From: Candidatus Woesearchaeota archaeon | GTDB taxonomy: Archaea > Nanobdellota > Nanobdellia > Woesearchaeales > UBA10200 | Reading direction: 5' to 3' | DNA: 39,553 nucleotides | Assembly (NCBI GenBank): GCA_018302185.1 | Contig: JAGVZX010000110.1 | Coordinates: forward strand, 1 to 39,553 | Part shown: piece by piece, positions 1 to 39,553 of the stretch | Position numbering within the stretch: position 1 is the first letter of the stretch | Layout of the letters: every line of letters begins with the position of its first letter | The notes under the pieces: generated by a model | Seen by the model: the letters and a program-made list of their open reading frames with translations, nothing else | What the model was told of the DNA's origin: nothing | The model's database searches: none | Program-made: the position numbers and the translations under genes

Positions 1-2
1 AT

Positions 3-179
3 GTTGAGGACGATTCTTTGCTTAAAGACTGCAAGTCATGCAAGCAAAAGCACTGTGCGCATTGCGATGTGCAGAATATTATTGAGGTTCATCAAAAAGA
101 AGCGGTTGATTTCTGTGATAAGCACAAGATAGAGGTCTATATTACTCAGGATTATATAGAGATTGTGCATAAGAAATGA
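3..179 (+). CDS. 3' end of a Cys-rich (CxxC-x4-CxxC) protein; 5' end is off-window
   Basis: Frame 3 is open from the window edge to TGA at 177-179. It reads VEDDSLLKDCKSCKQKHCAHCDVQNIIEVHQKEAVDFCDKHKIEVYITQDYIEIVHKK. It is absent from the supplied ORF track because it is edge-truncated (58 aa). No family recognised. Confidence 0.3.
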   Translation, partial: VEDDSLLKDCKSCKQKHCAHCDVQNIIEVHQKEAVDFCDKHKIEVYITQDYIEIVHKK

Positions 180-200
180 AAGTAGTTGAAAAAATATTGT

Positions 201-788
201 TTATTTCACAATCGCCCTGTTCTTAACATTATTGACGATCGAGCTTAACAATGCTTCTCCTTTTTTTAACTCATCTTTAAACTTTTTTTTAGTGTAGATA
301 AGCGGATTGATTGTAACTCCTGAAACTACTGACATCTCTCTGCATGCTTTGCCGACTAATTTGTTATCCTCATTCACAAACAACAAATCAATGTCACTGT
401 TTTTGGTTGCGTTGCCGGTAACATAAGAGCCAAATAAATATATCTTATCGCTGCTATTAAACAGCTTCTTATTGCTGAAAATTAAGGCAAGCACTGCTTT
501 TAGGGCATCAGACCTGTCGACGATTTTATAAAGATGGTATTCTTCGAGAACAATTATGACTGGTTCAGAATCATAATCTTTGCTCATAGAATATTGTATC
601 TCATTGCCTATCTCTTTTTTAACTACAATTTTAGCTTTATACAAGGAATTTAAAATCCTAAAACTTTGAGAAGGGTTCATCTTTAGTTTTCTGGATATGT
701 TCCTCAGATAATCCTGCCCTTCTGCATATATCTCAAACAGCACATCTAATTTTCCTTTGCTCAACGGCAATAGTTTTGTGATGCTCAT
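201..788 (-). CDS. Minimal nucleotidyltransferase (MNT) with N-terminal winged-helix domain; antitoxin-like partner of the upstream HEPN gene
   Basis: LFGSYVTGNATKNSDIDLLFV matches the GS-x9/10-DxD MNT signature. The N-terminal 70 aa (DYLRNISRKLKMNPSQSFRILNSLYKAKIV) looks like a wHTH. There is a 4-nt overlap with the upstream HEPN ORF. Confidence 0.8.
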   Translation of the reverse strand: MSITKLLPLSKGKLDVLFEIYAEGQDYLRNISRKLKMNPSQSFRILNSLYKAKIVVKKEIGNEIQYSMSKDYDSEPVIIVLEEYHLYKIVDRSDALKAVLALIFSNKKLFNSSDKIYLFGSYVTGNATKNSDIDLLFVNEDNKLVGKACREMSVVSGVTINPLIYTKKKFKDELKKGEALLSSIVNNVKNRAIVK

Positions 789-1318
789 AATAAGCCTGCC
801 AGAATCCTGATATTATTCTTTATTTTTTCCAATTCAGATTCAATATCTTTCTTTGTGACCTCTTCCCATGCCTTTGGCTTATATAATGCAAAATTTCTTT
901 GTATCCTAAAATCATCTATGTCCTGTATTGCATCTTCTGAGGTTATTGCACTGTCTGCAGGATTATCTTTGCTTACATCTTCAATGATCAAGTGCAGCTT
1001 GGAAGCAATCTCATCAGTGATTATATTCCTTTTTAGCAATGCTGTTAAGATGCAGCTATGGTCTTTGGAATAATATCCTAAGTTTTTGACCAATAATGCG
1101 TTGAGCATATGAAACAATGCTTGATATGCTTTTATTCTTGCCCAATAATAATCCTCATTCTTAAAGTCATTATCTGCTGATGCAATGTCTTTTTGGCTTC
1201 TTATAACATAATCTGAGAAAGTGTTATTGTCTATTTTCCTCAATTTTTTCTTGCTTTCACATGCTAGATAGGCTCTTTCTAATGCTTTCTCTGTTTTTGG
1301 CAATCTTGTCTTATTCAT
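785..1318 (-). CDS. HEPN domain protein (toxin-like partner of the MNT)
   Basis: The helical protein contains ARIKAYQALFHMLNALLVKNLGYYSKDHSCILTALL, which is typical of HEPN (PF05168-like). It forms an operon with the MNT gene, overlapping it by 4 nt. Confidence 0.7.
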   Translation of the reverse strand: MNKTRLPKTEKALERAYLACESKKKLRKIDNNTFSDYVIRSQKDIASADNDFKNEDYYWARIKAYQALFHMLNALLVKNLGYYSKDHSCILTALLKRNIITDEIASKLHLIIEDVSKDNPADSAITSEDAIQDIDDFRIQRNFALYKPKAWEEVTKKDIESELEKIKNNIRILAGLL

Positions 1319-1330
1319 TGTTCCGAAAAA

Positions 1331-1373
1331 GTAAACAGTTGTTTACTAATTAGTAAACACTTCAAATATATAA
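1331..1373 (-). promoter_or_regulatory. Promoter/operator of the HEPN-MNT operon: TATA-like box plus three GTAAACA half-sites, including a perfect 20-bp palindrome
   Basis: tgtttactaattagtaaaca (1340-1359) is its own reverse complement. A further GTAAACA lies at 1331-1337. An aaatatataa box (1364-1373) lies just upstream relative to the minus-strand ATG at 1318. Confidence 0.45.
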
Positions 1374-1432
1374 GCTTTTCTAAATAAACCGATTTTTAAT
1401 GCAAATCCCTATTTTTTTCAACGTATGTTATA

Positions 1433-2053
1433 TCATCCACCTTGCCTTATTATCTCGCTGCTCACTTCATCAGCAGTATCTGGATTAAGCGCAAATCCGA
1501 TGCCTTCAAAGCCTGATATCTTATAGTTATTAATCCCAACAATCCTTCCTGCAGTATTGACCAAAGGCCCTCCAGAATTGCCTGGATTTATTGGCACATC
1601 TGTCTGCGTGTATAGCATCCCATTAGACGCTTTCCTGTTGACTGCGCTTACAATGCCTTCTGTAACAGTGAATGAATAGCCTCCAGGATTTCCTAATGCA
1701 ATTACCTTCTCGCCCTGCTTTACGTTTGAATAATCTTCAAACCTTAGCTTAGAATAGTTGTTGCTGCTTATCTTCAGCACTGCAACATCGCTTGTTGGCT
1801 CTCTGCCTATTAATTTTGCAGTGTACAGATAATTATCATGCGCCAGAACTTTTATAGTCTTTGCTGTGCTTATAACATGGTCGTTTGTTATTATGTAGCC
1901 ATCGTCTCTTATGAATGCGCCAGAGCCTTGGCCTTTGTCTGTCAAAACGCTGACTACTGATGGAAGCACCTTATCAATTATTGCAGAAAAATCAGAGCTT
2001 TTTACCTGGACATCGCTAATCTGGCCTTCCAAGTTTGACTTTAATTCATCCAA
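1433..2053 (-). CDS. Trypsin-like serine protease domain (HtrA/DegP-like, no PDZ); 3' part of a gene split by an 11-nt duplication
   Basis: The catalytic triad contexts are present: ITNDHVI (His), SDVAVLKI (Asp), GNSGGPLVN (Ser). The track start is a TTG, and the frame stays open upstream of it. Confidence 0.85.
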   Translation of the reverse strand: MDELKSNLEGQISDVQVKSSDFSAIIDKVLPSVVSVLTDKGQGSGAFIRDDGYIITNDHVISTAKTIKVLAHDNYLYTAKLIGREPTSDVAVLKISSNNYSKLRFEDYSNVKQGEKVIALGNPGGYSFTVTEGIVSAVNRKASNGMLYTQTDVPINPGNSGGPLVNTAGRIVGINNYKISGFEGIGFALNPDTADEVSSEIIRQGG

Positions 2054-2091
2054 TTTTAGGTTGCTGTCTTGCTCAGTTTTCTTGACTAATT

Positions 2092-2412
2092 CTAGAACTG
2101 CTTGAGAACTGCTTGTAGCTTTTCCTGATTTTCTTTTTTCAAGCCAGAGACCATGTTGTTGAATAAGATATTTTGGTTATCTAAAGCAGAATTCAATTCT
2201 GTTATTTTTGTGTTAAGATTGTCATTCACTAAACTCAGCTTTTCATTATAGCTTCTTGCATTTGCAGCCAATGCATCCTGAAGAATTCCAAGCTTATTGC
2301 TGTAATCTTCCTTTAATCTGGTTGAGGTGTAATAATTTACAGATAATAGTGCGCTGACTGCCAACAATAAGATGATTGCGTAGATGAGATGGTGCTTATG
2401 CTCTCTGTCCAT
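2092..2412 (-). CDS. N-terminal membrane anchor plus coiled-coil segment; probable 5' part of the split protease gene
   Basis: HHLIYAIILLLAVSALLSVNYY is a predicted TM helix, followed by a heptad-like segment. The ORF ends inside the 11-nt duplication. Confidence 0.6.
   Translation of the reverse strand: MDREHKHHLIYAIILLLAVSALLSVNYYTSTRLKEDYSNKLGILQDALAANARSYNEKLSLVNDNLNTKITELNSALDNQNILFNNMVSGLKKENQEKLQAVLKQF
2094..2115. repeat. Perfect 11-nt tandem duplication (agaactgcttg x2) at the junction of the two protease ORFs
   Basis: Read directly: 2094-2104 is identical to 2105-2115. Confidence 0.95.
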
Positions 2413-2487
2413 GGGATAGCTTGTATCCGAATAATTATATAAAACTTGTGGATGAGAGATACATAGGTTGCATAAAGATATTATTCA

Positions 2488-2838
2488 TCACTCTTTCACC
2501 ATTATCTCGCTTGCAGCAACCTTAACAAGCTCAACATTATCAAGAACATGCTCTTTAACGTCCTTCAACTGCTGCTTTGGTCCTATGCATGCATGCCATA
2601 CACCATTTACGTTTGCTATAACTAAATCTTCGCCTTTCTCGACAGGCATCAGCACAAAAGTCTTTAGCTCATTTATCGCAAGCTCTTTTTTCTGCTGCTT
2701 TGCCTTGAAAACAAAATATGCATCTTTCAATTTCTTGAAATCGGTGTAGATGTTCGCAAAGGTAATTGGTTGGTTATTTTGATTGCTATTACTATTATTC
2801 TCAGCTTTTGCTGTCAGCATGAAATATTTTGGTTGCAT
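2488..2838 (-). CDS. Hypothetical protein
   Basis: The ORF lies downstream of cysS. I prefer the ATG at 2838 (MQPKYFMLTAKAE...) over the TTG at 2880, which abuts the cysS stop. No motif recognised. Confidence 0.45.
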   Translation of the reverse strand: MQPKYFMLTAKAENNSNSNQNNQPITFANIYTDFKKLKDAYFVFKAKQQKKELAINELKTFVLMPVEKGEDLVIANVNGVWHACIGPKQQLKDVKEHVLDNVELVKVAASEIMVKE

Positions 2839-2880
2839 AGAAAATAATGTATAACTAATTAGGTTATAAAGCTTTCTCAA

Positions 2881-4323
2881 CTATCCCTTTCTCCACTTGA
2901 CTCCCAGTGGAGTATCATCCAGAAGAATGCCTTTTGCCTTAAGGTCGTCCCTTATCTTGTCTGCTGCCTTGAAGTCTTTTTTCTTTCTCGCAGCTTCTCT
3001 TTGCTCTATCAAAGCTTCAATTTCTTTGTCCAATGATTCCTTCTCTCTTTCTAAAACACCAAGAACTTCATCAAATTCTTTTATTGCCATCACACATCTG
3101 TCTGCATCTTCTGAGCTAAGATTCTGTTCCAGCATCAATGCATTGATCTCTCTCATAAAATCAAATATTGCAGCTAGCGCTCCTGAAGTGTTAAGGTCAT
3201 TGTCCATCTCCTTTTCAAAATCTTGATTTACTTTTGTAATTAATGCAATGACTTTTTTGTTGCTGTCTTCTGTATATTTTTTGCTGCTTTTTTTATCATT
3301 GCTTTCATTTTTTGCATTCACAAACATCTCTAATTTATCCAAAAATTCAAACATCCTGTCAACTGATTGCTGCGCAGCTTTCAGTCCATCAAAAGTAAAA
3401 TTCAAAGGCTGCCTGTAGTTTGTAGACAATAAAAGATAACGAACAGCTTTTGGTGAATAACCCATTGCCAAAACATCTCTCAAAGTATAGAAATTATTGA
3501 AGCGCTTGCTCATCTTTTTGCCTTCGACCATCATGTACTCATTATGCAGCCAGTAATTCACAAAGTTTTTGCCAAATGCGCCTTCGCTTTGGGCAATCTC
3601 ATTAGTATGATGAGGGAATATCAGATCTATTCCTCCTGTATGGATATCAAAGCTTTCTCCCAAATATTTGCCTGACATTGCAGAGCATTCGATGTGCCAG
3701 CCAGGCCTTCCTTTGCCATACTCAGTCTCCCAGAACACATCTCCATCATTTGGATCCCATGCTTTCCATAATGCAAAATCCTGCGCATTTTCTTTCTCAT
3801 ATTCATCTGCTTTTACTCTTGAACCAGCTTGCAATTCATCTGCCTTAAAATTTAATCCTGCAAGCTTTCCATAATTTTTGAATGAAGAGATCTTGAAATA
3901 AACGCTTCCATCTTGGATGTAAGTGTGCCCGTTCTTCTCCAGCTTTTTTATTAATTCAATCATCTCTTTAATGTGCTCAGTAGCTTTTGGAAATACTTTT
4001 GCGCGCTTTAGGTTAAGAGTTTCAATGTCCTCAAAGAATGCTTTGTTGTATCTCTCTGTAAATTCGATTAATCCAATTCCCTCTTTTTGTGAATCTCTTA
4101 TGGTTTTATCATCTACATCAGTCAGATTCATGACCTGAAATACATCATATCCAGAATATTCAAGGTATCTTCTAAGTATGTCGCTGCATACATAAGCCCT
4201 GAAGTTTCCGATGTGAGCGAAGTTATAAACCGTAGGGCCGCAATTATACATCTTTACCTTATTTTTCTCCAATGGCTTGAATTCCTCAAGCTTTCTTCTC
4301 AATGTGTTAAATACTTTCAGCAT
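2881..4323 (-). CDS. cysS: Cysteinyl-tRNA synthetase
   Basis: Class I signatures HIGNFR (HIGH) and KMSKR (KMSKS) are present. So is the conserved Zn/Cys-binding context CGPTVY...WHIECS...HHTNE. The start may be 4332 (MNHM) or 4323 (MLKVFNTL, the typical CysRS N-terminus). Confidence 0.95.
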   Translation of the reverse strand: MLKVFNTLRRKLEEFKPLEKNKVKMYNCGPTVYNFAHIGNFRAYVCSDILRRYLEYSGYDVFQVMNLTDVDDKTIRDSQKEGIGLIEFTERYNKAFFEDIETLNLKRAKVFPKATEHIKEMIELIKKLEKNGHTYIQDGSVYFKISSFKNYGKLAGLNFKADELQAGSRVKADEYEKENAQDFALWKAWDPNDGDVFWETEYGKGRPGWHIECSAMSGKYLGESFDIHTGGIDLIFPHHTNEIAQSEGAFGKNFVNYWLHNEYMMVEGKKMSKRFNNFYTLRDVLAMGYSPKAVRYLLLSTNYRQPLNFTFDGLKAAQQSVDRMFEFLDKLEMFVNAKNESNDKKSSKKYTEDSNKKVIALITKVNQDFEKEMDNDLNTSGALAAIFDFMREINALMLEQNLSSEDADRCVMAIKEFDEVLGVLEREKESLDKEIEALIEQREAARKKKDFKAADKIRDDLKAKGILLDDTPLGVKWRKG

Positions 4324-4328
4324 ATGGT

Positions 4329-5312
4329 TCACCTGCCTCTACTGTTGCCGCCTGCAGCAACTGCTTCTCTATATGGTGTCAAATCAATCCCTCCAATTGC
4401 ATTACAGTAGTTCTCAAAGAAGGGTGTGTTAATAACACTATCAAAGTGACCTTTTTCAAGTCCTTCTTGAATTGTATGCCTTAGGATTTTTTTAAATTTA
4501 TTAGGATGACCATCACTAATCGGGTTTGAAATTCTCTTTATAATTCTTTCATATAAAACACTTATTGCTCTTCCGGAAGCATAAGGTAAACAGCACAACC
4601 CTTCAGCTAAATTGTGGTCAATAATAGGATCTTGTATCCAATTGAACAATACTGTGTTAATATCTGTTTGCGCTGAACCAAGATATGCTCTTGCTGCATC
4701 ATAATTTTGTGCACCATCAATATAAGCAAGACCGATCAATGCCCTTAGTCCCTCTGAACCATTATGCTTATCTTTTTGGTAAAGCTCAATAGCTTCATCA
4801 TATAGTCCATTGCTTACCAATGCCTTAATTAAAAGACATGATAAATCTCTACGCTCATGCCAAGAAGCTTTACTATACAATTCTCTTGCTACTTCTAATG
4901 CTTTTTGCTTATCAGTAACCATATAAATTTCAACCAATATTTCAGCAGCAACTTGTCTTTGGAAGCGTGCAGTAAGTCCTCCACCTGTAGATGCTCTCAA
5001 TCTTTCCAGACGGTCAATGCTCTCTTCAAACATTCCCATCCAATTATAACCTAAACCTAAGAAAAATAAACTAGATGGTCTTGGTTCATGGCCATTTACC
5101 TTATCCATCTGCACTATCTTTTCTAACGCACTAATAGTTTCAAGTGGATCAGGTCTTTTCTTAAGTTTCTTGGTTCTTCCTTCAAATAGTTTTACTACTG
5201 AATAAGGCATTCTATCTCCTATTCTTCGCTCAACCATGCTAAGAGCTTCATCGTAATTATCTTCTCTTAGTCTGCTTCTAACATCTGACCAAAGCCCTAG
5301 GGTTTCCAACAT
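4329..5312 (-). CDS. Hypothetical helical-repeat (TPR-like?) protein
   Basis: A 327-aa ORF with no competing ORF on either strand. Repeated helix-pair-like segments occur (YDEALSMVERRIG, YDEAIELYQKD, YDAARAYLGSA). No catalytic motif recognised. Confidence 0.55.
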   Translation of the reverse strand: MLETLGLWSDVRSRLREDNYDEALSMVERRIGDRMPYSVVKLFEGRTKKLKKRPDPLETISALEKIVQMDKVNGHEPRPSSLFFLGLGYNWMGMFEESIDRLERLRASTGGGLTARFQRQVAAEILVEIYMVTDKQKALEVARELYSKASWHERRDLSCLLIKALVSNGLYDEAIELYQKDKHNGSEGLRALIGLAYIDGAQNYDAARAYLGSAQTDINTVLFNWIQDPIIDHNLAEGLCCLPYASGRAISVLYERIIKRISNPISDGHPNKFKKILRHTIQEGLEKGHFDSVINTPFFENYCNAIGGIDLTPYREAVAAGGNSRGR

Positions 5313-5377
5313 TTTTAATCTCCAATATCTAATTATTGTTATTTTAATTATTAACTAAAATTTATTCAATCTCCTTT

Positions 5378-5938
5378 CTACTCATGCTTCCTTTTGCTTG
5401 GCTGCAGAGTAAGGTCAACTTTCTTCCCTTCTAATTTAACGATCCTTCCAGGCGTTCCAACAACTGTCGCATGGTCTGGTACATCATGATTAATTATAAA
5501 TGTTTCTGCTCCGATCTTCACATTATTGCCGACATAGATTGGGCCAAGCAAGGTAGCAGCTGTGCCTATCAAAACATTATTGCCTATCGTAGGATGCCTT
5601 TTGCCTGCATGCTTTCCAGTGCCGCCTAATGTTACATTATGGAACAAGACGCAATTTCTTCCAATCTCTGCAGTCTCTCCAATAACTATCCCATGCCCAT
5701 GGTCTGCAAAAAAACCTTTACCTATTCTTGCACCAGGATGAATTTCTATCAAAGTTATGAATTTCATGAACTCAGAGATCAATCTTGGTATGAATGGCAC
5801 GCCTAGCTTATAGAGAGGATTGCTTATATACCTATGGACAACAATGGCTCTTAAGCATGGATATATCAAGACTTCCAAGCCATGTGCAGCTGGATCATTT
5901 CTGTAGATTGCTTTTATGTCTTCAAACAAATGGTTCAC
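5378..5938 (-). CDS. cysE: Serine O-acetyltransferase
   Basis: IHPGARIGKGFFADHGHGIVIGETAEIGRNCVLFHNVTLGGTGK..KRHPTIGNNVLIGTAA is the CysE hexapeptide core. Confidence 0.9.
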   Translation of the reverse strand: MNHLFEDIKAIYRNDPAAHGLEVLIYPCLRAIVVHRYISNPLYKLGVPFIPRLISEFMKFITLIEIHPGARIGKGFFADHGHGIVIGETAEIGRNCVLFHNVTLGGTGKHAGKRHPTIGNNVLIGTAATLLGPIYVGNNVKIGAETFIINHDVPDHATVVGTPGRIVKLEGKKVDLTLQPSKRKHE

Positions 5939-5991
5939 CTATTATCAAATATCTATTTATTTTATGCAACTATCTTTATTTATTCCTTATT

Positions 5992-7191
5992 CTATATCTT
6001 ATCAAGTGCTTGCTCAATATCCTTGATCAGATCATCAACATCCTCGATGCCAACAGATAATCTCAACAAAGCATCACTTAACCCAATCTTTAATCTATGT
6101 TCTCTTGGAACAGATGCATGTGTCATGCTGGCAGGATGACCAATTATGCTTTCTACTCCCCCTAAACTCTCTCCGAGAGCAAATAACTTCAAGCTGGTTG
6201 CAAACTTTACAGCATCTTCAAAGCTTCCATTTAACTCAATTGAAATCATGCCGCCAAATCCTGTCATCTGCTTTTTTGCAAGCTCATGCTGGAGATGTGA
6301 TTTTAAGCCAGGGTAATTGACGGTCTTTACTTTCTTGTGCGCAGATAAATATTCAGCGATCTTCTGCGCATTCTTATTGTGCTGCTCCATCCTAAGAGCT
6401 AATGTTTTTATGCCGCGCAAAGTTAGCCAGCAGTCAAATGGGCTAGGTACTGCGCCGATGGCATTCTGGAAAAATTTTAACTCTTTATAGTTTGTTTCGT
6501 CATTTAATATAATAGCACCTCCAACAACATCACTATGGCCATTGATATATTTCGTTGTGCTATGTACTACAATATCTGCGCCTAACAATAATGGCTTTTG
6601 GAAATACGGAGACATGAATGTGTTGTCAACGACAATCAAGGGATAGCCAGAATTTTTTGACTTTAGTTCCATGAGTTTATTTAATTGCGCAACTGCCTTT
6701 AAGTCAGTCAATCTCAATAATGGGTTTGTAGGTGTCTCTAGCCAGATCATCTTTGTAGTCTCATCTAATTCCTTCTCAATATTCTTGACATCAGTTGCAT
6801 CTACATATGCAAATTTAATTCCGTATCTCTCATACGCTTTTACGAAAATCCTTCTGCTGCCACCATATAAGTCATCGCTGGCAATTACCTTATCTCCTGG
6901 CTTTAATAATCTAAGAACACAGTCGATTGCTCCCAAGCCAGAGGCAAATGCCAACCCAAATCTGCCATGTTCCAATGCAGCAAGATTTCTTTCTAATGCT
7001 GCTCTAGTAGGATTTCCGCTTCTAGAATATTCATAGCCGCGATGTTTGCCAGGCGCTTCCTGCCAGTAAGTAGTGCTCATATGCAAAGGAGTGATTACTG
7101 CGCCTGTCTCTTTATCTGTTTCGCTGCCTATGTGGATAGCGTTTGTTGCGAATTTCCATGCCTTATTGTTATCTATTTTATTTTCCGCCAT
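5992..7191 (-). CDS. Cys/Met-metabolism PLP enzyme (cystathionine gamma-lyase/gamma-synthase family)
   Basis: HSTTKYINGHSDVVGG contains the PLP lysine. YSRSGNPT, VWLETPTNPLL and the C-terminal RLSVGIED are family hallmarks. Confidence 0.85.
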   Translation of the reverse strand: MAENKIDNNKAWKFATNAIHIGSETDKETGAVITPLHMSTTYWQEAPGKHRGYEYSRSGNPTRAALERNLAALEHGRFGLAFASGLGAIDCVLRLLKPGDKVIASDDLYGGSRRIFVKAYERYGIKFAYVDATDVKNIEKELDETTKMIWLETPTNPLLRLTDLKAVAQLNKLMELKSKNSGYPLIVVDNTFMSPYFQKPLLLGADIVVHSTTKYINGHSDVVGGAIILNDETNYKELKFFQNAIGAVPSPFDCWLTLRGIKTLALRMEQHNKNAQKIAEYLSAHKKVKTVNYPGLKSHLQHELAKKQMTGFGGMISIELNGSFEDAVKFATSLKLFALGESLGGVESIIGHPASMTHASVPREHRLKIGLSDALLRLSVGIEDVDDLIKDIEQALDKI

Positions 7192-7194
7192 TGT

Positions 7195-8244
7195 TTAATA
7201 CTTCCACACTTCAAACTCTCCTAATATATTTTTGCTCAAATAACGGTCAACTCTATCTGGAAAAATGGTTACTATATTAATGGTTTTTGAAATTCCAGTC
7301 TTGGTTTGTTGTTCAAGCTCTCTTTCAGCAACCATCTTAGCAGCGACTGCAGCAGCTGCGCTTGAACTACCAACAAACAATCCTTCTTTTGAGCCAAGCA
7401 GTTTGATCATATCATGCACATCTTTATCTCCTATCGTAAATACTTCATCGATCAGCTCTTGCACAAGGTTTTTGCTTGTAGCAAGATTATCAACTCCAAT
7501 GCCTTCTGTCTTATGCTTGCCAGCAGGCTTTCCTGCAATTATGCTGCCTTGCGGCTCAACAACATATGTCTTAACATATGGTAATTTTTCTTTTAAAAAT
7601 TTAGCTGCACCTGAAAATGTACCTCCTGTACCAACTCCAGAAATAAAATAATCTATCTTGCCGTCTAGCTGCTCGAAAATTTCTCTTCCTGTTGTCTCAT
7701 AATGAGCTCTTGCATTGCTAGGATTTGAAAATTGTTGTGGTATAAAGCTTTCTGGCATCAATCTATGAATCTGATTGGCTTTTTCTATTGCACCTTCCAT
7801 GCCAAATTCTGTTGGTGTGTTAATAATTTGAGCACCAAGTGCTTTCATCAGCTGCTGTTTTTCGATGCTGAATCTTTCTGGTACAGTAAATATGACTTTA
7901 TATCCGAGCTGTGAAGCAACAACAGCTAGGCCAATGCCTGTATTGCCAGCTGTAGGCTCGATTATCGTATATCCTTGCATTAATTTACCAGCTTTTTCTG
8001 CATCTCTTATCATGAATAATGCAGTCCTGTCCTTGACACTGCCACCTGGGTTATTGAACTCAAGCTTTGCAAATATGTTGATGCGGATATTATTGTTATC
8101 AGTATTGTTGTTATTATTGCTAGGATTATTCTTGTCAGTAGTAGCATTATCTTTTTGCTGTTTATCTGCATCAATTAAATTATTCAATCTAATTAAAGGC
8201 GTGTTGCCGATGAGGTCTAAGACATTATTTGCAATCTTTTTCAT
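7195..8244 (-). CDS. cysK: Cysteine synthase / cystathionine beta-synthase family PLP enzyme with an Asn-rich insertion
   Basis: IGNTPLIRLN...KLEFNNPGGSVKDR contains the PLP lysine. TAGNTGIGLA and GVGTGGTFSG are also present. The symbol is tentative, because OASS and CBS cannot be told apart by eye. Confidence 0.85.
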   Translation of the reverse strand: MKKIANNVLDLIGNTPLIRLNNLIDADKQQKDNATTDKNNPSNNNNNTDNNNIRINIFAKLEFNNPGGSVKDRTALFMIRDAEKAGKLMQGYTIIEPTAGNTGIGLAVVASQLGYKVIFTVPERFSIEKQQLMKALGAQIINTPTEFGMEGAIEKANQIHRLMPESFIPQQFSNPSNARAHYETTGREIFEQLDGKIDYFISGVGTGGTFSGAAKFLKEKLPYVKTYVVEPQGSIIAGKPAGKHKTEGIGVDNLATSKNLVQELIDEVFTIGDKDVHDMIKLLGSKEGLFVGSSSAAAAVAAKMVAERELEQQTKTGISKTINIVTIFPDRVDRYLSKNILGEFEVWKY

Positions 8245-8421
8245 GTAATCACCTTGTAAATGTTTAATATATATTGTCGTTGTTAATGAGTATCAGTTAA
8301 AAAGTTTATCAAAAAACAATTAAAAGATAGTGGAAATCAATGTAACTAAACTTATCAAAATGAAAGAATTCAACAGCAACAAGCAGTATTGTCTGGTATC
8401 ATAGCTTTAAAAAAACCGAAC

Positions 8422-8433
8422 AAATATATAAAT
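8422..8433 (+). promoter_or_regulatory. TATA-box-like element for the 8454 gene
   Basis: aaatatataaat lies 21-32 nt upstream of the ATG at 8454. The same spacing recurs at many genes in this window. Confidence 0.4.
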
Positions 8434-8453
8434 GTTGTTCTTTATGCCTTAAA

Positions 8454-9005
8454 ATGGCAAATACTAAGGCAAAGTATACTAATATAATCAAAAACTTCAA
8501 AAAGGCTGCAAACCAGATTACTTTACTAAGGATCCTGCTCTTGCCTTTCATGTATTACCTTGCATATTACAACAACAAGCAGGCATTCACTCTCCTGTTC
8601 ATAATTGCAGGGATTACAGATGCAATCGACGGCTATGTTGCAAGAAGATTCAAGCAATCATCAAAGTTTGGTGTTAAGCTTGACAGTTTTGCAGACTATC
8701 TGATCTACTTGTCATTGGTGCCTTGGCTTTATTTCCTGGAAAAAGATTTCTTTGCAGACAAAGTATGGTGGATAGTTATCCTTATAAGTCTTTTTTTACT
8801 GCTCCAGGCAGTTAACTTACTCAGGCACAGGGAATTTATAGCGATGCATACTTCTCTTGGAAAAGTGACTGCAGTGATGCTGTATATTGTAGTGATAAAC
8901 GGATTGCTGCGAGGATTTACAACTCTTGTATTCTATTCGATCTATTCACTAGGTGTATTAGCAGTTTTGGAATCACTGATAATGGCACTAAAGAAAAAAG
9001 CATAA
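8454..9005 (+). CDS. CDP-alcohol phosphatidyltransferase family membrane protein
   Basis: DAIDGYVARRFKQSSKFGVKLDSFADYL matches D-G-x2-A-R-x8-G-x3-D-x3-D. Several hydrophobic helices are present. Confidence 0.8.
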   Translation: MANTKAKYTNIIKNFKKAANQITLLRILLLPFMYYLAYYNNKQAFTLLFIIAGITDAIDGYVARRFKQSSKFGVKLDSFADYLIYLSLVPWLYFLEKDFFADKVWWIVILISLFLLLQAVNLLRHREFIAMHTSLGKVTAVMLYIVVINGLLRGFTTLVFYSIYSLGVLAVLESLIMALKKKA

Positions 9006-9072
9006 TATGAGAAAATTAAAAAAGCATAAATCAGGATATTAAGTAAGAGAATCATATATAAAAAGTCCCACA

Positions 9073-9876
9073 ATGAAAACAATACTCATCACAGGCGCAT
9101 CATCAGGCATCGGTAAATCTACAGTAGAATTATTTGCAAAAAAAGCCTGGAATGTAGTTGCAACCATGAGAGATCCTTCTAAAGCAAAGGAATTTAACTG
9201 GCCAGAGAATGTATTGGTTCTGAAATTAGATGTTACAAATAAAAAGGAAATCTTAAATGCAAGAAAAAAAGCAGAAGAGAAATTTGGCAACATTGATGTC
9301 TTGGTCAATAATGCAGGATATGCATTGATAGGAGCGATTGAGACATGCTCAGAAAAACAGATAAGAGACCAGTTTGAGACTAATTTCTTCGGTGCAGTGA
9401 ATGTGATAAAAGAGTTTCTGCCAAGGATGAGAGAAAGGAATTCTGGCACCCTAATCAATATTTCAAGCATCGCAGGAAAAGCTGTGTTTCCTCATTATGG
9501 CTACTATTGCGCAACAAAGTGTTCGATTGAAGCAGTAAGCGAAGCATTATGGTATAACCTGATTCATACCTCTGTAAGAGTTAAGATAATCGAGCCAGGA
9601 ACGATACAAACGCAATTCTATGCAAAGGGCATGGAAATTGGAGAGATAAAAATTCCTTTTTATGAGAAAACTGCTGATAAGCAATTGACTGGCATAAAAA
9701 CTGAAGGTAGGACAGACCCAAAAGTTATTGCAGAGCTTATCTATAAGGCAGCAACTGACAACTCCAGGAAATTAAGGTATCACGCAGGGCAGTTCTCTAC
9801 CTCTCTTCTTTTGCTGAGGAAAATTCTGCCAGATTCAGCATTTATGTGGCTGGTAAGGAAGAAATTTAATATCTAG
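9073..9876 (+). CDS. Short-chain dehydrogenase/reductase (SDR)
   Basis: The signatures ITGASSGIGKS (TGxxxGxG), NNAG and YCATK (YxxxK) are present. Confidence 0.85.
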   Translation: MKTILITGASSGIGKSTVELFAKKAWNVVATMRDPSKAKEFNWPENVLVLKLDVTNKKEILNARKKAEEKFGNIDVLVNNAGYALIGAIETCSEKQIRDQFETNFFGAVNVIKEFLPRMRERNSGTLINISSIAGKAVFPHYGYYCATKCSIEAVSEALWYNLIHTSVRVKIIEPGTIQTQFYAKGMEIGEIKIPFYEKTADKQLTGIKTEGRTDPKVIAELIYKAATDNSRKLRYHAGQFSTSLLLLRKILPDSAFMWLVRKKFNI

Positions 9877-9986
9877 TAATAGTCTTTTAGGCTATCTTTA
9901 ATAAACGCTTTAATCAACAAAAGCTTAAACTTATAAAAGCTCAAAATCGAATAGTTTATATAACAAATAATTATTCTTCTCTTGCA

Positions 9987-10361
9987 ATGAAGCTAACACC
10001 AAGAATCGTAAAAAAGCCATGGGGAAGAGAGATTTGGCTAGTTGTGACAGACAAATATGCATTAAAGATCCTTGAGATAAATGCAGGTAATCGATTCTCG
10101 CTGCAATATCATCGCTTTAAGACAGAAACTTGGTATCTCGATTCAGGAAAGATCAAAGCTACTTACGGTAAATATACTGGCAAAAATTTCAGGAAAACTT
10201 TGAAGGAATATATCATGAAGCCAGGTGATGTCATCCATGTTCCGACAAAGACTGTCCACAGATTGTTTGCAGTCAAGAAATCACAGATAATCGAAGTCTC
10301 GACTCCGCAACTGAAGGATGTTGTAAGATTGGAAGATGATTTTGGCCGAGTGAAAAGGTAG
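9987..10361 (+). CDS. Cupin-domain protein (type II phosphomannose-isomerase-like C-terminal cupin)
   Basis: KPWGREIWL...LEINAGNRFSLQYHRFKTETWY...GDVIHVPTKTVHRL has the cupin His/Glu metal-site pattern. Confidence 0.6.
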   Translation: MKLTPRIVKKPWGREIWLVVTDKYALKILEINAGNRFSLQYHRFKTETWYLDSGKIKATYGKYTGKNFRKTLKEYIMKPGDVIHVPTKTVHRLFAVKKSQIIEVSTPQLKDVVRLEDDFGRVKR

Positions 10362-10373
10362 TTTGTAAAAAAC

Positions 10374-10514
10374 ATGACAAAAATACAAGTAGTAATTAAA
10401 ACTAAAACAGGACTTAAAGAAGAAATTAAGCAACAAGTAAAAGAAGCAAGAAATAGGATTGCAAAAGGTGAATTCATAATTAATGAAATCATATTAAAAG
10501 AATTTCAAGTATAG
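10374..10514 (+). CDS. Small hypothetical protein (46 aa)
   Basis: ATG-initiated MTKIQVVIKTKTGLKEEIKQQVKEARNRIAKGEFIINEIILKEFQV. It sits in the gap between the cupin and HIT genes and is not in the ORF track because it is under 60 aa. Confidence 0.25.
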   Translation: MTKIQVVIKTKTGLKEEIKQQVKEARNRIAKGEFIINEIILKEFQV

Positions 10515-10530
10515 ATAGTGGGTGCTTATC

Positions 10531-10941
10531 ATGACAGATTGCATATTTTGCAAGATTGCTGCTAAAGAAATTCCTGCAAACAAATTATACGAAAGCGAAA
10601 ACTTTATCGTGTTCTTAGACATTAGTCCAGCAAATAAAGGCCATGCTTTGATCGTGCCAAAGATGCATGCTCAAAGCTTAACTGAACTTCCAGAGTATGT
10701 TGCGCAGGAATTTGGGGAGATACAATTAAAACTCTCAAAAGCAGTCATGCAAGCAACTCAAGCAGAAGGCTTTAACTTGTTGTTAAATGACGGCAAAGTC
10801 GCAGGACAAGAAGTTATGCATGCACATATGCACATCATGCCTCGCTTTTTTACAGATGACTTCCATTTCAAATGGACGCATAAGAAATATGGTGCAAATG
10901 AAATGCAGGAATATTTTGAAATGATAAAAGGGAATTTGTGA
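10531..10941 (+). CDS. HIT-family (histidine triad) nucleotide hydrolase/transferase
   Basis: The HAHMHIMPR histidine triad and the N-terminal CIFCKI are present. I prefer the ATG at 10531 to the GTG at 10522. Confidence 0.9.
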   Translation: MTDCIFCKIAAKEIPANKLYESENFIVFLDISPANKGHALIVPKMHAQSLTELPEYVAQEFGEIQLKLSKAVMQATQAEGFNLLLNDGKVAGQEVMHAHMHIMPRFFTDDFHFKWTHKKYGANEMQEYFEMIKGNL

Positions 10942-10946
10942 TTAAA

Positions 10947-10954
10947 TTTATATA
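10947..10954 (+). promoter_or_regulatory. TATA-box-like element for serS
   Basis: tttatata lies 25-32 nt upstream of the ATG at 10979. Confidence 0.4.
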
Positions 10955-10978
10955 CTTCTATCTTAACTATTCTTTAAA

Positions 10979-12262
10979 ATGCTTGACATAAAACTGATAA
11001 GAGAAAATCCGAATATTGTGAAGCAAGATTTAACTAAAAGGAACGACAAGGAAAAGCTTGCCTGGGTAGATGATCTGCTGCAGAAAGATGAGGAATACAG
11101 GAAGCTTACATATTCTGTCCAGGAATTAAAGCACAAAAAGAACTCTCTGAACCAGGAAATCTCACAGCTAAGAAAGGAAGGCAAAGACATCACAAAGAAA
11201 TTGGCTGAGATGAAATCTCTTCCAGTAGAACTAGCAAATGCAGAAAAAAGGATGCAAGAACTAAAGGAAAAGATTGACTTTTACATGCAGAGATTGCCTA
11301 ACATACTCCATGATTCTGTGCCGTTAGGCAAAACTCCAGATGATAATGTAACAGTAAGGGTCTGGGGCAAGATACCAAAACAGAAATTCACTCCAGTAAG
11401 CCATGTTGATATTATAGAAAAGCTGAATTTGGTTGACCTTGACAGGGCAGCAAAAGTTGCAGGTGCAAGATTTTATTATCTCAAGAATGAATTGGTATTA
11501 ATGGAGCTTGCATTGCAGAAGCTTGCATTAGACTTATTAGTAAAAAAAGGTTACCAAATAATGGAAGTTCCATTGATGATCAGCAAAAAAGCAATCTCTG
11601 GTGCAATTACCTTGGGAGATTTTGAGGATGTCATATACAAGATAGAGAATGAAGACCTTTACATGATCGCAACAAGCGAACATTCTCTTGCATGCTATCA
11701 TATGGATGAAACACTTAAGCAAGAAGAACTCCCTTGAAGATATGCAGGGGTAAGCAGCTGTTTTAGAAAAGAAGCAGGCGCGCATGGAAAAGACACAAAA
11801 GGAATCTTCAGAGTTCACCAATTCAACAAGGTTGAGCAATTTATTTTCTCAACTCCTGAGCAGAGTTGGGCATTGCATGAAGAACTCATTAAAAACGCAG
11901 AAGAATTATTCCAATCACTAAAATTGCCTTACAGGATCGTAAACATCTGTACAGCTGACATTGGTTCAGTTGCAGCAAAAAAATACGATTTAGAAGTCTG
12001 GATGCCAGTGCAAAATTGCTATCGAGAGATGGTCTCTTGCAGCAACTGCACAGATTTTCAATCAAGAAAATTAAACATCAGATTTGGCCAGCCAGGAGCA
12101 GCAGGAAATCCTTTAGTGCATACTCTAAACAGCACAGCAGTTGCAACATCAAGGGCAATCGCTGCAATCATAGAAAACTACCAGAATGAAGATGGAAGCA
12201 TTGAAGTTCCTAAAGTCTTGCAGAAGCTGATGGGCGGGATTAAAGTTATTGGGAAGAAATGA
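10979..12262 (+). CDS. serS: Seryl-tRNA synthetase, single reading frame interrupted by an in-frame TGA at 11735-11737
   Basis: The N-terminal coiled-coil arm is present. After the TGA the same frame continues [35 protein letters not shown] (class II motif 2) and then [21 protein letters not shown] (motif 3). The track splits this into 10979-11737 and 11873-12262. Both pieces are in the same frame (start positions are both 2 mod 3). Confidence 0.9.
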
Positions 12263-12317
12263 ACATCTTTTGAAATTATACTTATATCTTACTTGCTAAT
12301 TTTTCTCTGCTTTTTAT

Positions 12318-13490
12318 CTATTTAGTATAATCTATCGTAATAAGAGATGCTTTAGCATGTTCAGCAGCATCTTTAACGCTAGGAATGTGGACAAAGCCAC
12401 CAATCATCAGATATACTTGTCCTGTCTTTTTACCAGCTTTCTCTTGTACGGTTCTTATCCAGTTTTTGCTTCTTTGCACAACAAGATAATTAAAATACAT
12501 ATTATCATAAACTACTGAGTTTTGCAAATTTTCTTTAGGTATCTGGTATTTAGAACTTAATTCTTCTATTCTTGTACCAAATTCTGCGTTATATCTTATC
12601 ATTCTCTCTCTAATATCTGCAATAATTGCTATCCCCTCTTCCTGTGAAGCTGTGTCTTGTCCATTTTCTCTGATCTGGGTTACAATTTCATCAAGGTCAT
12701 CTAACCAATGCTGAATTGCTTCTCTGGATTGCAAATAATCAAGAATTGCCCCTCTTTCAAGTATATCTGAGTAATCTTTTTCTTGTTCTATTCCAAATAC
12801 AATGGAATCCTTTTCTAATAATCTTGGAAGCTTTAGGGGATACACTAATCCTGGCGCTAATGACATTATGTTTATGTCTCTTTGCATCATAAAACCCAAT
12901 CCCTCAAATATTCTGGTATATATTCCAGTTATTTTTTTATGCAGTATCTCTGTGCCTGGTGCATCTCTCTCTTTGAAATATCTTATTAATCTTGTAATTT
13001 CCTGATTTGCCGAATCCCTCTCATTTATAAACCTGTCTTTTTCTGTGCTGTTCTCTACACTTTTTAAAGTTGTAAGATGTTTCTGTATCTCTTCTGTACT
13101 TTCTGTATCAAGGATACCTTCTAACCCTATGCCGTTAAGCTCTATCCTTGATCTAATGATCCTTTCTAATTTTCTCACATAATTCTCAATTAAAGTTTCA
13201 GTTTCAAGCCAATCAGGCAGATAGATTATCACATTCTTGCTCTCTTCAAAATACACAGAATTAGCTTCATCTACGCTAAATCCTAATTTTTTGAGTTCAT
13301 TAGTTGTTCTTGAATACAGATCTTTTCTTTCTGCTATCCATTTCCAGATCGTGCTCACTAAGCCAACTTGTTTTGATTCCAGAACTCCGTCAACAGCAGC
13401 TACAGCTATGCCTGCTCCTATCCATTTCATAAAATATCTTCTTTCTTCTCTTTTCCGCTCTTCTTCCTGTTCTTTTTTTCTCTTGCTCAT
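12318..13490 (-). CDS. Hypothetical protein with a charged N-terminus and one predicted TM helix
   Basis: A 390-aa ORF beginning MSKRKKEQEEERKREERR, followed by WIGAGIAVAAVDGVL. No family recognised. Confidence 0.6.
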   Translation of the reverse strand: MSKRKKEQEEERKREERRYFMKWIGAGIAVAAVDGVLESKQVGLVSTIWKWIAERKDLYSRTTNELKKLGFSVDEANSVYFEESKNVIIYLPDWLETETLIENYVRKLERIIRSRIELNGIGLEGILDTESTEEIQKHLTTLKSVENSTEKDRFINERDSANQEITRLIRYFKERDAPGTEILHKKITGIYTRIFEGLGFMMQRDINIMSLAPGLVYPLKLPRLLEKDSIVFGIEQEKDYSDILERGAILDYLQSREAIQHWLDDLDEIVTQIRENGQDTASQEEGIAIIADIRERMIRYNAEFGTRIEELSSKYQIPKENLQNSVVYDNMYFNYLVVQRSKNWIRTVQEKAGKKTGQVYLMIGGFVHIPSVKDAAEHAKASLITIDYTK

Positions 13491-13778
13491 TATACTCCTA
13501 AATCAATAAGAACTATATAAAGTTTACCACTAGAGAATAGTTATTTAATTTCTGATATTATGCACTGTATCTTGTTATTTCTAGCATCTTTTTCGATTTA
13601 TTTAAATATACTAAACTTAATTTCTGATAATAACCTATTTTAATCAGTTGATTTTTTACCAAAAGCATTTGTTAATGCATAATATTATCGTGAGGGGAGA
13701 AATATTTCAATAATCAAAGACATTTTAAGGAGCACTGAAACGCTTTTCAAGAATCCTGTTGTTCTTGATTATGATTAT

Positions 13779-14792
13779 GTGCCAAAGGTAATTCCTTACA
13801 GGGAGCCGCAGCAGAGGCAGATAGCAGAATGCTTAAAGCCATTGATGCAGGACATGAACGGCAAGAACCTTATGATGCATGGTCCTAGCGGCAACGGAAA
13901 GACAGTGGCATGCAAAAATCTGTTCCAAGAGCTTCAGGAAGAGACAGATGGGATAGAAGTGCTGTATATCAATTGCTGGCAGAAAAACACTTCTTTCAAG
14001 ATAATGTCAGATATGGCAGATCAGCTTGGATTCAAGTTCACACATAACTTAAAGACAGATGAATTGTTTAAGCTGATAAAGCAAAAAATAAATAAGGGCA
14101 GTGCAGTATTTTGCTTTGACGAGGCAGACAAGATAGAAGATTTTGATTTTCTTTATATGTTGCTGGAAGAAATTTATCGTAAAAGCATAATCCTGATAAC
14201 CAATTACCATCAATGGCTTATCAATCTTGATCCAAGGATAAAATCAAGGTTAACGCCAGATACTTTAGAATTCAGATCTTACAGCATGGATGAGATAGAC
14301 GGAATCTTAAGAGAGAGGATAAGCTATGCCTTTTTTGAGAATGCTTGGCAGGAAGATGCAATCAAGTTGATTGTGCAGAAGGCATATGAAGTCTCAGATA
14401 TAAGAGCTGGATTATATTTGCTTAAAGAAGCTGCATTGATTGCAGAATCTTCAAGCAACAAAAGGATAGGCATAGACCATGCAAGGAAAGCGATAGAAAA
14501 GTTAGTTGAATTCACTATAAAAAATTCAGCTGACTTGGAAGATGAGACCAGATTTATTCTTGCTGTTGTCAAAAAAAACCCAAGTTTAAAGATGGGAGAG
14601 CTGTTTAAACTATATGAAAAAGAAGGCGGAAAGTCAGTGTATAAGACTTTTACAAGGAAGATCGCTAAATTAGCAGAAAATAAGTTTGTTACTCTTGAAA
14701 GGGCAGTTGGCGGTTCAGAAGGCAACACTACAATAGTGAATTATCTCTCTACAGCCAGTAAGAAAGAAGAGAAGAAACTTACTGATTTCTAA
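13779..14792 (+). CDS. cdc6: Orc1/Cdc6 replication initiator (true start probably upstream, about 13704-13713)
   Basis: The signatures are Walker A MHGPSGNGKT, Walker B FCFDEADK and a C-terminal winged helix. The frame is open back to 13683 and encodes the conserved Orc1 N-terminal stretch ETLFKNPVVLDYDYVP, but that stretch has no ATG, GTG or TTG. Confidence 0.9.
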   Translation: MPKVIPYREPQQRQIAECLKPLMQDMNGKNLMMHGPSGNGKTVACKNLFQELQEETDGIEVLYINCWQKNTSFKIMSDMADQLGFKFTHNLKTDELFKLIKQKINKGSAVFCFDEADKIEDFDFLYMLLEEIYRKSIILITNYHQWLINLDPRIKSRLTPDTLEFRSYSMDEIDGILRERISYAFFENAWQEDAIKLIVQKAYEVSDIRAGLYLLKEAALIAESSSNKRIGIDHARKAIEKLVEFTIKNSADLEDETRFILAVVKKNPSLKMGELFKLYEKEGGKSVYKTFTRKIAKLAENKFVTLERAVGGSEGNTTIVNYLSTASKKEEKKLTDF

Positions 14793-15502
14793 GGCTTTGC
14801 CACAGTATTCCACAATAATTCAAAATATTTCCTGTAGCTGTCTGCAAGAGCTCGATTGTCAATTACAATCGCAGAAACCTCATCAGTAGATAACAAGATA
14901 ATAACAAGGCTTCCACATACATCAATCATCATCGGGCTCTGGTATTTGTCTGGCAGATACCTTGTATCATAGTCCTTTGCAACGCCTGTCTTTCTTGTGA
15001 ATTCATAGTATAATGCTTTTACTTTGCATTTGTTCGACTTCAATTCTTTAATAAATTTATCATGCCTGTGCTTAAGAAACTCTCTTGTTCTGCCAGAGCC
15101 ACCTATACCATAGATAGTTTCCTTTTGCGCCATCATCATGCTGTATGCAGTAGAAACACCATCTGGTCCGTGAAAATAATACACATGTTCTTTCTTTGGG
15201 TTTATGTTATAATCCAGCTTTAACTCAGGCAAAGCTTTTTCAACAAGATATTCTTTTTGCTTGATTATTTCTCTAAGGACATCAGGATTCACAACCTGGT
15301 ATGCTTTCTTCTTGTTTGCAATGATGCTGCTTACTAAGCCTTTTTCTGTCAATCTATCAAGGATATCATAGACATTTACCCTATGGACACCTGACTTCTT
15401 TGTTATCTCATTAACGTTTGCAGAGCCCAGCTTCAATAATGCAAGATATACTTTTGCTTCGTTGAATGTCAAGCCTGCTGCTAAGAGTGCTTCTTCTTTC
15501 AT
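14789..15502 (-). CDS. TrmB-family transcriptional regulator
   Basis: The N-terminal LTFNEAKVYLALLKLGSANVNEITKKSGVHRVNVYDILDRLTEKGLVS is the TrmB-type wHTH. The C-terminal part is a sensor-like domain. Confidence 0.8.
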   Translation of the reverse strand: MKEEALLAAGLTFNEAKVYLALLKLGSANVNEITKKSGVHRVNVYDILDRLTEKGLVSSIIANKKKAYQVVNPDVLREIIKQKEYLVEKALPELKLDYNINPKKEHVYYFHGPDGVSTAYSMMMAQKETIYGIGGSGRTREFLKHRHDKFIKELKSNKCKVKALYYEFTRKTGVAKDYDTRYLPDKYQSPMMIDVCGSLVIILLSTDEVSAIVIDNRALADSYRKYFELLWNTVAKP

Positions 15503-15633
15503 TGCAGAAATAGATAAGAGAGGCTATTATTTAAAGTTTATGTTTGTTGTAATACTTATTACTACACTAGTTAATATAGCGACGATAAATCACTCGATAG
15601 AAAGCGACAGGTTATAGCGTATCGGGGGCAAAC

Positions 15634-15777
15634 ATGCAGGAATTATATGAAGCAAGAGTTGAGCAGTTTAATGAGAAAGCGCACAAGAAGCAAAAAACAA
15701 ACCTAGATATGAAGATGATCGCTTACGCATGCCTATCATTTGTGGTGCTCTTGCTATTATTATCATTATTTGACTAA
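15634..15777 (+). CDS. Small (47 aa) protein with a C-terminal hydrophobic helix
   Basis: MQELYEARVEQFNEKAHKKQKTNLDMKMIAYACLSFVVLLLLLSLFD. It is ATG-initiated and absent from the ORF track. Confidence 0.3.
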   Translation: MQELYEARVEQFNEKAHKKQKTNLDMKMIAYACLSFVVLLLLLSLFD

Positions 15778-15810
15778 AAATTATTAAATAACCTTCATTT
15801 AACATCATTT

Positions 15811-15954
15811 ATGACAGAATTTGAAGATGCGGAAGCAGAAGAGATGCATGCACATTCAGACCATCACATAGATGCAAGCCCTGAATGGAAGTATTTCAAA
15901 TATGCAGTATATTTTATCATACTTTTAGTTGTGTTATATTATGTTTTGAAGTAA
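15811..15954 (+). CDS. Small (47 aa) protein with a His-rich N-terminus and a C-terminal hydrophobic helix
   Basis: MTEFEDAEAEEMHAHSDHHIDASPEWKYFKYAVYFIILLVVLYYVLK. It has the same length and layout as the preceding mini-ORF and ends 4 nt before the next gene. Confidence 0.3.
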   Translation: MTEFEDAEAEEMHAHSDHHIDASPEWKYFKYAVYFIILLVVLYYVLK

Positions 15955-15958
15955 ACAG

Positions 15959-17494
15959 GTGAGGCTATTGATAGTAACTAATAAACAGCATTCTAAGATT
16001 GATGTAGCTAGCATTCTAAAGAAAAAATACTATTTTCAGGGATTTAACGGCACTCCAGGATTGTTGACATTTGGTGCACCTTCTTCCTGCAAATACATGT
16101 ATGAGTATCTGGGCTATGGCTATAGTGTGCTTGTTGATTTCTATGAGAATGACAAAGCATATTACGGCTATGCCTGGGATGATTTGCATAATATAAACGA
16201 CCATCTGATGCAAAATCTGAAAAAGAATAAGGATTACCTAAAAGTTATCTGGCAGAAACACACTTCCATCAACAAAGAGCATTTTAATGTTCTGAAAAAG
16301 CTTGATAAGTTAGAGTTAAATAAAATAGGCAACATAGAGCTGCTTGAGGACTACCATATTCTTGCAGAAGCTCTTAACAAGCTTTTGGGCGTAAGTCACA
16401 TGGTTGAGGGCTTCACTCTCACAAGCGAAGAAAAGATAAGATCACTTATTTTTGATGCAGTAAAAAAAATGGGGAGAGAGAAAGAATACAATCAGCTGAT
16501 TGCAGATCTGACTGCATCTACATTTCCTTCATTCATAGGAGAAGCTCATAATGCAATTGTGCTTGCAGCAGTTGAATATACTAAGCATGGAAAAAAAATA
16601 GCTAAGCTGCTAAAGCAATTGGAAAAAAAATATTACTGGCTTAACAACGGCTATTCATGCACGCATTATCTTGATGCAGATTACTTTATGCATGAGATTA
16701 ATGAGCTGGTAAAGAAAGGCATCACAAAAGAGATGGAGAATTATGCCAAAAATTACCGAAAGATTTTGTATGAGAATAAAAAAAGAAAGCAACAGCTTTT
16801 CAAAGAACTAAAACTAAGCGATGAGCTAATCCAACTTCTGGAAATCAGCGATTTTATGGCAAAACTGCAGGACAACAGGAAGCATGTTACTACAATCACT
16901 CTGAGCTATATTGATAACTTTTTGGCTGAAATAAGCAAGAGATATAATTTAAAGCATGAGCTTGTTCGCTACCTTATCCAAGCAGAAGTAACAGAATTTA
17001 ACCTGAACAATCTTACTGATCAAATGCTTGAAGAAAGAAGAGCAAAGTCAATATTTTTCTATACTTATGAAAGCCAGAAAGAGAAAGAGCCTGAAAAAAG
17101 AGGCATTGTATTTACTGGTAGAAAAGCAGAGCAGATGATAACTCAATTGATGGATGAAGACCATGGCGAGATCCATGAACTCAAAGGAAACTGTGCATCT
17201 CCTGGAAAAGTTACTGCAATAGTTAAAGTCTGCAGAGGAGCAAATGAGATTGCAAAAGTGCAGAGAGGAGATATTTTAGTTGCGTGCATGACACAGCCAG
17301 AGTTTGTTCCTGCAATGAAAAAAGCAGCAGCGATAATCACAGACGAGGGCGGTCTTACCTGCCACGCGGCAATTGTCAGTCGTGAACTTGGGATTCCATG
17401 CCTAATAGGCACAAGAAAAGCAACTAAAGTCTTAAAGGATGGCATGAAGGTTGAAGTTGATGCTGACAATGGGGTTGTTAGGATATTGAGATGA
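15959..17494 (+). CDS. PEP-utiliser swivel (phosphohistidine) domain protein, family copy P1
   Basis: The C-terminus reads GNCASPGKVTAIVKV...GDILVACMTQPEFVPAMKKAAAIITDEGGLTCHAAIVSRELGIPCLIGT...DGMKVEVDADNGVVRIL, which is the PF00391-type mobile domain. The start is GTG. The helical N-domain is shared with P2-P5. Confidence 0.85.
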   Translation: MRLLIVTNKQHSKIDVASILKKKYYFQGFNGTPGLLTFGAPSSCKYMYEYLGYGYSVLVDFYENDKAYYGYAWDDLHNINDHLMQNLKKNKDYLKVIWQKHTSINKEHFNVLKKLDKLELNKIGNIELLEDYHILAEALNKLLGVSHMVEGFTLTSEEKIRSLIFDAVKKMGREKEYNQLIADLTASTFPSFIGEAHNAIVLAAVEYTKHGKKIAKLLKQLEKKYYWLNNGYSCTHYLDADYFMHEINELVKKGITKEMENYAKNYRKILYENKKRKQQLFKELKLSDELIQLLEISDFMAKLQDNRKHVTTITLSYIDNFLAEISKRYNLKHELVRYLIQAEVTEFNLNNLTDQMLEERRAKSIFFYTYESQKEKEPEKRGIVFTGRKAEQMITQLMDEDHGEIHELKGNCASPGKVTAIVKVCRGANEIAKVQRGDILVACMTQPEFVPAMKKAAAIITDEGGLTCHAAIVSRELGIPCLIGTRKATKVLKDGMKVEVDADNGVVRILR

Positions 17495-17544
17495 GATATA
17501 AATGTATTAGATAAACCTAATTATAAACTTACGAGGCTCTTGAA

Positions 17545-19044
17545 ATGAACAAAGAACTGATCCAATCATTAGTGAAAAAGGAGTGGTATATACAGGGCAT
17601 TGCAGCAGTTCCTGTCTTTGTTTTTGCGTGCTCGATCTCTGGTATAAAAGCATGCAAAAAAACTCTTGGTTATGGGTATTCTAAGTTTATCTATGACTTC
17701 CAGAAGGATTATCTTGAATTATACTACAGCAGAGAAGACCTTCAATATATGTGTGATGAGTTCATGAAATGGTACAAGAAAGATAAAAATTACTTGAACT
17801 GGCTTGATGAGAAGAGTAATGAGGAAAAAAAGCCATTCTTTGAGTATATGAAAGAGCACCTTAACAGCCTTTCCAGATTAGATGACAACACGCTTCTGGA
17901 GCATTACAAAAAATTCGCAAACATGTTCTATTTTGCTTTTGGCGCATCTCACTTAGTTGAGGGGATCTCACTTACGACTGATGTTGTGTTCAAGGATCTG
18001 CTGCTGAAATCCCTGCAAAAGCTAAGTAAAGCAGACAAGTTCACTCTCTACTTTACTGAGCTGACACAGCCTACACGAAAGATGTTTTTCCCAGAGTTTA
18101 ATAAGAGCATGTCTGATATGGTTGATTATTATAAAAAACATCAAAAACAAAATAACTACAAAGAACCATCACTCGAAGACAAAAAGCTACAAGCAATGGT
18201 TGATGCCCATGTCAAAAGATTTTTCTGGATAAGATCGCAGTGGGACAAGGCAAGAGAATATACTCAGCAAGATGTAATTGATGAGATCAAGGATGCAGTA
18301 GATAAGAACGAGCAGATAACTGTTACAACTGATGCGCAGCTTATGAAGAATCTTTTGCGTAAAAAGAAATTGTTTAAAGAGCTAAACCTAAACCAAGAAT
18401 TGATCGACTTGGTCGAGATCACTGATTTTGTGACTTATTGGCAGGACCAGAGAAAGATAGTTATCTTATCTGGTGTTTATGCTTTCCAGCAGTTTGTCGA
18501 TGAGATAGCCAAGCGTTTTAATGTTGATTCTCGCGACCTCAAATATCTGTTGGCAGATGAAGTTAATCCAGATGATATTGGCTCCATCAAAAACATCAAC
18601 CTCAGAGAAAGAAGGAAGGCAAGCATATTTATCCATTATAAAGATCAGTTAGAAGTATTTACAGGAAATAGATACAAAGAGATCAAAGCCTTGCTTGTAA
18701 AGCAGCATAAGGAAGATGATGTCAAAGAGCTTAATGGAATGTGCGCTTCATTAGGCTGTGTGACTGGCAGAGTTAAAGTCTGTATAAATGCAGCAGAAAT
18801 CTCTAAAGTTGAAAAAGGAGATATACTTGTCACTTCAATGACAAGGCCAGAATTTGTGCCTGCGATGAAAAAAGCAGCTGCAATTATTACAGACGAAGGT
18901 GGCATCACAAGCCATGCTGCAGTGATAAGTAGGGAGTTAAAGATACCATGCATCATCGGCACGAAGAATGCAACCAAGCGCCTCAAAGACGGAGATTTGG
19001 TTATGGTAAATGCAAATCATGGATTGGTAAGGATTCTGAAGTAA
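17545..19044 (+). CDS. PEP-utiliser swivel domain protein, family copy P2
   Basis: GMCASLGCVTGRVKV...GDILVTSMTRPEFVPAMKKAAAIITDEGGITSHAAVISRELKIPCIIGT...VNANHGLVRILK. It lies in tandem 50 nt after P1. Confidence 0.85.
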   Translation: MNKELIQSLVKKEWYIQGIAAVPVFVFACSISGIKACKKTLGYGYSKFIYDFQKDYLELYYSREDLQYMCDEFMKWYKKDKNYLNWLDEKSNEEKKPFFEYMKEHLNSLSRLDDNTLLEHYKKFANMFYFAFGASHLVEGISLTTDVVFKDLLLKSLQKLSKADKFTLYFTELTQPTRKMFFPEFNKSMSDMVDYYKKHQKQNNYKEPSLEDKKLQAMVDAHVKRFFWIRSQWDKAREYTQQDVIDEIKDAVDKNEQITVTTDAQLMKNLLRKKKLFKELNLNQELIDLVEITDFVTYWQDQRKIVILSGVYAFQQFVDEIAKRFNVDSRDLKYLLADEVNPDDIGSIKNINLRERRKASIFIHYKDQLEVFTGNRYKEIKALLVKQHKEDDVKELNGMCASLGCVTGRVKVCINAAEISKVEKGDILVTSMTRPEFVPAMKKAAAIITDEGGITSHAAVISRELKIPCIIGTKNATKRLKDGDLVMVNANHGLVRILK

Positions 19045-19084
19045 TTATAAAAATTTAAATATCTAATTCCAAGAATAATAAAAA

Positions 19085-21256
19085 CTAATGTGTTAGCTGA
19101 ACATATGATTCGGCAATGACTTTAGCAAGATCTTTCATATCAAACGATGCTTTTCTAAAGTTTACTCCAGTACCTCTTAGCTCTTTCATTGATGCCCTAT
19201 CAATTTGATTTACCCTGATCACTAAAGGAGTAACGCCAAAAGCTGCTGCTTCTTGCACAGCAGTAGCCATGTCAGCCCATGCATATCTTCCTTCATATTG
19301 CTGCTCCATATCCCATTTTTTTCTGTTTTCATCTGCAAGAATTTTTGATGTCGGATCAAATAATCGGTCATCATGCGGAGCGCCATCATTAAGATAAATC
19401 AAAAGCTTTATTTCTTCTGGACGAGATGAAAGCAGATATGTACCATGCCTGATTATTGCGCCATCCCTATTTTTGTACTGAGGCTCCAGCTGATTAAGCC
19501 TTTCACGCAGAGTTTCTCTTCCAAGAGAATCATCAAAACCCTTTAGTTTATAGAAAAAAGTAGTTCTTGATTTAATACCATAACCTTTTGAATGCTTACC
19601 TTCAACTTTGCTTGTGACAGCATAGATAGCACACGGATCATTGCAGACATCAAGTCCTACAGCAAAATACATCGTTGCTTCTTTTAATTTATCTAGCACA
19701 GAATGTTCTGGATCTATCAACTCACCTGTTGAATCGCTGACATCTATCAATAATAATGCTGCTACGCTTCGTTCCTCTCTTCTAGGCTCATAACAAAATA
19801 AAGGTCTGACAGGAGTATCTGCTTTGAGTTTGGCTAAAAATCTTGAATACTCCCTTTTATCCATCCTTCTTCCTGGCTTAGGCATTAACTTTCTTTTTAT
19901 TACGAGCCCTTCTGGACTAAGAGAATCAAATTGCGCTTTTATATTTCTCTCAATAGATTCTTCAGGCTCAGAAAAACCAAATACTGGCTGTTCTGGTTTT
20001 GGGATGTCTTTTTCATGTACTATTACATGCTGCTGCATAAACCTGCCTTGAATATAATTCCATTCATGATAACTAGGATCTCCAACTAAAGAAAGTTTTT
20101 TTCTGGTTGCTAATGCTATAGCTGCTTCTCTTTTATATATTACTCCTTTTTCATCCTTCATACTACGTGGATTAGATACATTATTTAAATTATCAAGAAC
20201 ATCTCGTATATTTCTTTCAACATCAGGCACAGATACATTCTGAGCAGGGTCAAGAATTGGCAGCTTGCTATCTAGCATTAGCTCAACTATCCTAAAATAA
20301 AGATCAACTGCTACTCTAACTGAATCATGGATATCTTTTTCAGATTCGAAAATCTTTCTGCTTATATTGAAGAGATCTTCTACAATCGGTTTAACTGCTT
20401 TTTCCCACTGTTCTAGCACAGCCGATCTTGAAGGATTATATTTTACTATATCTGCAAGAGATTTATGCCTTTCGTCTTCTTTTGACTGATATTTTCTGAA
20501 TTCATTGTCAAAATCCATAGACTGAAATAATAAAGAATATTCAAATCTTCGCATCACAAAATCAAATAAATAGGGTGATTGAAGTGTTGGTCTTGCACTG
20601 CATGATCTTTTTATGATATCTTTAGCTAAACAGTCATAAAAATAAGAAAGATTTCTTGAGCACCAGTCATATGAAGCTGGAAAATCCCTAAAAAAATTAC
20701 CCATTATCCTTCCTCTTTCTATAATCCCTATTAAATCACCCATAAGATTAAAGTGAAGAAAATAAGCTGCAAAATTGTATTTATATTTAATAGGTAATTC
20801 AATTTTAGAGAGCTCTGATTTTATTAAATCAAATTTAGGATATACATCTATCAGACCGGGTTCTGTTCCTTCTAATCCAGATAACAAATACGCTTGACAA
20901 TGATGTACCGGATTATGTTTTCCAAATCTTTCTTTGCCTTCTTTATATGCAGCTTTTACTATATCTGCAAGTGTTTTATTATTAAACCCTTTATTATAAC
21001 GAAACTGGGCTGCATTAAGCGCTGCAAGCGCAACATAAGTCATCTTATTATCTTCCCTATCCTCAAACACATTTATTTGCTCAGGAAAATTTGCTATAAT
21101 TGCTTTATCACGATCACGCGCATCACCAATTCCAAGTCCAGTATTGCCGTTGAAAAGAATTTCAATAGGTACTGTTGCTATTGCCCTCATATAAGCTCTA
21201 AGCAAACTATTTACTTCATCTATCCTAACTATTGGAGATTCAACAGCCATGCTCAT
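19085..21256 (-). CDS. NorD/CbbO/CobT-type von Willebrand factor A protein
   Basis: The C-terminal vWA has an intact MIDAS DVSDS (19730-19744). RDGAIIRHG, LLIYLNDGAPHD and YEGRYAWADMATAVQEAAAFG are family hallmarks. The YHEWNY motif lies upstream of the vWA. It is the last gene of the operon, 17 nt after the AAA+ gene. Confidence 0.8.
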   Translation of the reverse strand: MSMAVESPIVRIDEVNSLLRAYMRAIATVPIEILFNGNTGLGIGDARDRDKAIIANFPEQINVFEDREDNKMTYVALAALNAAQFRYNKGFNNKTLADIVKAAYKEGKERFGKHNPVHHCQAYLLSGLEGTEPGLIDVYPKFDLIKSELSKIELPIKYKYNFAAYFLHFNLMGDLIGIIERGRIMGNFFRDFPASYDWCSRNLSYFYDCLAKDIIKRSCSARPTLQSPYLFDFVMRRFEYSLLFQSMDFDNEFRKYQSKEDERHKSLADIVKYNPSRSAVLEQWEKAVKPIVEDLFNISRKIFESEKDIHDSVRVAVDLYFRIVELMLDSKLPILDPAQNVSVPDVERNIRDVLDNLNNVSNPRSMKDEKGVIYKREAAIALATRKKLSLVGDPSYHEWNYIQGRFMQQHVIVHEKDIPKPEQPVFGFSEPEESIERNIKAQFDSLSPEGLVIKRKLMPKPGRRMDKREYSRFLAKLKADTPVRPLFCYEPRREERSVAALLLIDVSDSTGELIDPEHSVLDKLKEATMYFAVGLDVCNDPCAIYAVTSKVEGKHSKGYGIKSRTTFFYKLKGFDDSLGRETLRERLNQLEPQYKNRDGAIIRHGTYLLSSRPEEIKLLIYLNDGAPHDDRLFDPTSKILADENRKKWDMEQQYEGRYAWADMATAVQEAAAFGVTPLVIRVNQIDRASMKELRGTGVNFRKASFDMKDLAKVIAESYVQLTH

Positions 21257-21273
21257 TTATCTCATCCCCTAAA

Positions 21274-22086
21274 TCATCCCCTAACATTTGTTTTTATTAA
21301 TTTATCTACAGCTTCAATTACAGTCTGATCATGCGATAGAACAACACTAATACATGCATGACAAGCTTCATAAGAGGGAGTACCTGAAACGATTTGCTGC
21401 GCTGCTTTAATTAAAGAATGATATCCAATCGATTCTTTTAGGCTTCCAGCATATTCTTGTGACCTATGCAGCTCATCTATAGTTTTAGCAAGCATATCCA
21501 ACTGCCTTGCCAATTTTAAGTCAATACCGCTTTCATTAACAATAATATCTACGCCTTGCTCACCCCTTACATAACTGAATTCTATGCCGACAAATCTTTG
21601 CGCTAAGCTTGGCTTTGGAAATCTTCTTGCTGCTTTTTGATAAGCTGCTCCTGGATTCATAGAGACAATAAACATAAAATCTTTGCCAGGCCTGATCACT
21701 TCGCCTATCTCTCCAACATGAAGTTCCCTTCTCCAATCTGCTAATGTATGGCATAACGGCAAAACATCTTCATTCATCTCTAATATCTCTTCTAAATGAG
21801 TATATGCTTGAATTTTTGCACCGATATACAATGGCCCTGGAATAAAAACACTTTCATATCCAGGAATTGTAATGCATGGCATTCCGTGCTGATATGCCAT
21901 AAAATCAACAAATCTAGATTTACCAGAGCCTGTTGGCCCTAACAGCATTACTGACTGTCCATTTTTCTTAGCATTCTCAAATATCTGCACTTCATTGCCA
22001 ACTGGATGATAAAATGGTTTTTTCTGTACTTTAAATTGCTCAACATATTTTGAGATATCTTTTTCATCAAATTCAATTTTTATCAT
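21274..22086 (-). CDS. CbbQ/NorQ/NirQ-type (MoxR-class) AAA+ ATPase
   Basis: PFYHPVGNEVQIFENAKKNGQSVMLLGPTGSGKSRFVDFMA carries Walker A at 21916-21939. SMNPG (sensor 1 context), LAQRF and the 270-aa length match the family. Walker B reads THLEE (21787-21798). Confidence 0.85.
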   Translation of the reverse strand: MIKIEFDEKDISKYVEQFKVQKKPFYHPVGNEVQIFENAKKNGQSVMLLGPTGSGKSRFVDFMAYQHGMPCITIPGYESVFIPGPLYIGAKIQAYTHLEEILEMNEDVLPLCHTLADWRRELHVGEIGEVIRPGKDFMFIVSMNPGAAYQKAARRFPKPSLAQRFVGIEFSYVRGEQGVDIIVNESGIDLKLARQLDMLAKTIDELHRSQEYAGSLKESIGYHSLIKAAQQIVSGTPSYEACHACISVVLSHDQTVIEAVDKLIKTNVRG

Positions 22087-22966
22087 TTGCGTTCACCATC
22101 TCATTCGCAACATCTTCGATTAGCAATGATTTAGCAACTTGCTGGACATAGAATTGGTCTGCACGGCCTTCTCTTGTAGTTAAGATTTTTTCAAGACCTA
22201 GCTTCATAGCTTTTTCAGCAGTCTCTTGTTGTTCAGCTCTCTTCTCACTAGCGCGCCTTCTTTCTTTCTTCTCTTGTTCAGGAGATAACTTAAAAAGCGC
22301 ATAAGTCTGATTAACAGACTCTTCCAGATGTATTCTTGGAATTTGCTCTTCAACAACAACAGCAACAATGCCTGGCCTTGGCAAGCCTGTCAACTTATCA
22401 TGAGGGACCTTTACCTCTAATCCAGAATGAATATATTCAAATTGATTATAGCTTGTTCCAGTAGGCTTTTTATCATAGATCACAATTCTCAATAGGTAGC
22501 CTATCTTAATTTCTTCTTTAGGCATTTCTTTTGTCTTGTCATCAAGAGGAAAAGTTATCGGCTCCTGTACTCCTGCAACTATACGTGCTCTAGATACATA
22601 ATCATCAACTTTATCTCTACCGTATATATGGCAAGCCTGGCTTATTGCAACTCTTGCATTATTAAATTTAGGATGATTTGGGTCTGCAGTATTATCTAGC
22701 AATACCTGGATCTGAGCAACTTTGTATAAGATAACTTCTTCATGTGAATCATATAATTCATCTGGGCTTCTTTCATCAAAATTATCAAGCTGACCAGAAT
22801 TTGGCGGCAAAATTCTTGAACCTGATTCAGTTAAATATCTTTTTTTTGCATCAGCTAATTCCTCTAACTTAAAGTTAATGCTGTAACTGGCTTCTGCTAT
22901 ATTCATTTTTTCTGTTTTAGGTTTTTCTTTCATTCTCTTCACCAATCCTATTTTTAAAAATTTCAC
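22073..22966 (-). CDS. Orphan protein (297 aa) in the AAA+/vWA operon
   Basis: The long ORF overlaps the AAA+ start by 14 nt. The track start is a GTG at 22966, with ATG alternatives at 22933 and 22906. It has a charged C-terminal helix (EQEKKERRRASEKRAEQQETAEKAMK). No family recognised. Confidence 0.7.
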   Translation of the reverse strand: MKFLKIGLVKRMKEKPKTEKMNIAEASYSINFKLEELADAKKRYLTESGSRILPPNSGQLDNFDERSPDELYDSHEEVILYKVAQIQVLLDNTADPNHPKFNNARVAISQACHIYGRDKVDDYVSRARIVAGVQEPITFPLDDKTKEMPKEEIKIGYLLRIVIYDKKPTGTSYNQFEYIHSGLEVKVPHDKLTGLPRPGIVAVVVEEQIPRIHLEESVNQTYALFKLSPEQEKKERRRASEKRAEQQETAEKAMKLGLEKILTTREGRADQFYVQQVAKSLLIEDVANEMVNANDKN

Positions 22967-22981
22967 CTCGTTAACATAATT

Positions 22982-24262
22982 TTAAGATTTCATTGTATTT
23001 TCAAGCTGAACTCTTCGTCTTCTTGCCAACTGAAACAAATAAGATGTAAATCTCTCTGCTGCAACAGCATCATGAGTTATAGCTGAGAAATGAGAATATC
23101 TGTGTTCGACTTCCTTGAGTGGCATCTGCACCAATAGATTATATGCTGTCCTGTAAGCTAGCCTTGCTCCATATTGAATGGCAGGATCATCATATTCTCC
23201 TTCAAGAGAATCCTCTCTAATCGGCAAGTACTCAGGCTGCTTTCTGCAGATATTCTTGGCATAGCTTTCAAAAAGATCAACAAACTTCAGGCTGATTGCC
23301 AGGCACATTCCGTTTTCTTTTTTGTTGTCTAGATCTTTTCTTAGGGCAATCCTTAGTTCATCAGGCGTTATAGGAAGATGCGGATCTGCAAAATGGATTA
23401 TTTTTTTTATTAGCTGTGCGTCCAAAGTTCCTCTTGTTGCTTTCAGCCATTTACTGCCTATTCTTTCACCTAATTCACTAATATATCCTAAAACATTATA
23501 GGTTGAATACGCTTTTTTTAATATCGGCAGGAAAATGCTTTCAGCATCTTCTGTATAGAGCCTTTGTTCGCGCTCAAGCCTCTTAAACTGCTGCAGGTAA
23601 TACTTCTCCTCATCTACCATCGCAGGTCTGCACTCATCATCCTCGCAAAATAATCTTGGGAATATTGCAGATGCATTGCCAGCGTTAACATAAGATCCGC
23701 TATCTTCTTTATCCTCCTCACTCAGGCACTCATTAAGTTTTTGTACAAGAAAGATATCAAATCCTATAGCTGTTCTAGAGCAGTCTAATCTGCTGCTTAA
23801 CTCTCTAACAAGATTGTCATTTTCTTTATCCTCTTCTTCACGCTCTTTCTGCCTATACTCTACTGCAAGAGTGACAAGGTCATCAATGCTATGCACTCCT
23901 ATTCTCGTTAATGGATTATAATCAAGAGGCTCAATATTGCGAATAGGCACTCCTTTCTCATAAATCAGCTGATTGACAAACCATATTGATGCTGCGTGCT
24001 CAGCAAGCATATCATTAACAACATTGTCATTAAGATGGGCTTTTAGCTTTTCATTAACATATTCGATCAGTTCAGTGTACTGCAATCTTTGATAGGCATG
24101 CTCTGCAGTGTGCAATCTCTTTTTAATCTCCATGTACCTAGCAAACCTTCTTGCCTGTACTGGATTTTCCCTAGCTAACTTCTCCAAAAATTCTTCGCTT
24201 CTTTTATTAGGTGCAAAAATTTCCATCTTACAGTACCCTTCCCTACATATGCCTATAGCCAT
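22982..24262 (-). CDS. Orphan protein (426 aa), first gene of the AAA+/vWA operon
   Basis: The long ORF is divergent from the Lrp regulator. It has an acidic central linker (REEEDKENDN, SEEDKEDSGS). No family recognised. Confidence 0.7.
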   Translation of the reverse strand: MAIGICREGYCKMEIFAPNKRSEEFLEKLARENPVQARRFARYMEIKKRLHTAEHAYQRLQYTELIEYVNEKLKAHLNDNVVNDMLAEHAASIWFVNQLIYEKGVPIRNIEPLDYNPLTRIGVHSIDDLVTLAVEYRQKEREEEDKENDNLVRELSSRLDCSRTAIGFDIFLVQKLNECLSEEDKEDSGSYVNAGNASAIFPRLFCEDDECRPAMVDEEKYYLQQFKRLEREQRLYTEDAESIFLPILKKAYSTYNVLGYISELGERIGSKWLKATRGTLDAQLIKKIIHFADPHLPITPDELRIALRKDLDNKKENGMCLAISLKFVDLFESYAKNICRKQPEYLPIREDSLEGEYDDPAIQYGARLAYRTAYNLLVQMPLKEVEHRYSHFSAITHDAVAAERFTSYLFQLARRRRVQLENTMKS

Positions 24263-24325
24263 ACGCCTTAACAGTAGATAGAATATTTAGAATTAATTAG
24301 TAATTTTTCTAAAAAACCCGTAAAA

Positions 24326-24335
24326 TTTATAAATA
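24326..24335 (+). promoter_or_regulatory. TATA-box-like element for the tandem-Lrp gene
   Basis: tttataaata lies 21-30 nt upstream of the ATG at 24356. Confidence 0.45.
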
Positions 24336-24355
24336 AACCTAGTTTATTATGCACT

Positions 24356-25474
24356 ATGGGTGAAAAAAATAAAGAATTGATAGATTCAGTAAGATCACCA
24401 GGCCAGATAATTGCGCCTAAGCAGCCTAAAACTGTCAAATTAGACATTATAGACAGGAGAATAATCTACGTGTTATTGGTAAATTCGCGGCTTAGCGCAA
24501 CAAAGATCGCTAAGCTTCTTGGCATCCCAAAAGAAAAAGTGATGTACAGGATAAATAGGCTTGTTGAAGAAAAAGTGATTGTAGAGTTTTATACAGCTAT
24601 TAACACAACAAGGCTTGGATATGATCTTTTTATGCTCAATATTAGCTTAAAAAACACAAGCCAGCAGGAATTAAAGAACTTAGTTGTTGAAATGCAGAAG
24701 ATGCACTATGTTAATTGGGTTATGACTTCTTTTGGAAGCTGGGATCTCATGACAATGATCCAGGCAAAAGGGCTAGGGCATCTGGACAAAATATTAGATG
24801 AAGTATTCACTTGCATAGGAAGCAAATTAAGGGATTATAGTATCTTCTCGATTGTAGATTTCCAGCACACAACCCCGCGCTATCTTACGCTTGACATCAA
24901 AATGCCTCAAATAAAACTTATCGGGAAAAGAGATTTTTCGTATTTTAAGGAGCTAGAAGAAAGAAATGCCAAAGAGGCAAGCCAAAAGATAAGCCTTGAT
25001 AACATAGATGTTGAGCTGTTGAATTCAATTGCATCTAACTCCAGAAAATCATTAAAAGAGATCGGAGAAGAAATTGGAATATCAAGTGATGCAGCTAATT
25101 ACAGGCTTAGAAAATTAATAATGCAAGATCTCATAACAGGATTCAAGGTGCGCCTAAATCATTATTTATTCGGCTATCAGTTTCAGTTCGTGTTCGTAAA
25201 AATCCCTTACATGTCTGATGATAAAAAAAAGCAATTTGTTTATTTCTGTAAAAACCATCATCTAATAAATGCAGTGTTCAAGCTCATAGGCCAGTGGAAC
25301 TTTGCATTTGAGGTTTTCAGCAAGGATGTAATGGAGCTAAAGATGTTTGAAGCAGAGCTAACTGAACTCTTTGGCGACATAATCCAGAACATAACGCTGT
25401 CCTTGGAGTTCAACCAGTACAAGTTTACTTATCTTGGAGAGGGAATTTATACTGACTTAAAAAAGAGTGTCTAG
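24356..25474 (+). CDS. Tandem (double) Lrp/AsnC-family transcriptional regulator
   Basis: Two HTH_AsnC-like units are present: IDRRIIYVLLVNSRLSATKIAKLLGIPKEKVMYRINRLVEEKVI and IDVELLNSIASNSRKSLKEIGEEIGISSDAANYRLRKLIMQDLI. Each is followed by a RAM-like segment. Confidence 0.8.
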   Translation: MGEKNKELIDSVRSPGQIIAPKQPKTVKLDIIDRRIIYVLLVNSRLSATKIAKLLGIPKEKVMYRINRLVEEKVIVEFYTAINTTRLGYDLFMLNISLKNTSQQELKNLVVEMQKMHYVNWVMTSFGSWDLMTMIQAKGLGHLDKILDEVFTCIGSKLRDYSIFSIVDFQHTTPRYLTLDIKMPQIKLIGKRDFSYFKELEERNAKEASQKISLDNIDVELLNSIASNSRKSLKEIGEEIGISSDAANYRLRKLIMQDLITGFKVRLNHYLFGYQFQFVFVKIPYMSDDKKKQFVYFCKNHHLINAVFKLIGQWNFAFEVFSKDVMELKMFEAELTELFGDIIQNITLSLEFNQYKFTYLGEGIYTDLKKSV

Positions 25475-25558
25475 CATATTAGCTTTTATCTATTTATGTT
25501 CGTCAAAATTTGGCAGTTGCTGAAACTTTTGTCGTTATATCTAAACAAATCTTTTTAT

Positions 25559-28459
25559 CTATTTGTTCCCAAATCTAGTATCAACTACTCTAGTCAAGTC
25601 AATGCCTTCTCTTTTGCGCTCTTCAATGTATTTTTTTACATCTATCTTGTAGGCTGTCCTGACTCCACTTAATGGTCCAACTCCCATGTCAAACACTGCT
25701 TTCTCAATGCCCTCATCTAGCTCATCATGTGGAGAATTAACTCCGGTATATCTGATGCTGCTATCAAACCTAGGCTTTGCAGTCTGGATAGACCAGTATT
25801 GCTCTCCAGCTCCAAACTGCTCTTGGACCAGCTCATTGTCCCCTTCAATCTGCTCAAACACAAAATCACCATGTGTCATTGAGGTATTTGCCTTATTTGT
25901 TAGCAGCTTTTCTAACAATTCTGTCTTGAATTTTCTTGGGGCATTTCCTCTGCCTCCCTGGTATCTAACAAGTATATGCTCAGCTTTATCATATCCTTCA
26001 TCGCCATTATAAATTATTCTACCATCTTTGTGCTTAACAGGCATTCCATTCTCATCCCTTACTCTCAGGTCAATATCATCTATCATCAAATATTCTGCAT
26101 TTACTTGGTGAGCACTTTTCACTAATGTATCAAGTACATACCTAAATGTGCCTTTTTCACCAAGTGCAGCCATAAGCGCATGATTTGCCTCATAAGGGCT
26201 TATTGCAAGCACTGCATTTTTGCCTTCTGACCTGCCTAACTTTAATATTGAAAATCCCATCGGCGAATCTAATCCTTGTATAAAATGCTCAAGGTATAAC
26301 CCAGATGGATTGTATATGCTCTTAAAGGTTATTCCCTGTTTTTCTCCGCCTAAACTTGCGCAGCACATCATAAAGCTGCTGCTGTGAAAATCTTGGACAA
26401 CTGCACGATGCCAAGCCCTGGTATAAACGCTTCCTCCTACAAGCGCGCCATTAAATCTTAATTGGGTCTCTAAAAGCTCTAGTTTAGTGGCTAATTCAAC
26501 TATTGGTACATCTAACTTGCTCTTGTTTTGGGCCCATCTCAGATTTTCAACTATGGTGCAGTATGCTTTTAATTCTTCAACAAGATCAAAGGCTTTCTCT
26601 ATGCCTAATGTCTCAGCACTGTATCTGCTTATCCTCTCTTTTACTACCTTTCCAACATTAATCGGCTTTCCAATGTCCTTTGCAGCTCTAGCTACTCTAG
26701 CATCTTCATCAGTTACTAAATTTCCAATTCCGCCTGTTTCTTGAAAATGTTGAATTCTAGAGTTATGTATCTCAAGTTCAAGCTGCTTTCTGCCTTCATC
26801 AGATTCCAAGAGAGTCTCATCTATCGACATCAAGACCTTTCCAATAGCCTGGCCCCTATAAAGAGCATCTTTTGTCTCATCGCCTAAAATTGGCGCAGCT
26901 CCAGGAGCTTTAGGAGGCATGCTCACAGGCTTTAGCAAGTCAAATAATGCATTATATTTCTCTCCTCTAATGTCAGCAAGGATATCATTTAATGTTGTTA
27001 TCCAGGATACAGCATCACCATTGCTTCTTGTGTTAATGTCATATGTTGATTGGTTAGCTAGCAACAGTTGTGTATTAAATCCTAATCTGCTTATATTTGA
27101 CATAAGCTCTTGCGCTTTCTGAATATGCACAGGTGTCTTTTCTTGGCCAATACTTGGTGGTTCAAGGTAAGAGCGAAAAGTTCCATAGTCAAAAGCAATT
27201 CCTAAAATCCTGTTTAGCCCAGAAGAGTTTCTTTGTGCAACAGGAATCTCTTGCATCTCGCTAAGAGTCCGAAACATGCCTATAGGCGAATACCCTGCGC
27301 CAATAAGGATATTTAGGATTGCAGGATTCAATGGCTTAAGGCGTGCGCTTCCGCACTGGTCCGCTAGATAAGCCAGCTTATCATACAACAGCCAATGTAA
27401 TCCTTTCTTAGGGTTATCAATAATATTACCTAATATGATCTCAGACAATGGAACATTTTTTCTAAGCTCCTGCTTAACTAACAAAGCTCCAACATGCACC
27501 CAATCTAGTTGAGAATATATGTTGCGCTTAGAAGATGGCAGCTCCATAACTCTACAAACATAGTCAAAAAATACTCTTGTATTTGCAGGAGATGCCTGCA
27601 GCTCATACACTGCTTCTATGATATCTTTTAATTGGGCTTCTACTTTCTGGTCTCCTTTTAATTTCTTAGCTTGTCTTCTATCTTCTGCAGCTTGATCAAA
27701 CATGTTAAGAATAACTTCGGCTGGCACTTCTATCCCTGTAGCTTGTCTTAAACTCGTTTCATAAGTTGGAATTGCAGCAGCGTCAAAATGCCTAAACGGG
27801 TCTCTGACCATATTCCTATTTAATAATCCACGTGACTCTTTGGCAAATTCTTCATACTTAAATAAAGGTTCTAATTTTGCTAGAAGTAAGTATTGGTAAA
27901 AACTTTGATTTAAAATATCTCTAAGGTCTTTTATCTGCTTTACTTTCTGGAAGTCAACTGCTGTTCTTAAGATAGCCTCACCTCTAAGCTGGATTGCTGT
28001 TTCTTCATCTGCGCCAGAGCTTGTTATTGCTCTGTGGATTCCAGACAACTCATCAAATTCCCTACTTTGGTTTTGTCCAAAATACTTAGCAGCCTCTTCC
28101 CATTCACCATCTCGCACTTCTAAATCAGATATAGGGATTAAGCCTGCTTTAATGTAATCACCTACTATCTCTTTAAAAAAATCATAATGCTCATACTCCA
28201 TTTTATCAACATCTGTCTCTAAAAGCAAAGTTACTAGAGCTGGCTTATCTTCGCTAGCAACTACTCTTAAATCTAAATAAGTGCCTGAATCTAAAACAGT
28301 TTCTTGCGTATGGCCATCTTCATTACTAACAGTAATAACTGCACCGCTAGAAAATTGGCCTGATCTCTTCCCACCAAGAGAAAAGTCACGAAATACTTTT
28401 CTAAGAGTTTCCTCTAGATTAAACCCTTGCTCAGCTTTAAAATGTGCAAATAATACCAT
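25559..28459 (-). CDS. Orphan large protein (966 aa)
   Basis: An uninterrupted 2.9-kb ORF whose antisense ORFs are all short. A TATA-like box sits about 30 nt upstream of its ATG. No P-loop, TM segment or family motif recognised. Confidence 0.8.
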   Translation of the reverse strand: MVLFAHFKAEQGFNLEETLRKVFRDFSLGGKRSGQFSSGAVITVSNEDGHTQETVLDSGTYLDLRVVASEDKPALVTLLLETDVDKMEYEHYDFFKEIVGDYIKAGLIPISDLEVRDGEWEEAAKYFGQNQSREFDELSGIHRAITSSGADEETAIQLRGEAILRTAVDFQKVKQIKDLRDILNQSFYQYLLLAKLEPLFKYEEFAKESRGLLNRNMVRDPFRHFDAAAIPTYETSLRQATGIEVPAEVILNMFDQAAEDRRQAKKLKGDQKVEAQLKDIIEAVYELQASPANTRVFFDYVCRVMELPSSKRNIYSQLDWVHVGALLVKQELRKNVPLSEIILGNIIDNPKKGLHWLLYDKLAYLADQCGSARLKPLNPAILNILIGAGYSPIGMFRTLSEMQEIPVAQRNSSGLNRILGIAFDYGTFRSYLEPPSIGQEKTPVHIQKAQELMSNISRLGFNTQLLLANQSTYDINTRSNGDAVSWITTLNDILADIRGEKYNALFDLLKPVSMPPKAPGAAPILGDETKDALYRGQAIGKVLMSIDETLLESDEGRKQLELEIHNSRIQHFQETGGIGNLVTDEDARVARAAKDIGKPINVGKVVKERISRYSAETLGIEKAFDLVEELKAYCTIVENLRWAQNKSKLDVPIVELATKLELLETQLRFNGALVGGSVYTRAWHRAVVQDFHSSSFMMCCASLGGEKQGITFKSIYNPSGLYLEHFIQGLDSPMGFSILKLGRSEGKNAVLAISPYEANHALMAALGEKGTFRYVLDTLVKSAHQVNAEYLMIDDIDLRVRDENGMPVKHKDGRIIYNGDEGYDKAEHILVRYQGGRGNAPRKFKTELLEKLLTNKANTSMTHGDFVFEQIEGDNELVQEQFGAGEQYWSIQTAKPRFDSSIRYTGVNSPHDELDEGIEKAVFDMGVGPLSGVRTAYKIDVKKYIEERKREGIDLTRVVDTRFGNK

Positions 28460-28485
28460 TTTATCCTCAAAAAAAACCTCTGTCG

Positions 28486-28493
28486 TATTTAAA
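28486..28493 (-). promoter_or_regulatory. TATA-box-like element for the 966-aa gene
   Basis: tatttaaa on the plus strand (tttaaata on the coding strand) lies 27-34 nt upstream of the ATG at 28459. Confidence 0.4.
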
Positions 28494-28727
28494 TTTTCCT
28501 ATATTTTACTATCCTTAAGTAATAACTTATTTAACACCAATTTTTTCAGAAACTAAACACCTTATCTAGGAATATTTTATGAATAAGAGCTAATATTATT
28601 AGTGTTATTTATATCTAACTTCTTATTTTTATAAAAAAGACGTAAAAATATAATAAATAATATGGTTTTTTTATAAATAAATAGGTAAAAAATAGAATAT
28701 AAGAAAAGCAGAAAACTCAAGAAAAGG

Positions 28728-28822
28728 TGTATCATCAGCACAAAGATCCTCACCAAAGTGCTTAAAGACGGAGATTTGTCATGGTAAATGCAAATCATGG
28801 CATTGTGAAGATATTGAAGTAA
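28728..28822 (+). pseudogene. Relic 3' end of a PEP-utiliser swivel domain gene (closest to P2)
   Basis: It reads CIISTKILTKVLKDGDL, then has a 1-nt deletion, then MVNANHGIVKILK and a stop. The corresponding P2 sequence at 18949-19044 is CIIGTKNATKRLKDGDLVMVNANHGLVRILK and a stop. A core of about 38 nt is almost identical. No upstream coding sequence remains, only an AT-rich tract. Confidence 0.8.
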
Positions 28823-28844
28823 TAATATTATTCTCTGAGAATAA

Positions 28845-29174
28845 CTAATTATTTACAACTATCACTTTTTTCTTTGTGGCACTTACCATCGCTTGCCTAA
28901 TCAAAGTTGCTTCCAGCTCTAAAATTTTCTTAACAACAGGGCTTTCTGCATTTAATGTGTAAAGCCTTGTCTTGCCAAACCTTCTTGTTTCTCTTACTAA
29001 TCCGTTTTTTTCCAATTGCTCCCAATAATTAAATACAGATGCTCTGGAGATTTCAGCGCCTTTTTCTATATCGGTTTTTGTAAAATCTAATCCTTTATTC
29101 TCTACAAGAAAATCTATGATTTTAAATAAGGGCATTTCTCCGGTTAATTGCAATAATAATGATTTGTCTTTCAT
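28845..29174 (-). CDS. Winged-helix DNA-binding protein (paralog of 32550-32894)
   Basis: LFKIIDFLVENKGLDFTKTDIEKGAEISRASVFNYWEQLEKNGLVRETRRFGKTRLYTLN has an HTH-plus-wing pattern. I prefer the ATG at 29174. A TATA-like gatttatatac lies about 30 nt upstream. Confidence 0.7.
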   Translation of the reverse strand: MKDKSLLLQLTGEMPLFKIIDFLVENKGLDFTKTDIEKGAEISRASVFNYWEQLEKNGLVRETRRFGKTRLYTLNAESPVVKKILELEATLIRQAMVSATKKKVIVVNN

Positions 29175-29285
29175 ACATTGAGAAAATATAGAAAAGTATA
29201 TAAATCTTACGGTCAAAGTACATCTATATAGACTTTAGAAAATTTAACTTTTTGAGGATTGTTAAGAAGAGAGGATGTTTAGGCA

Positions 29286-29552
29286 ATGTGGACAGATGAT
29301 GAGATTAAAGGCAAAATATTGCATAAGTTAACTCGTTTTGGGAAATTTGATGCTAGCCATACTGCTATTGAGCATCTGCAAAAGGGATTTCCTAAAGATA
29401 TGGTCGGTAGAGTTAAAGATTTAATAAGAGAATTAAAGAAAGAAAATATACTATTTATCAAGCATACTAGTTATGGTGAGCAAGTTTCAATAAATCTAGA
29501 TGTAATAGATAAAGTTATGTTTTATATTGATGTTTTTTTAAAGAAGCCATAG
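29286..29552 (+). CDS. Small conserved hypothetical protein (88 aa; paralog of 32999-33268)
   Basis: It shares the pattern G..H(T).....HL.KG.P......V.....EL.K..IL..K.T.GEQ.S(L/I)N with the 33-kb copy. It is divergent from the wHTH gene. Confidence 0.6.
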   Translation: MWTDDEIKGKILHKLTRFGKFDASHTAIEHLQKGFPKDMVGRVKDLIRELKKENILFIKHTSYGEQVSINLDVIDKVMFYIDVFLKKP

Positions 29553-29617
29553 TTACATTATATTTTGATGAAGGTGAGACAATTACTTACGTCGAATATA
29601 TCCGCGAATACATCTCT

Positions 29618-31051
29618 GTGCATATTGGATGGATGATCTGCGATGGGATGAGAAAGTACGACAGAGAATTGATAGGTAGACCTTTCACAAGAACATTATA
29701 TTCTGCAGAGCCTAAAAATAACTTTTCCTTATGGTGCTGGTGGCAGGATGATCTTACTAAGATGGGAAAATATCTTGTTGATAATTCAAGAAATAATGAT
29801 TGGCTTTCTAGTCATGTTGCTCTACATAAGAAAGTTGCAGGAGAGGCACAGGCAATAGCTGCAAAAATAAAGCAGCTAAATCTTTTAGAGTTGTCTGACA
29901 ACCAGCTTTCTTTCCTGTATGCTGACTTGATGATAAAAGCAGAACGCTTCAACGCTCTTTCCATGGAGATAGATGCTTTGGACTTGGTGCTTGAAGAAGA
30001 ATTAAAGAAAGCCATCTCATCTACGTTTGCTGCAAAAAGAGAGCAGAATGAAGCATATACGATAATAACAACGCCATCTGAGCTTAGCGCTCCTAAAAAA
30101 GAAGAGCTTATGTTCTACAGGCTTGCACTTACTCTAAAAGAGACAAAAAAGTATGATGATAAATTAATCAACAGCATACTCTCAGATTTCTGGTGGACAG
30201 AGCTTAATTGGCGCGCAGGCGATGGAAAAACTTTGCAGACAATAAAAAAGGGAATTGATAATATCCTTAAAGAGGCAAAAGACATACCCAAACATATCAG
30301 AAAGCTGGAAAATTATTCTGATGAGATAGTTGGATTAAAAAAGAAATATCTCAAAAATCCAGAGCTTAATGTTCTGAATAATATCTTTGAAGAATATGCT
30401 CTTCTGCATGAGCTCAGAAAAGAGACACAGATGAAGGCAACTTTTAGCCTTTATCTTATTTTTGAGGAAATCTCAAAACGCTTTGGCATTTCAGTAAATG
30501 ATCTTGAAGTATATTCTCCAGATGAATTAATATTGCTATTGGAGAAAGAAAGAAAAATATCAGACGAAGAGATTGCAAATAGATTGCAATGCTCAACTCT
30601 GTTTATCAATGAGAATGGTTGTGTTGGTAATAAGAATGATCATGACAATAACAGCGTGTTGTTTAAGTCAGGTGAAGATGCAATCAAACTAAAAGCATCT
30701 GAGCAGAGCAAAGAAAGTGATGCAATAAGGGATTTCTCTGGATTGCCTGCTTCTTTGGGAAAAGCAGTCGGCAGAGTGAAGATTGCTTTAAGTGCAGCAG
30801 AAGCACTAAAGAAGATCGAGAAGGGCGATATTCTAGTAACTGGAATGACAATGCCTGACTTTGTTCCAGCGATGAAAAAAGCTGCAGCAATCATCACAAA
30901 CGAAGGTGGCGCTACTTGCCATGCTGCAATAATCTCTAGAGAGTTTAATATTCCATGTATTGTCGGCACTAAGATTGCAACTAAAATTCTGAAAGATGGG
31001 ATGATGGTGGAAGTGAATGCCAATCATGGAGTGGTTAAGATAATAAAATGA
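29618..31051 (+). CDS. PEP-utiliser swivel domain protein, family copy P3
   Basis: GLPASLGKAVGRVKI...GDILVTGMTMPDFVPAMKKAAAIITNEGGATCHAAIISREFNIPCIVGT...VNANHGVVKIIK. The start is GTG. The N-terminus is shorter than in P1, P2 and P4. Confidence 0.8.
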   Translation: MHIGWMICDGMRKYDRELIGRPFTRTLYSAEPKNNFSLWCWWQDDLTKMGKYLVDNSRNNDWLSSHVALHKKVAGEAQAIAAKIKQLNLLELSDNQLSFLYADLMIKAERFNALSMEIDALDLVLEEELKKAISSTFAAKREQNEAYTIITTPSELSAPKKEELMFYRLALTLKETKKYDDKLINSILSDFWWTELNWRAGDGKTLQTIKKGIDNILKEAKDIPKHIRKLENYSDEIVGLKKKYLKNPELNVLNNIFEEYALLHELRKETQMKATFSLYLIFEEISKRFGISVNDLEVYSPDELILLLEKERKISDEEIANRLQCSTLFINENGCVGNKNDHDNNSVLFKSGEDAIKLKASEQSKESDAIRDFSGLPASLGKAVGRVKIALSAAEALKKIEKGDILVTGMTMPDFVPAMKKAAAIITNEGGATCHAAIISREFNIPCIVGTKIATKILKDGMMVEVNANHGVVKIIK

Positions 31052-32535
31052 GCACAAACAACCTAAAAAAACTGATCCAGTCAAAAGAATGGTACTATCA
31101 AGGCGCAGAAGCCAGGCCTTTGTACATAAATATTCCGCTCAGGTCTTCAGTTGACAGCGAGGATCCTGGAAAAAAAGACAAGTATTCTCTGATAATCCTG
31201 CATTTCAGCAATGATTTCTGCGACATATATTATGATAAGTTTGGCATGAAGAGAATAACAGATGGCATCTTGTTGCAGCAGGAAAAAGATAACAAGACAA
31301 TTGATAATCTCTATGGTTCATGCATCAAGGTGATGGATAACTTTATCGGAAATGAAATGAAGTTCATGTCAGTAGATCCTAAAAAGCTGTCAGACAAAGC
31401 TCTCGTATCTAAATTAAATGAAGTATGCACTGCAGCAAAGCATGTTTGGGATCATGTGCTGTTCATTGATGCATTTGATATAATAAGCGATAAAATCATA
31501 AGTTCATCTTTTGACAGCTATAATAATAGCCATAATTTTGCAGGCAGCAAGATCACGAATAAGGAAATAGAGATACTCACTCTTCCTGATGAGCTTGCAT
31601 TCACGCAGCGAGAAAGATTATCTTTGCTTAAGATCGCAGCAGCTGCAAAAGAAGGCAAAAATATTGAAAAGGCTATTGCAGAACATCAGCAGCAGTTTTT
31701 CTGGTATAAGAGCAATTACTCTGTCATTGAGATTCTCGACGAGAGTTATTTCATGCAAAAGCTTGATGCAGTGTTAAAGAATGAATCTGCTGAGCAGATC
31801 AAAAAAGATATCATGTCGTTTGAATCATATGAGAAAAGAATAAAGCAGCAGAAAGAGGATATCTCTAAGAAACACAATCTAAACAGCAGCCTGAAAGAGA
31901 CCATCTATTTTTTTACCAGGCTGACTCTGCTCCGTGACCATAGGAAAGAATGGGTGCTAAAGTCGCATGTCCTGATCAAGCATCTTGCAGCTGAGATATC
32001 AAAGCGCGCAAAAATACCTCTCCATGAGCTTGAATACCTATCTTACTGGGAGATCGAGAGCATTGCTCAATTAAAGAAGATGAAAAATCTGAATGAAAGG
32101 ATTAAAGATTCTGCCTGGGTTGCAGATGAGAGTTATGGATATGCAGGGCATTTTGGGAAAGAAGCTGTGCAGATAAATGGCTTTCTGCAGAAAAGGATAG
32201 TCACAGAAATAAATGCCTTGCAGGGCGTAGCTGCGTCATCTGGCTATGCAAAAGGAAATGTTAAGATAATTAATCGGGTGCAGGAATTCTCAAAGATGCA
32301 GAAAGGCGATATATTAGTATCTTCAAACACAAGGCCAGAGTATGTGCCTATAATGAAATTAGCTGCAGCAATAATCACAGACGAAGGAGGCATCACTTGC
32401 CATGCTGCAATTGTCTCTAGAGAATTAAAGATACCTTGCATTGTAGGAACACAGGCAGCGACTAAAGTCCTGAAAGATGGCATGGTAGTTGAGGTAGATG
32501 CTGAGAAGGGCGTTGTAAAGATAGTTAAAGAATAA
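31048..32535 (+). CDS. PEP-utiliser swivel domain protein, family copy P4
   Basis: GVAASSGYAKGNVKI...GDILVSSNTRPEYVPIMKLAAAIITDEGGITCHAAIVSRELKIPCIVGT...VDAEKGVVKIVKE. It has an ATGA start/stop overlap with P3. Confidence 0.85.
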   Translation: MSTNNLKKLIQSKEWYYQGAEARPLYINIPLRSSVDSEDPGKKDKYSLIILHFSNDFCDIYYDKFGMKRITDGILLQQEKDNKTIDNLYGSCIKVMDNFIGNEMKFMSVDPKKLSDKALVSKLNEVCTAAKHVWDHVLFIDAFDIISDKIISSSFDSYNNSHNFAGSKITNKEIEILTLPDELAFTQRERLSLLKIAAAAKEGKNIEKAIAEHQQQFFWYKSNYSVIEILDESYFMQKLDAVLKNESAEQIKKDIMSFESYEKRIKQQKEDISKKHNLNSSLKETIYFFTRLTLLRDHRKEWVLKSHVLIKHLAAEISKRAKIPLHELEYLSYWEIESIAQLKKMKNLNERIKDSAWVADESYGYAGHFGKEAVQINGFLQKRIVTEINALQGVAASSGYAKGNVKIINRVQEFSKMQKGDILVSSNTRPEYVPIMKLAAAIITDEGGITCHAAIVSRELKIPCIVGTQAATKVLKDGMVVEVDAEKGVVKIVKE

Positions 32536-32549
32536 AATCATATTGAGGC

Positions 32550-32894
32550 TCATTGTACTAGAACTTTCTTTTTGAGCTTTTCTTCTTGAAAATCAACATT
32601 TATTATCCTATCAAACAGATCTACTAAAATCTTTACATAAGAATTATTAACATTAAGCTTATACAATTTAGCATTGCCTATATCTCTTGTATGCGTAATT
32701 ATTTGTGCCTTTCCCATCTCATTCCACATCCTGAACAATGTTACTCTGTTGATGCCTGCGCCTTCTGCAATATCACCTATTGAATGGTCTAATTCGCGCC
32801 CTTCCAATAAGTATTCTAAGACTCTTATCTTAGGTGTGTCTCCAAATAACGTTCTGAATAATGTTTTTTCATCATGGAAATTCATGTTTATCAC
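32550..32894 (-). CDS. Winged-helix DNA-binding protein (paralog of 28845-29174)
   Basis: PKIRVLEYLLEGRELDHSIGDIAEGAGINRVTLFRMWNEMGKAQIITHTRDIGNAKLYKLN has the same layout as the 29-kb copy. Confidence 0.7.
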   Translation of the reverse strand: MINMNFHDEKTLFRTLFGDTPKIRVLEYLLEGRELDHSIGDIAEGAGINRVTLFRMWNEMGKAQIITHTRDIGNAKLYKLNVNNSYVKILVDLFDRIINVDFQEEKLKKKVLVQ

Positions 32895-32998
32895 TTATGC
32901 TATAAAGTATAACTACTATTTAAATGTTTCTATTATGCAATACATATATTACATTTGTGCAACATATCTTTAAATATTTAATCCGTCTTCTTCACCAT

Positions 32999-33268
32999 AT
33001 GGCAATAGATATTAATGAATTAAGAGCAATCCAGAAGAAAATGATAAGGATGCTGAAAAACAAGAAAAAATATGGCGGCGCACATACAGAGAGCATTCAT
33101 CTAAAAAATTGTGTCCCTAGGCATTTAAGAGGTGAAAAGATAGTAGAAGAAGCAATTGATGACTTATTCAATAAAGGCATATTGATTAACAAAAAATCGA
33201 CAGGAGAACAACACTGCAGCTTAAACAGTGAAAAATTAAAAGAGATAAATGAAATAGAAAATAATTAA
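32999..33268 (+). CDS. Small conserved hypothetical protein (89 aa; paralog of 29286-29552)
   Basis: The ATG at 32999 gives MAIDINELRAIQKKMIRMLKNKKKYGGAHTESIHLKNCVPRHLRGEKIVEEAIDDLFNKGILINKKSTGEQHCSLN. The longer track ORF from 32924 begins in promoter-like AT-rich sequence. Confidence 0.6.
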   Translation: MAIDINELRAIQKKMIRMLKNKKKYGGAHTESIHLKNCVPRHLRGEKIVEEAIDDLFNKGILINKKSTGEQHCSLNSEKLKEINEIENN

Positions 33269-33272
33269 AATA

Positions 33273-34679
33273 ATGTGCATTTTAATGCTGAAAATGAACT
33301 CCAAAGAAGCAAAATTGCGGATAAAGGAATTCCTTTCTAATCTAGATCAGAAATCTCTTGAGATTGAATTAGATCCTGGTGTAAAAGATAGCCAAGTTTA
33401 TCCTAAAAGCGAAATAAGATATTATTTTAATTTTTTGTTGAACAGAATCTTGGGTAAAGTTCCGCCATGTAAGATCAAAAATTCATTGCTTAGGATGATC
33501 GGTGTAAAATTAGGCAAAGAGATCTGCCTTCCTATGGATGTTCTCTTTGATTATCGTTATCCTGAGCTCATCGAAGTTGGAGATAATACTTTAATCGGTG
33601 GATATACACAGATATTTGCGCATATGATAAGGGAGCCATACAAAGAAGAGAATAAAGCCAAATATTATGGTAAAAAAAGATACGCAAGCATAAACAGATT
33701 GAACCAAAAAAGCCATAAGCTAGTTGAAGGAAAACGAATCTTAAAGTTAGGCAGAGTAAAGATCGGCAAAGATGCTCTGGTTGCGAGCATTGCAGACTTT
33801 GAGCCAGGCGTAACAGTAGGGGATAATGCTATCATCGGTACAGCGACCTATGTTGATAAGGATGTTCCAGAGTTAGGCTTTGTTGGTTCGCGTCCAATGA
33901 GATTGATAAAAATAGTTGATGCAGGCTGGAATCATATAGACAGGACAGATACTGCTGCTTTTTATCACGAGCAAAAAGATATGACTAGGAAATTTTTGCG
34001 CGATAGAACAATTCCATCTCTAAACATAACTTACAAAGGCAAGCGTGGAAATGCGGGCAATGAATGGTTCAGGATGCGCAACCCATTAAAGATCTGGATC
34101 ACTGCTGCCTGGGTAGAATTTACTGCATTTTTTCCAGCATGCTGGCTGAAGAATTTTCTTTTGAGATTTACAGGCGCAAAAATCGGCAGAAATGTAAGAA
34201 TAGAGCAGTTTGCATATATTGATCACATAAATCCTGATCTAATTACTATCGAGGATAATGCAGTTCTGAAAACAGGCTCGCTTATCGGCGGACATGATTT
34301 TATCAATAACAAATCCTCGTTAGGAAGGCCAGTGATTGGCGAAGGAGCGATCATAAAAGAGAATGCGATGGTACAGTGCCATTACACTAACAAGGTAACT
34401 GGACAAGAAGAAAGATTGGTTGTCGGTAAGCATGCAATAGTCGAGCCATGGAGTTTTGTTGACAGGCCAGTGCCAGATGATACTATTGTTTCAGGATGGC
34501 CAGCAAAGCCCTTGGCGCATGCAGGAGAGTCGATCAAAGTAGTTAGTGAAAAAGCTACGTATAATCCAGGTCATGAGCATAATGTCAATCATTTACCTCC
34601 ACCTGTCGAACATCATAAGCATACAGAACATCATCAACATTCAATACACCATCATTCTAGCGCGCATGAGAAAAAATAA
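33273..34679 (+). CDS. Internally duplicated left-handed beta-helix (hexapeptide-repeat) acyltransferase with a His-rich C-terminal tail
   Basis: It has two halves, each with a (I/L)KN(S/F)LLR(M/F)(I/T)G(V/A)K(L/I)G lead-in and hexapeptide stretches (VGDNTLIGGYTQIFAH; VGDNAIIGTATYV; IEDNAVLKTGSLIGGH; IGEGAIIKENAMV). The tail is HEHNVNHLPPPVEHHKHTEHHQHSIHHHSSAHEKK (34572-34676). Confidence 0.75.
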   Translation: MCILMLKMNSKEAKLRIKEFLSNLDQKSLEIELDPGVKDSQVYPKSEIRYYFNFLLNRILGKVPPCKIKNSLLRMIGVKLGKEICLPMDVLFDYRYPELIEVGDNTLIGGYTQIFAHMIREPYKEENKAKYYGKKRYASINRLNQKSHKLVEGKRILKLGRVKIGKDALVASIADFEPGVTVGDNAIIGTATYVDKDVPELGFVGSRPMRLIKIVDAGWNHIDRTDTAAFYHEQKDMTRKFLRDRTIPSLNITYKGKRGNAGNEWFRMRNPLKIWITAAWVEFTAFFPACWLKNFLLRFTGAKIGRNVRIEQFAYIDHINPDLITIEDNAVLKTGSLIGGHDFINNKSSLGRPVIGEGAIIKENAMVQCHYTNKVTGQEERLVVGKHAIVEPWSFVDRPVPDDTIVSGWPAKPLAHAGESIKVVSEKATYNPGHEHNVNHLPPPVEHHKHTEHHQHSIHHHSSAHEKK

Positions 34680-34696
34680 TTAATTGAGAGAAAATT

Positions 34697-34706
34697 TTTA
34701 AATATA
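34697..34706 (+). promoter_or_regulatory. TATA-box-like element for the 34727 gene
   Basis: tttaaatata lies 21-30 nt upstream of the ATG at 34727. Confidence 0.4.
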
Positions 34707-34726
34707 ATCCTATTCTTAGAGTAATC

Positions 34727-35638
34727 ATGAGTGACCAACTTATATACTCTATAGATGATTTTGTCAGAGAAATAAAAGAATGGGATCAAGATAAAGTTTA
34801 TACTTGGGTTAAAGATTTTCTATTTAAGGATTGTACGGCTCCATTAGCATTGGCATTTCCTATAAGTTCAAAAACTGATTTTTTTATTGATATTTATGGA
34901 AGAAATAAAAACCACGGTCAATCTAAAGGAAATCTTGAAAAAGCAGTTGTCAAATGTTACGATGATTTCTCGAAAAATGAGGCATTAGATCTAAGTGGGA
35001 TAAGCGGGATAGGAACAGAATTATTTCAGATTATAGGGAAGATGGAGCTTAATGAATTATCTAATAGATTAAAACAAGATGCAGTTGATGAAAAATATAA
35101 AAGTATTCCGACAACAAATCTGCCAAAAGAGATTTCTGACCTTCATTCATATCTGCTGAATGCACTCTCTGGTTTGAAACCTAAAGACATAGAAGGCTTA
35201 ACTCAGCTGATTGAGAGGGATATTCATGATACAAGATATTCACCTGAATGTTTTGTTCTAGCATACAAATTAACTTGTGATATTACTTCAGGATTAAAAT
35301 ATATGCCAATACTCGTTGGTCAGATACAAGAGATTAGGAGCGCTGTAAAAAGTATCATTATACACTATATTCAAGCGTTGGAAAAAGCAGACCTTAGCCC
35401 TCTGCAGCAACAGCCTTCAGAGAATCTGTCATCTGATGAGTTAGGCGCTTACTCACGTATGTTGGATAGGCTAAACCGGCATGTTGAAGGATATGCACTT
35501 CAAATAAGTAATAGTGATTTAAGTATTTATAATAAAGATGCTAATACTACAAAAGTTATACCATTGACAGATAAAACAGCTCTACTTATTAGGGCATCTC
35601 TAAAATATATGACTAATGCTGCTGCAACACATAGTTAG
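34727..35638 (+). CDS. Hypothetical protein (303 aa)
   Basis: A clean ORF with its own TATA-like box. No family motif recognised. Confidence 0.6.
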   Translation: MSDQLIYSIDDFVREIKEWDQDKVYTWVKDFLFKDCTAPLALAFPISSKTDFFIDIYGRNKNHGQSKGNLEKAVVKCYDDFSKNEALDLSGISGIGTELFQIIGKMELNELSNRLKQDAVDEKYKSIPTTNLPKEISDLHSYLLNALSGLKPKDIEGLTQLIERDIHDTRYSPECFVLAYKLTCDITSGLKYMPILVGQIQEIRSAVKSIIIHYIQALEKADLSPLQQQPSENLSSDELGAYSRMLDRLNRHVEGYALQISNSDLSIYNKDANTTKVIPLTDKTALLIRASLKYMTNAAATHS

Positions 35639-35681
35639 TTCTGAGAATACCGTTTTAGTAATGGCATTATGAATCTCTGTT

Positions 35682-35720
35682 TTTTCCCCTTACATTTCAA
35701 TTTTCATTTGTAAGGGGAAA
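35682..35720 (+). repeat. 39-nt hairpin repeat, copy 1 (12-bp perfect stem tttccccttaca / tgtaaggggaaa)
   Basis: ttttccccttacatttcaattttcatttgtaaggggaaa, read directly. It lies 44 nt after the upstream stop and abuts the Fic TATA box. Confidence 0.9.
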
Positions 35721-35722
35721 GA

Positions 35723-35732
35723 TTTAAATATA
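35723..35732 (+). promoter_or_regulatory. TATA-box-like element for the Fic gene
   Basis: tttaaatata lies 23-32 nt upstream of the ATG at 35755. Confidence 0.45.
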
Positions 35733-35754
35733 AGCAAGTCTTTATTATTATTCT

Positions 35755-36768
35755 ATGGTATACATTCATGTAAAGAAAGTAGGGGATAAAAAATACTATA
35801 CTTTGCGAGTTTCAGCTAGAGATAAGGCTGGAAAAATCATAACAAAGGACATTGAAAATCTTGGTTCAGATATCAGCAAGATTAATATTGAAACTCTTGA
35901 GAAAAAATACAAGAAAGAGATAAGGGAATCCTATAAGACAATAAAGCAATTTCTTGAATCAAATTATTATATTGAGAAGATAAAGAAGCAGAAGTTAAGG
36001 AAAGATGACTTTTTTGAAATAAGCACCTCAACTGAGATAGAAGCCATAAAGCTGCACTTTAAAGAAAAGTTTCTTAAATTAGATAAGGCAACCCAAAATG
36101 ACATCTATAAACTATTCCTGATAAAATTTGCTGTCAGCAGCACATCTATCGAGGGAAATACCATCACTTTGAAGCAAGCTGCCAAGCTTTTGACAGAAAA
36201 TATCATGCCAAAAGGAAAAACTGCTAGAGAAGTATATGACCTGCAGAATACGCAGGCTGTTTTTTTCGAGCTGCTGGAGGCAATGCCTGAAATTGCTTTA
36301 GACATGATTGAAGAGACGCATGATAAGCTGCTTGATAAGATTGACCTAAGAAAAGGCTATCGTACACATGACATACATATCTTAGGTCAGCCATTTAAGC
36401 CAAGCCCTGCAAGATATGTTAAGGCAGATATGAAGCTATTGTTGGATTGGTATAATAAAAATGAGAAGAGCATGCATCCGTTAGCATTAGCTATCTTTTT
36501 CCATCATAAATTTGAAAGCATACACCCATTTTCAGACGGCAATGGGAGAACAGGAAGAGTATTGATGAATCTTATCCTGATTAAGCATAAATATCCACCA
36601 TTAATTGTTCCAATGACAAAGCGTGAAGAATATTTGCAAGCAATGAATGATGCAGATAAAGCTCGAGAGAAAAGCTTGCTCGGAACAAATATTGCAGATT
36701 ATCACAAATTGTTTGACTTTATTATCAATGAATATAGGAAGACATACTGGAATACTTTCCTGGTATGA
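35755..36768 (+). CDS. Fic-domain protein (AMPylase-type), class II layout
   Basis: The canonical Fic motif HPFSDGNGRTGR (HxFx[D/E]GNGRxxR) is present. The motif STSIEG, matching the (S/T)xxxE(G/N) inhibitory helix, lies N-terminal to it. Confidence 0.9.
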   Translation: MVYIHVKKVGDKKYYTLRVSARDKAGKIITKDIENLGSDISKINIETLEKKYKKEIRESYKTIKQFLESNYYIEKIKKQKLRKDDFFEISTSTEIEAIKLHFKEKFLKLDKATQNDIYKLFLIKFAVSSTSIEGNTITLKQAAKLLTENIMPKGKTAREVYDLQNTQAVFFELLEAMPEIALDMIEETHDKLLDKIDLRKGYRTHDIHILGQPFKPSPARYVKADMKLLLDWYNKNEKSMHPLALAIFFHHKFESIHPFSDGNGRTGRVLMNLILIKHKYPPLIVPMTKREEYLQAMNDADKAREKSLLGTNIADYHKLFDFIINEYRKTYWNTFLV

Positions 36769-36849
36769 ACCTGTCTTACCCTCTATCAATCACTTTCTCA
36801 AAATAAAGGGTAAGTTTGTGTTATCAGCTCTAATAAGCAGTTCTGCAAC

Positions 36850-36888
36850 TTTTCCCCTTACATTTCAATTTCTATTTGTAAGGGGAAA
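36850..36888 (+). repeat. 39-nt hairpin repeat, copy 2
   Basis: ttttccccttacatttcaatttctatttgtaaggggaaa. It is identical to copy 1 except for a tc/ct swap in the loop. Confidence 0.9.
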
Positions 36889-36973
36889 CTTATTTTCGCT
36901 TTGCAGGCAATCTCTTTTATTCTCTACCTATAAATCACAACATTTATATATAAAGATATGATAATATATTATC

Positions 36974-37007
36974 ATAAAATGGAAAATTTGATAAAATGGA
37001 AAATCTG
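36974..37007 (+). repeat. 17-nt tandem duplication spanning the start codon (ataaaatggaaaatttg / ataaaatggaaaatctg)
   Basis: Read directly. There is one mismatch. It creates two ATGs 17 nt apart, which are therefore out of frame with each other. Confidence 0.9.
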
Positions 37008-37859
37008 ATAACCATTGAGATGATAGAGAAAAATCAGGATATCTTGCTAGGCAGGATATTCACAAAATTGCAGCTTAACATACTTAAGAAGAAGCTCAAT
37101 AATAAATCTCTTGACACCAATGAAAAGACCTACTATTACAAATATATCAAGCCGAAAGTAGCAGCGATGCTTTCTTTTTCTGGGATCAGTGAGATAAATA
37201 TTCACGGCAGAGAGCATATGCTAGAAGAAAGGCTTCCTAAAGCGGTAAAGCTTTTGCAGCAGCTGAGCAGGAAGCATAAGAACAAGAAAATAATGGCTTC
37301 AGGCTCATTCCTTTTCAGCAAGAAGTATAATGACATAGATTTTTTTGTTTTTACAAGATACAGCAAAGAGGACTATAGAAAAGGAAGCTTGCATGTCAAT
37401 TTTCTGCCAAAATCTGCTCTTGATTCAATATTTTTCAGCTCTATTTCGCAGATAAGCATCAGCAATTTCAGGTATGAAGCAAAGACAAGCTTTGCGCTTA
37501 CGATGCAGGATGTTCTTCAAAGCTATGAGTTGCTTATAGATGCAGTGCTCAGGAAACAGGAGTTCAGCAAAGAATTGAGGGATTTTCTGATGAAAGCTGA
37601 ATTTGCATCTAAAGGTGTCATTCTGAGCACTAAGCAGCTATATGAGCTGAAGAAAAAGATAACATATAAAAACGCAGTAAAATTACTTTCAGATACATTG
37701 GTCAACACATTGCTTTACGGCTATGCTTTGAAAGATATTAAAAGCAGCCTTAAAGAGCATATCAGGGATTACACAAGCCTGTTAAAGAAATATCATAATG
37801 CAAAAAATCTGGAAGTTTATATAACAACATACAGGGAGGCGATACAAGTTGCAGCCTGA
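36996..37859 (+). CDS. Hypothetical protein with a possible minimal nucleotidyltransferase fold
   Basis: MASGSFLFSKKYNDIDFFVF resembles GS-x9-DxD. The rest of the protein is helical. The family assignment is tentative. Confidence 0.55.
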   Translation: MENLITIEMIEKNQDILLGRIFTKLQLNILKKKLNNKSLDTNEKTYYYKYIKPKVAAMLSFSGISEINIHGREHMLEERLPKAVKLLQQLSRKHKNKKIMASGSFLFSKKYNDIDFFVFTRYSKEDYRKGSLHVNFLPKSALDSIFFSSISQISISNFRYEAKTSFALTMQDVLQSYELLIDAVLRKQEFSKELRDFLMKAEFASKGVILSTKQLYELKKKITYKNAVKLLSDTLVNTLLYGYALKDIKSSLKEHIRDYTSLLKKYHNAKNLEVYITTYREAIQVAA

Positions 37860-38166
37860 AGACGGAAAAAAAGAGATAAGAAAAATACTTGGCGAAGATA
37901 TAAAATTTGACGGGCATTTCAATAAATGCTTTGATAACATAAAAGAAACCCAGCAGAAAGAGCTTATTGGATGGATAATAAGATGCAAGAATTTTGAGAT
38001 TGGCCCTATACAATCAAAGAAAAACAGAGAGCTGATAGGTTTTGTCGAAAGAATAGGAAGCAATCTTAGGTCAATCCTTACAAAAGAGAAAAAAGGCTAT
38101 TTTATTGCATTGTTCTTAGACAAGCACAAATACTATGAGACAGAGATGGAGAAATTGGGATTTTAG
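37849..38166 (+). CDS. Hypothetical protein (105 aa), TTG start
   Basis: It overlaps the upstream gene by 11 nt. An SD-like agggagg lies at 37832-37838, about 10 nt before the TTG at 37849. No internal ATG occurs until near the C-terminus. Confidence 0.5.
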   Translation: MQPEDGKKEIRKILGEDIKFDGHFNKCFDNIKETQQKELIGWIIRCKNFEIGPIQSKKNRELIGFVERIGSNLRSILTKEKKGYFIALFLDKHKYYETEMEKLGF

Positions 38167-38195
38167 ATATAAGAAGTAATGATGAGGCTTTACCT

Positions 38196-39032
38196 ATGTA
38201 CGACCTATCCAAAGTAAAATTTTTCATGCAATGCAGCGCAAATACACTGCACCACAACTGGCCATTGATGCAGGCATTCAATATTAGATTGGAAGAGCTT
38301 TCTAAAGGACATGGCCTTACAGTTTGTGTCACATTTCTCAAGAAAAAAGGCGATGAAAGCACCTGGGCATTAGATGAGGATTGCTATCTTGATGAAGGAA
38401 AATATTATGAGCAGAATTCTACAGAGTTAGAGAAATTATTCTATGCATGGCTTGTTGCGAGAAAGAATTTCTATGATGTTGTCGAGCAGATTGATGCAAA
38501 GATTGCTGGTCTGACAGATAGTGATGGTGAAATAAGCCTAGCTGCTTTATTAGAGCTTTATAAGAAATTTAACTATGCTTATGTTGAGGAATATGCAACT
38601 GCATTGATCAGCGATTACTTTGTGGTGTATGGTGATAATATCATCAAAGAGATAAGCGATAAGCTCACAAAAGAGCAGCAAAAAAACATCACTGCATTGA
38701 CTTCTCCTTTAAAGCTTCCTTTTTTAGGCGAAGAGCAGCTTAATGAATTAAAGATAGGTTTAAGGCTTATTGAGAACAAGGAAGTGAATAAAAATTATAA
38801 AATATTATCGCCGGATACAAAAGAATCCATTCTTTCACATCAGAAAGAATATTTCTGGATAAGAAATAACTACAAATACACAACTCCTATCTCTTGCAAT
38901 CAATTTTTTGAAGACATAAAGCATGAGATTGCAAACTTATCTCCTCTTGAAATAACCAAAAAAATCTCTGAGCTTCAAAATTATGAAGAGTTGCTGAAAA
39001 AGAAAAAGCAGCAAGCTTTAGCAGGATTGTAA
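38196..39032 (+). CDS. PEP-utiliser swivel domain protein, family copy P5, N-terminal part (frame-shifted relative to the remainder)
   Basis: It carries the family N-domain motifs (HQKEYFWIRNNYKY). It stops at TAA 39030-39032, where the paralogs continue. Confidence 0.75.
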   Translation: MYDLSKVKFFMQCSANTLHHNWPLMQAFNIRLEELSKGHGLTVCVTFLKKKGDESTWALDEDCYLDEGKYYEQNSTELEKLFYAWLVARKNFYDVVEQIDAKIAGLTDSDGEISLAALLELYKKFNYAYVEEYATALISDYFVVYGDNIIKEISDKLTKEQQKNITALTSPLKLPFLGEEQLNELKIGLRLIENKEVNKNYKILSPDTKESILSHQKEYFWIRNNYKYTTPISCNQFFEDIKHEIANLSPLEITKKISELQNYEELLKKKKQQALAGL

Positions 39033-39034
39033 AA

Positions 39035-39553
39035 TTAGAATTGATCTCAAAAGTCTCATGGTGGGCAGACCAGCGTAAAAAAGCAAATCTTGTTGCAAAT
39101 CATTACATCAATGTATTTCTTGCTAGATTTAGTGAATTATTAAGCGCAAAATTTGGCAAAAAGATAAAATTAGAGCAGCTTCAGTTTACCCTGCTTCCTG
39201 AACTTGAAGCTTTATGCAATATTGGGAATTCTGAACAAGAGAAAGAAATTAAGCAAGAGAAGGAGATTAAACATGAGAAGGCAATTAAAGAAGAAAAAGA
39301 GAATAAACAGATGAAAGAAATCTTTGGCAATATTACTCGTAGATTAAAAGGCTGCGCATACTATCTTGATAAGCAAGGAAATGAAAAAATATTTGTCGGA
39401 AAGGAATTTAAGGAGGTTTGCAGGAAGATCTTGGAAAAAAACCTAGAAAATGAGATAAAAGACATCCGTGGCACTACTGCTTCTTACGGCAATGTTACTG
39501 GCAAAGTGCGTATTGTCATAAATCCAGCTGCTGCAAAATTCGAGAAAGGAGAA
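39035..39553 (+). CDS. P5 continuation in the -1 frame; runs off the window end
   Basis: This frame is open from 38987 to the window end. It reads LELISKVSWWADQRKKANLV...GTTASYGNVTGKVRIVINPAAAKFEKGE, the family D-x-RK segment and the start of the swivel domain. It is not in the ORF track because it is edge-truncated. Confidence 0.75.
39236..39307 (+). repeat. Four tandem 18-nt coding repeats (QEKEIK/QEKEIK/HEKAIK/EEKENK) inside P5
   Basis: Read directly in the P5 continuation frame. The segment is absent from P1-P4. Confidence 0.8.

Follow-up and report, generated by a model that had tools for sequence, protein, structure and literature searches.

The 17-kb block at 15,503-32,894 of the window, the 39,553-nt stretch of DNA analysed here from a Candidatus Woesearchaeota archaeon, a tiny symbiont, was found to be composite. 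With a probability of about 0.7, it consists of a backbone array of genes resembling dikinase subunits and an unrelated inserted island, and does not represent one pathway. The position of this array (P genes) next to an AAA+/vWA module is a matter of insertion at a variable spot of the array rather than of a common pathway. The gene order listed in a preliminary description of the block was borne out, with every gene present at its position. The two swivel-domain pairs of that description share one orientation, as was claimed, but they are not separate pairs, as all of these genes belong to one array that includes a fifth copy.

P1 (15,959-17,494), P2 (17,545-19,044), P3 (29,618-31,051) and P4 (31,048-32,535), all co-oriented on the plus strand, each encode an acceptor-binding domain of the rifampin phosphotransferase (RPH) type followed by a phosphohistidine swivel domain. 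The latter was recognized as a C-terminal PF00391 match in every protein (E 1e-25 to 1e-27; P1, residues 435-505, E 9e-27; P3, E 1.6e-25; P4, E 4.5e-26). The start of P4 overlaps the end of P3 by 4 nt. The fifth gene, P5 (38,196-39,553, plus strand), runs off the window and has a frameshift near 39,026; a 522-aa orthologue from the close relative L002 matched it at 83% in frame 3 and at 79% in frame 2 (tblastn). P1 and P2 are paralogues with 36% identity. In the three close relatives L002, L003 and L004, the orthologues of P1 were 79-90% identical and those of P2 81-94% (94%, 86% and 81%), and those of P3 were 84%, 79% and 58% identical in L002, L003 and L004, respectively; the P4 orthologue of L003 (72.5%) was located between P1 and P2. 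Across P1-P4, the acceptor domains were 16-29% identical and the swivel domains 56-64%. Since the former diverge while the latter are conserved, the paralogues, as judged from their sequences, probably share a single charging partner and differ in substrate, the foremost candidates being two: sugars or glycans on the one hand, xenobiotics or antibiotics on the other. The same pattern of a fast-diverging acceptor domain and a conserved swivel domain has been described for the RPH family (PMC4844700).

The AF2 model of P2 (pLDDT 92) was compared with known structures using Foldseek. The best PDB matches were the RPH-Lm structures 5fbu and 5hv1 (E 1e-13, ~480 columns), and RPH-Lm (5FBS/5FBT/5FBU/5HV1) was the best structural match across both the acceptor and swivel domains. 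The catalytic His457 of P2 (TDEGGITSH) and the acceptor-domain residues R303 and K304 were invariant across 55 homologues. RPH carries an ATP-grasp domain at the N-terminus of its one chain (residues 1-314; domain scheme in PMC4844700), whereas P1-P4 contain no such domain, and their sequence identity to RPH is 14-16%. The NCBIfam RPH, PigC and RedH models, from a clade that includes HapC, aligned to the C-terminal 190-260 residues of the P proteins, with matches that continue past the swivel domain by ~150-260 aa in the N-terminal direction; the scores were far under every equivalog cut-off (for example, P2, the best of the four, 68.8 bits versus 1700). The archaeal PEP synthase (8a8e) has a swivel domain up to ~60% identical to that of the P proteins (E 1e-32). 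The likeness to PEP synthase, pyruvate phosphate dikinase (PPDK) and PTS Enzyme I is, however, confined to ~100 residues, and the P proteins lack both the PPDK_N ATP-grasp domain and the PEP/pyruvate-binding TIM-barrel domain of these enzymes. The NCBIfam PRK08296 models (~570-630 positions, "hypothetical protein"), which may represent the PpsA/HpeH family, matched the P proteins in the swivel region only.

HpeHI, CreHI and PpsAB are characterised two-component RPH homologues with this very domain split (PMC12167813). In HpeH, CreH and PpsA (PpsAB being phenylphosphate synthase), as in P1-P4, an RPH-type substrate-binding domain precedes a C-terminal His swivel domain with a T/SxxGGxxxH motif, and the ATP-grasp domain resides on a separate polypeptide, as we propose for the P family. 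The systems differ in several respects: the H/A subunits are ~71 kDa and the P proteins ~55 kDa; the former occur as one H/I pair, whereas the P genes form 5 to ~8 diversified tandem copies with no adjacent partner gene in the window; and the HpeHI-type hosts are aromatic-degrading bacteria, whereas the P family occurs in DPANN archaea and CPR bacteria. P1-P4 most likely serve as large subunits in small-molecule dikinases of the two-component type. An ATP-grasp subunit on its own chain, encoded outside the window, would load the ATP beta-phosphate onto the conserved His, and the swivel domain would then deliver the phosphate to an acceptor held in the divergent N-terminal domain.

The ~9.8-kb island (19,023-28,780) was missing from the close relatives. 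In blastn comparisons, synteny with L002, L003 and L004 ended at 19,044 and restarted at 28,706. These loci retain the P array (P1-P2...P3) yet lack the entire segment from the vWA gene to the 966-aa gene, and no tblastn matches to the vWA, AAA+, 297-aa, 426-aa, double-Lrp and 966-aa proteins were obtained in them. A 20-nt core, identical in both copies, occurs twice with a spacing of 9778 nt. The left, attL-like copy (repeat D1; 19,003-19,022, plus strand) lies inside the 3' end of P2. The right copy (28,781-28,800) belongs to the relic that had been noted earlier and was confirmed (28,706-28,822, plus strand), an attR-like stretch of 118 nt that reproduces a P2-type 3' end with a frameshift. 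Compared with the P2 3' ends in L002, L003 and L004, this relic showed 82-84% identity, and compared with that of the window's own P2, 76%. In the tail after the core, the relic matched the orthologues at 18-21 of 22 nt, and the resident P2 matched them at only 14-15 of 22. In the upstream arm the values were 52-55 of 70 for the relic versus 52-59 for P2, the relic there being not clearly more foreign than P2. By this comparison of tails, the last ~40 nt of P2 past the att-like core look island-derived. On this reading, the island would have entered P2 at its 3' end and supplied its own tail, restoring the P2 reading frame, and the original tail would have been displaced, surviving as the relic. 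We infer insertion as the direction of the event mainly from these 22 nt and from parsimony. Four related strains carried four differing cargoes at this one spot 3' of P2, which upholds the accessory hotspot that the preliminary description had offered as a fallback.

The island carries an AAA+/vWA module of the CbbQ/NorQ-NorD type that includes a conserved 297-aa partner, along with genes for a divergent double-Lrp regulator and for a 966-aa protein of a rare family. The operon on the minus strand begins with a gene for a 426-aa protein (22,982-24,262), which had no detected relatives and no matches to Pfam, NCBIfam, PADLOC or PHROG families; its positional counterparts in three other loci carrying the module (L091, L093 and L094) were related to one another and not detectably to it. 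The 297-aa protein (22,073-22,966), the conserved third member of the module, also had no match in these four collections, and relatives were found beside the AAA+ and vWA genes of L091 (E 1e-22), L093 (2e-14) and L094 (4e-13; phmmer). The 270-aa AAA+ ATPase (21,274-22,086) is of the CbbQ/NorQ type (PF07728 and PF08406), with matches to CbbQ (6l1q, E 1.7e-35) and NorQ (9qhd_A, E 2e-28) in the PDB, a Walker A motif of GPTGSGKS and a Walker B motif of HLEE, and lacks 17 aa that its closest homologues have. The last gene encodes a NorD/CbbO-like vWA protein of 723 aa (19,085-21,256; NorD, 9qhd_G, E 4.8e-19) with a MIDAS-like DVSDS motif; in L091, L093 and L094, its homologue (738-796 aa) comes after the AAA+ gene in every case. 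The closest known counterparts of the module are the AAA+/vWA pairs of Rubisco activase (CbbQ-CbbO) and of nitric oxide reductase maturation (NorQ-NorD), which likewise have a ~270-aa AAA_5/CbbQ_C ATPase gene directly before a vWA gene; the vWA protein of the island is large, with a C-terminal vWA domain similar to NorD. In contrast to these systems, no Rubisco or NorCB client gene was found near the island module, whose conserved partner is instead the uncharacterised 297-aa protein. Its archaeal clade also has a Walker B motif of H-L/M/A-E-E, and the contexts of such modules are accessory regions that also hold genes of toxin-antitoxin or Abi type. The double AsnC/Lrp-type regulator (24,356-25,474, plus strand; two HTH_AsnC stretches, E 2e-19) is divergent from the operon across a 93-nt gap. 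The 966-aa protein (25,559-28,459, minus strand), which adjoins the right end of the island, had been called an orphan; its family is very rare, but five relatives at E<1e-30 were present among 1.84 billion representatives, none with a Pfam domain. AF2 gave no confident fold for it (pLDDT 49), and the one homologue context examined was an NrtR/NAD-salvage cluster.

The preliminary description had suggested that the swivel-domain genes could be functionally tied to the AAA+/vWA operon, with the 17 kb as one candidate neighbourhood in which, for example, phosphohistidine carriers phosphorylate the client of a NorQ/NorD-like machine. We consider such cooperation very improbable. The genes are adjacent here and in the other assembly of the same strain (L001), relatives of TrmB occur near both P arrays and AAA+/vWA modules elsewhere, and a full-length relative of the double-Lrp regulator (27% identical) lies inside the P array of L085. 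However, the linkage is strain-specific, being absent from the three close relatives, and when synteny and co-occurrence were checked it recurred in no other genome examined, the very outcome that the preliminary description had named as refuting the link. The 37 other P-family loci, about 565 kb of sequence, contained no homologues of the AAA+, vWA, 297-aa, 426-aa and 966-aa proteins. In the reverse test, which covered three independent loci in all, P-family or ATP-grasp genes were found in none of the other distinct AAA+/vWA/297-aa loci (L091, L093 and L094), where the module sits beside MazEF, AbiEii and TrmB genes. A duplicated gene end bounds the island, and RPH-type modules act on small molecules in their own acceptor domain and not on protein clients (PMC4844700, PMC12167813). 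The array and the module might conceivably have a loose regulatory association via TrmB and double-Lrp relatives. It is also unlikely that the island is ancestral and was lost in the relatives through recombination between the repeats at the P2 end, a history in which array and island would still be functionally independent. The 118-nt direct repeats could mediate such a deletion, no integrase or other recognisable recombinase was found on the island in profile and family searches, and GC and tetranucleotide composition, proposed earlier as a check, did not set 19-29 kb apart from the rest of the window, the island being indistinguishable from its host. Against this, the island is lacking in all three relatives, which stand at differing distances (see the P2 identities above), and the different cargo at the spot in each would require three losses and replacements. 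Relatives of the module occupy unrelated contexts, and the orthologue-like tail is that of the relic, as integration predicts.

The dikinase assignment itself was weighed against the P proteins having no ATP-grasp partner that charges them. They might instead move phosphate between small molecules as stand-alone phosphotransferases, take part in a phospho-relay, act as sensors, or bind ligands without being active enzymes. The 39.5-kb window contains no ATP-grasp gene, and none lay within 10 kb of the arrays of L002-L006 and L008; because such a gene is missing from the window and from the surroundings of several arrays, the charging partner in this genome is an assumption. In addition, HpeH by itself transfers phosphate between two phenolic substrates (PMC12167813), and wHTH fusions in some homologues (P0015 and P0019) hint at regulatory variants. 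A role outside dikinase chemistry nevertheless appears improbable given the arrangement of the family elsewhere. Co-oriented P-family arrays of up to ~8 genes were found in DPANN archaea and CPR bacteria, as in L005-L008 and L012. Two arrangements link the family to charging by ATP-grasp: in fused ORFs, one PPDK_N (ATP-grasp) domain precedes 2, 3, 4 or 8 swivel modules, in the manner of a Rosetta stone, and stand-alone ATP-grasp genes of ~317 aa adjoin P genes in five loci (L007, L010, L012, L032 and L087). The invariance of the catalytic His and the R-K pair likewise argues against a role of that kind.

The genes that do accompany the arrays as conserved partners encode a double hexapeptide O-acetyltransferase, Fic and TrmB, joined at other loci by the stand-alone ATP-grasp gene. 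The double hexapeptide (LbH) O-acetyltransferase gene (33,273-34,679, plus strand), beyond the coordinates described earlier, matched NCBIfam models in three stretches (WcaF, Maa, CatB, Vat and heptaprenylglyceryl-phosphate O-acetyltransferase), and homologues adjoin P arrays in 7 of 38 loci. The Fic-domain gene (35,755-36,768, plus strand; PF02661, E 3e-20) has homologues in 6 of the 38. The TrmB-family regulator (14,789-15,502, minus strand; PF01978, E 2e-17) stands at the head of the array and belongs to the backbone and not to the island, being syntenic in the island-free L002 (96% identical) and L003 (94%); 7 of the 38 loci have TrmB-like genes in the neighbourhood of their P genes. Both 47-aa mini-ORFs reported earlier on the plus strand were confirmed and have C-terminal hydrophobic tails. 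The first (15,634-15,777; transmembrane tail) is only partially conserved, over 33 aa (88% identical) in L002. The second (15,811-15,954; tail-anchored) ends 4 nt upstream of P1 and is probably co-transcribed with P1-P2; its product is 100% identical in L002, where the surrounding DNA is ~89% identical, and 85% in L003. This protein-level conservation marks it as a genuine gene and indicates purifying selection.

That each part of the block has a regulator of its own is plausible, with TrmB accompanying the array and the double-Lrp gene divergent from the island operon. The count of five regulators in 17 kb was too high, as there are four HTH regulator genes, the double-Lrp protein having two HTH domains. 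The 123-aa wHTH regulator (28,845-29,216, minus strand) and the 114-aa wHTH regulator (32,550-32,894, minus strand) are paralogues (32% identity, E 6e-19) with orthologues in L004 (93% identical and in the same place, and 84% identical, respectively). The 88-aa protein encoded upstream of P3 (29,286-29,552, plus strand; 90% identical in L004) is a distant paralogue of the product of 32,924-33,268 (25% over 73 aa, E 1e-5, BLASTP). We also observed that both wHTH genes are divergent from a small ORF that is followed by an enzyme gene.

The order and orientation of the elements listed in the preliminary description were all confirmed by ORF listing and family scans. The names carried by its closest homologues point to a Woesearchaeota-like DPANN archaeon as the source of the window. 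A TrmB gene on the minus strand (14789-15502) precedes two 47-aa ORFs with hydrophobic C-termini (15634-15777 and 15811-15954) and the plus-strand genes P1 (15959-17494) and P2 (17545-19044), which belong to the P family of acceptor-binding and phosphohistidine swivel proteins. A four-gene operon on the minus strand follows, composed of the NorD-like vWA protein vWA723 (19085-21256), the CbbQ/NorQ-type AAA+ protein AAA270 (21274-22086) and two proteins of 297 aa (h297; 22073-22966) and 426 aa (h426; 22982-24262). Next come Lrp2, a regulator with two AsnC-type HTH domains (24356-25474), and the 966-aa minus-strand gene o966 (25559-28459). After the relic, the block continues with a minus-strand wHTH gene (28845-29216), an 88-aa gene (29286-29552), P3 (29618-31051), P4 (31048-32535) and a second minus-strand wHTH gene (32550-32894). 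We counted four regulator genes in the block instead of the five initially given. P5, a fifth P-family gene (38196-39553), is frameshifted near 39026 relative to its 522-aa orthologue in the close relative L002 and runs off the window end. We also observed a repeated cassette at 28845-29552 and 32550-33268, in which a minus-strand wHTH gene is divergent from a small plus-strand ORF and enzyme gene(s) follow; the two wHTH proteins share 32% identity, and over 73 aa the small proteins (88 and 114 aa) share 25%.

The block had been proposed to be one functional neighbourhood that joined the swivel-domain pairs to the AAA+/vWA genes, with the absence of conserved linkage elsewhere named beforehand as the result that would speak against it. 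We found no such linkage in other loci in either direction. A scan of one genome per species yielded 79 loci, many of which were ordinary PEP synthases matched through the swivel domain only; together with loci fetched via individual homologues and the window, 38 distinct loci (605 kb) contained a P-type acceptor domain. Among these 38 loci, homologues of AAA270, vWA723, h297, h426 and o966 (phmmer, E<=1e-3) were present in the window alone, and the Pfam-annotated contexts of the arrays L085, L087 and L089 contained no AAA_5, CbbQ_C or VWA genes. In the reverse direction, the closest AAA270 relatives (48-54% identical) were found in three distinct contexts (L091/L092, L093 and L094-L096). In all three, the gene of a vWA723 homologue of 738-796 aa (E 3e-93 to 1e-142) came after the AAA+ gene, and an h297 homologue accompanied them. 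The neighbours across these contexts were MazEF, AbiEii and TrmB genes, and no P-family, swivel or ATP-grasp genes were located near the module in these three independent loci. A word-prefiltered homologue search with vWA723 had returned the protein itself alone, and its homologues were found later beside the AAA270 relatives.

These results in both directions indicated that the core of the island is a self-contained three-gene module (297-aa protein, AAA+ and vWA), which resides in accessory regions of DPANN-like genomes. Adjacency within one contig was therefore misleading: the AAA+/vWA operon travels as a passenger on an island, and its position beside the P genes gives no ground for assuming a phosphorylation-remodelling pathway. 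Of the gene families observed, TrmB alone occurred near modules of both types. Relatives of the window TrmB were found at 16282-17004 in L091 and 48-752 in L093 (E 1e-24 and 5e-34), so that two of the three other loci have TrmB a few kb from the AAA+/vWA module, and a TrmB-like regulator was present near P genes in 7 of the 38 loci; this family may simply be abundant in these genomes.

The fallback offered in the preliminary description, an accessory hotspot, agreed with our comparison, as the island lies in a variable array. The three closest relatives found, L002, L004 and L003, have P2 orthologues that are 94%, 86% and 81% identical, respectively. SerRS, Cdc6, TrmB, a mini-ORF, P1 and P2 are kept in L002 and L003; in L004 the contig breaks off within P1, and P1 and P2 are retained. 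P3 follows in all three relatives, and the hexapeptide transferase, Fic and further P genes are also present in L002 and L004. The six window genes that span 19085 to 28459 were all missing from L002, L003 and L004. At the DNA level, synteny with these relatives ends at the P2 stop codon (19044) and resumes at 28706 with the relic, a frameshifted 118-nt copy of a P2-type 3' end (28706-28822). The relic carries a 1-nt deletion and is 82-84% identical to the P2 ends of the orthologues, compared with 76% to that of the window itself. An identical 20-nt core is common to the P2 end (19003-19022) and the relic (28781-28800) at a spacing of 9,778 nt. The segment shows two features of an integrative island: it is present or absent among close relatives, and the direct repeats on its flanks stem from the target.

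In the proposed mechanism, a circular element would integrate into the P2 3' end and bring a replacement tail, and the original tail would be displaced to the far end. In the 22-nt tail past the core, the relic matches the orthologues at 18-21 positions, against 14-15 for the resident P2 tail; an orthologue-like relic tail and a resident tail that is not orthologue-like are as expected of such an integration. The evidence for insertion as the direction of the event is modest, since it comes from these 22 nt and the upstream arms are uninformative, and for this reason we keep a minor rival reading in which the island is ancestral at the site and was lost in the relatives. Loss would fit the lack of a recognisable recombinase, as the island proteins matched no recombinase families in Pfam, NCBIfam, PHROGs or PADLOC, and it would also fit an island composition identical to that of the host. 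In particular, the island GC is 0.365, equal to the 0.365 of positions 1-15500, and its tetranucleotide correlation with the remainder of the window (r 0.969) falls among the values of 5-kb windows, each compared with the rest of the window (0.952-0.977); the comparison of GC and tetranucleotide composition suggested in the preliminary description therefore did not distinguish the island. Insertion, which accounts for the tail pattern, remains the preferred reading.

Whichever the direction of the event, the site downstream of P2 is variable. The position occupied by the island in the window holds a 145-aa gene and a nucleotidyltransferase in L002, Fic and a 174-aa gene in L003, and two small ORFs in L004, and the array order also varies, with a P4 orthologue lying between P1 and P2 in L003. 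PADLOC and PHROGs scans of the P and island proteins gave nothing useful; we found no evidence for a viral origin of the island (PHROGs and viral-contig scan) or for a known defence system on it (PADLOC). As a separate observation, L095 (sample ERZ27254745) contains an AAA+/vWA module that adjoins AbiEii, on another contig of the sample that yielded the island-free L002, which is consistent with mobility of the module within the community.

AAA270 contains PF07728 (AAA_5) and PF08406 (CbbQ_C) and matched CbbQ in the PDB (6l1q, E 1.7e-35) as well as NorQ. Its Walker A motif is GPTGSGKS, its Walker B is a variant (HLEE), and a stretch of 17 residues that follows GYESV in its three nearest homologues is missing from it. 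Because of this deletion and the variant Walker B, the activity of AAA270 appears uncertain from its sequence, and the protein may be impaired. vWA723 matched NorD (9qhd_G, E 4.8e-19) over residues 390-630 and has a DVSDS motif, with a Pfam VWA match that is sub-threshold (E 0.14). The pair resembles CbbQ-CbbO and NorQ-NorD, in which an AAA_5/CbbQ_C ATPase is encoded next to a large protein with a C-terminal vWA/MIDAS domain and which, in known cases, act on one particular client by remodelling or maturing it. Genes for Rubisco or NorCB were absent from the window, L091, L093 and L094. The island pair thus differs from CbbQO and NorQD in that its conserved neighbour is the 297-aa protein, with neither Rubisco nor NorCB nearby, and we infer that this protein is the best candidate for the client or adaptor of the pair. 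The island is a record of a rare module of the CbbQ/NorQ-NorD type from an archaeon, whose conserved 297-aa partner is new. In the archaeal CbbQ/NorQ-like clade of AAA270 and its relatives P0139-P0141, we also noted that Walker B has the form H-(L/M/A)-E-E instead of hhhhDE.

h426 showed no similarity to its positional counterparts in the other loci, profile comparison included. Lrp2 and the operon point away from each other with 93 nt between them, and Lrp2 is probably the regulator of the operon. o966, which had been described as an orphan, is a member of a very rare family whose C-terminal domain of ~330 aa is conserved; a full HMMER search returned a handful of distant relatives, none with a Pfam domain, a viral-contig scan was empty, and the AF2 model was poor (pLDDT 49). 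In the region 9097-18235 of L084, a 796-aa homologue is located between NrtR (Nudix-wHTH) and an operon that encodes NAPRTase, NAD synthase and Nudix/NMNAT, and this single context hints at a possible NAD-related role for the family.

P1-P4 are paralogues with overall identities of 27-39%. Pfam revealed PF00391 (PEP-utilisers swivel) as their sole domain, with E-values of 1e-25 to 1e-27 over the last ~110 residues. All four contain the motif T(D/N)EGGxT(C/S)H, which fits T/SxxGGxxxH with the catalytic His, and this His was invariant across a 55-sequence homologue alignment. The NCBIfam models of rifampin phosphotransferase (RPH), PigC and RedH aligned with the swivel domain and the preceding 90-190 residues, back to residue ~236-305. 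The AF2 model of P2, built on the 55-sequence alignment, had a pLDDT of 92 and a pTM of 0.90. Its top six PDB matches in Foldseek were all Listeria RPH (RPH-Lm; E 1e-13 to 5e-11, 455-582 columns), and PPDK, pyruvate kinase and Enzyme I matched through the swivel domain only. The P2 model, Foldseek and the NCBIfam HMMs together showed that a helical acceptor-binding domain of the RIF-BD type precedes the swivel domain, and no PPDK_N ATP-grasp or PEP-binding domain was found in P1-P4 with Pfam and NCBIfam.

Compared with RPH, P1-P4 keep the acceptor-binding and swivel parts and lack the ATP-grasp part. Their architecture is the same as that of HpeH, CreH and PpsA. In the two-component small-molecule dikinases, these three serve as large subunits, and the ATP-grasp domain lies on a separate protein, HpeI, CreI or PpsB (PMC12167813). 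Identity among P1-P4 is 16-29% in the acceptor domains and 56-64% in the swivel domains; the same contrast is seen among RPH homologues, where it was taken to mean that the chemistry is conserved and the substrates diverge (PMC4844700). On this domain content, the P proteins are predicted to work like the large subunit of two-component RPH-like small-molecule dikinases, with a putative ATP-grasp partner and a putative chemistry in which ATP and the acceptor would yield AMP, Pi and a phospho-acceptor by way of phospho-His. Assignment as PEP synthase or PPDK was rejected because PPDK_N and the PEP/pyruvate-binding TIM-barrel are missing; PEP synthase models matched over ~110 of ~790 positions, with 120-139 bits against cut-offs of 598-740. 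PTS Enzyme I was likewise rejected, as its required domains are missing. UDP-GlcNAc 2-epimerase matches were seen in P2 and three fused ORFs, but a fusion was discarded, since the matches are short, cover ~positions 227-283 of a 347-position model without an independently significant stretch, and lie inside the swivel domain in P2 and in the fused ORF of L019.

P genes also form arrays beyond the window. Two or more copies were present in 18 of the 38 loci. The acceptor-domain profile matched as many as eight or nine ORF segments in a locus, some being fragments of frameshifted genes, and nearly all of the segments lay on one strand; such loci came from Woesearchaeota (L005), Nealsonbacteria (L006), Falkowbacteria (L008), Buchananbacteria (L012) and others. 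A stand-alone or fused ATP-grasp domain was found in 11 of the 38 loci. Stand-alone ATP-grasp genes of ~317 aa adjoin P genes in L007, L010, L012, L032 and L087. Four giant ORFs contain one N-terminal PPDK_N followed by several swivel domains with acceptor-type domains between them: two swivel domains in L015 (1,233 aa; 8639-12337), three in L020 (1,410 aa; 5291-9520), four in L029 (1,997 aa; 6929-12919) and eight in the largest, L019 (3,768 aa; 452-11755). The fused ORFs and the neighbouring genes link the P family with charging by ATP-grasp, and their organisation suggests that one charging domain could serve several modules. No ATP-grasp gene was found in the 39.5-kb window, so that for this genome the partner is one that we infer. 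At the end of the L089 array, we additionally observed a 462-aa protein (13524-14912) with ATP-grasp and swivel domains and no acceptor domain, which may be a dedicated charging or relay protein.

Several other genes recur beside the arrays. A homologue of the double hexapeptide O-acetyltransferase of the window was present in 7 of the 38 loci, Fic in 6 and a double-AsnC regulator in 3. The O-acetyltransferase, a double left-handed-beta-helix protein, was the most consistently conserved non-kinase neighbour; it resembles WcaF, maltose O-acetyltransferase, CatB and Vat, and copies were located at 33273-34679 in the window, 14483-15589 in L005, 19829-20932 in L085, 8895-10004 in L087 and 6338-7708 in L089. 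Its presence beside arrays suggests a shared small-molecule or glycan modification locus. In L085, another Woesearchaeota P array, a double AsnC-type regulator (14329-15345) lies mid-array and adjoins a radical SAM gene; it is 27% identical to the island Lrp2 over 336 aa.

We tentatively propose, with a probability of roughly 0.4, that in the ultra-small symbionts among DPANN archaea and CPR bacteria one ATP-grasp domain charges a battery of diversified acceptor and swivel modules, either in trans (arrays such as P1-P5) or in cis (polyproteins of up to eight modules, as in L019). The outcome would be a modular dikinase system with multiple substrates, phosphorylating many kinds of scavenged or hostile small molecules, in which the double O-acetyltransferase and Fic would be further modification enzymes of the locus. 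If these proteins are indeed small-molecule kinases of multiple specificity, the system would bear on the ways in which symbionts with reduced genomes handle metabolites of their hosts or withstand antibiotics, and on how many carriers one charging domain can serve. To our knowledge, no swivel-domain dikinases have been described in which one domain charges many modules. Our full-text searches gave no description of one-to-many charging, diversified arrays or one-ATP-grasp/many-module polyproteins, and one paper simply gives a count of rph-like genes in CPR genomes (PMC8651080). The organisation as diversified tandem arrays and such polyproteins in DPANN and CPR appears to be new. The homologue search returned at least 3,063 proteins at E<=1e-5, a count that includes PEP synthase-type proteins matching the swivel domain only, and the RPH-like dikinase modules represent a large, unstudied expansion in DPANN and CPR.

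The SerRS gene (10979-12262) contains an in-frame TGA at 11735-11737, where L001, another assembly of the same strain, reads TCA, and three substitutions fall in a stretch of 41 nt. The cause may be a mistake in the assembly or consensus, or else variation between strains that affects an essential gene. The 390-aa protein encoded at 12318-13490, which has no family hits, is 68.5% identical to its L002 orthologue, compared with 97% for the neighbouring SerRS, and is absent from L003. Its gene adjoins a Cdc6/Orc1 gene (13779-14792), the proximity of which suggests that the P array may be close to a replication origin.

What the first reader, a model, noticed from the sequence alone, without database searches (positions are those of the whole stretch)
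15959..19044. Expanded family of about 500-aa proteins: divergent helical N-domain fused to a PEP-utiliser swivel phosphohistidine domain, without ATP-grasp or PEP/pyruvate domains
There are five copies in 39.5 kb plus one relic. The copies are P1 15959-17494, P2 17545-19044, P3 29618-31051, P4 31048-32535 and P5 38196-39553.

All end in G-x-AS-x-G-x3-G-x-VK...GDILV..(M/N)T.P(E/D)(F/Y)VP.MK.AAAIIT(D/N)EGG.T(C/S)HAA(I/V)(I/V)SRE...IPC(I/L)(I/V)GT...DG...V.A..G(V/L)V(R/K)I. This is the mobile His domain of PEP synthase, PPDK, enzyme I and rifampicin phosphotransferase. The acceptor His is retained in P1-P4; P5 is cut off by the window end before that position.

The roughly 400 N-terminal residues are homologous among copies. 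Shared motifs are EWY.QG, H.VEG.(S/T)LT, (F/Y)FW.(R/K)(S/N)(Q/N)(W/Y), (E/I)(S/T)DF...QD.RK and ISKR(F/Y). They are much more divergent than the C-terminus and show no P-loop or ATP-grasp signature.

From memory, the D.RK...ISKR... segment before the swivel domain resembles the substrate-binding part of rifampicin-phosphotransferase-like PpsA homologues. That would make these proteins substrate-domain plus His-domain modules that depend on a trans-acting ATP-grasp partner. The diversified N-domains would then suggest different substrates or targets.
Basis: partly seen in the sequence, partly recalled or inferred. Interest (0 to 1): 0.75.

Follow-up and report, generated by a model that had tools for sequence, protein, structure and literature searches.

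The report
Split rifampin-phosphotransferase-like kinase modules, tandemly expanded
These genes encode the "substrate pocket plus phosphate-carrying arm" half of a two-part ATP-driven kinase, present in many old and very different copies in a tiny symbiotic archaeon, and the ATP-binding half that most likely serves them is encoded separately just outside the window.

Summary
The window has four intact paralogs (P1-P4), a fifth broken by a 22-bp deletion (P5) and a 35-codon relic. Each is a roughly 400-aa helical domain fused to a PF00391 phosphohistidine swivel domain. None has a PPDK_N or PEP/pyruvate domain.

AlphaFold models of P2 and P4 (pLDDT 94 and 92) match only rifampin phosphotransferase over their full length, covering its rifampin-binding domain plus swivel. 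The family motif D-x-R-K aligns with the catalytic E667/K670 region of that enzyme.

So these are the HpeH/PpsA/CreH-type subunit of a two-component small-molecule dikinase, a kind that is already known.

The ATP-grasp partner is not in the window. A syntenic Woesearchaeota relative encodes a 306-aa PPDK_N 3.6 kb downstream of the P5 ortholog's end. Of 77 related loci, 28 carry a stand-alone PPDK_N nearby and 4 carry it fused.

The unusual part is the arrangement, seen across DPANN archaea and CPR bacteria:
- co-oriented arrays of up to 11 anciently diverged modules;
- never more than one ATP-grasp gene detected per locus;
- multi-module proteins, including one with PPDK_N plus seven modules.

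The substrates are unknown.

The parts
15959..17494 (+). P1: 511-aa module. It has an RPH-like helical substrate domain (about residues 1-405, with motif QDNRK at residues 304-308; D305-K308 = nt 16871-16882). The swivel region starts near residue 410, nt 17186 (Pfam PF00391 match: residues 435-505). The catalytic His469 is at nt 17363-17365.
   Evidence: The ortholog in L001 is 90% identical, with dN/dS 0.14 (N-domain) and 0.09 (C-domain).
17545..19044 (+). P2: 499-aa module. The substrate domain covers residues 1-392, with D301-x-R303-K304 at nt 18445-18456. The swivel domain starts near nt 18736. The catalytic His457 is at nt 18913-18915.
   Evidence: AF2 model: pLDDT 93.9. Foldseek top hits are RPH-Lm 5FBU/5HV1/5FBT, E 1e-13, with 468-574 aligned columns. 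Profile alignment to RPH 630-866.
28700..28822 (+). Relic: the last roughly 35 codons of a swivel domain, with one frameshift. It lies beside the 19085-28459 gene block, which is absent from the syntenic relatives.
29618..31051 (+). P3: 477-aa module of a naturally shorter subfamily, with no WYxQG strand inside the ORF. The motif is HELRK (E265-x-R267-K268, nt 30410-30421). His435 is at nt 30920-30922. Its stop overlaps the P4 start by 4 nt.
   Evidence: The L001 ortholog is 84% identical, with dN/dS 0.17 (N-domain) and 0.03 (C-domain).
31048..32535 (+). P4: 495-aa module. The motif is RDHRK (D297-x-R299-K300, nt 31936-31947). His452 is at nt 32401-32403.
   Evidence: AF2 model: pLDDT 92.5. 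Foldseek top hits are RPH-Lm, E 2e-14, TMq 0.55.
38196..39553 (+). P5: a module disrupted by a 22-bp deletion between 39025 and 39026, which causes a frameshift and a stop at 39032. The second frame runs off the end of the window just as the swivel domain begins.
   Evidence: The intact 534-aa allele in L087 differs only by the 22-bp indel. The L086 ortholog (519 aa) is 80% identical.
33273..34679 (+). Duplicated left-handed beta-helix (hexapeptide) protein resembling O-acetyltransferases. It is a recurrent neighbour of the arrays in archaeal loci.
   Evidence: Pfam Hexapep. NCBIfam acetyltransferase families match, all below their cut-offs. It is 33% identical (E 2e-60) to the L002 neighbour. 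A homolog is present in 16 of 81 loci.
14789..15502 (-). TrmB-family regulator, divergently oriented upstream of P1/P2. It is a recurrent neighbour and a candidate regulator of the array.
   Evidence: Pfam TrmB, E 2e-17. Its cluster is found in 15 of 81 loci.

Best explanation
Each paralog is the substrate-binding plus phosphocarrier subunit of a two-component, ATP-dependent small-molecule dikinase. It is the equivalent of HpeH, PpsA or CreH, or of rifampin phosphotransferase (RPH) without its ATP-grasp domain.

**Proposed cycle**
1. A separately encoded ATP-grasp protein (PPDK_N, about 310 aa) binds ATP.
2. The catalytic His of the swivel domain (P2 His457) attacks the beta-phosphate.
3. The gamma-phosphate is lost as Pi and AMP is released.
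4. The swivel domain swings back onto its own N-domain.
5. There the conserved D/E-x-R-K site positions the phosphohistidine.
6. The phosphoryl group passes to a hydroxyl or enol oxygen of a small molecule held in the variable helical pocket.

**What is shown**
- The domain architecture, the fold, and retention of the His and the D-x-RK site.
- Purifying selection on both domains.
- Genetic linkage and fusion with PPDK_N in relatives.

**What is inferred**
- The chemistry itself.
- That one ATP-grasp protein charges all the modules of an array.
- That the different paralogs take different substrates.

**Biological role**
My best guess is phosphorylation of several different scavenged or foreign small molecules. 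That phosphorylation could serve trapping, activation or modification. In the archaeal loci it may work together with the neighbouring O-acetyltransferase-like, phosphotransacetylase and HAD-phosphatase genes. The substrates are unknown.
For: **Architecture**
- PF00391 is the only Pfam domain, in P1-P4.
- NCBIfam alignments extend into the C-terminal 170-260 residues of RedH, PigC and RPH models.

**Fold**
- The P2 and P4 models have pLDDT 93.9 and 92.5.
- RPH-Lm is the only PDB entry that matches the N-domain as well as the swivel domain.

**Active site**
- Profile alignment puts D301 on RPH E667 and K304 on RPH K670.
- RPH R666 and E667 are essential for the second phosphotransfer (PMC4844700).
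- Across 294 diverse members, D301 (86%), R303 (92%), K304 (88%) and His457 (100%) are conserved. The rest of the N-domain is highly variable.

**Partner**
- A stand-alone PPDK_N lies within 10 kb in 28 of 77 species-representative loci. It is within 300 bp in 11 of them and on the same strand in 27 of 28.
- L002 has at least 6 modules plus one PPDK_N.
- The syntenic relative L086 has PPDK_N 3.6 kb downstream of the P5 ortholog's end.
- Fusions exist with PPDK_N plus 1, 2 or 7 modules.

**Shared-partner constraint**
- Swivel domains are 61-68% identical and N-domains 18-29%.
- Synonymous sites are saturated in both domains, so this is selection, not gene conversion.

**Functional paralogs**
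- 303 of 310 members have their closest relative in another genome.
- Ortholog dN/dS is 0.03-0.17.

**Precedent**
HpeHI, CreHI and PpsAB work in exactly this split way (PMC12167813).
Against: - No PPDK_N gene exists in the 39.5-kb window, in the 21.5 kb held from the closest relative's contig (L001, P2 94% identical), or upstream in L081. The partner for this genome is inferred from synteny only.
- About half of the uncut 21-kb loci (19 of 36) show no PPDK_N within 10 kb.
- The N-domain does not match the NCBIfam PRK08296 '~600-aa protein with C-terminal swivel' models beyond the swivel domain. That these models represent PpsA/HpeH-type subunits is my recollection, not a tested fact. If it is right, this is a separate clade from the characterised split kinases.
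- RPH R666 aligns with Gln in P1 and P2 (Arg only in P4). The family's invariant Arg sits three residues later.
- I had no coordinates to verify that these residues face His457 in the model.
- No biochemical data exist. HAD phosphatases in the same operons would oppose a simple kinase role.
Confidence: 0.72

Rival explanations
1. The modules are partner-independent phosphotransferases. They would move a phosphoryl group between phosphorylated and unphosphorylated small molecules through the His, or they would be charged by a donor other than an ATP-grasp protein, such as PEP or an acyl phosphate made by the neighbouring phosphotransacetylase.
For: - HpeH alone catalyses phosphotransfer from 4-phosphoacetophenone to acetovanillone (PMC12167813).
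- There is no PPDK_N in the window or in about half of the loci.
- PTA_PTB is a recurrent neighbour, in 12 loci.
Against: - PPDK_N is the protein most specifically linked to the family: it is often directly adjacent and co-oriented, and in 4 loci it is fused.
- PTA is found only in archaeal loci, not in CPR arrays.
- The strong conservation of the swivel surface is best explained by a common protein partner.
Confidence: 0.1
2. [quoted passage not shown]
For: - The swivel domain is closer to genuine PEP synthase than to RPH (8a8e E 1e-32 against RPH E 1e-17). It also keeps the PEPS-type GGxT(S/C)HAA motif with the Thr (PMC12167813).
- There is no stand-alone partner in the window.
Against: - Dedicated stand-alone PPDK_N genes sit in or beside the arrays, including in the syntenic relative.
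- Those PPDK_N proteins are themselves PEPS-like, which explains the PEPS-like swivel without involving PpsA.
- Trans-charging by an intact three-domain PEPS has no precedent that I know of.
Confidence: 0.06
3. The proteins are ligand sensors or regulators rather than enzymes. The N-domain would bind a metabolite and the phosphorylation state of the swivel domain would pass on a signal.
For: - Some homologs carry an N-terminal winged-helix domain (P0015, P0019).
- TrmB-type regulators are recurrent neighbours.
- Small uncharacterised ORFs flank P3/P4; by eye they look like winged-helix proteins, though Pfam found nothing.
Against: - The catalytic D/E-x-R-K site that RPH uses for transfer to its substrate is conserved.
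- Up to 11 modules per locus and proteins with 7 modules are hard to explain as regulators.
- Every characterised relative is an enzyme.
Confidence: 0.05
4. The copies are decaying fragments of PEP synthase or RPH genes, that is pseudogene debris in a low-quality assembly.
For: - P5 carries a 22-bp deletion.
- A relic is present.
- SerRS in the same window has an in-frame TGA.
Against: - P1-P4 are intact.
- Orthologs show dN/dS of 0.03-0.17.
- The models are high-confidence, compact two-domain folds.
- More than 3,800 representative clusters carry the same N-domain, and the best 150 are mostly about 500 aa long.
Confidence: 0.02

Closest known systems
Two-component small-molecule dikinases: HpeHI (Rhodococcus), CreHI (Corynebacterium), PpsAB phenylphosphate synthase (Thauera); the HpeH/CreH/PpsA subunit
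   Same: - The split is the same: one protein carries an RPH-like substrate-binding domain plus a C-terminal His swivel domain, and a separate ATP-grasp protein of about 40 kDa does the charging (PMC12167813).
- The catalytic His motif is shared.
- The partner gene is encoded alongside in relatives.
   Different: - The window proteins are about 500 aa, against about 610-650 aa.
- Their N-domains do not match the NCBIfam PRK08296 models beyond the swivel domain. That those models stand for PpsA/HpeH-type subunits is my recollection.
- The residue two positions before the His is Thr, as in PEP synthase, where the paper reports Met for HpeH and RPH.
- The known systems are 1:1 pairs in aromatic catabolism of free-living bacteria. 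Here there are arrays of 4-11 old paralogs with at most one ATP-grasp gene detected per locus, in DPANN archaea and CPR bacteria.
Rifampin phosphotransferase RPH (PDB 5FBS/5FBT/5FBU/5HV1; NF041857)
   Same: - It is the only solved structure matching both domains (Foldseek E about 1e-13, TMq 0.5-0.55).
- The domain order is the same: substrate domain, then swivel.
- The E667/K670 region aligns with family D301/K304.
   Different: - RPH has the ATP-grasp domain fused at its N-terminus (867 aa).
- Sequence identity is about 14-17%.
- NCBIfam scores are 64-79 bits against a cut-off of 999.
- The substrate pocket residues are not conserved.
Prodiginine ligases PigC/RedH/HapC
   Same: - They have three-domain RPH-like enzymes with an ATP-binding domain, a substrate-binding domain and a catalytic swivel domain (PMC13534948).
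- They gave the longest NCBIfam alignments of P2-P4 (for example P4 231-494 to RedH 610-879).
- They show that phosphorylation in this superfamily can serve to activate a substrate for condensation, not only to inactivate it.
   Different: - They are fused single polypeptides of about 880 aa.
- Scores of 75-82 bits are far below the cut-offs of 1300-1350.
- No prodiginine pathway genes are present here.
PEP synthase (PpsA, TIGR01418)
   Same: - The swivel domain is about 65% identical to that of the PEP synthase structure 8a8e.
- The associated stand-alone PPDK_N is most similar to the PEPS N-domain (E 3e-97).
   Different: - There is no PEP/pyruvate TIM-barrel domain (PF02896).
- The RPH-like helical domain occupies the N-terminus instead.
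- Scores of 121-139 bits are far below the cut-offs of 598-740.

Membership tests
Two-component small-molecule dikinase, substrate/swivel subunit (HpeH/CreH/PpsA type) | C-terminal PEP-utiliser swivel domain with the catalytic His in a GGxxxH motif | tested here: met
   PF00391 E 1e-25 to 1e-27. GGxT(C/S)HAA is present in P1-P4. The His is 100% conserved in 294 members.
Two-component small-molecule dikinase, substrate/swivel subunit (HpeH/CreH/PpsA type) | N-terminal domain homologous to the rifampin-binding domain of RPH | tested here: met
   AF2 plus Foldseek: RPH-Lm is the top and only full-length hit for P2 and P4. The profile aligns to RPH 630-866.
Two-component small-molecule dikinase, substrate/swivel subunit (HpeH/CreH/PpsA type) | No ATP-grasp domain in the same polypeptide; a separate ATP-grasp subunit is encoded nearby | tested here: inconclusive
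   The absence in cis is met. No partner is in the window. A partner is present in the syntenic relative L086 and in 28 of 77 related loci, and is fused in 4.
Two-component small-molecule dikinase, substrate/swivel subunit (HpeH/CreH/PpsA type) | ATP-dependent phosphorylation of a small molecule through a phosphohistidine, yielding AMP + Pi | not testable with these tools
   This needs biochemistry.
Two-component small-molecule dikinase, substrate/swivel subunit (HpeH/CreH/PpsA type) | Sequence membership in the HpeH/CreH/PpsA clade (about 45% pairwise identity among these proteins) | tested here: not met
   The NCBIfam PRK08296 models match only the last roughly 110 residues, at 62-106 bits against cut-offs of 578-730. 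Equating these models with the PpsA/HpeH type is my recollection, so this is an indirect test. The window proteins form a separate clade of the same architectural class.
Rifampin phosphotransferase (NF041857 / NF000283) | Three domains in one chain: ATP-grasp, RIF-binding and swivel | tested here: not met
   No PPDK_N domain. Scores of 49-79 bits against cut-offs of 999 and 1700.
PEP synthase / PPDK | PPDK_N ATP-grasp plus swivel plus PEP/pyruvate TIM barrel (PF02896) | tested here: not met
   Only the swivel domain is present.
PTS Enzyme I | N-terminal HPr-binding/swivel domain plus C-terminal PEP-binding domain | tested here: not met
   Only weak swivel-domain hits, at 35-44 bits against a cut-off of 342.

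The most novel reading that the evidence does not exclude
DPANN archaea and CPR bacteria carry a modular 'one charger, many heads' phosphorylation system. A single ATP-grasp protein or domain would phosphorylate the near-identical swivel arms of up to a dozen anciently diverged substrate modules, which are sometimes strung together in one multi-module protein. This battery would be their general means of phosphorylating, and so trapping, activating or neutralising, the many small molecules they must take from hosts. It would stand in for conventional kinases that these reduced genomes lack.
Probability: 0.2. Interest if true: 0.85.

Novelty: new variant of a known kind. Interest (0 to 1): 0.62.

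Why it matters
DPANN archaea and CPR bacteria have genomes of about 1 Mb with large metabolic gaps. Even so, in the best 77 species-representative loci this uncharacterised family fills about a third of the roughly 20 kb around each hit.

The family has no Pfam or NCBIfam model for its N-domain. Databases label it only 'PEP-utilizing enzyme' or 'hypothetical', and sometimes 'phosphoenolpyruvate synthase', which could mislead metabolic reconstructions.

Recognising these proteins as RPH/HpeH-type kinase modules has three practical consequences:
- It gives a concrete biochemical hypothesis that can be tested directly: module plus PPDK_N plus ATP.
- It corrects a likely annotation error.
- It points to a previously unnoticed one-to-many arrangement of a swivelling-domain enzyme.

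The substrates could reveal what these symbionts take up or defend against.

Tried and rejected
- **ATP-grasp partner in the window.** I looked with Pfam on 34 other ORFs (33 of >=100 aa plus one of 88 aa) and with tblastn using a bona fide stand-alone PPDK_N. Nothing was found. The 303-aa ORF at 34727-35638 is not a PPDK_N.\n- **Extending the window.** Exact-protein look-ups gave an upstream contig (L081) without PPDK_N. The downstream contigs (L087-L089) end at P5. It is uninformative because synonymous sites are saturated. I used window-versus-L001 orthologs instead.\n- **Anti-phage defence role.** There are no PADLOC hits for the family or for the LbH protein; only the Fic gene hits SoFic/PDC-S04.\n- **UDP-GlcNAc 2-epimerase fusion.** The apparent fusion in some homologs (precomputed PF02350) turned out to be a weak overlap with a second swivel domain, mostly below the Pfam cut-off. 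Those proteins simply carry two PF00391 domains.\n- **Literature.** Searches for this family in CPR or DPANN found nothing. The held library is incomplete, so this is absence of evidence only.\n- **tRNA scan of the window:** none found.


Full report
**1. What is in the sequence**

The window carries four intact co-oriented genes:
- P1, 15959-17494, 511 aa
- P2, 17545-19044, 499 aa
- P3, 29618-31051, 477 aa
- P4, 31048-32535, 495 aa

P1 and P2 are 50 bp apart. P3 and P4 overlap by 4 nt.

A fifth copy, P5, starts at 38196, stops at 39032, and continues in another frame to the window end. L087, a contig with no other differences across the shared 1,358 bases, has an intact 534-aa gene here. The window differs from it only by a 22-bp deletion between 39025 and 39026. 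P5 is therefore a very recent pseudogene or an assembly error.

A relic of the last roughly 35 codons, with one frameshift, lies at about 28700-28822.

All copies are clearly homologous, with tblastn E-values of 1e-41 to 1e-90. N-domains are only 18-29% identical, while the C-terminal 107 residues are 61-68% identical.

**2. Domain identity**

Pfam finds only PF00391, the PEP-utiliser mobile domain (E 1e-25 to 1e-27). It finds no PPDK_N (PF01326) and no PEP-utilizers_C (PF02896), even at E<=1.

The swivel domain keeps the catalytic His in GGxT(C/S)HAA. It is about 65% identical to the swivel domain of the PEP synthase structure 8a8e.

NCBIfam models of RedH, PigC and RPH align beyond the swivel domain into the last 170-260 residues of the N-domain. 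All of these scores are far below the model cut-offs.

AlphaFold2 models are confident: P2 has pLDDT 93.9 and pTM 0.91, and P4 has pLDDT 92.5 and pTM 0.90. The two share the same order of secondary-structure elements.

Foldseek against the PDB gives rifampin phosphotransferase of Listeria (5FBU, 5HV1, 5FBT, 5FBS) as the top hit for both models:
- E is 1e-13 to 2e-14 and TMq is 0.51-0.55.
- Between 468 and 587 columns are aligned.
- Every other hit covers only the swivel domain.

The 400-aa N-domain is therefore an RPH 'rifampin-binding-domain'-like fold, not an ATP-grasp.

**3. Catalytic site**

A profile of 97 family members aligns to RPH-Lm residues 630-866. It places the family motif Q/R-D-x-R-K on RPH R666-E667-Y-P-K670, with D301 on E667 and K304 on K670.

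In RPH, R666 and E667 are essential for the second phosphotransfer, from His to substrate. K670 belongs to the same hydrogen-bond network (PMC4844700).

Across 294 diverse members from 81 loci:
- The only well-conserved N-domain residues are P176, W228, D301 (86%), R303 (92%), K304 (88%), E320, R324, E339 and R356.
- Most of these sit in the last third of the domain.
- The mean frequency of the commonest residue per column is 0.28 for the N-domain and 0.64 for the swivel domain.

This is the pattern expected for a shared phosphotransfer chemistry combined with variable substrate pockets.

**4. The partner**

No PPDK_N is encoded in the window. None is in the 21.5 kb held from the closest relative's contig (L001, where P2 is 94% identical). 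None is upstream in L081. Elsewhere the link is strong.

- **L002**, a 280-kb metagenomic contig, has at least six modules, then PTA_PTB, a hexapeptide protein, another module, and a 317-aa stand-alone PPDK_N immediately downstream.
- **L086** is from a Woesearchaeota MAG (GCA_016180275.1) that is syntenic with the 3' part of the window.
  - Its P5 ortholog is 80% identical.
  - Its gene order is hexapeptide protein, Fic, P5 ortholog, module, ParE, PTA_PTB, two small ORFs, then a 306-aa PPDK_N.
  - By synteny, the window's partner should lie roughly 4 kb beyond its 3' end.
- **GTDB species representatives.** More than 596 stretches encode relatives. I analysed the best 77 loci.
  - 28 have a stand-alone PPDK_N within 10 kb. 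It is within 300 bp of a module in 11 and within 2 kb in 22, and on the same strand in 27 of 28.
  - Four loci carry fusions: PPDK_N plus one module (L044, 830 aa; L061, 803 aa), plus two modules (L065), and plus seven modules in one ORF of at least 3,323 aa (L056, a Parcubacteria MAG). Pfam confirms these, with 1 PPDK_N and 7 PF00391 in L056.

These fusions are classical evidence that the two parts work together, and that one ATP-grasp can serve several modules.

**5. Arrays and evolution**

In the 77 loci, each at most 21.5 kb:
- There are 294 full-length modules, with a median of 4 per locus.
- 31 loci have five or more, and the maximum is 11.
- 293 of the 294 are co-oriented.
- They occupy 35% of the DNA.
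- No locus shows more than one PPDK_N.

The hosts are DPANN archaea (Woese-, Nano-, Pace-, Micr- and Iainarchaeota) and CPR/Patescibacteria.

A profile built only from the window's N-domains finds 3,811 representative clusters at 50% identity (2,308 at E<=1e-10). Many are proteins with 2 to 4 modules.

The paralogs are old. Synonymous sites are saturated in both domains, which excludes recent gene conversion as the reason for the conserved swivel domain.

For 303 of 310 modules, the closest relative lies in another genome rather than in the same array. Arrays are therefore sets of distinct, conserved subfamilies.

Window-versus-L001 orthologs give dN/dS of 0.08-0.17 for the N-domain and 0.03-0.09 for the C-domain. 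Both domains are under purifying selection.

**6. Context**

Recurrent neighbours in archaeal loci are:
- a duplicated hexapeptide protein resembling O-acetyltransferases (window 33273-34679; 16 loci)
- a TrmB-type regulator (window 14789-15502; 15 loci)
- HAD phosphatases (13 loci)
- phosphotransacetylase (12 loci)
- Fic (6 loci)

This points to small-molecule modification chemistry but does not identify a pathway. There are no PADLOC defence hits for the family.

**7. Comparison with the known**

Split dikinases of exactly this kind have been characterised: HpeHI, CreHI and PpsAB. HpeH is the RPH-like substrate domain plus swivel, and HpeI is the ATP-grasp. The proposed mechanism runs through a pyrophosphoryl-His and then a phospho-His, yielding AMP and Pi (PMC12167813).

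The differences are these:
- This is a separate sequence clade, in that the NCBIfam PRK08296 models match only the swivel domain. That those models stand for the PpsA/HpeH type is my recollection.
- The proteins are shorter, at about 500 aa.
- The swivel and ATP-grasp parts are PEPS-like, including the Thr two residues before the His, where the paper reports Met for HpeH and RPH.
- The family is restricted to ultra-small symbionts.
- The arrangement is one-to-many arrays and multi-module proteins.

I found no paper describing this family in CPR or DPANN. The held library is incomplete, so this is weak negative evidence.

**8. Verdict**

The best explanation is that these are substrate/phosphocarrier modules of a two-component dikinase charged by a shared ATP-grasp protein (confidence about 0.7). 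The substrates and the physiological role are unknown. I rate it a new variant of a known kind, of moderate to high interest.

Noticed in passing
window 10979-12262 (+), stop codon at 11735-11737: The seryl-tRNA synthetase gene is interrupted by a single in-frame TGA where close relatives (L001, L085) have TTA (Leu). The rest of the protein is 97% identical to the intact 427-aa L001 ortholog. This is a nonsense mutation, a sequencing error or read-through in an essential gene.
   Followed up: partly
window 19085-28459 (-) and 24356-25474 (+): A block of about 9.4 kb lies between P2 and the relic. It holds a 723-aa protein, a CbbQ/NorQ-type AAA+ ATPase (21274-22086), ORFs of 297, 426 and 966 aa with no Pfam hits, and a double AsnC/Lrp-HTH regulator. 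It is absent from the syntenic relatives L001, L085 and L086. It looks like an insertion that may have destroyed a sixth family copy, leaving the relic at 28700-28822. There are no PADLOC hits.
   Followed up: partly
window 28845-29216 (-) and 32550-32894 (-): Two small paralogous ORFs (123 and 114 aa) flank the P3-P4 pair on the opposite strand. By eye their sequences look like winged-helix proteins, but there are no Pfam hits. They are possible local regulators. Orthologs of similar size sit in the same positions in L086 and L087.
   Followed up: no
window 35755-36768 (+), and 201-1318 (-): A Fic/DOC protein hits the PADLOC models SoFic and PDC-S04 and is a recurrent neighbour of the arrays (6 loci). 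A HEPN plus nucleotidyltransferase pair (785-1318 and 201-788) sits at the window start. Both are toxin-antitoxin or defence-like modules interspersed with the family.
   Followed up: partly
L056 2-9973 (Candidatus Parcubacteria bacterium, JBDKJL010000038.1): A single ORF of at least 3,323 aa contains one PPDK_N followed by seven tandem (substrate domain + PF00391) modules. Another stand-alone module follows it. The N-terminus is cut by the locus edge, so the protein is even longer.
   Followed up: partly
Homologs P0034, P0069, P0092, P0096, P0103, P0106, P0015, P0019: Variant architectures exist. Some proteins have two PF00391 swivel domains, sometimes with one at the N-terminus. Others have an N-terminal winged-helix (HTH_24 / HVO_A0114) domain fused to a module.
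   Followed up: partly
window 34727-35638, 36996-37859, 37849-38166, 12318-13490: Four ORFs (303, 287, 105 and 390 aa) have no Pfam or NCBIfam hit. The 303-, 287- and 105-aa ORFs are conserved with identical products or lengths in contigs L087-L089. The first three lie between the hexapeptide gene and P5.
   Followed up: no

Follow-up and report, generated by a model that had tools for sequence, protein, structure and literature searches.

What does a NorQ/CbbQ-type AAA+ ATPase act on, together with its NorD/CbbO-type vWA adaptor, when none of the clients familiar from such pairs is encoded beside it? For NorQ/CbbQ-type pairs, understanding is limited to cases in which a known enzyme, either cNOR or Rubisco, serves as client. 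The question is raised by a Woesearchaeota (DPANN) contig from a groundwater archaeon, which at its full length of 39,553 nucleotides we call the window. An earlier note had described a six-gene island here, built around such a pair and carrying a tandem-Lrp regulator and three orphan proteins among which the client might be sought. Our survey covers the window and four related independent loci (L001, L004, L007 and L008). The six open reading frames, their strands and every motif quoted for them were confirmed in the coordinates and translations, and the note's assignments of the ATPase, the adaptor and the regulator also hold on the evidence given below. The genes concerned are these:

17545 to 19044, plus strand: PEPb, 499 aa, with a C-terminal PEP-utilizers phosphohistidine swivel domain (Pfam PF00391, 1.8e-27); the insertion target
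19085 to 21256, minus strand: NorD/CbbO-type vWA adaptor, 723 aa, with N-terminal domain, linker, and C-terminal vWA domain with MIDAS and finger
21274 to 22086, minus strand: CbbQ/NorQ-type MoxR AAA+ ATPase, 270 aa, a deletion allele with Pfam and PDB matches
22073 to 22966, minus strand: orf297 (family A2), candidate client or third component, with homologues adjoining the pair in the four related loci
22982 to 24262, minus strand: orf426, all-alpha, from a small family of its own, without homology to A1 and A2
24356 to 25474, plus strand: tandem Lrp/AsnC regulator, divergent from the operon, with two HTH_AsnC stretches and AsnC_trans_reg
25559 to 28459, minus strand: orf966, a soluble orphan of 966 aa without a match in the databases searched

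Within the minus-strand operon, the 14-nt overlap between orf297 and the AAA+ gene described in the earlier note is confirmed, and the remaining gaps are 15 and 17 nt. All of the module proteins are soluble, with no transmembrane segments. Bacterial promoter and terminator scans of the window performed at chance level, and the models behind them, being bacterial, are inapplicable to archaea.

Sequence comparison shows the 270-aa ATPase to be a genuine homologue of CbbQ and NorQ. It matches the Pfam families CbbQ_C (1.4e-10) and AAA_5 (3.8e-08), with no Mg_chelatase match in the Pfam search, and its best PDB match is the Rubisco activase CbbQ (6l1q, 1.7e-35; 5c3c, 1.6e-32), followed by NorQ (9qh4, 9.6e-29; 9qhd, about 1e-28). 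Its nearest bacterial relatives (35% identity) reside in norC-norB-norQ-norD clusters, where the client is adjacent. Walker A reads GPTGSGKS, and two further residues, N144 (SMNPG) and R164 (QRF), which we assign as sensor 1 and arginine finger from position alone, are invariant. Walker B reads HLEE, with Asp replaced by Glu, in the window ATPase and in P0003-P0005 (four of the five ATPases), as opposed to DE in the ATPase of L008 and in bacterial NorQ (LDE).

On similar grounds the 723-aa protein is NorD-like; its MIDAS site is intact and so, as far as the alignment shows, is its finger region. It matches NorD (9qhd_G) at 4.8e-19, or at 3.6e-29 when the family profile is used. The MIDAS residues (DxSxS..T..D; D505, S507, S509, T548 and D624) are invariant among four aligned members of the vWA family, residues ~442-484 align in sequence to the NorD finger segment and are strongly conserved, and A715, Y718 and Q720 near the C-terminus are invariant as well. 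A short motif in the N-terminal part matches NorD residues 95-125, which is not significant alone; overall length and the order of parts agree with NorD. The vWA domain, which shows a weak, sub-threshold CobT_C match (E 0.053), lies at the C-terminal end with nothing after it and no fused effector. A word-indexed protein search with this protein returned only itself, a metagenome scan with its profile gave no match, and tblastn against a phage collection yielded one short match (16% coverage) for the vWA protein and only one weak match, at 25% identity, for the ATPase.

The resemblance to NorQ/NorD (PDB 9qh4, 9qhd) extends to gene order, with the ATPase preceding an adjacent vWA gene. In contrast to the bacterial system, however, this module belongs to an archaeon and is carried on a mobile island, all partners are soluble, and NorB and NorC are missing here, the conserved neighbor being the orf297 family instead. 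This neighbor was revealed by comparing loci. ATPase homologues at 42-54% identity occur in the four related loci, and in each of these, homologues of both the vWA protein (full-length) and orf297 are found within one or two genes. Only these three families co-travel in the four other loci, and the flanking genes differ completely from one locus to the next while the adjacency of orf297 is kept. Because the orf297 family accompanies the pair in all five loci, we consider orf297 the best candidate partner, a proposal founded on genomic association. The module is rare and patchily distributed, and with five loci found such a family offers a lead rather than a result. IMG/VR viral-contig scans produced no related locus.

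The statement in the earlier note that no recognizable client is present proved true for the window and for the four related loci alike: within about 10 kb, none of the five has a gene for Rubisco, COX1/NorB or CobN, and no cytochrome c gene was found in any of them. Neighbors of the module elsewhere include AbiEii in L004 and MazE/PemK in L001, and HEPN/NTase and Fic genes are among its neighbors in the window. A 517-aa protein of L001 with a Janus/Ocnus domain shows no hidden homology to the N-terminal regions of PEP-utilizers.

What kind of protein, then, is orf297? It has no significant match in Pfam, NCBIfam, PADLOC, PHROGs or, by profile, PDB sequences. Conserved Cys or His residues are lacking in orf297, so a role in metal insertion, as for NorQD, is not indicated; among its acidic residues, E76 is invariant. 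Its AF2 model (pLDDT 67.6) combines a bundle of helices with a beta sheet and has long helices at the C-terminus, and that of orf426 (pLDDT 66.7) is all-alpha; both models, built on alignments of 3 and 9 sequences, respectively, are modest in confidence. The structure prediction and Foldseek comparison that the earlier note had proposed were run for these two proteins and returned no match to a known fold in the PDB or BFVD at E < 0.2. The top Foldseek hit of orf297, Raf1 chain 6kkm_F, has a TM of 0.13 and was rejected as noise. What looks like a deletion within orf297 in contig L014 is a stretch of Ns marking a scaffold gap.

In the related loci a fourth slot is occupied by A1, a weak paralogue of orf297, whereas the same slot in the window holds the unrelated orf426. 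Family A2 and A1 are the fastest-evolving components of the module, at 23-31% identity versus 42-54% for the ATPase. Moreover, L007 and L008 resemble each other in the A1-A2 cassette to a discordant degree, at 76% and 54% versus 44% and 33%. Conserved metabolic clients such as RbcL and NorB show the opposite trend.

The remaining genes of the island tell a different story. Neither orf426 nor the Lrp regulator nor orf966 has a counterpart in the four related loci, and we regard these three genes as incidental island cargo and not as parts of one conserved six-gene system. Of the three orphans put forward as possible clients, therefore, only orf297 travels with homologues of the ATPase, and its paralogue A1 is missing from the window. 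The protein encoded by orf426, which NCBI annotation begins at Met13 to give 414 aa, has no significant match in Pfam, NCBIfam, PADLOC, PHROGs or PDB sequences (profile), and profile-profile comparison reveals no homology to the A1 and A2 families. A full HMMER search found 10 remote relatives among 1.84 billion representatives, and in locus L011 two orf426 paralogues occur with no AAA+ or vWA gene nearby. The orf426 gene is probably cargo of the island, or else an accessory specific to this locus. The Lrp regulator, with its two AsnC-type HTH units, may control the operon locally. Finally, orf966 is confined at the level of its 90%-identity cluster to this population; it has no match in Pfam, NCBIfam, PADLOC, PHROGs, PDB sequences (single-sequence search) or the phage collection (tblastn), and shows no hidden homology to A1. 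The three proteins remain orphans as first described, and none matches the CobN/ChlH, RbcL or NorB families in Pfam and PDB searches.

That the block is nevertheless a physical island, as the earlier note had supposed, is evident from sister strains. It is a genuine integrated genomic island of ~9.7 kb, which is strain-specific and missing from sister strains at about 89% nt identity. PEPb is collinear with these strains to its stop codon at 19044, and in four sister contigs (two distinct versions, four assemblies) it runs straight into other genes. This insertion status is a new finding. The island is bounded by an imperfect 96-nt direct repeat with a 38-nt core that duplicates the PEPb 3' end:

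18949 to 19044, plus strand: left copy (attL-like), the present PEPb 3' end, with the core at about 18985-19022
28728 to 28822, plus strand: right copy (attR-like), a frameshifted PEPb remnant (last ~32 codons), with the core at about 28764-28800

The two cores are 97% identical. Compared with the sister strain, the attL-like copy is 82% identical in its left arm and 64% in its right arm, whereas the attR-like copy is 91% identical in its right arm and 71% in its left, a pattern of reciprocal att-like chimerism. Aligned with the sister strain's PEPb 3' end, the remnant in the right copy shows 87.5% identity. Similarity to the PEP family profile, which matches the remnant at profile positions 468-505 with a frameshift, begins slightly further upstream at ~28706 (last ~38 codons). 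No tRNA or Rfam family occurs in the window, and hence the target of the island is not a tRNA gene. We found no integrase or recombinase family match among the island proteins (Pfam, NCBIfam, PHROGs), and no capsid, terminase or other viral hallmark in the island. Concrete traces of integrative elements are few in Woesearchaeota, and this att-like duplication, placed at the 3' end of a protein-coding gene, is one of them.

These observations bear on several explanations for the locus. The one we favor, which we consider about evenly poised between right and wrong, is that the ~9.7-kb integrated island has a core composed of orf297, the NorQ/CbbQ-type ATPase and the NorD/CbbO-type adaptor, that the orf297 family supplies the target or an obligate third component, and that the rest is cargo. 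Under this explanation the target is not Rubisco, NorB or CobN, and the locus encodes a chaperone of a known type in a new form, together with a candidate partner that is likewise new. Against it, the link between orf297 and the pair is a genomic association from five loci, the fast evolution of orf297 and A1 is opposite to that of RbcL and NorB clients, Walker B carries EE rather than DE in four of five ATPases, and the modest structure models match no known fold. The earlier note had drawn a parallel with class I chelatases (CobS/CobT/CobN and BchI/BchD/BchH), whose layout of AAA+ protein, vWA protein and large third protein would make orf966 or orf426 the large client subunit of a six-gene system. 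In favor of the analogy stand this layout and the sub-threshold CobT_C match, but the co-occurrence survey largely refutes it: the large proteins are not conserved with the pair, and the orf426 family is seen without it. In addition, neither orf966 nor orf426 matches CobN-Mg_chel in Pfam at E values up to 0.1, and the Pfam matches of the ATPase are CbbQ_C and AAA_5, with none to Mg_chelatase. We judge the chelatase proposal to be most improbable.

A client of known type, such as a metalloenzyme or the form III Rubisco of DPANN archaea, might also be encoded elsewhere in the genome, leaving orf297 as an adaptor or an unrelated neighbor. Some DPANN genomes do carry form III-like Rubisco, the client of a MoxR protein need not be encoded next to it, as exemplified by RavA-ViaA, and the pairing of a MoxR AAA+ protein with a large vWA adaptor is shared with CbbQ/CbbO (6l1q, 5c3c), the source of the best PDB match. 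Nevertheless, we consider a distant client quite unlikely, since a client in core metabolism would go unserved in the sister strains that lack the module; a Rubisco gene is absent from all five loci, and the orf297 adjacency survives wholly different flanks. Also unlikely, if slightly less so in our estimation, is a role in conflict or defense, in which the pair would gate a rapidly diversifying third protein (orf297, together with A1 or orf426) whose task is to sense an invader or to act on it. We presume that the MoxR-vWA pairs of VMAP and iSTAND systems fall outside the NorQ/CbbQ clade to which our pair belongs, which speaks against this role. In multicellular bacteria, those pairs have been proposed as ternary conflict systems (PMC7159879), and the archaeal module, in which a conserved third protein composed of helical and alpha/beta parts accompanies the chaperone/co-chaperone pair, fits their general scheme. 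Also in favor are its rare and patchy occurrence on a mobile island, third components that diverge faster than the ATPase, the discordant A1-A2 cassette, the exchange of A1 for orf426 in the fourth slot, and neighbors of toxin-antitoxin or defense type (AbiEii, MazE/PemK, HEPN/NTase, Fic). However, no VMAP, VMAP-C, iSTAND or effector domain was found in the Pfam search, PADLOC returned nothing for the module proteins, the C-terminal vWA domain bears no fused effector, and the host is a DPANN archaeon. Archaeal viruses also carry adjacent genes for a MoxR AAA+ protein and a vWA-MIDAS protein of ~700 aa (ATV p618/p892; haloviruses HVTV-1 and Hardycor1; PMC7911831), and by comparison with p618/p892, the tail chaperones of Acidianus two-tailed virus (ATV), the pair could assemble a structural protein (orf297, A1) of an unrecognized DPANN virus or plasmid. 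The att-like repeats of an integrated element and the long C-terminal helices predicted for orf297 would suit this role. Yet the island has no viral hallmark genes, the orphans have no PHROGs match and no significant BFVD structural match, no viral contig in IMG/VR carries a related locus, and the module shows no meaningful similarity to the phage and virus collection. We therefore regard morphogenesis as a highly unlikely function.

The solved NorQD complex (cryo-EM, PMC13036017) serves as a template for how the module might work. By analogy, the ATPase would assemble into a hexamer whose ring binds the C-terminus of the vWA protein, while the vWA finger would insert into the pore and be gripped there by helix-2 inserts. 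The MIDAS site would capture an acidic residue of the target, and ATP-driven rotation would pull out the adaptor linker such that the target is remodeled. The orf297-family protein would most likely be that target or an obligate third component, joined in other genomes by its paralogue A1.

One element of this model is missing from the window. In NorQ, the helix-2 insert forms a hairpin that carries a GRxLL/IxxxxT motif and binds the vWA finger (PMC13036017). The window ATPase lacks 17 residues that align to this insert, owing to a precise 51-nt loss between 10-nt repeats (TGAAAGTGTT) with a junction at ~21847-21856. The 17 additional residues (DAGVVLGATMATGGESV) are present in contig L015 and protein P0048, and this intact 287-aa allele, otherwise identical to the 270-aa protein, occurs in other assemblies of the same population. 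Therefore, the length given in the earlier note is correct for the window but is that of a deletion allele, itself a new finding. In P0048 and the ATPase homologues the hairpin is present and the GRxLL arginine is not, which is a further departure from NorQ. Since the sequenced allele lacks the insert, we infer that the remodeling machine is probably impaired in this genotype, with the intact allele coexisting in the population. A more ambitious and decidedly tentative extension of our favored explanation is that the module represents an undescribed, DPANN-specific 'ternary' machine of NorQ/NorD type on integrative islands. Its substrate would be the fast-evolving paralogous alpha/beta pair orf297/A1, its role would lie in conflict or in chaperoning the assembly of an unrecognized DPANN mobile element, and intact and switched-off alleles would occur in the population. 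Whereas the clients of characterized pairs are known enzymes, the conserved partner here is a new protein family, and a compact four-gene system on a mobile island of genome-reduced DPANN archaea may indicate what else the remodeling mechanism serves. For the 'finger-in-pore' model, a naturally occurring allele that lacks the helix-2 insert provides a ready control.

The six open reading frames that an earlier note had placed at 19085-28459 lie where it put them, and every motif quoted there is present in their translations. On the minus strand, orf426, orf297 and the genes for the AAA+ ATPase (270 aa) and the vWA protein (723 aa) form a tightly packed operon, in which two junctions leave gaps of 15 and 17 nt and the third is a 14-nt overlap. 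A tandem Lrp/AsnC gene is transcribed away from it, and orf966 points towards the Lrp gene. The window has a GC content of ~36%, and its proteins carry NCBI locus tags of the form J4206_062xx.

The 270-aa protein matches the Pfam families CbbQ_C and AAA_5, as well as solved CbbQ (6l1q, 1.7e-35; 5c3c, 1.6e-32) and NorQ (9qh4, 9.6e-29; 9qhd, 2.3e-28). Residues 390-630 of the 723-aa protein match solved NorD at 4.8e-19, or at 3.6e-29 with a family profile of four sequences, and none of the MIDAS residues D505, S507, S509, T548 and D624 varies among the four family members aligned. NorQD cryo-EM places the NorD finger and C-terminus in contact with the ATPase ring (PMC13036017). In the vWA protein, the segment that aligns with the finger and the extreme C-terminus are conserved as well. 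Furthermore, the closest bacterial relatives of the ATPase (35% identity; word-indexed search) reside in clusters with cytochrome c, COX1(NorB), NorQ and NorD. Taken together, the matches to solved structures, the conserved elements and the bacterial relatives in classical nor clusters indicate that the pair is a genuine member of the NorQ/CbbQ plus NorD/CbbO kind, a kind that is already known. Four of the five ATPases from these archaeal loci have EE in place of DE in Walker B.

Homologues of the ATPase with 48-54% identity occur on three independent contigs (L001, L004 and L007). A vWA-profile pattern scan of 185,579 species genomes added a locus from another Woesearchaeota MAG (L008) and found L007, whose record is labelled Methanosarcinales, a second time. 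In all five loci a full-length homologue of the 723-aa protein directly follows the ATPase, and an orf297 homologue lies at most one to two genes from the pair, upstream on the same strand in the window and L001, and downstream on the opposite strand in L004, L007 and L008. At the four non-window loci this homologue adjoins a member of a second small family, A1. Because A1 and the orf297 family have a PRPxxIVV strand motif in common and match weakly by profile-profile comparison (E 8e-4, probability 25%), they are probably distant paralogues. No A1 member occurs in the window; the slot is taken there by orf426, which has no detectable relation to A1 or the orf297 family. Counterparts of the Lrp regulator and orf966 are absent from all related loci, and the orf426 family is seen without the pair. 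By this pattern of co-occurrence the conserved unit is a module of orf297, ATPase and vWA protein, plus A1 in the other loci, and not the six genes together.

The block sits within an array of paralogues whose products, each of ~500 aa, end in a PEP-utilizers phosphohistidine domain.

PEP-utilizers paralogues (at least five; ~480-510 aa)
15959-17494, plus strand, paralogue
17545-19044, plus strand, paralogue (PEPb)
29618-31051, plus strand, paralogue
31048-32535, plus strand, paralogue
38196-39553, plus strand, paralogue

In these proteins an unrecognised N-terminal region of ~400 aa is followed by a swivel domain that keeps the GGxTxHAA histidine motif; they have no ATP-grasp or PEP/pyruvate-binding domain. 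Four sister-strain contigs (L016-L019), drawn from the same groundwater metagenomes, run collinear with window positions 10943-19044 at ~89% nucleotide identity, and collinearity ends exactly at the PEPb stop codon. Beyond it come a 145-aa gene and one for a nucleotidyltransferase, perhaps together a toxin-antitoxin pair, and then the orthologue of the paralogue that is next in the window; these contigs contain none of the six island genes. Their cargo at this site (L016 11501-12836, also in L017-L019) stands opposite window 19045-29585, where the island is followed by two small genes at 28845-29216 and 29286-29552, one with an HTH. The site 3' of PEPb is a hotspot where the cargo varies.

A frameshifted remnant of the final 96 nt of PEPb (18949-19044) is found again 9778 nt downstream, at 28728-28822.

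Identity of the flanking repeat copies (attL-like, attR-like) and the sister sequence
Left arm: attL vs sister 82%; attR vs sister 71%; attL vs attR 59%
38-nt core: attL vs sister 97%; attR vs sister 95%; attL vs attR 97%
Right (coding) arm: attL vs sister 64%; attR vs sister 91%; attL vs attR 68%

Such reciprocal chimerism of the arms is what one would expect if an element-borne site had recombined with the 3' end of a host gene. No integrase was identified among the island proteins (Pfam, NCBIfam, PHROGs), and no tRNA gene is involved. Given the absence of the block from the sister contigs and the chimeric repeat of the PEPb 3' end that flanks it, the term 'island' is physically correct for these 9.7 kb, a mosaic in which the conserved module is joined to other cargo.

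Accessory or defence-type genes in the flanks (201-1318, 13779-14792 and 35755-36768), comprising a HEPN plus nucleotidyltransferase pair, a Cdc6/Orc1-like ATPase beside a TrmB regulator, and a Fic-domain protein, fit a variable genomic region. The sister strains have a similar, rearranged paralogue array. Their seryl-tRNA synthetase is a single intact gene (427 aa), preceded by an extra 290-aa gene that the window lacks; in the window it appears to be in two pieces, an N-terminal ORF (Seryl_tRNA_N) and a detached fragment of the C-terminal core (10979-11737 and 11873-12262), by frameshift, pseudogene formation or assembly error.

Compared with all homologues, the window ATPase lacks 17 residues between GYESV and FIPGPL, which in the NorQ alignment are the helix-2 insert with its GRxLL motif. 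This insert grips the NorD finger in NorQ (PMC13036017), and that paper cites CbbQ mutagenesis showing it to be important for the activase. The ENA contig L015 (796 nt), an independent record, matches the window at 100% identity on either side of an extra 51 nt (681-731) that encode DAGVVLGATMATGGESV and are bounded by a 10-nt direct repeat, TGAAAGTGTT; the in-frame loss of 51 nt leaves its junction at 21847-21856 in the window. A 287-aa ATPase otherwise identical to the window's is recorded from two other contigs, one of 15.6 kb, and a 15.6-kb contig, probably the same one, also has records of proteins that match orf966, orf426 and PEPb at 90% identity or more. The repeat-bounded 51 nt and the 287-aa records argue that the window allele arose by a precise, slippage-type in-frame deletion; a MAG consensus artefact is less likely. 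The population seems to hold two alleles, with and without the insert, and the deletion probably weakens coupling between ATPase and adaptor.

Among the module parts, the partner families evolve fastest across the five loci.

Pairwise identity across loci (L007-L008 pair excepted for the last two)
ATPase: 42-54%
vWA protein, full length: 31-34%
orf297 family: 23-31%
A1 family: 22-41%

Between L007 (5728-7303) and L008 (12333-13923), A1 is 76% and orf297 54% identical, as against 44% for the ATPase and 33% for the vWA protein, a discordance that suggests independent exchange of an A1-orf297 cassette. All module proteins are soluble. AF2 models from shallow alignments give orf297 (pLDDT 67.6) a helical bundle (23-130), a four-stranded sheet (159-212) and long C-terminal helices, and orf426 (pLDDT 66.7) an all-alpha fold; neither has a significant match in PDB or BFVD. 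orf426 has a small family of its own, with three conserved motifs; a full HMMER scan of 1.84 billion representatives yielded ten relatives (E 1.7e-9 to 6e-4). Two orf426 paralogues lie on one archaeal contig (L011, 2865-4073 and 9986-11047) that has no AAA+/vWA pair.

We consider it an even bet that the module is a self-contained and horizontally mobile machine, which remodels its target in the manner of NorQD. The ATPase would form a hexameric ring, the finger of the vWA adaptor would enter its pore, a target protein would be captured at the MIDAS site, and ATP would drive twisting of the adaptor linker, with the orf297-family protein as target or third component and A1 joining where present. 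A metal-centre client is disfavoured because no Cys or His is invariant across the orf297 family. Rubisco, COX1/NorB and CobN/ChlH are absent from the window, as the earlier note had recognised, and from the other four loci. A client encoded elsewhere, such as form III Rubisco, is rather doubtful, since the module is wholly absent from sister strains.

Fast-evolving, swappable third components, a mobile context and toxin-antitoxin neighbours would also suit a conflict-type MoxR-vWA ternary system, but no VMAP, iSTAND or effector domain and no PADLOC match was found, and we judge this unlikely, if less doubtful than a distant client. It is improbable that the pair serves an unrecognised element as a morphogenesis chaperone, like ATV p618/p892; viral hallmarks were not found. 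A six-gene system on the chelatase plan is scarcely credible: orf966 and orf426 give no CobN signal in Pfam, where the ATPase matches CbbQ_C and AAA_5 and not Mg_chelatase. The analogy with class I chelatases therefore fails.

What is new is the pair's conserved partner family, a natural allele without the helix-2 insert, carriage on an integrated island, and restriction of the module so far to five loci, four DPANN-like and one labelled Methanosarcinales. The lead is solid and the way to test it by experiment is clear, though the system is rarer and less a 'six-gene system' than was proposed.

Several neighbours of these loci deserve mention. Two of the five loci have a PAC2-family gene (proteasome assembly chaperone 2) upstream of the ATPase (L004 436-1218; L008 7444-8148), with AbiEii toxin-antitoxin-like genes in between in L004. 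L001 encodes, upstream, a 787-aa protein with an APH-like kinase match (1901-4264) and, directly after the vWA gene, a 517-aa protein with a C-terminal Janus/Ocnus (phosphohistidine phosphatase family) domain (13152-14705). With swivel-domain genes around the window island, there may be a common phospho-His theme; homology between the N-terminal regions of the 517-aa and PEP-utilizers-domain proteins was not found. The orf426 paralogues of L011 sit among translation genes (aEF-2, aRF1, S7) and a DEAD-box helicase gene, with a TrmB homologue nearby, as also in the window, L001 and L007. Despite its label, 'uncultured Methanosarcinales archaeon', the L007 contig (also L009; CAYJTR010000008.1, GC 39%) carries a module most similar to that of the Woesearchaeota MAG L008, and may be mis-binned or reflect lateral transfer.

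Follow-up and report, generated by a model that had tools for sequence, protein, structure and literature searches.

A displaced P2-type gene end as the probable scar of an AAA+ island insertion in a Woesearchaeota contig

Why should the end of an intact gene recur, decayed, almost 10 kb downstream of that gene? This question arises in a 39,553-nt contig of a Candidatus Woesearchaeota archaeon, hereafter called the window. It harbours P1, P2, P3 and P4, genes for proteins of ~480-510 residues ending in a PEP-utiliser swivel domain (PF00391). A degenerate copy of the 3' end of the kinase-like gene P2, which we call the relic, lies at the far edge of a six-gene island that starts just after P2. 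A sequence-only reading of the window had viewed this copy as a possible insertion or recombination scar at the P2 3' end, with the stub of a deleted sixth paralog as the other option. The former view is supported by island-free relatives, by a collinear gene end in two related contigs (L135/L137) and by the anomalous end of P2 itself. On sequence comparisons, the relic is probably the native end of P2, pushed 9.8 kb downstream by a strain-specific island that brought a substitute end with it.

The repeat and the island between its copies

The features of the locus are as follows. Coordinates are those of the window, and positions in gene ends are counted backwards from the last nucleotide of the stop codon (-1).

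17545-18948, + strand: body of P2, native, with 92% nucleotide identity to the L081 orthologue (1290/1404)
18949-19044, + strand: present 3' terminus of P2 (last 96 nt), with a substitution cluster, most likely imported
19045-19067, + strand: AT-rich stretch of 23 nt after the P2 stop, containing a TTTAAATA motif
19085-21256, - strand: island gene, 723 aa, partner of the AAA+ protein; its similarity to vWA is faint, with a sub-threshold Pfam match
21274-22086, - strand: island gene, CbbQ/NorQ-type AAA+ ATPase (PF07728, PF08406)
22073-22966, - strand: island gene, 297 aa, no assigned function, accompanying the AAA+ pair in other DPANN contigs
22982-24262, - strand: island gene, 426 aa, orphan
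24356-25474, + strand: island gene, regulator with two AsnC/Lrp-type HTH domains
25559-28459, - strand: island gene, 966 aa, orphan, with homologues for its C-terminal 370 aa only
28460-28704, no strand: AT-rich tract 5' of the 966-aa gene, right-hand end of the insert, with no P2-like or relative-like sequence
28705-28822, + strand: the relic, a probably displaced and decaying P2-type 3' terminus (-118 to -1) with a TAA stop
28823-29552, no strand: native right flank, made up of a 22-nt spacer, the wHTH gene and the 88-aa gene
28845-29174/29216, - strand: wHTH gene of the native right flank
29286-29552, + strand: 88-aa gene of the native right flank

Pairwise alignment agrees with the original observation that positions 28728-28822 are a copy of the last 96 nt of P2 (18949-19044), stop codon included. 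The 95 nt first assigned to the relic do match, but its left limit did not hold, as homology to the P2-type ends of relatives reaches ~20 nt further left. The relic therefore spans ~116-118 nt, with a left edge at ~28705-28707. Compared with window P2, it matches at 23/36 positions in its left segment, at 36/37 in a core that also carries a 1-nt deletion, and at 15/22 in its right segment. The near-identical core and the frame-breaking deletion, located after 28774, had both been described correctly. The relic translates as CIISTKILTKVLKDGDL up to the deletion, and then as VMVNANHGIVKILK followed by the stop. Besides the deletion it has seven private substitutions, and all eight relic-specific changes fall within its left 54 nt (chance ~0.01).

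The similarity is specific to P2, with an alignment score of 94 for the relic region against the P2 3' end and scores of 22, 38 and 33 against those of P1, P3 and P4, respectively. Shuffled versions of the 385-nt intergenic region (n = 500) score 21.6 ± 2.8, with a maximum of 36, which places the relic ~25 standard deviations above them, and the best of 160 other window segments reaches 31 against the P2 end. The two copies are direct repeats that bracket the six-gene island and its AT-rich tract (19045-28727), as the sequence-only reading had it, and their spacing is 9778-9779 nt. Upstream of the relic no more P2-like coding sequence was found by tblastn, in line with the claim that nothing coding is left there; the AT-rich tract ends at 28704 and not at 28727.

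One might ask whether the repeat is genomic at all, given that the region is AT-rich and was obtained by metagenome assembly. We found no positive support for a chance similarity or an assembly chimera. The alignment score speaks against the former, the relic is identical letter for letter in an independent ENA assembly (L002), and contigs assembled separately from sequencing runs X1 and X2 cross both junctions (18241-20806, 28010-29215). A contig of a further run, X6 (18894-19115), crosses the left junction. The runs that hold the window strain are labelled groundwater or soil metagenomes. We consider this explanation refuted, its residual probability being negligible.

As for a function, no ORF is present in the relic, and neither an Rfam family nor a terminator-like site was detected in it or close by. 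Nor is there a tRNA in or near the relic or anywhere else in the 39.5-kb window. It is most likely a non-functional scar, with no detectable function of its own.

The genes of the island tell more about its nature. Homologues of the 723-aa protein, with 26-53% identity, adjoin AAA+ genes in four other contigs (L127, L128, L130 and L131) according to tblastn; a word-based search with this protein matched nothing but itself. The core made up of the AAA+, 723-aa and 297-aa genes is found elsewhere in DPANN contigs, at 26-54% identity, in unrelated contexts beside MazE/PemK or AbiEii genes. Given this recurrence, the trio behaves as portable cargo. In the other DPANN contigs examined, the AAA+ modules are never located beside swivel-domain genes. 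For the 966-aa protein, 1.8 billion representatives yielded 16 distant homologues, restricted to its C-terminal 370 residues, and no Pfam domain was recognized; an AlphaFold model of this conserved part, with a pLDDT of 46, was unusable.

The composition and codon use of the island show no clear anomaly relative to the rest of the window. Its six proteins include no integrase, transposase or resolvase in searches of Pfam (with E values up to 1 for the orphans), PHROGs and PADLOC; four of these proteins are uncharacterized. No recombinase was found among the other scanned ORFs of the 39.5-kb window in Pfam or PHROGs, and no inverted repeat links the two ends of the insert. On a separate note, the AAA+ gene has ~42 additional nucleotides at 21847-21856 in L002 and in a contig of run X2, where it codes for 287 residues versus 270 in the window. 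The window copy may have lost sequence immediately ahead of the Walker B region, through either a true deletion or a collapse during assembly.

Gene ends in the window and in its relatives

Close relatives were collected through protein searches and exact look-ups, and the nearest named ones are Candidatus Woesearchaeota MAGs, which belong to DPANN. A scan of genome contigs revealed no close relative, its best match being 40% identical, and a metagenome scan added only a duplicate of L081. The closest relative is L081/L084, whose aligned blocks share ~89% nucleotide identity with the window. Island genes are absent from all related contigs examined (L081/L084, L082, L083, L134, L136 and L135/L137), and the island proteins had no tblastn match in L081, L082 or L083. 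Synteny between the window and L081 extends from 8481 to 19044, where it breaks off precisely at the P2 stop codon, and it restarts at 29586, before P3.

The right flank of the relic is conserved, lying beside a P2-type end in L135/L137 and beside a gene called X, described below, in L083, L134 and L136. L135 and L137 are Logan contigs from the 90% cluster of the wHTH protein, identical over their overlap, and they provide the uninterrupted site that an insertion leads one to look for. There, an intact gene with a P2-type end and a P1-type body lies 23 nt from the wHTH stop. Positions 28707-29554 of the window are collinear, without a break, with the end of that gene, the spacer, the wHTH gene and the 88-aa gene (81.1% identity over 852 nt). 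This unbroken collinearity makes the relic the positional equivalent of the terminal ~116-118 nt of a gene that is intact in an island-free strain.

The last 96 nt of the L135/L137 gene are 88% identical to those of L082 P2, versus 63-73% for P3-type ends and 58-67% for P1-, P4-, P5- and P6-type ends. The amino acid sequence of its body is 75-76% identical to P1 orthologues and 55-57% identical to P2. Judging from these identities, the gene is presumably a hybrid of a P1 body and a P2 end that arose by recombination in the conserved swivel region. In the same contigs, the wHTH/88-aa module is directly followed by an LbH gene, and P3, P4 and the second wHTH module of the window are missing, an arrangement that points to recombination both among paralogs and from one wHTH module to the other. 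In none of the relatives, the L135/L137 contigs being short, was a full-length paralog found to separate P2 from the wHTH gene, and no relative examined represents the exact pre-insertion state.

If the relic occupies the place of a native gene end, the end that P2 carries today calls for an explanation. The P2 ORF is intact, its PF00391 match covers positions 2-72 of 72, and its orthologues share 94% (L081, identical to L084), 86% (L083) and 81% (L082) amino acid identity with it. When the gene was divided into 96-nt bins, window-specific substitutions amounted to 15/64 in the last bin and to 1-5 in each of the 15 others. This clustering sets in at -97/-94, which is also where the relic starts to align well (-96). 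Outside the conserved core, the last 96 nt match L081 at 42/58 positions (72%; binomial p = 1e-5 relative to the body). The other three lineages have no such terminal cluster, and this segment is 83-90% identical among them, better than the gene bodies.

The relic shows the opposite behaviour. It matches the P2 ends of L081, L082 and L083 at 84, 83 and 79 of 95 positions, respectively, and that of the window's own P2 at 74. Over its last 22 nt, it is identical to the orthologous ends at 20-21 positions, versus 15 for window P2. Wherever the relic and the present P2 end differ, one of the two has the orthologue consensus. Between -116 and -97, the relic resembles L083 and L137, and window P2 resembles L081.

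Because the relic is nearer to orthologous P2 ends and the present P2 end is anomalous, we consider the relic most likely to be the displaced native end. The present P2 end would then be the foreign one, and these comparisons suggest that it is most likely element-derived and arrived with the island. A single end-swapping event would account for both the anomalous P2 end and the consensus-type relic. The imported type of end finishes with GGATTGGTAAGGATTCTGAAGTAA, after which comes TTATAAAAATTTAAATATCTAAT. The 23-nt AT-rich stretch that follows P2 (19045-19067) probably opens the imported segment; we take its TTTAAATA motif to be an archaeal TATA-box-like element. No donor of the imported end was matched among the sequences examined. 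P1, P3 and P4 were rejected as sources for a gene conversion of the P2 end, their identity to it being only 13-14/22.

How the native end may have been displaced

In the ancestral state, P2 would have been directly followed by the wHTH gene. A segment of ~9.76 kb, most simply circular, would have entered P2 through one reciprocal crossover of the Campbell type, located ~97-116 nt ahead of the gene's stop. Besides the six-gene island and its AT-rich tract, this donor would have carried a diverged P2-type end of ~116 nt and the 23-nt AT-rich stretch. The imported end would complete P2, leaving the gene intact, and the native end would be moved to the far side of the insert. Deprived of a start and of selection, the displaced end could then have gained its 1-nt deletion and ~7 substitutions. 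The two ends would thus represent the left and right junction repeats of the island, attL-like and attR-like, respectively.

We infer both that the donor was circular and that the crossover lay near -97. The exchange point would fall between ~-116 and -88, and the pattern of sites, few of which are informative, puts the switch near -97 and not in the 38-nt core. A crossover inside that core could be envisaged instead, given that the relic-specific changes are confined to the left and given the pattern between -116 and -97. It would, however, leave unexplained nine window-specific changes of P2 between -94 and -58. Regarding the enzyme, a site-specific recombinase that worked in trans or has since disappeared and the homologous recombination of the host seem about equally likely; the latter must be active in this lineage, since the P1/P2 hybrid exists. 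With a divergence of 0.21 at four-fold sites between the window and L081, the insertion would date, very roughly, to halfway back to the split of these two lineages.

Recombination between the repeats would excise the island, and intact P2 would be restored only by a crossover located 3' of the relic's deletion and thus within the last 45 nt. No in-register joint, which would skip 9778-9779 nt, was found in the contigs of seven runs, bearing in mind that assembler contigs drop rare variants. The sides of the joints listed in run contigs are short (19-30 nt) and their offsets wrong, and these joints come from other organisms or from paralogs.

Two other histories could leave a P2-type end on the far side of the island. 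The relic might be the stub of an additional P2-like paralog, P2*, in an ancestral order P2, P2*, wHTH, with all but the last ~116 nt of P2* replaced by the island through illegitimate recombination or deletion. This is in keeping with the varying number and order of paralogs among relatives and with the hybrid gene of L135/L137, and between -116 and -97 the relic is indeed unlike window P2 and like more distant lineages. The contigs with the uninterrupted site are also too short to reveal a separate P2 upstream. Nevertheless, in the relatives examined P2 is not separated from the wHTH gene or gene X by any full-length paralog. A stub would moreover leave unexplained why the anomaly of the P2 end starts at -97, the left limit of the 96-nt repeat, and why the relic is 83-88% identical to true P2 orthologue ends versus 77% to the end of the L135/L137 gene. 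We consider such an origin unlikely.

The alternative is the import of linear DNA from a related genome in which the island already lay 3' of the P2 homologue. The left join would have formed by homologous recombination inside P2 and the right one illegitimately, by chance ~116 nt before the native stop. Such homology-facilitated illegitimate recombination involves neither a circular intermediate nor a site-specific enzyme, and it accounts for an imported P2 end together with a retained native end without an integrase. The P1/P2 hybrid attests to recombination inside swivel-domain genes in this lineage, and the host-like composition of the island is what a related donor would produce. However, the P2 anomaly starts at -97, no more than ~20 nt from where the relic begins (~-116 to -118) and level with the beginning of the well-aligned part of the relic (-96), and two independent joins would not be expected so close to each other. 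Furthermore, no donor arrangement was found, related AAA+ modules never being located beside swivel-domain genes. This scenario appears quite improbable to us. Target duplication by a transposon or insertion sequence was rejected outright: the repeat, of 96-118 nt, is a gene end and is accompanied by neither terminal inverted repeats nor a transposase, where a duplication of 2-15 bp would be expected.

The insertion of an element that replaces the gene end thus appears the most probable reading, and it has precedents. Escherichia coli K-12 has its e14 element in icd, with an icdC fragment, a case reported by Hill, Gray and Brody in 1989 and summarized in PMC13626634. The e14 prophage lies between icd and icdC, a displaced C-terminal fragment, with the present icd extending into the element (PMC13626634). 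Loss of e14 recombines icd and icdC into a chimeric icd (PMC13626634). As in our case, the element occupies the 3' part of a protein-coding gene, that gene extends into the element and stays functional, a homologous C-terminal pseudogene fragment lies at the far end, and the two ends are imperfect direct repeats. Unlike the island, in which no recombinase was detected and for which no excision was observed, e14 has its own integrase and is excised upon SOS induction. The target also differs, as P2 is one member of a multi-copy paralog family of a DPANN archaeon, and so does the cargo, an AAA+ chaperone-like module versus a prophage.

Islands at the 3' ends of tRNA and tmRNA genes are similar in other respects. 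Their repeats correspond to the 3' part of the target, for which the element supplies a replacement; they are strain-specific, and accessory or conflict-type cargo gathers at one hotspot. They differ in that the target here is protein-coding, with no tRNA in the window and no integrase gene next to a junction. Campbell-type homologous insertion duplicates the shared segment on both sides without requiring a recombinase of the element, and it fits the paralog recombination evident in these genomes from the P1/P2 hybrid; its crossover would be expected in the 38-nt core, whereas the pattern observed here lies near the left edge of the homology. Like the relic, stubs of decayed tandem paralogs are short, frameshifted 3' fragments with no upstream coding sequence. 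In their case, however, the neighbouring gene would not have an exchanged end as P2 does, nor would the fragment be collinear with an intact end in an island-free relative. Altogether, the locus combines repeats at both ends of the insert, its absence in relatives and an apparently element-derived gene end, features of gene-end-replacing elements; the integrase or recombinase gene that such an element would carry was not found inside it.

The P2-P3 interval and its cargo

The interval between P2 and P3 was found in seven configurations across the relatives, listed below with strands in brackets where relevant.

Window: island, relic, wHTH gene (-), 88-aa gene (+)
L081: 145-aa gene and NTP_transf_2 gene (11642-12671)
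L082: Fic gene (-) and 174-aa gene X
L083: broken X, wHTH gene (-), 89-aa gene
L134: Fic gene, X, wHTH gene, 88-aa gene
L136: X, wHTH gene, 88-aa gene
L135/L137, equivalent position: hybrid of a P1 body and a P2 end, abutting the wHTH gene

Given this variety, we consider the interval to be a recombination hotspot. Three of the synteny breaks between genomes coincide precisely with the stop codon of an end that is P2-type or P2-like, that of gene X included. The number and order of paralogs vary as well, with three tandem paralogs before the variable region in L082 and no P4 in L083 and L135.

Gene X codes for 174 residues of no known family (L082, 12573-13097; L134, 2131-2655), and it is broken into 85- and 71-aa parts in L083 (2708-3193). 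In three lineages it sits where the parent gene of the relic would be. Its last ~25-35 nt, encoding GIIKILK before the stop, are similar to P2 ends (17/22 and 15/22). From this similarity, gene X may have captured an older displaced P2-type end. In addition, window positions 19037-19067, which comprise the last 8 nt of P2 and the 23-nt flank, are identical (31/31) to the end and flank of gene X in L082 (13090-13120), and the genomes that share this unit are otherwise ~76-84% identical. The TTTAAATA box of the shared flank is located ~25 nt before P3 in L082 and faces no gene in the window.

At this hotspot, direct repeats also enclose a second cargo gene, the Fic gene of L082. On either side of it lies one copy of a 50-nt hairpin element (TACCCCTACA…TGTAGGGGTA; 11505-11554 and 12479-12528), which is present in single copy in L083 (~2613-2664) and in L081 (~12708-12763). 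The window has its own Fic gene further downstream (35755-36768, + strand), between 39-nt hairpin repeats that are 95% identical (35682-35720 and 36850-36888). The Fic genes of L081 and L083 occupy the equivalent place in the opposite orientation, and the window Fic cassette may be invertible or mobile. At its left edge, the window harbours a HEPN gene (785-1318, - strand) and a nucleotidyltransferase gene (201-788, - strand). This pair and the pair formed by the 145-aa and NTP_transf_2 genes in L081 represent toxin-antitoxin-like cargo. Elsewhere in the window, the seryl-tRNA synthetase gene (10979-12262) has an in-frame stop at 11735-11737. L001, a near-identical assembly with three clustered base differences (11696, 11715 and 11736), codes for an intact 427-aa enzyme, and the stop is either a strain variant or an assembly error.

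We also scanned 126 loci for orphan ends of swivel-domain genes, which flagged L099, L003 and L041; the last of these, from a Candidatus Falkowbacteria contig, was retained as a lead only. In L041, a 26-codon swivel-domain end lies 1.85 kb 3' of a full-length family member (2087-2167 and 4009-4089). It is ~80% identical to the end of the full gene, with a core matching at 35/37 positions and the same codons as in the window. NYN and PPDK_N (ATP-binding domain) genes separate the two copies, and the PPDK_N ORF stops where the fragment starts, in another frame, which is why L041 was given no more weight than that of a lead. The L003 candidate is an internal fragment, and L099 was rejected as a frameshifted full gene. 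This family member (5-1556) is frameshifted ~45 codons before its end, with an ORF (5-1498) whose continuation to 1556 is in a different frame, and it represents either a pseudogene or a sequencing error.

The cargo types recorded at the P2-P3 interval are the AAA+ island, Fic, the nucleotidyltransferase pair and gene X. It is conceivable, albeit rather doubtful at present, that the conserved 3' end of swivel-domain genes serves more generally among DPANN, and perhaps CPR, as a portable landing or exchange site for conflict-type cargo devoid of its own integrase. The seven configurations, the breaks at P2-type or P2-like stops, the P2-like end of gene X, the shared 31-nt unit and the geometry of L041 would all fit such a role.

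For the organism, the relic sets the limits of the AAA+ island, from ~18949 to 28705, and delineates it as one discrete acquired unit. The island should accordingly be read as cargo and not as a functional partner of the flanking swivel-domain genes. P2 of the window strain would be a chimera, the last 32 codons of which are foreign. To our knowledge, mobile elements and integrases are poorly known in DPANN. The scar is of an ordinary, already known type, and the locus provides comparative evidence for a gene-end-replacing insertion in a DPANN archaeon. The likely significance of the relic itself is that of a recombination substrate, and the P2-P3 hotspot offers a place to study paralog recombination and cargo turnover in natural populations.
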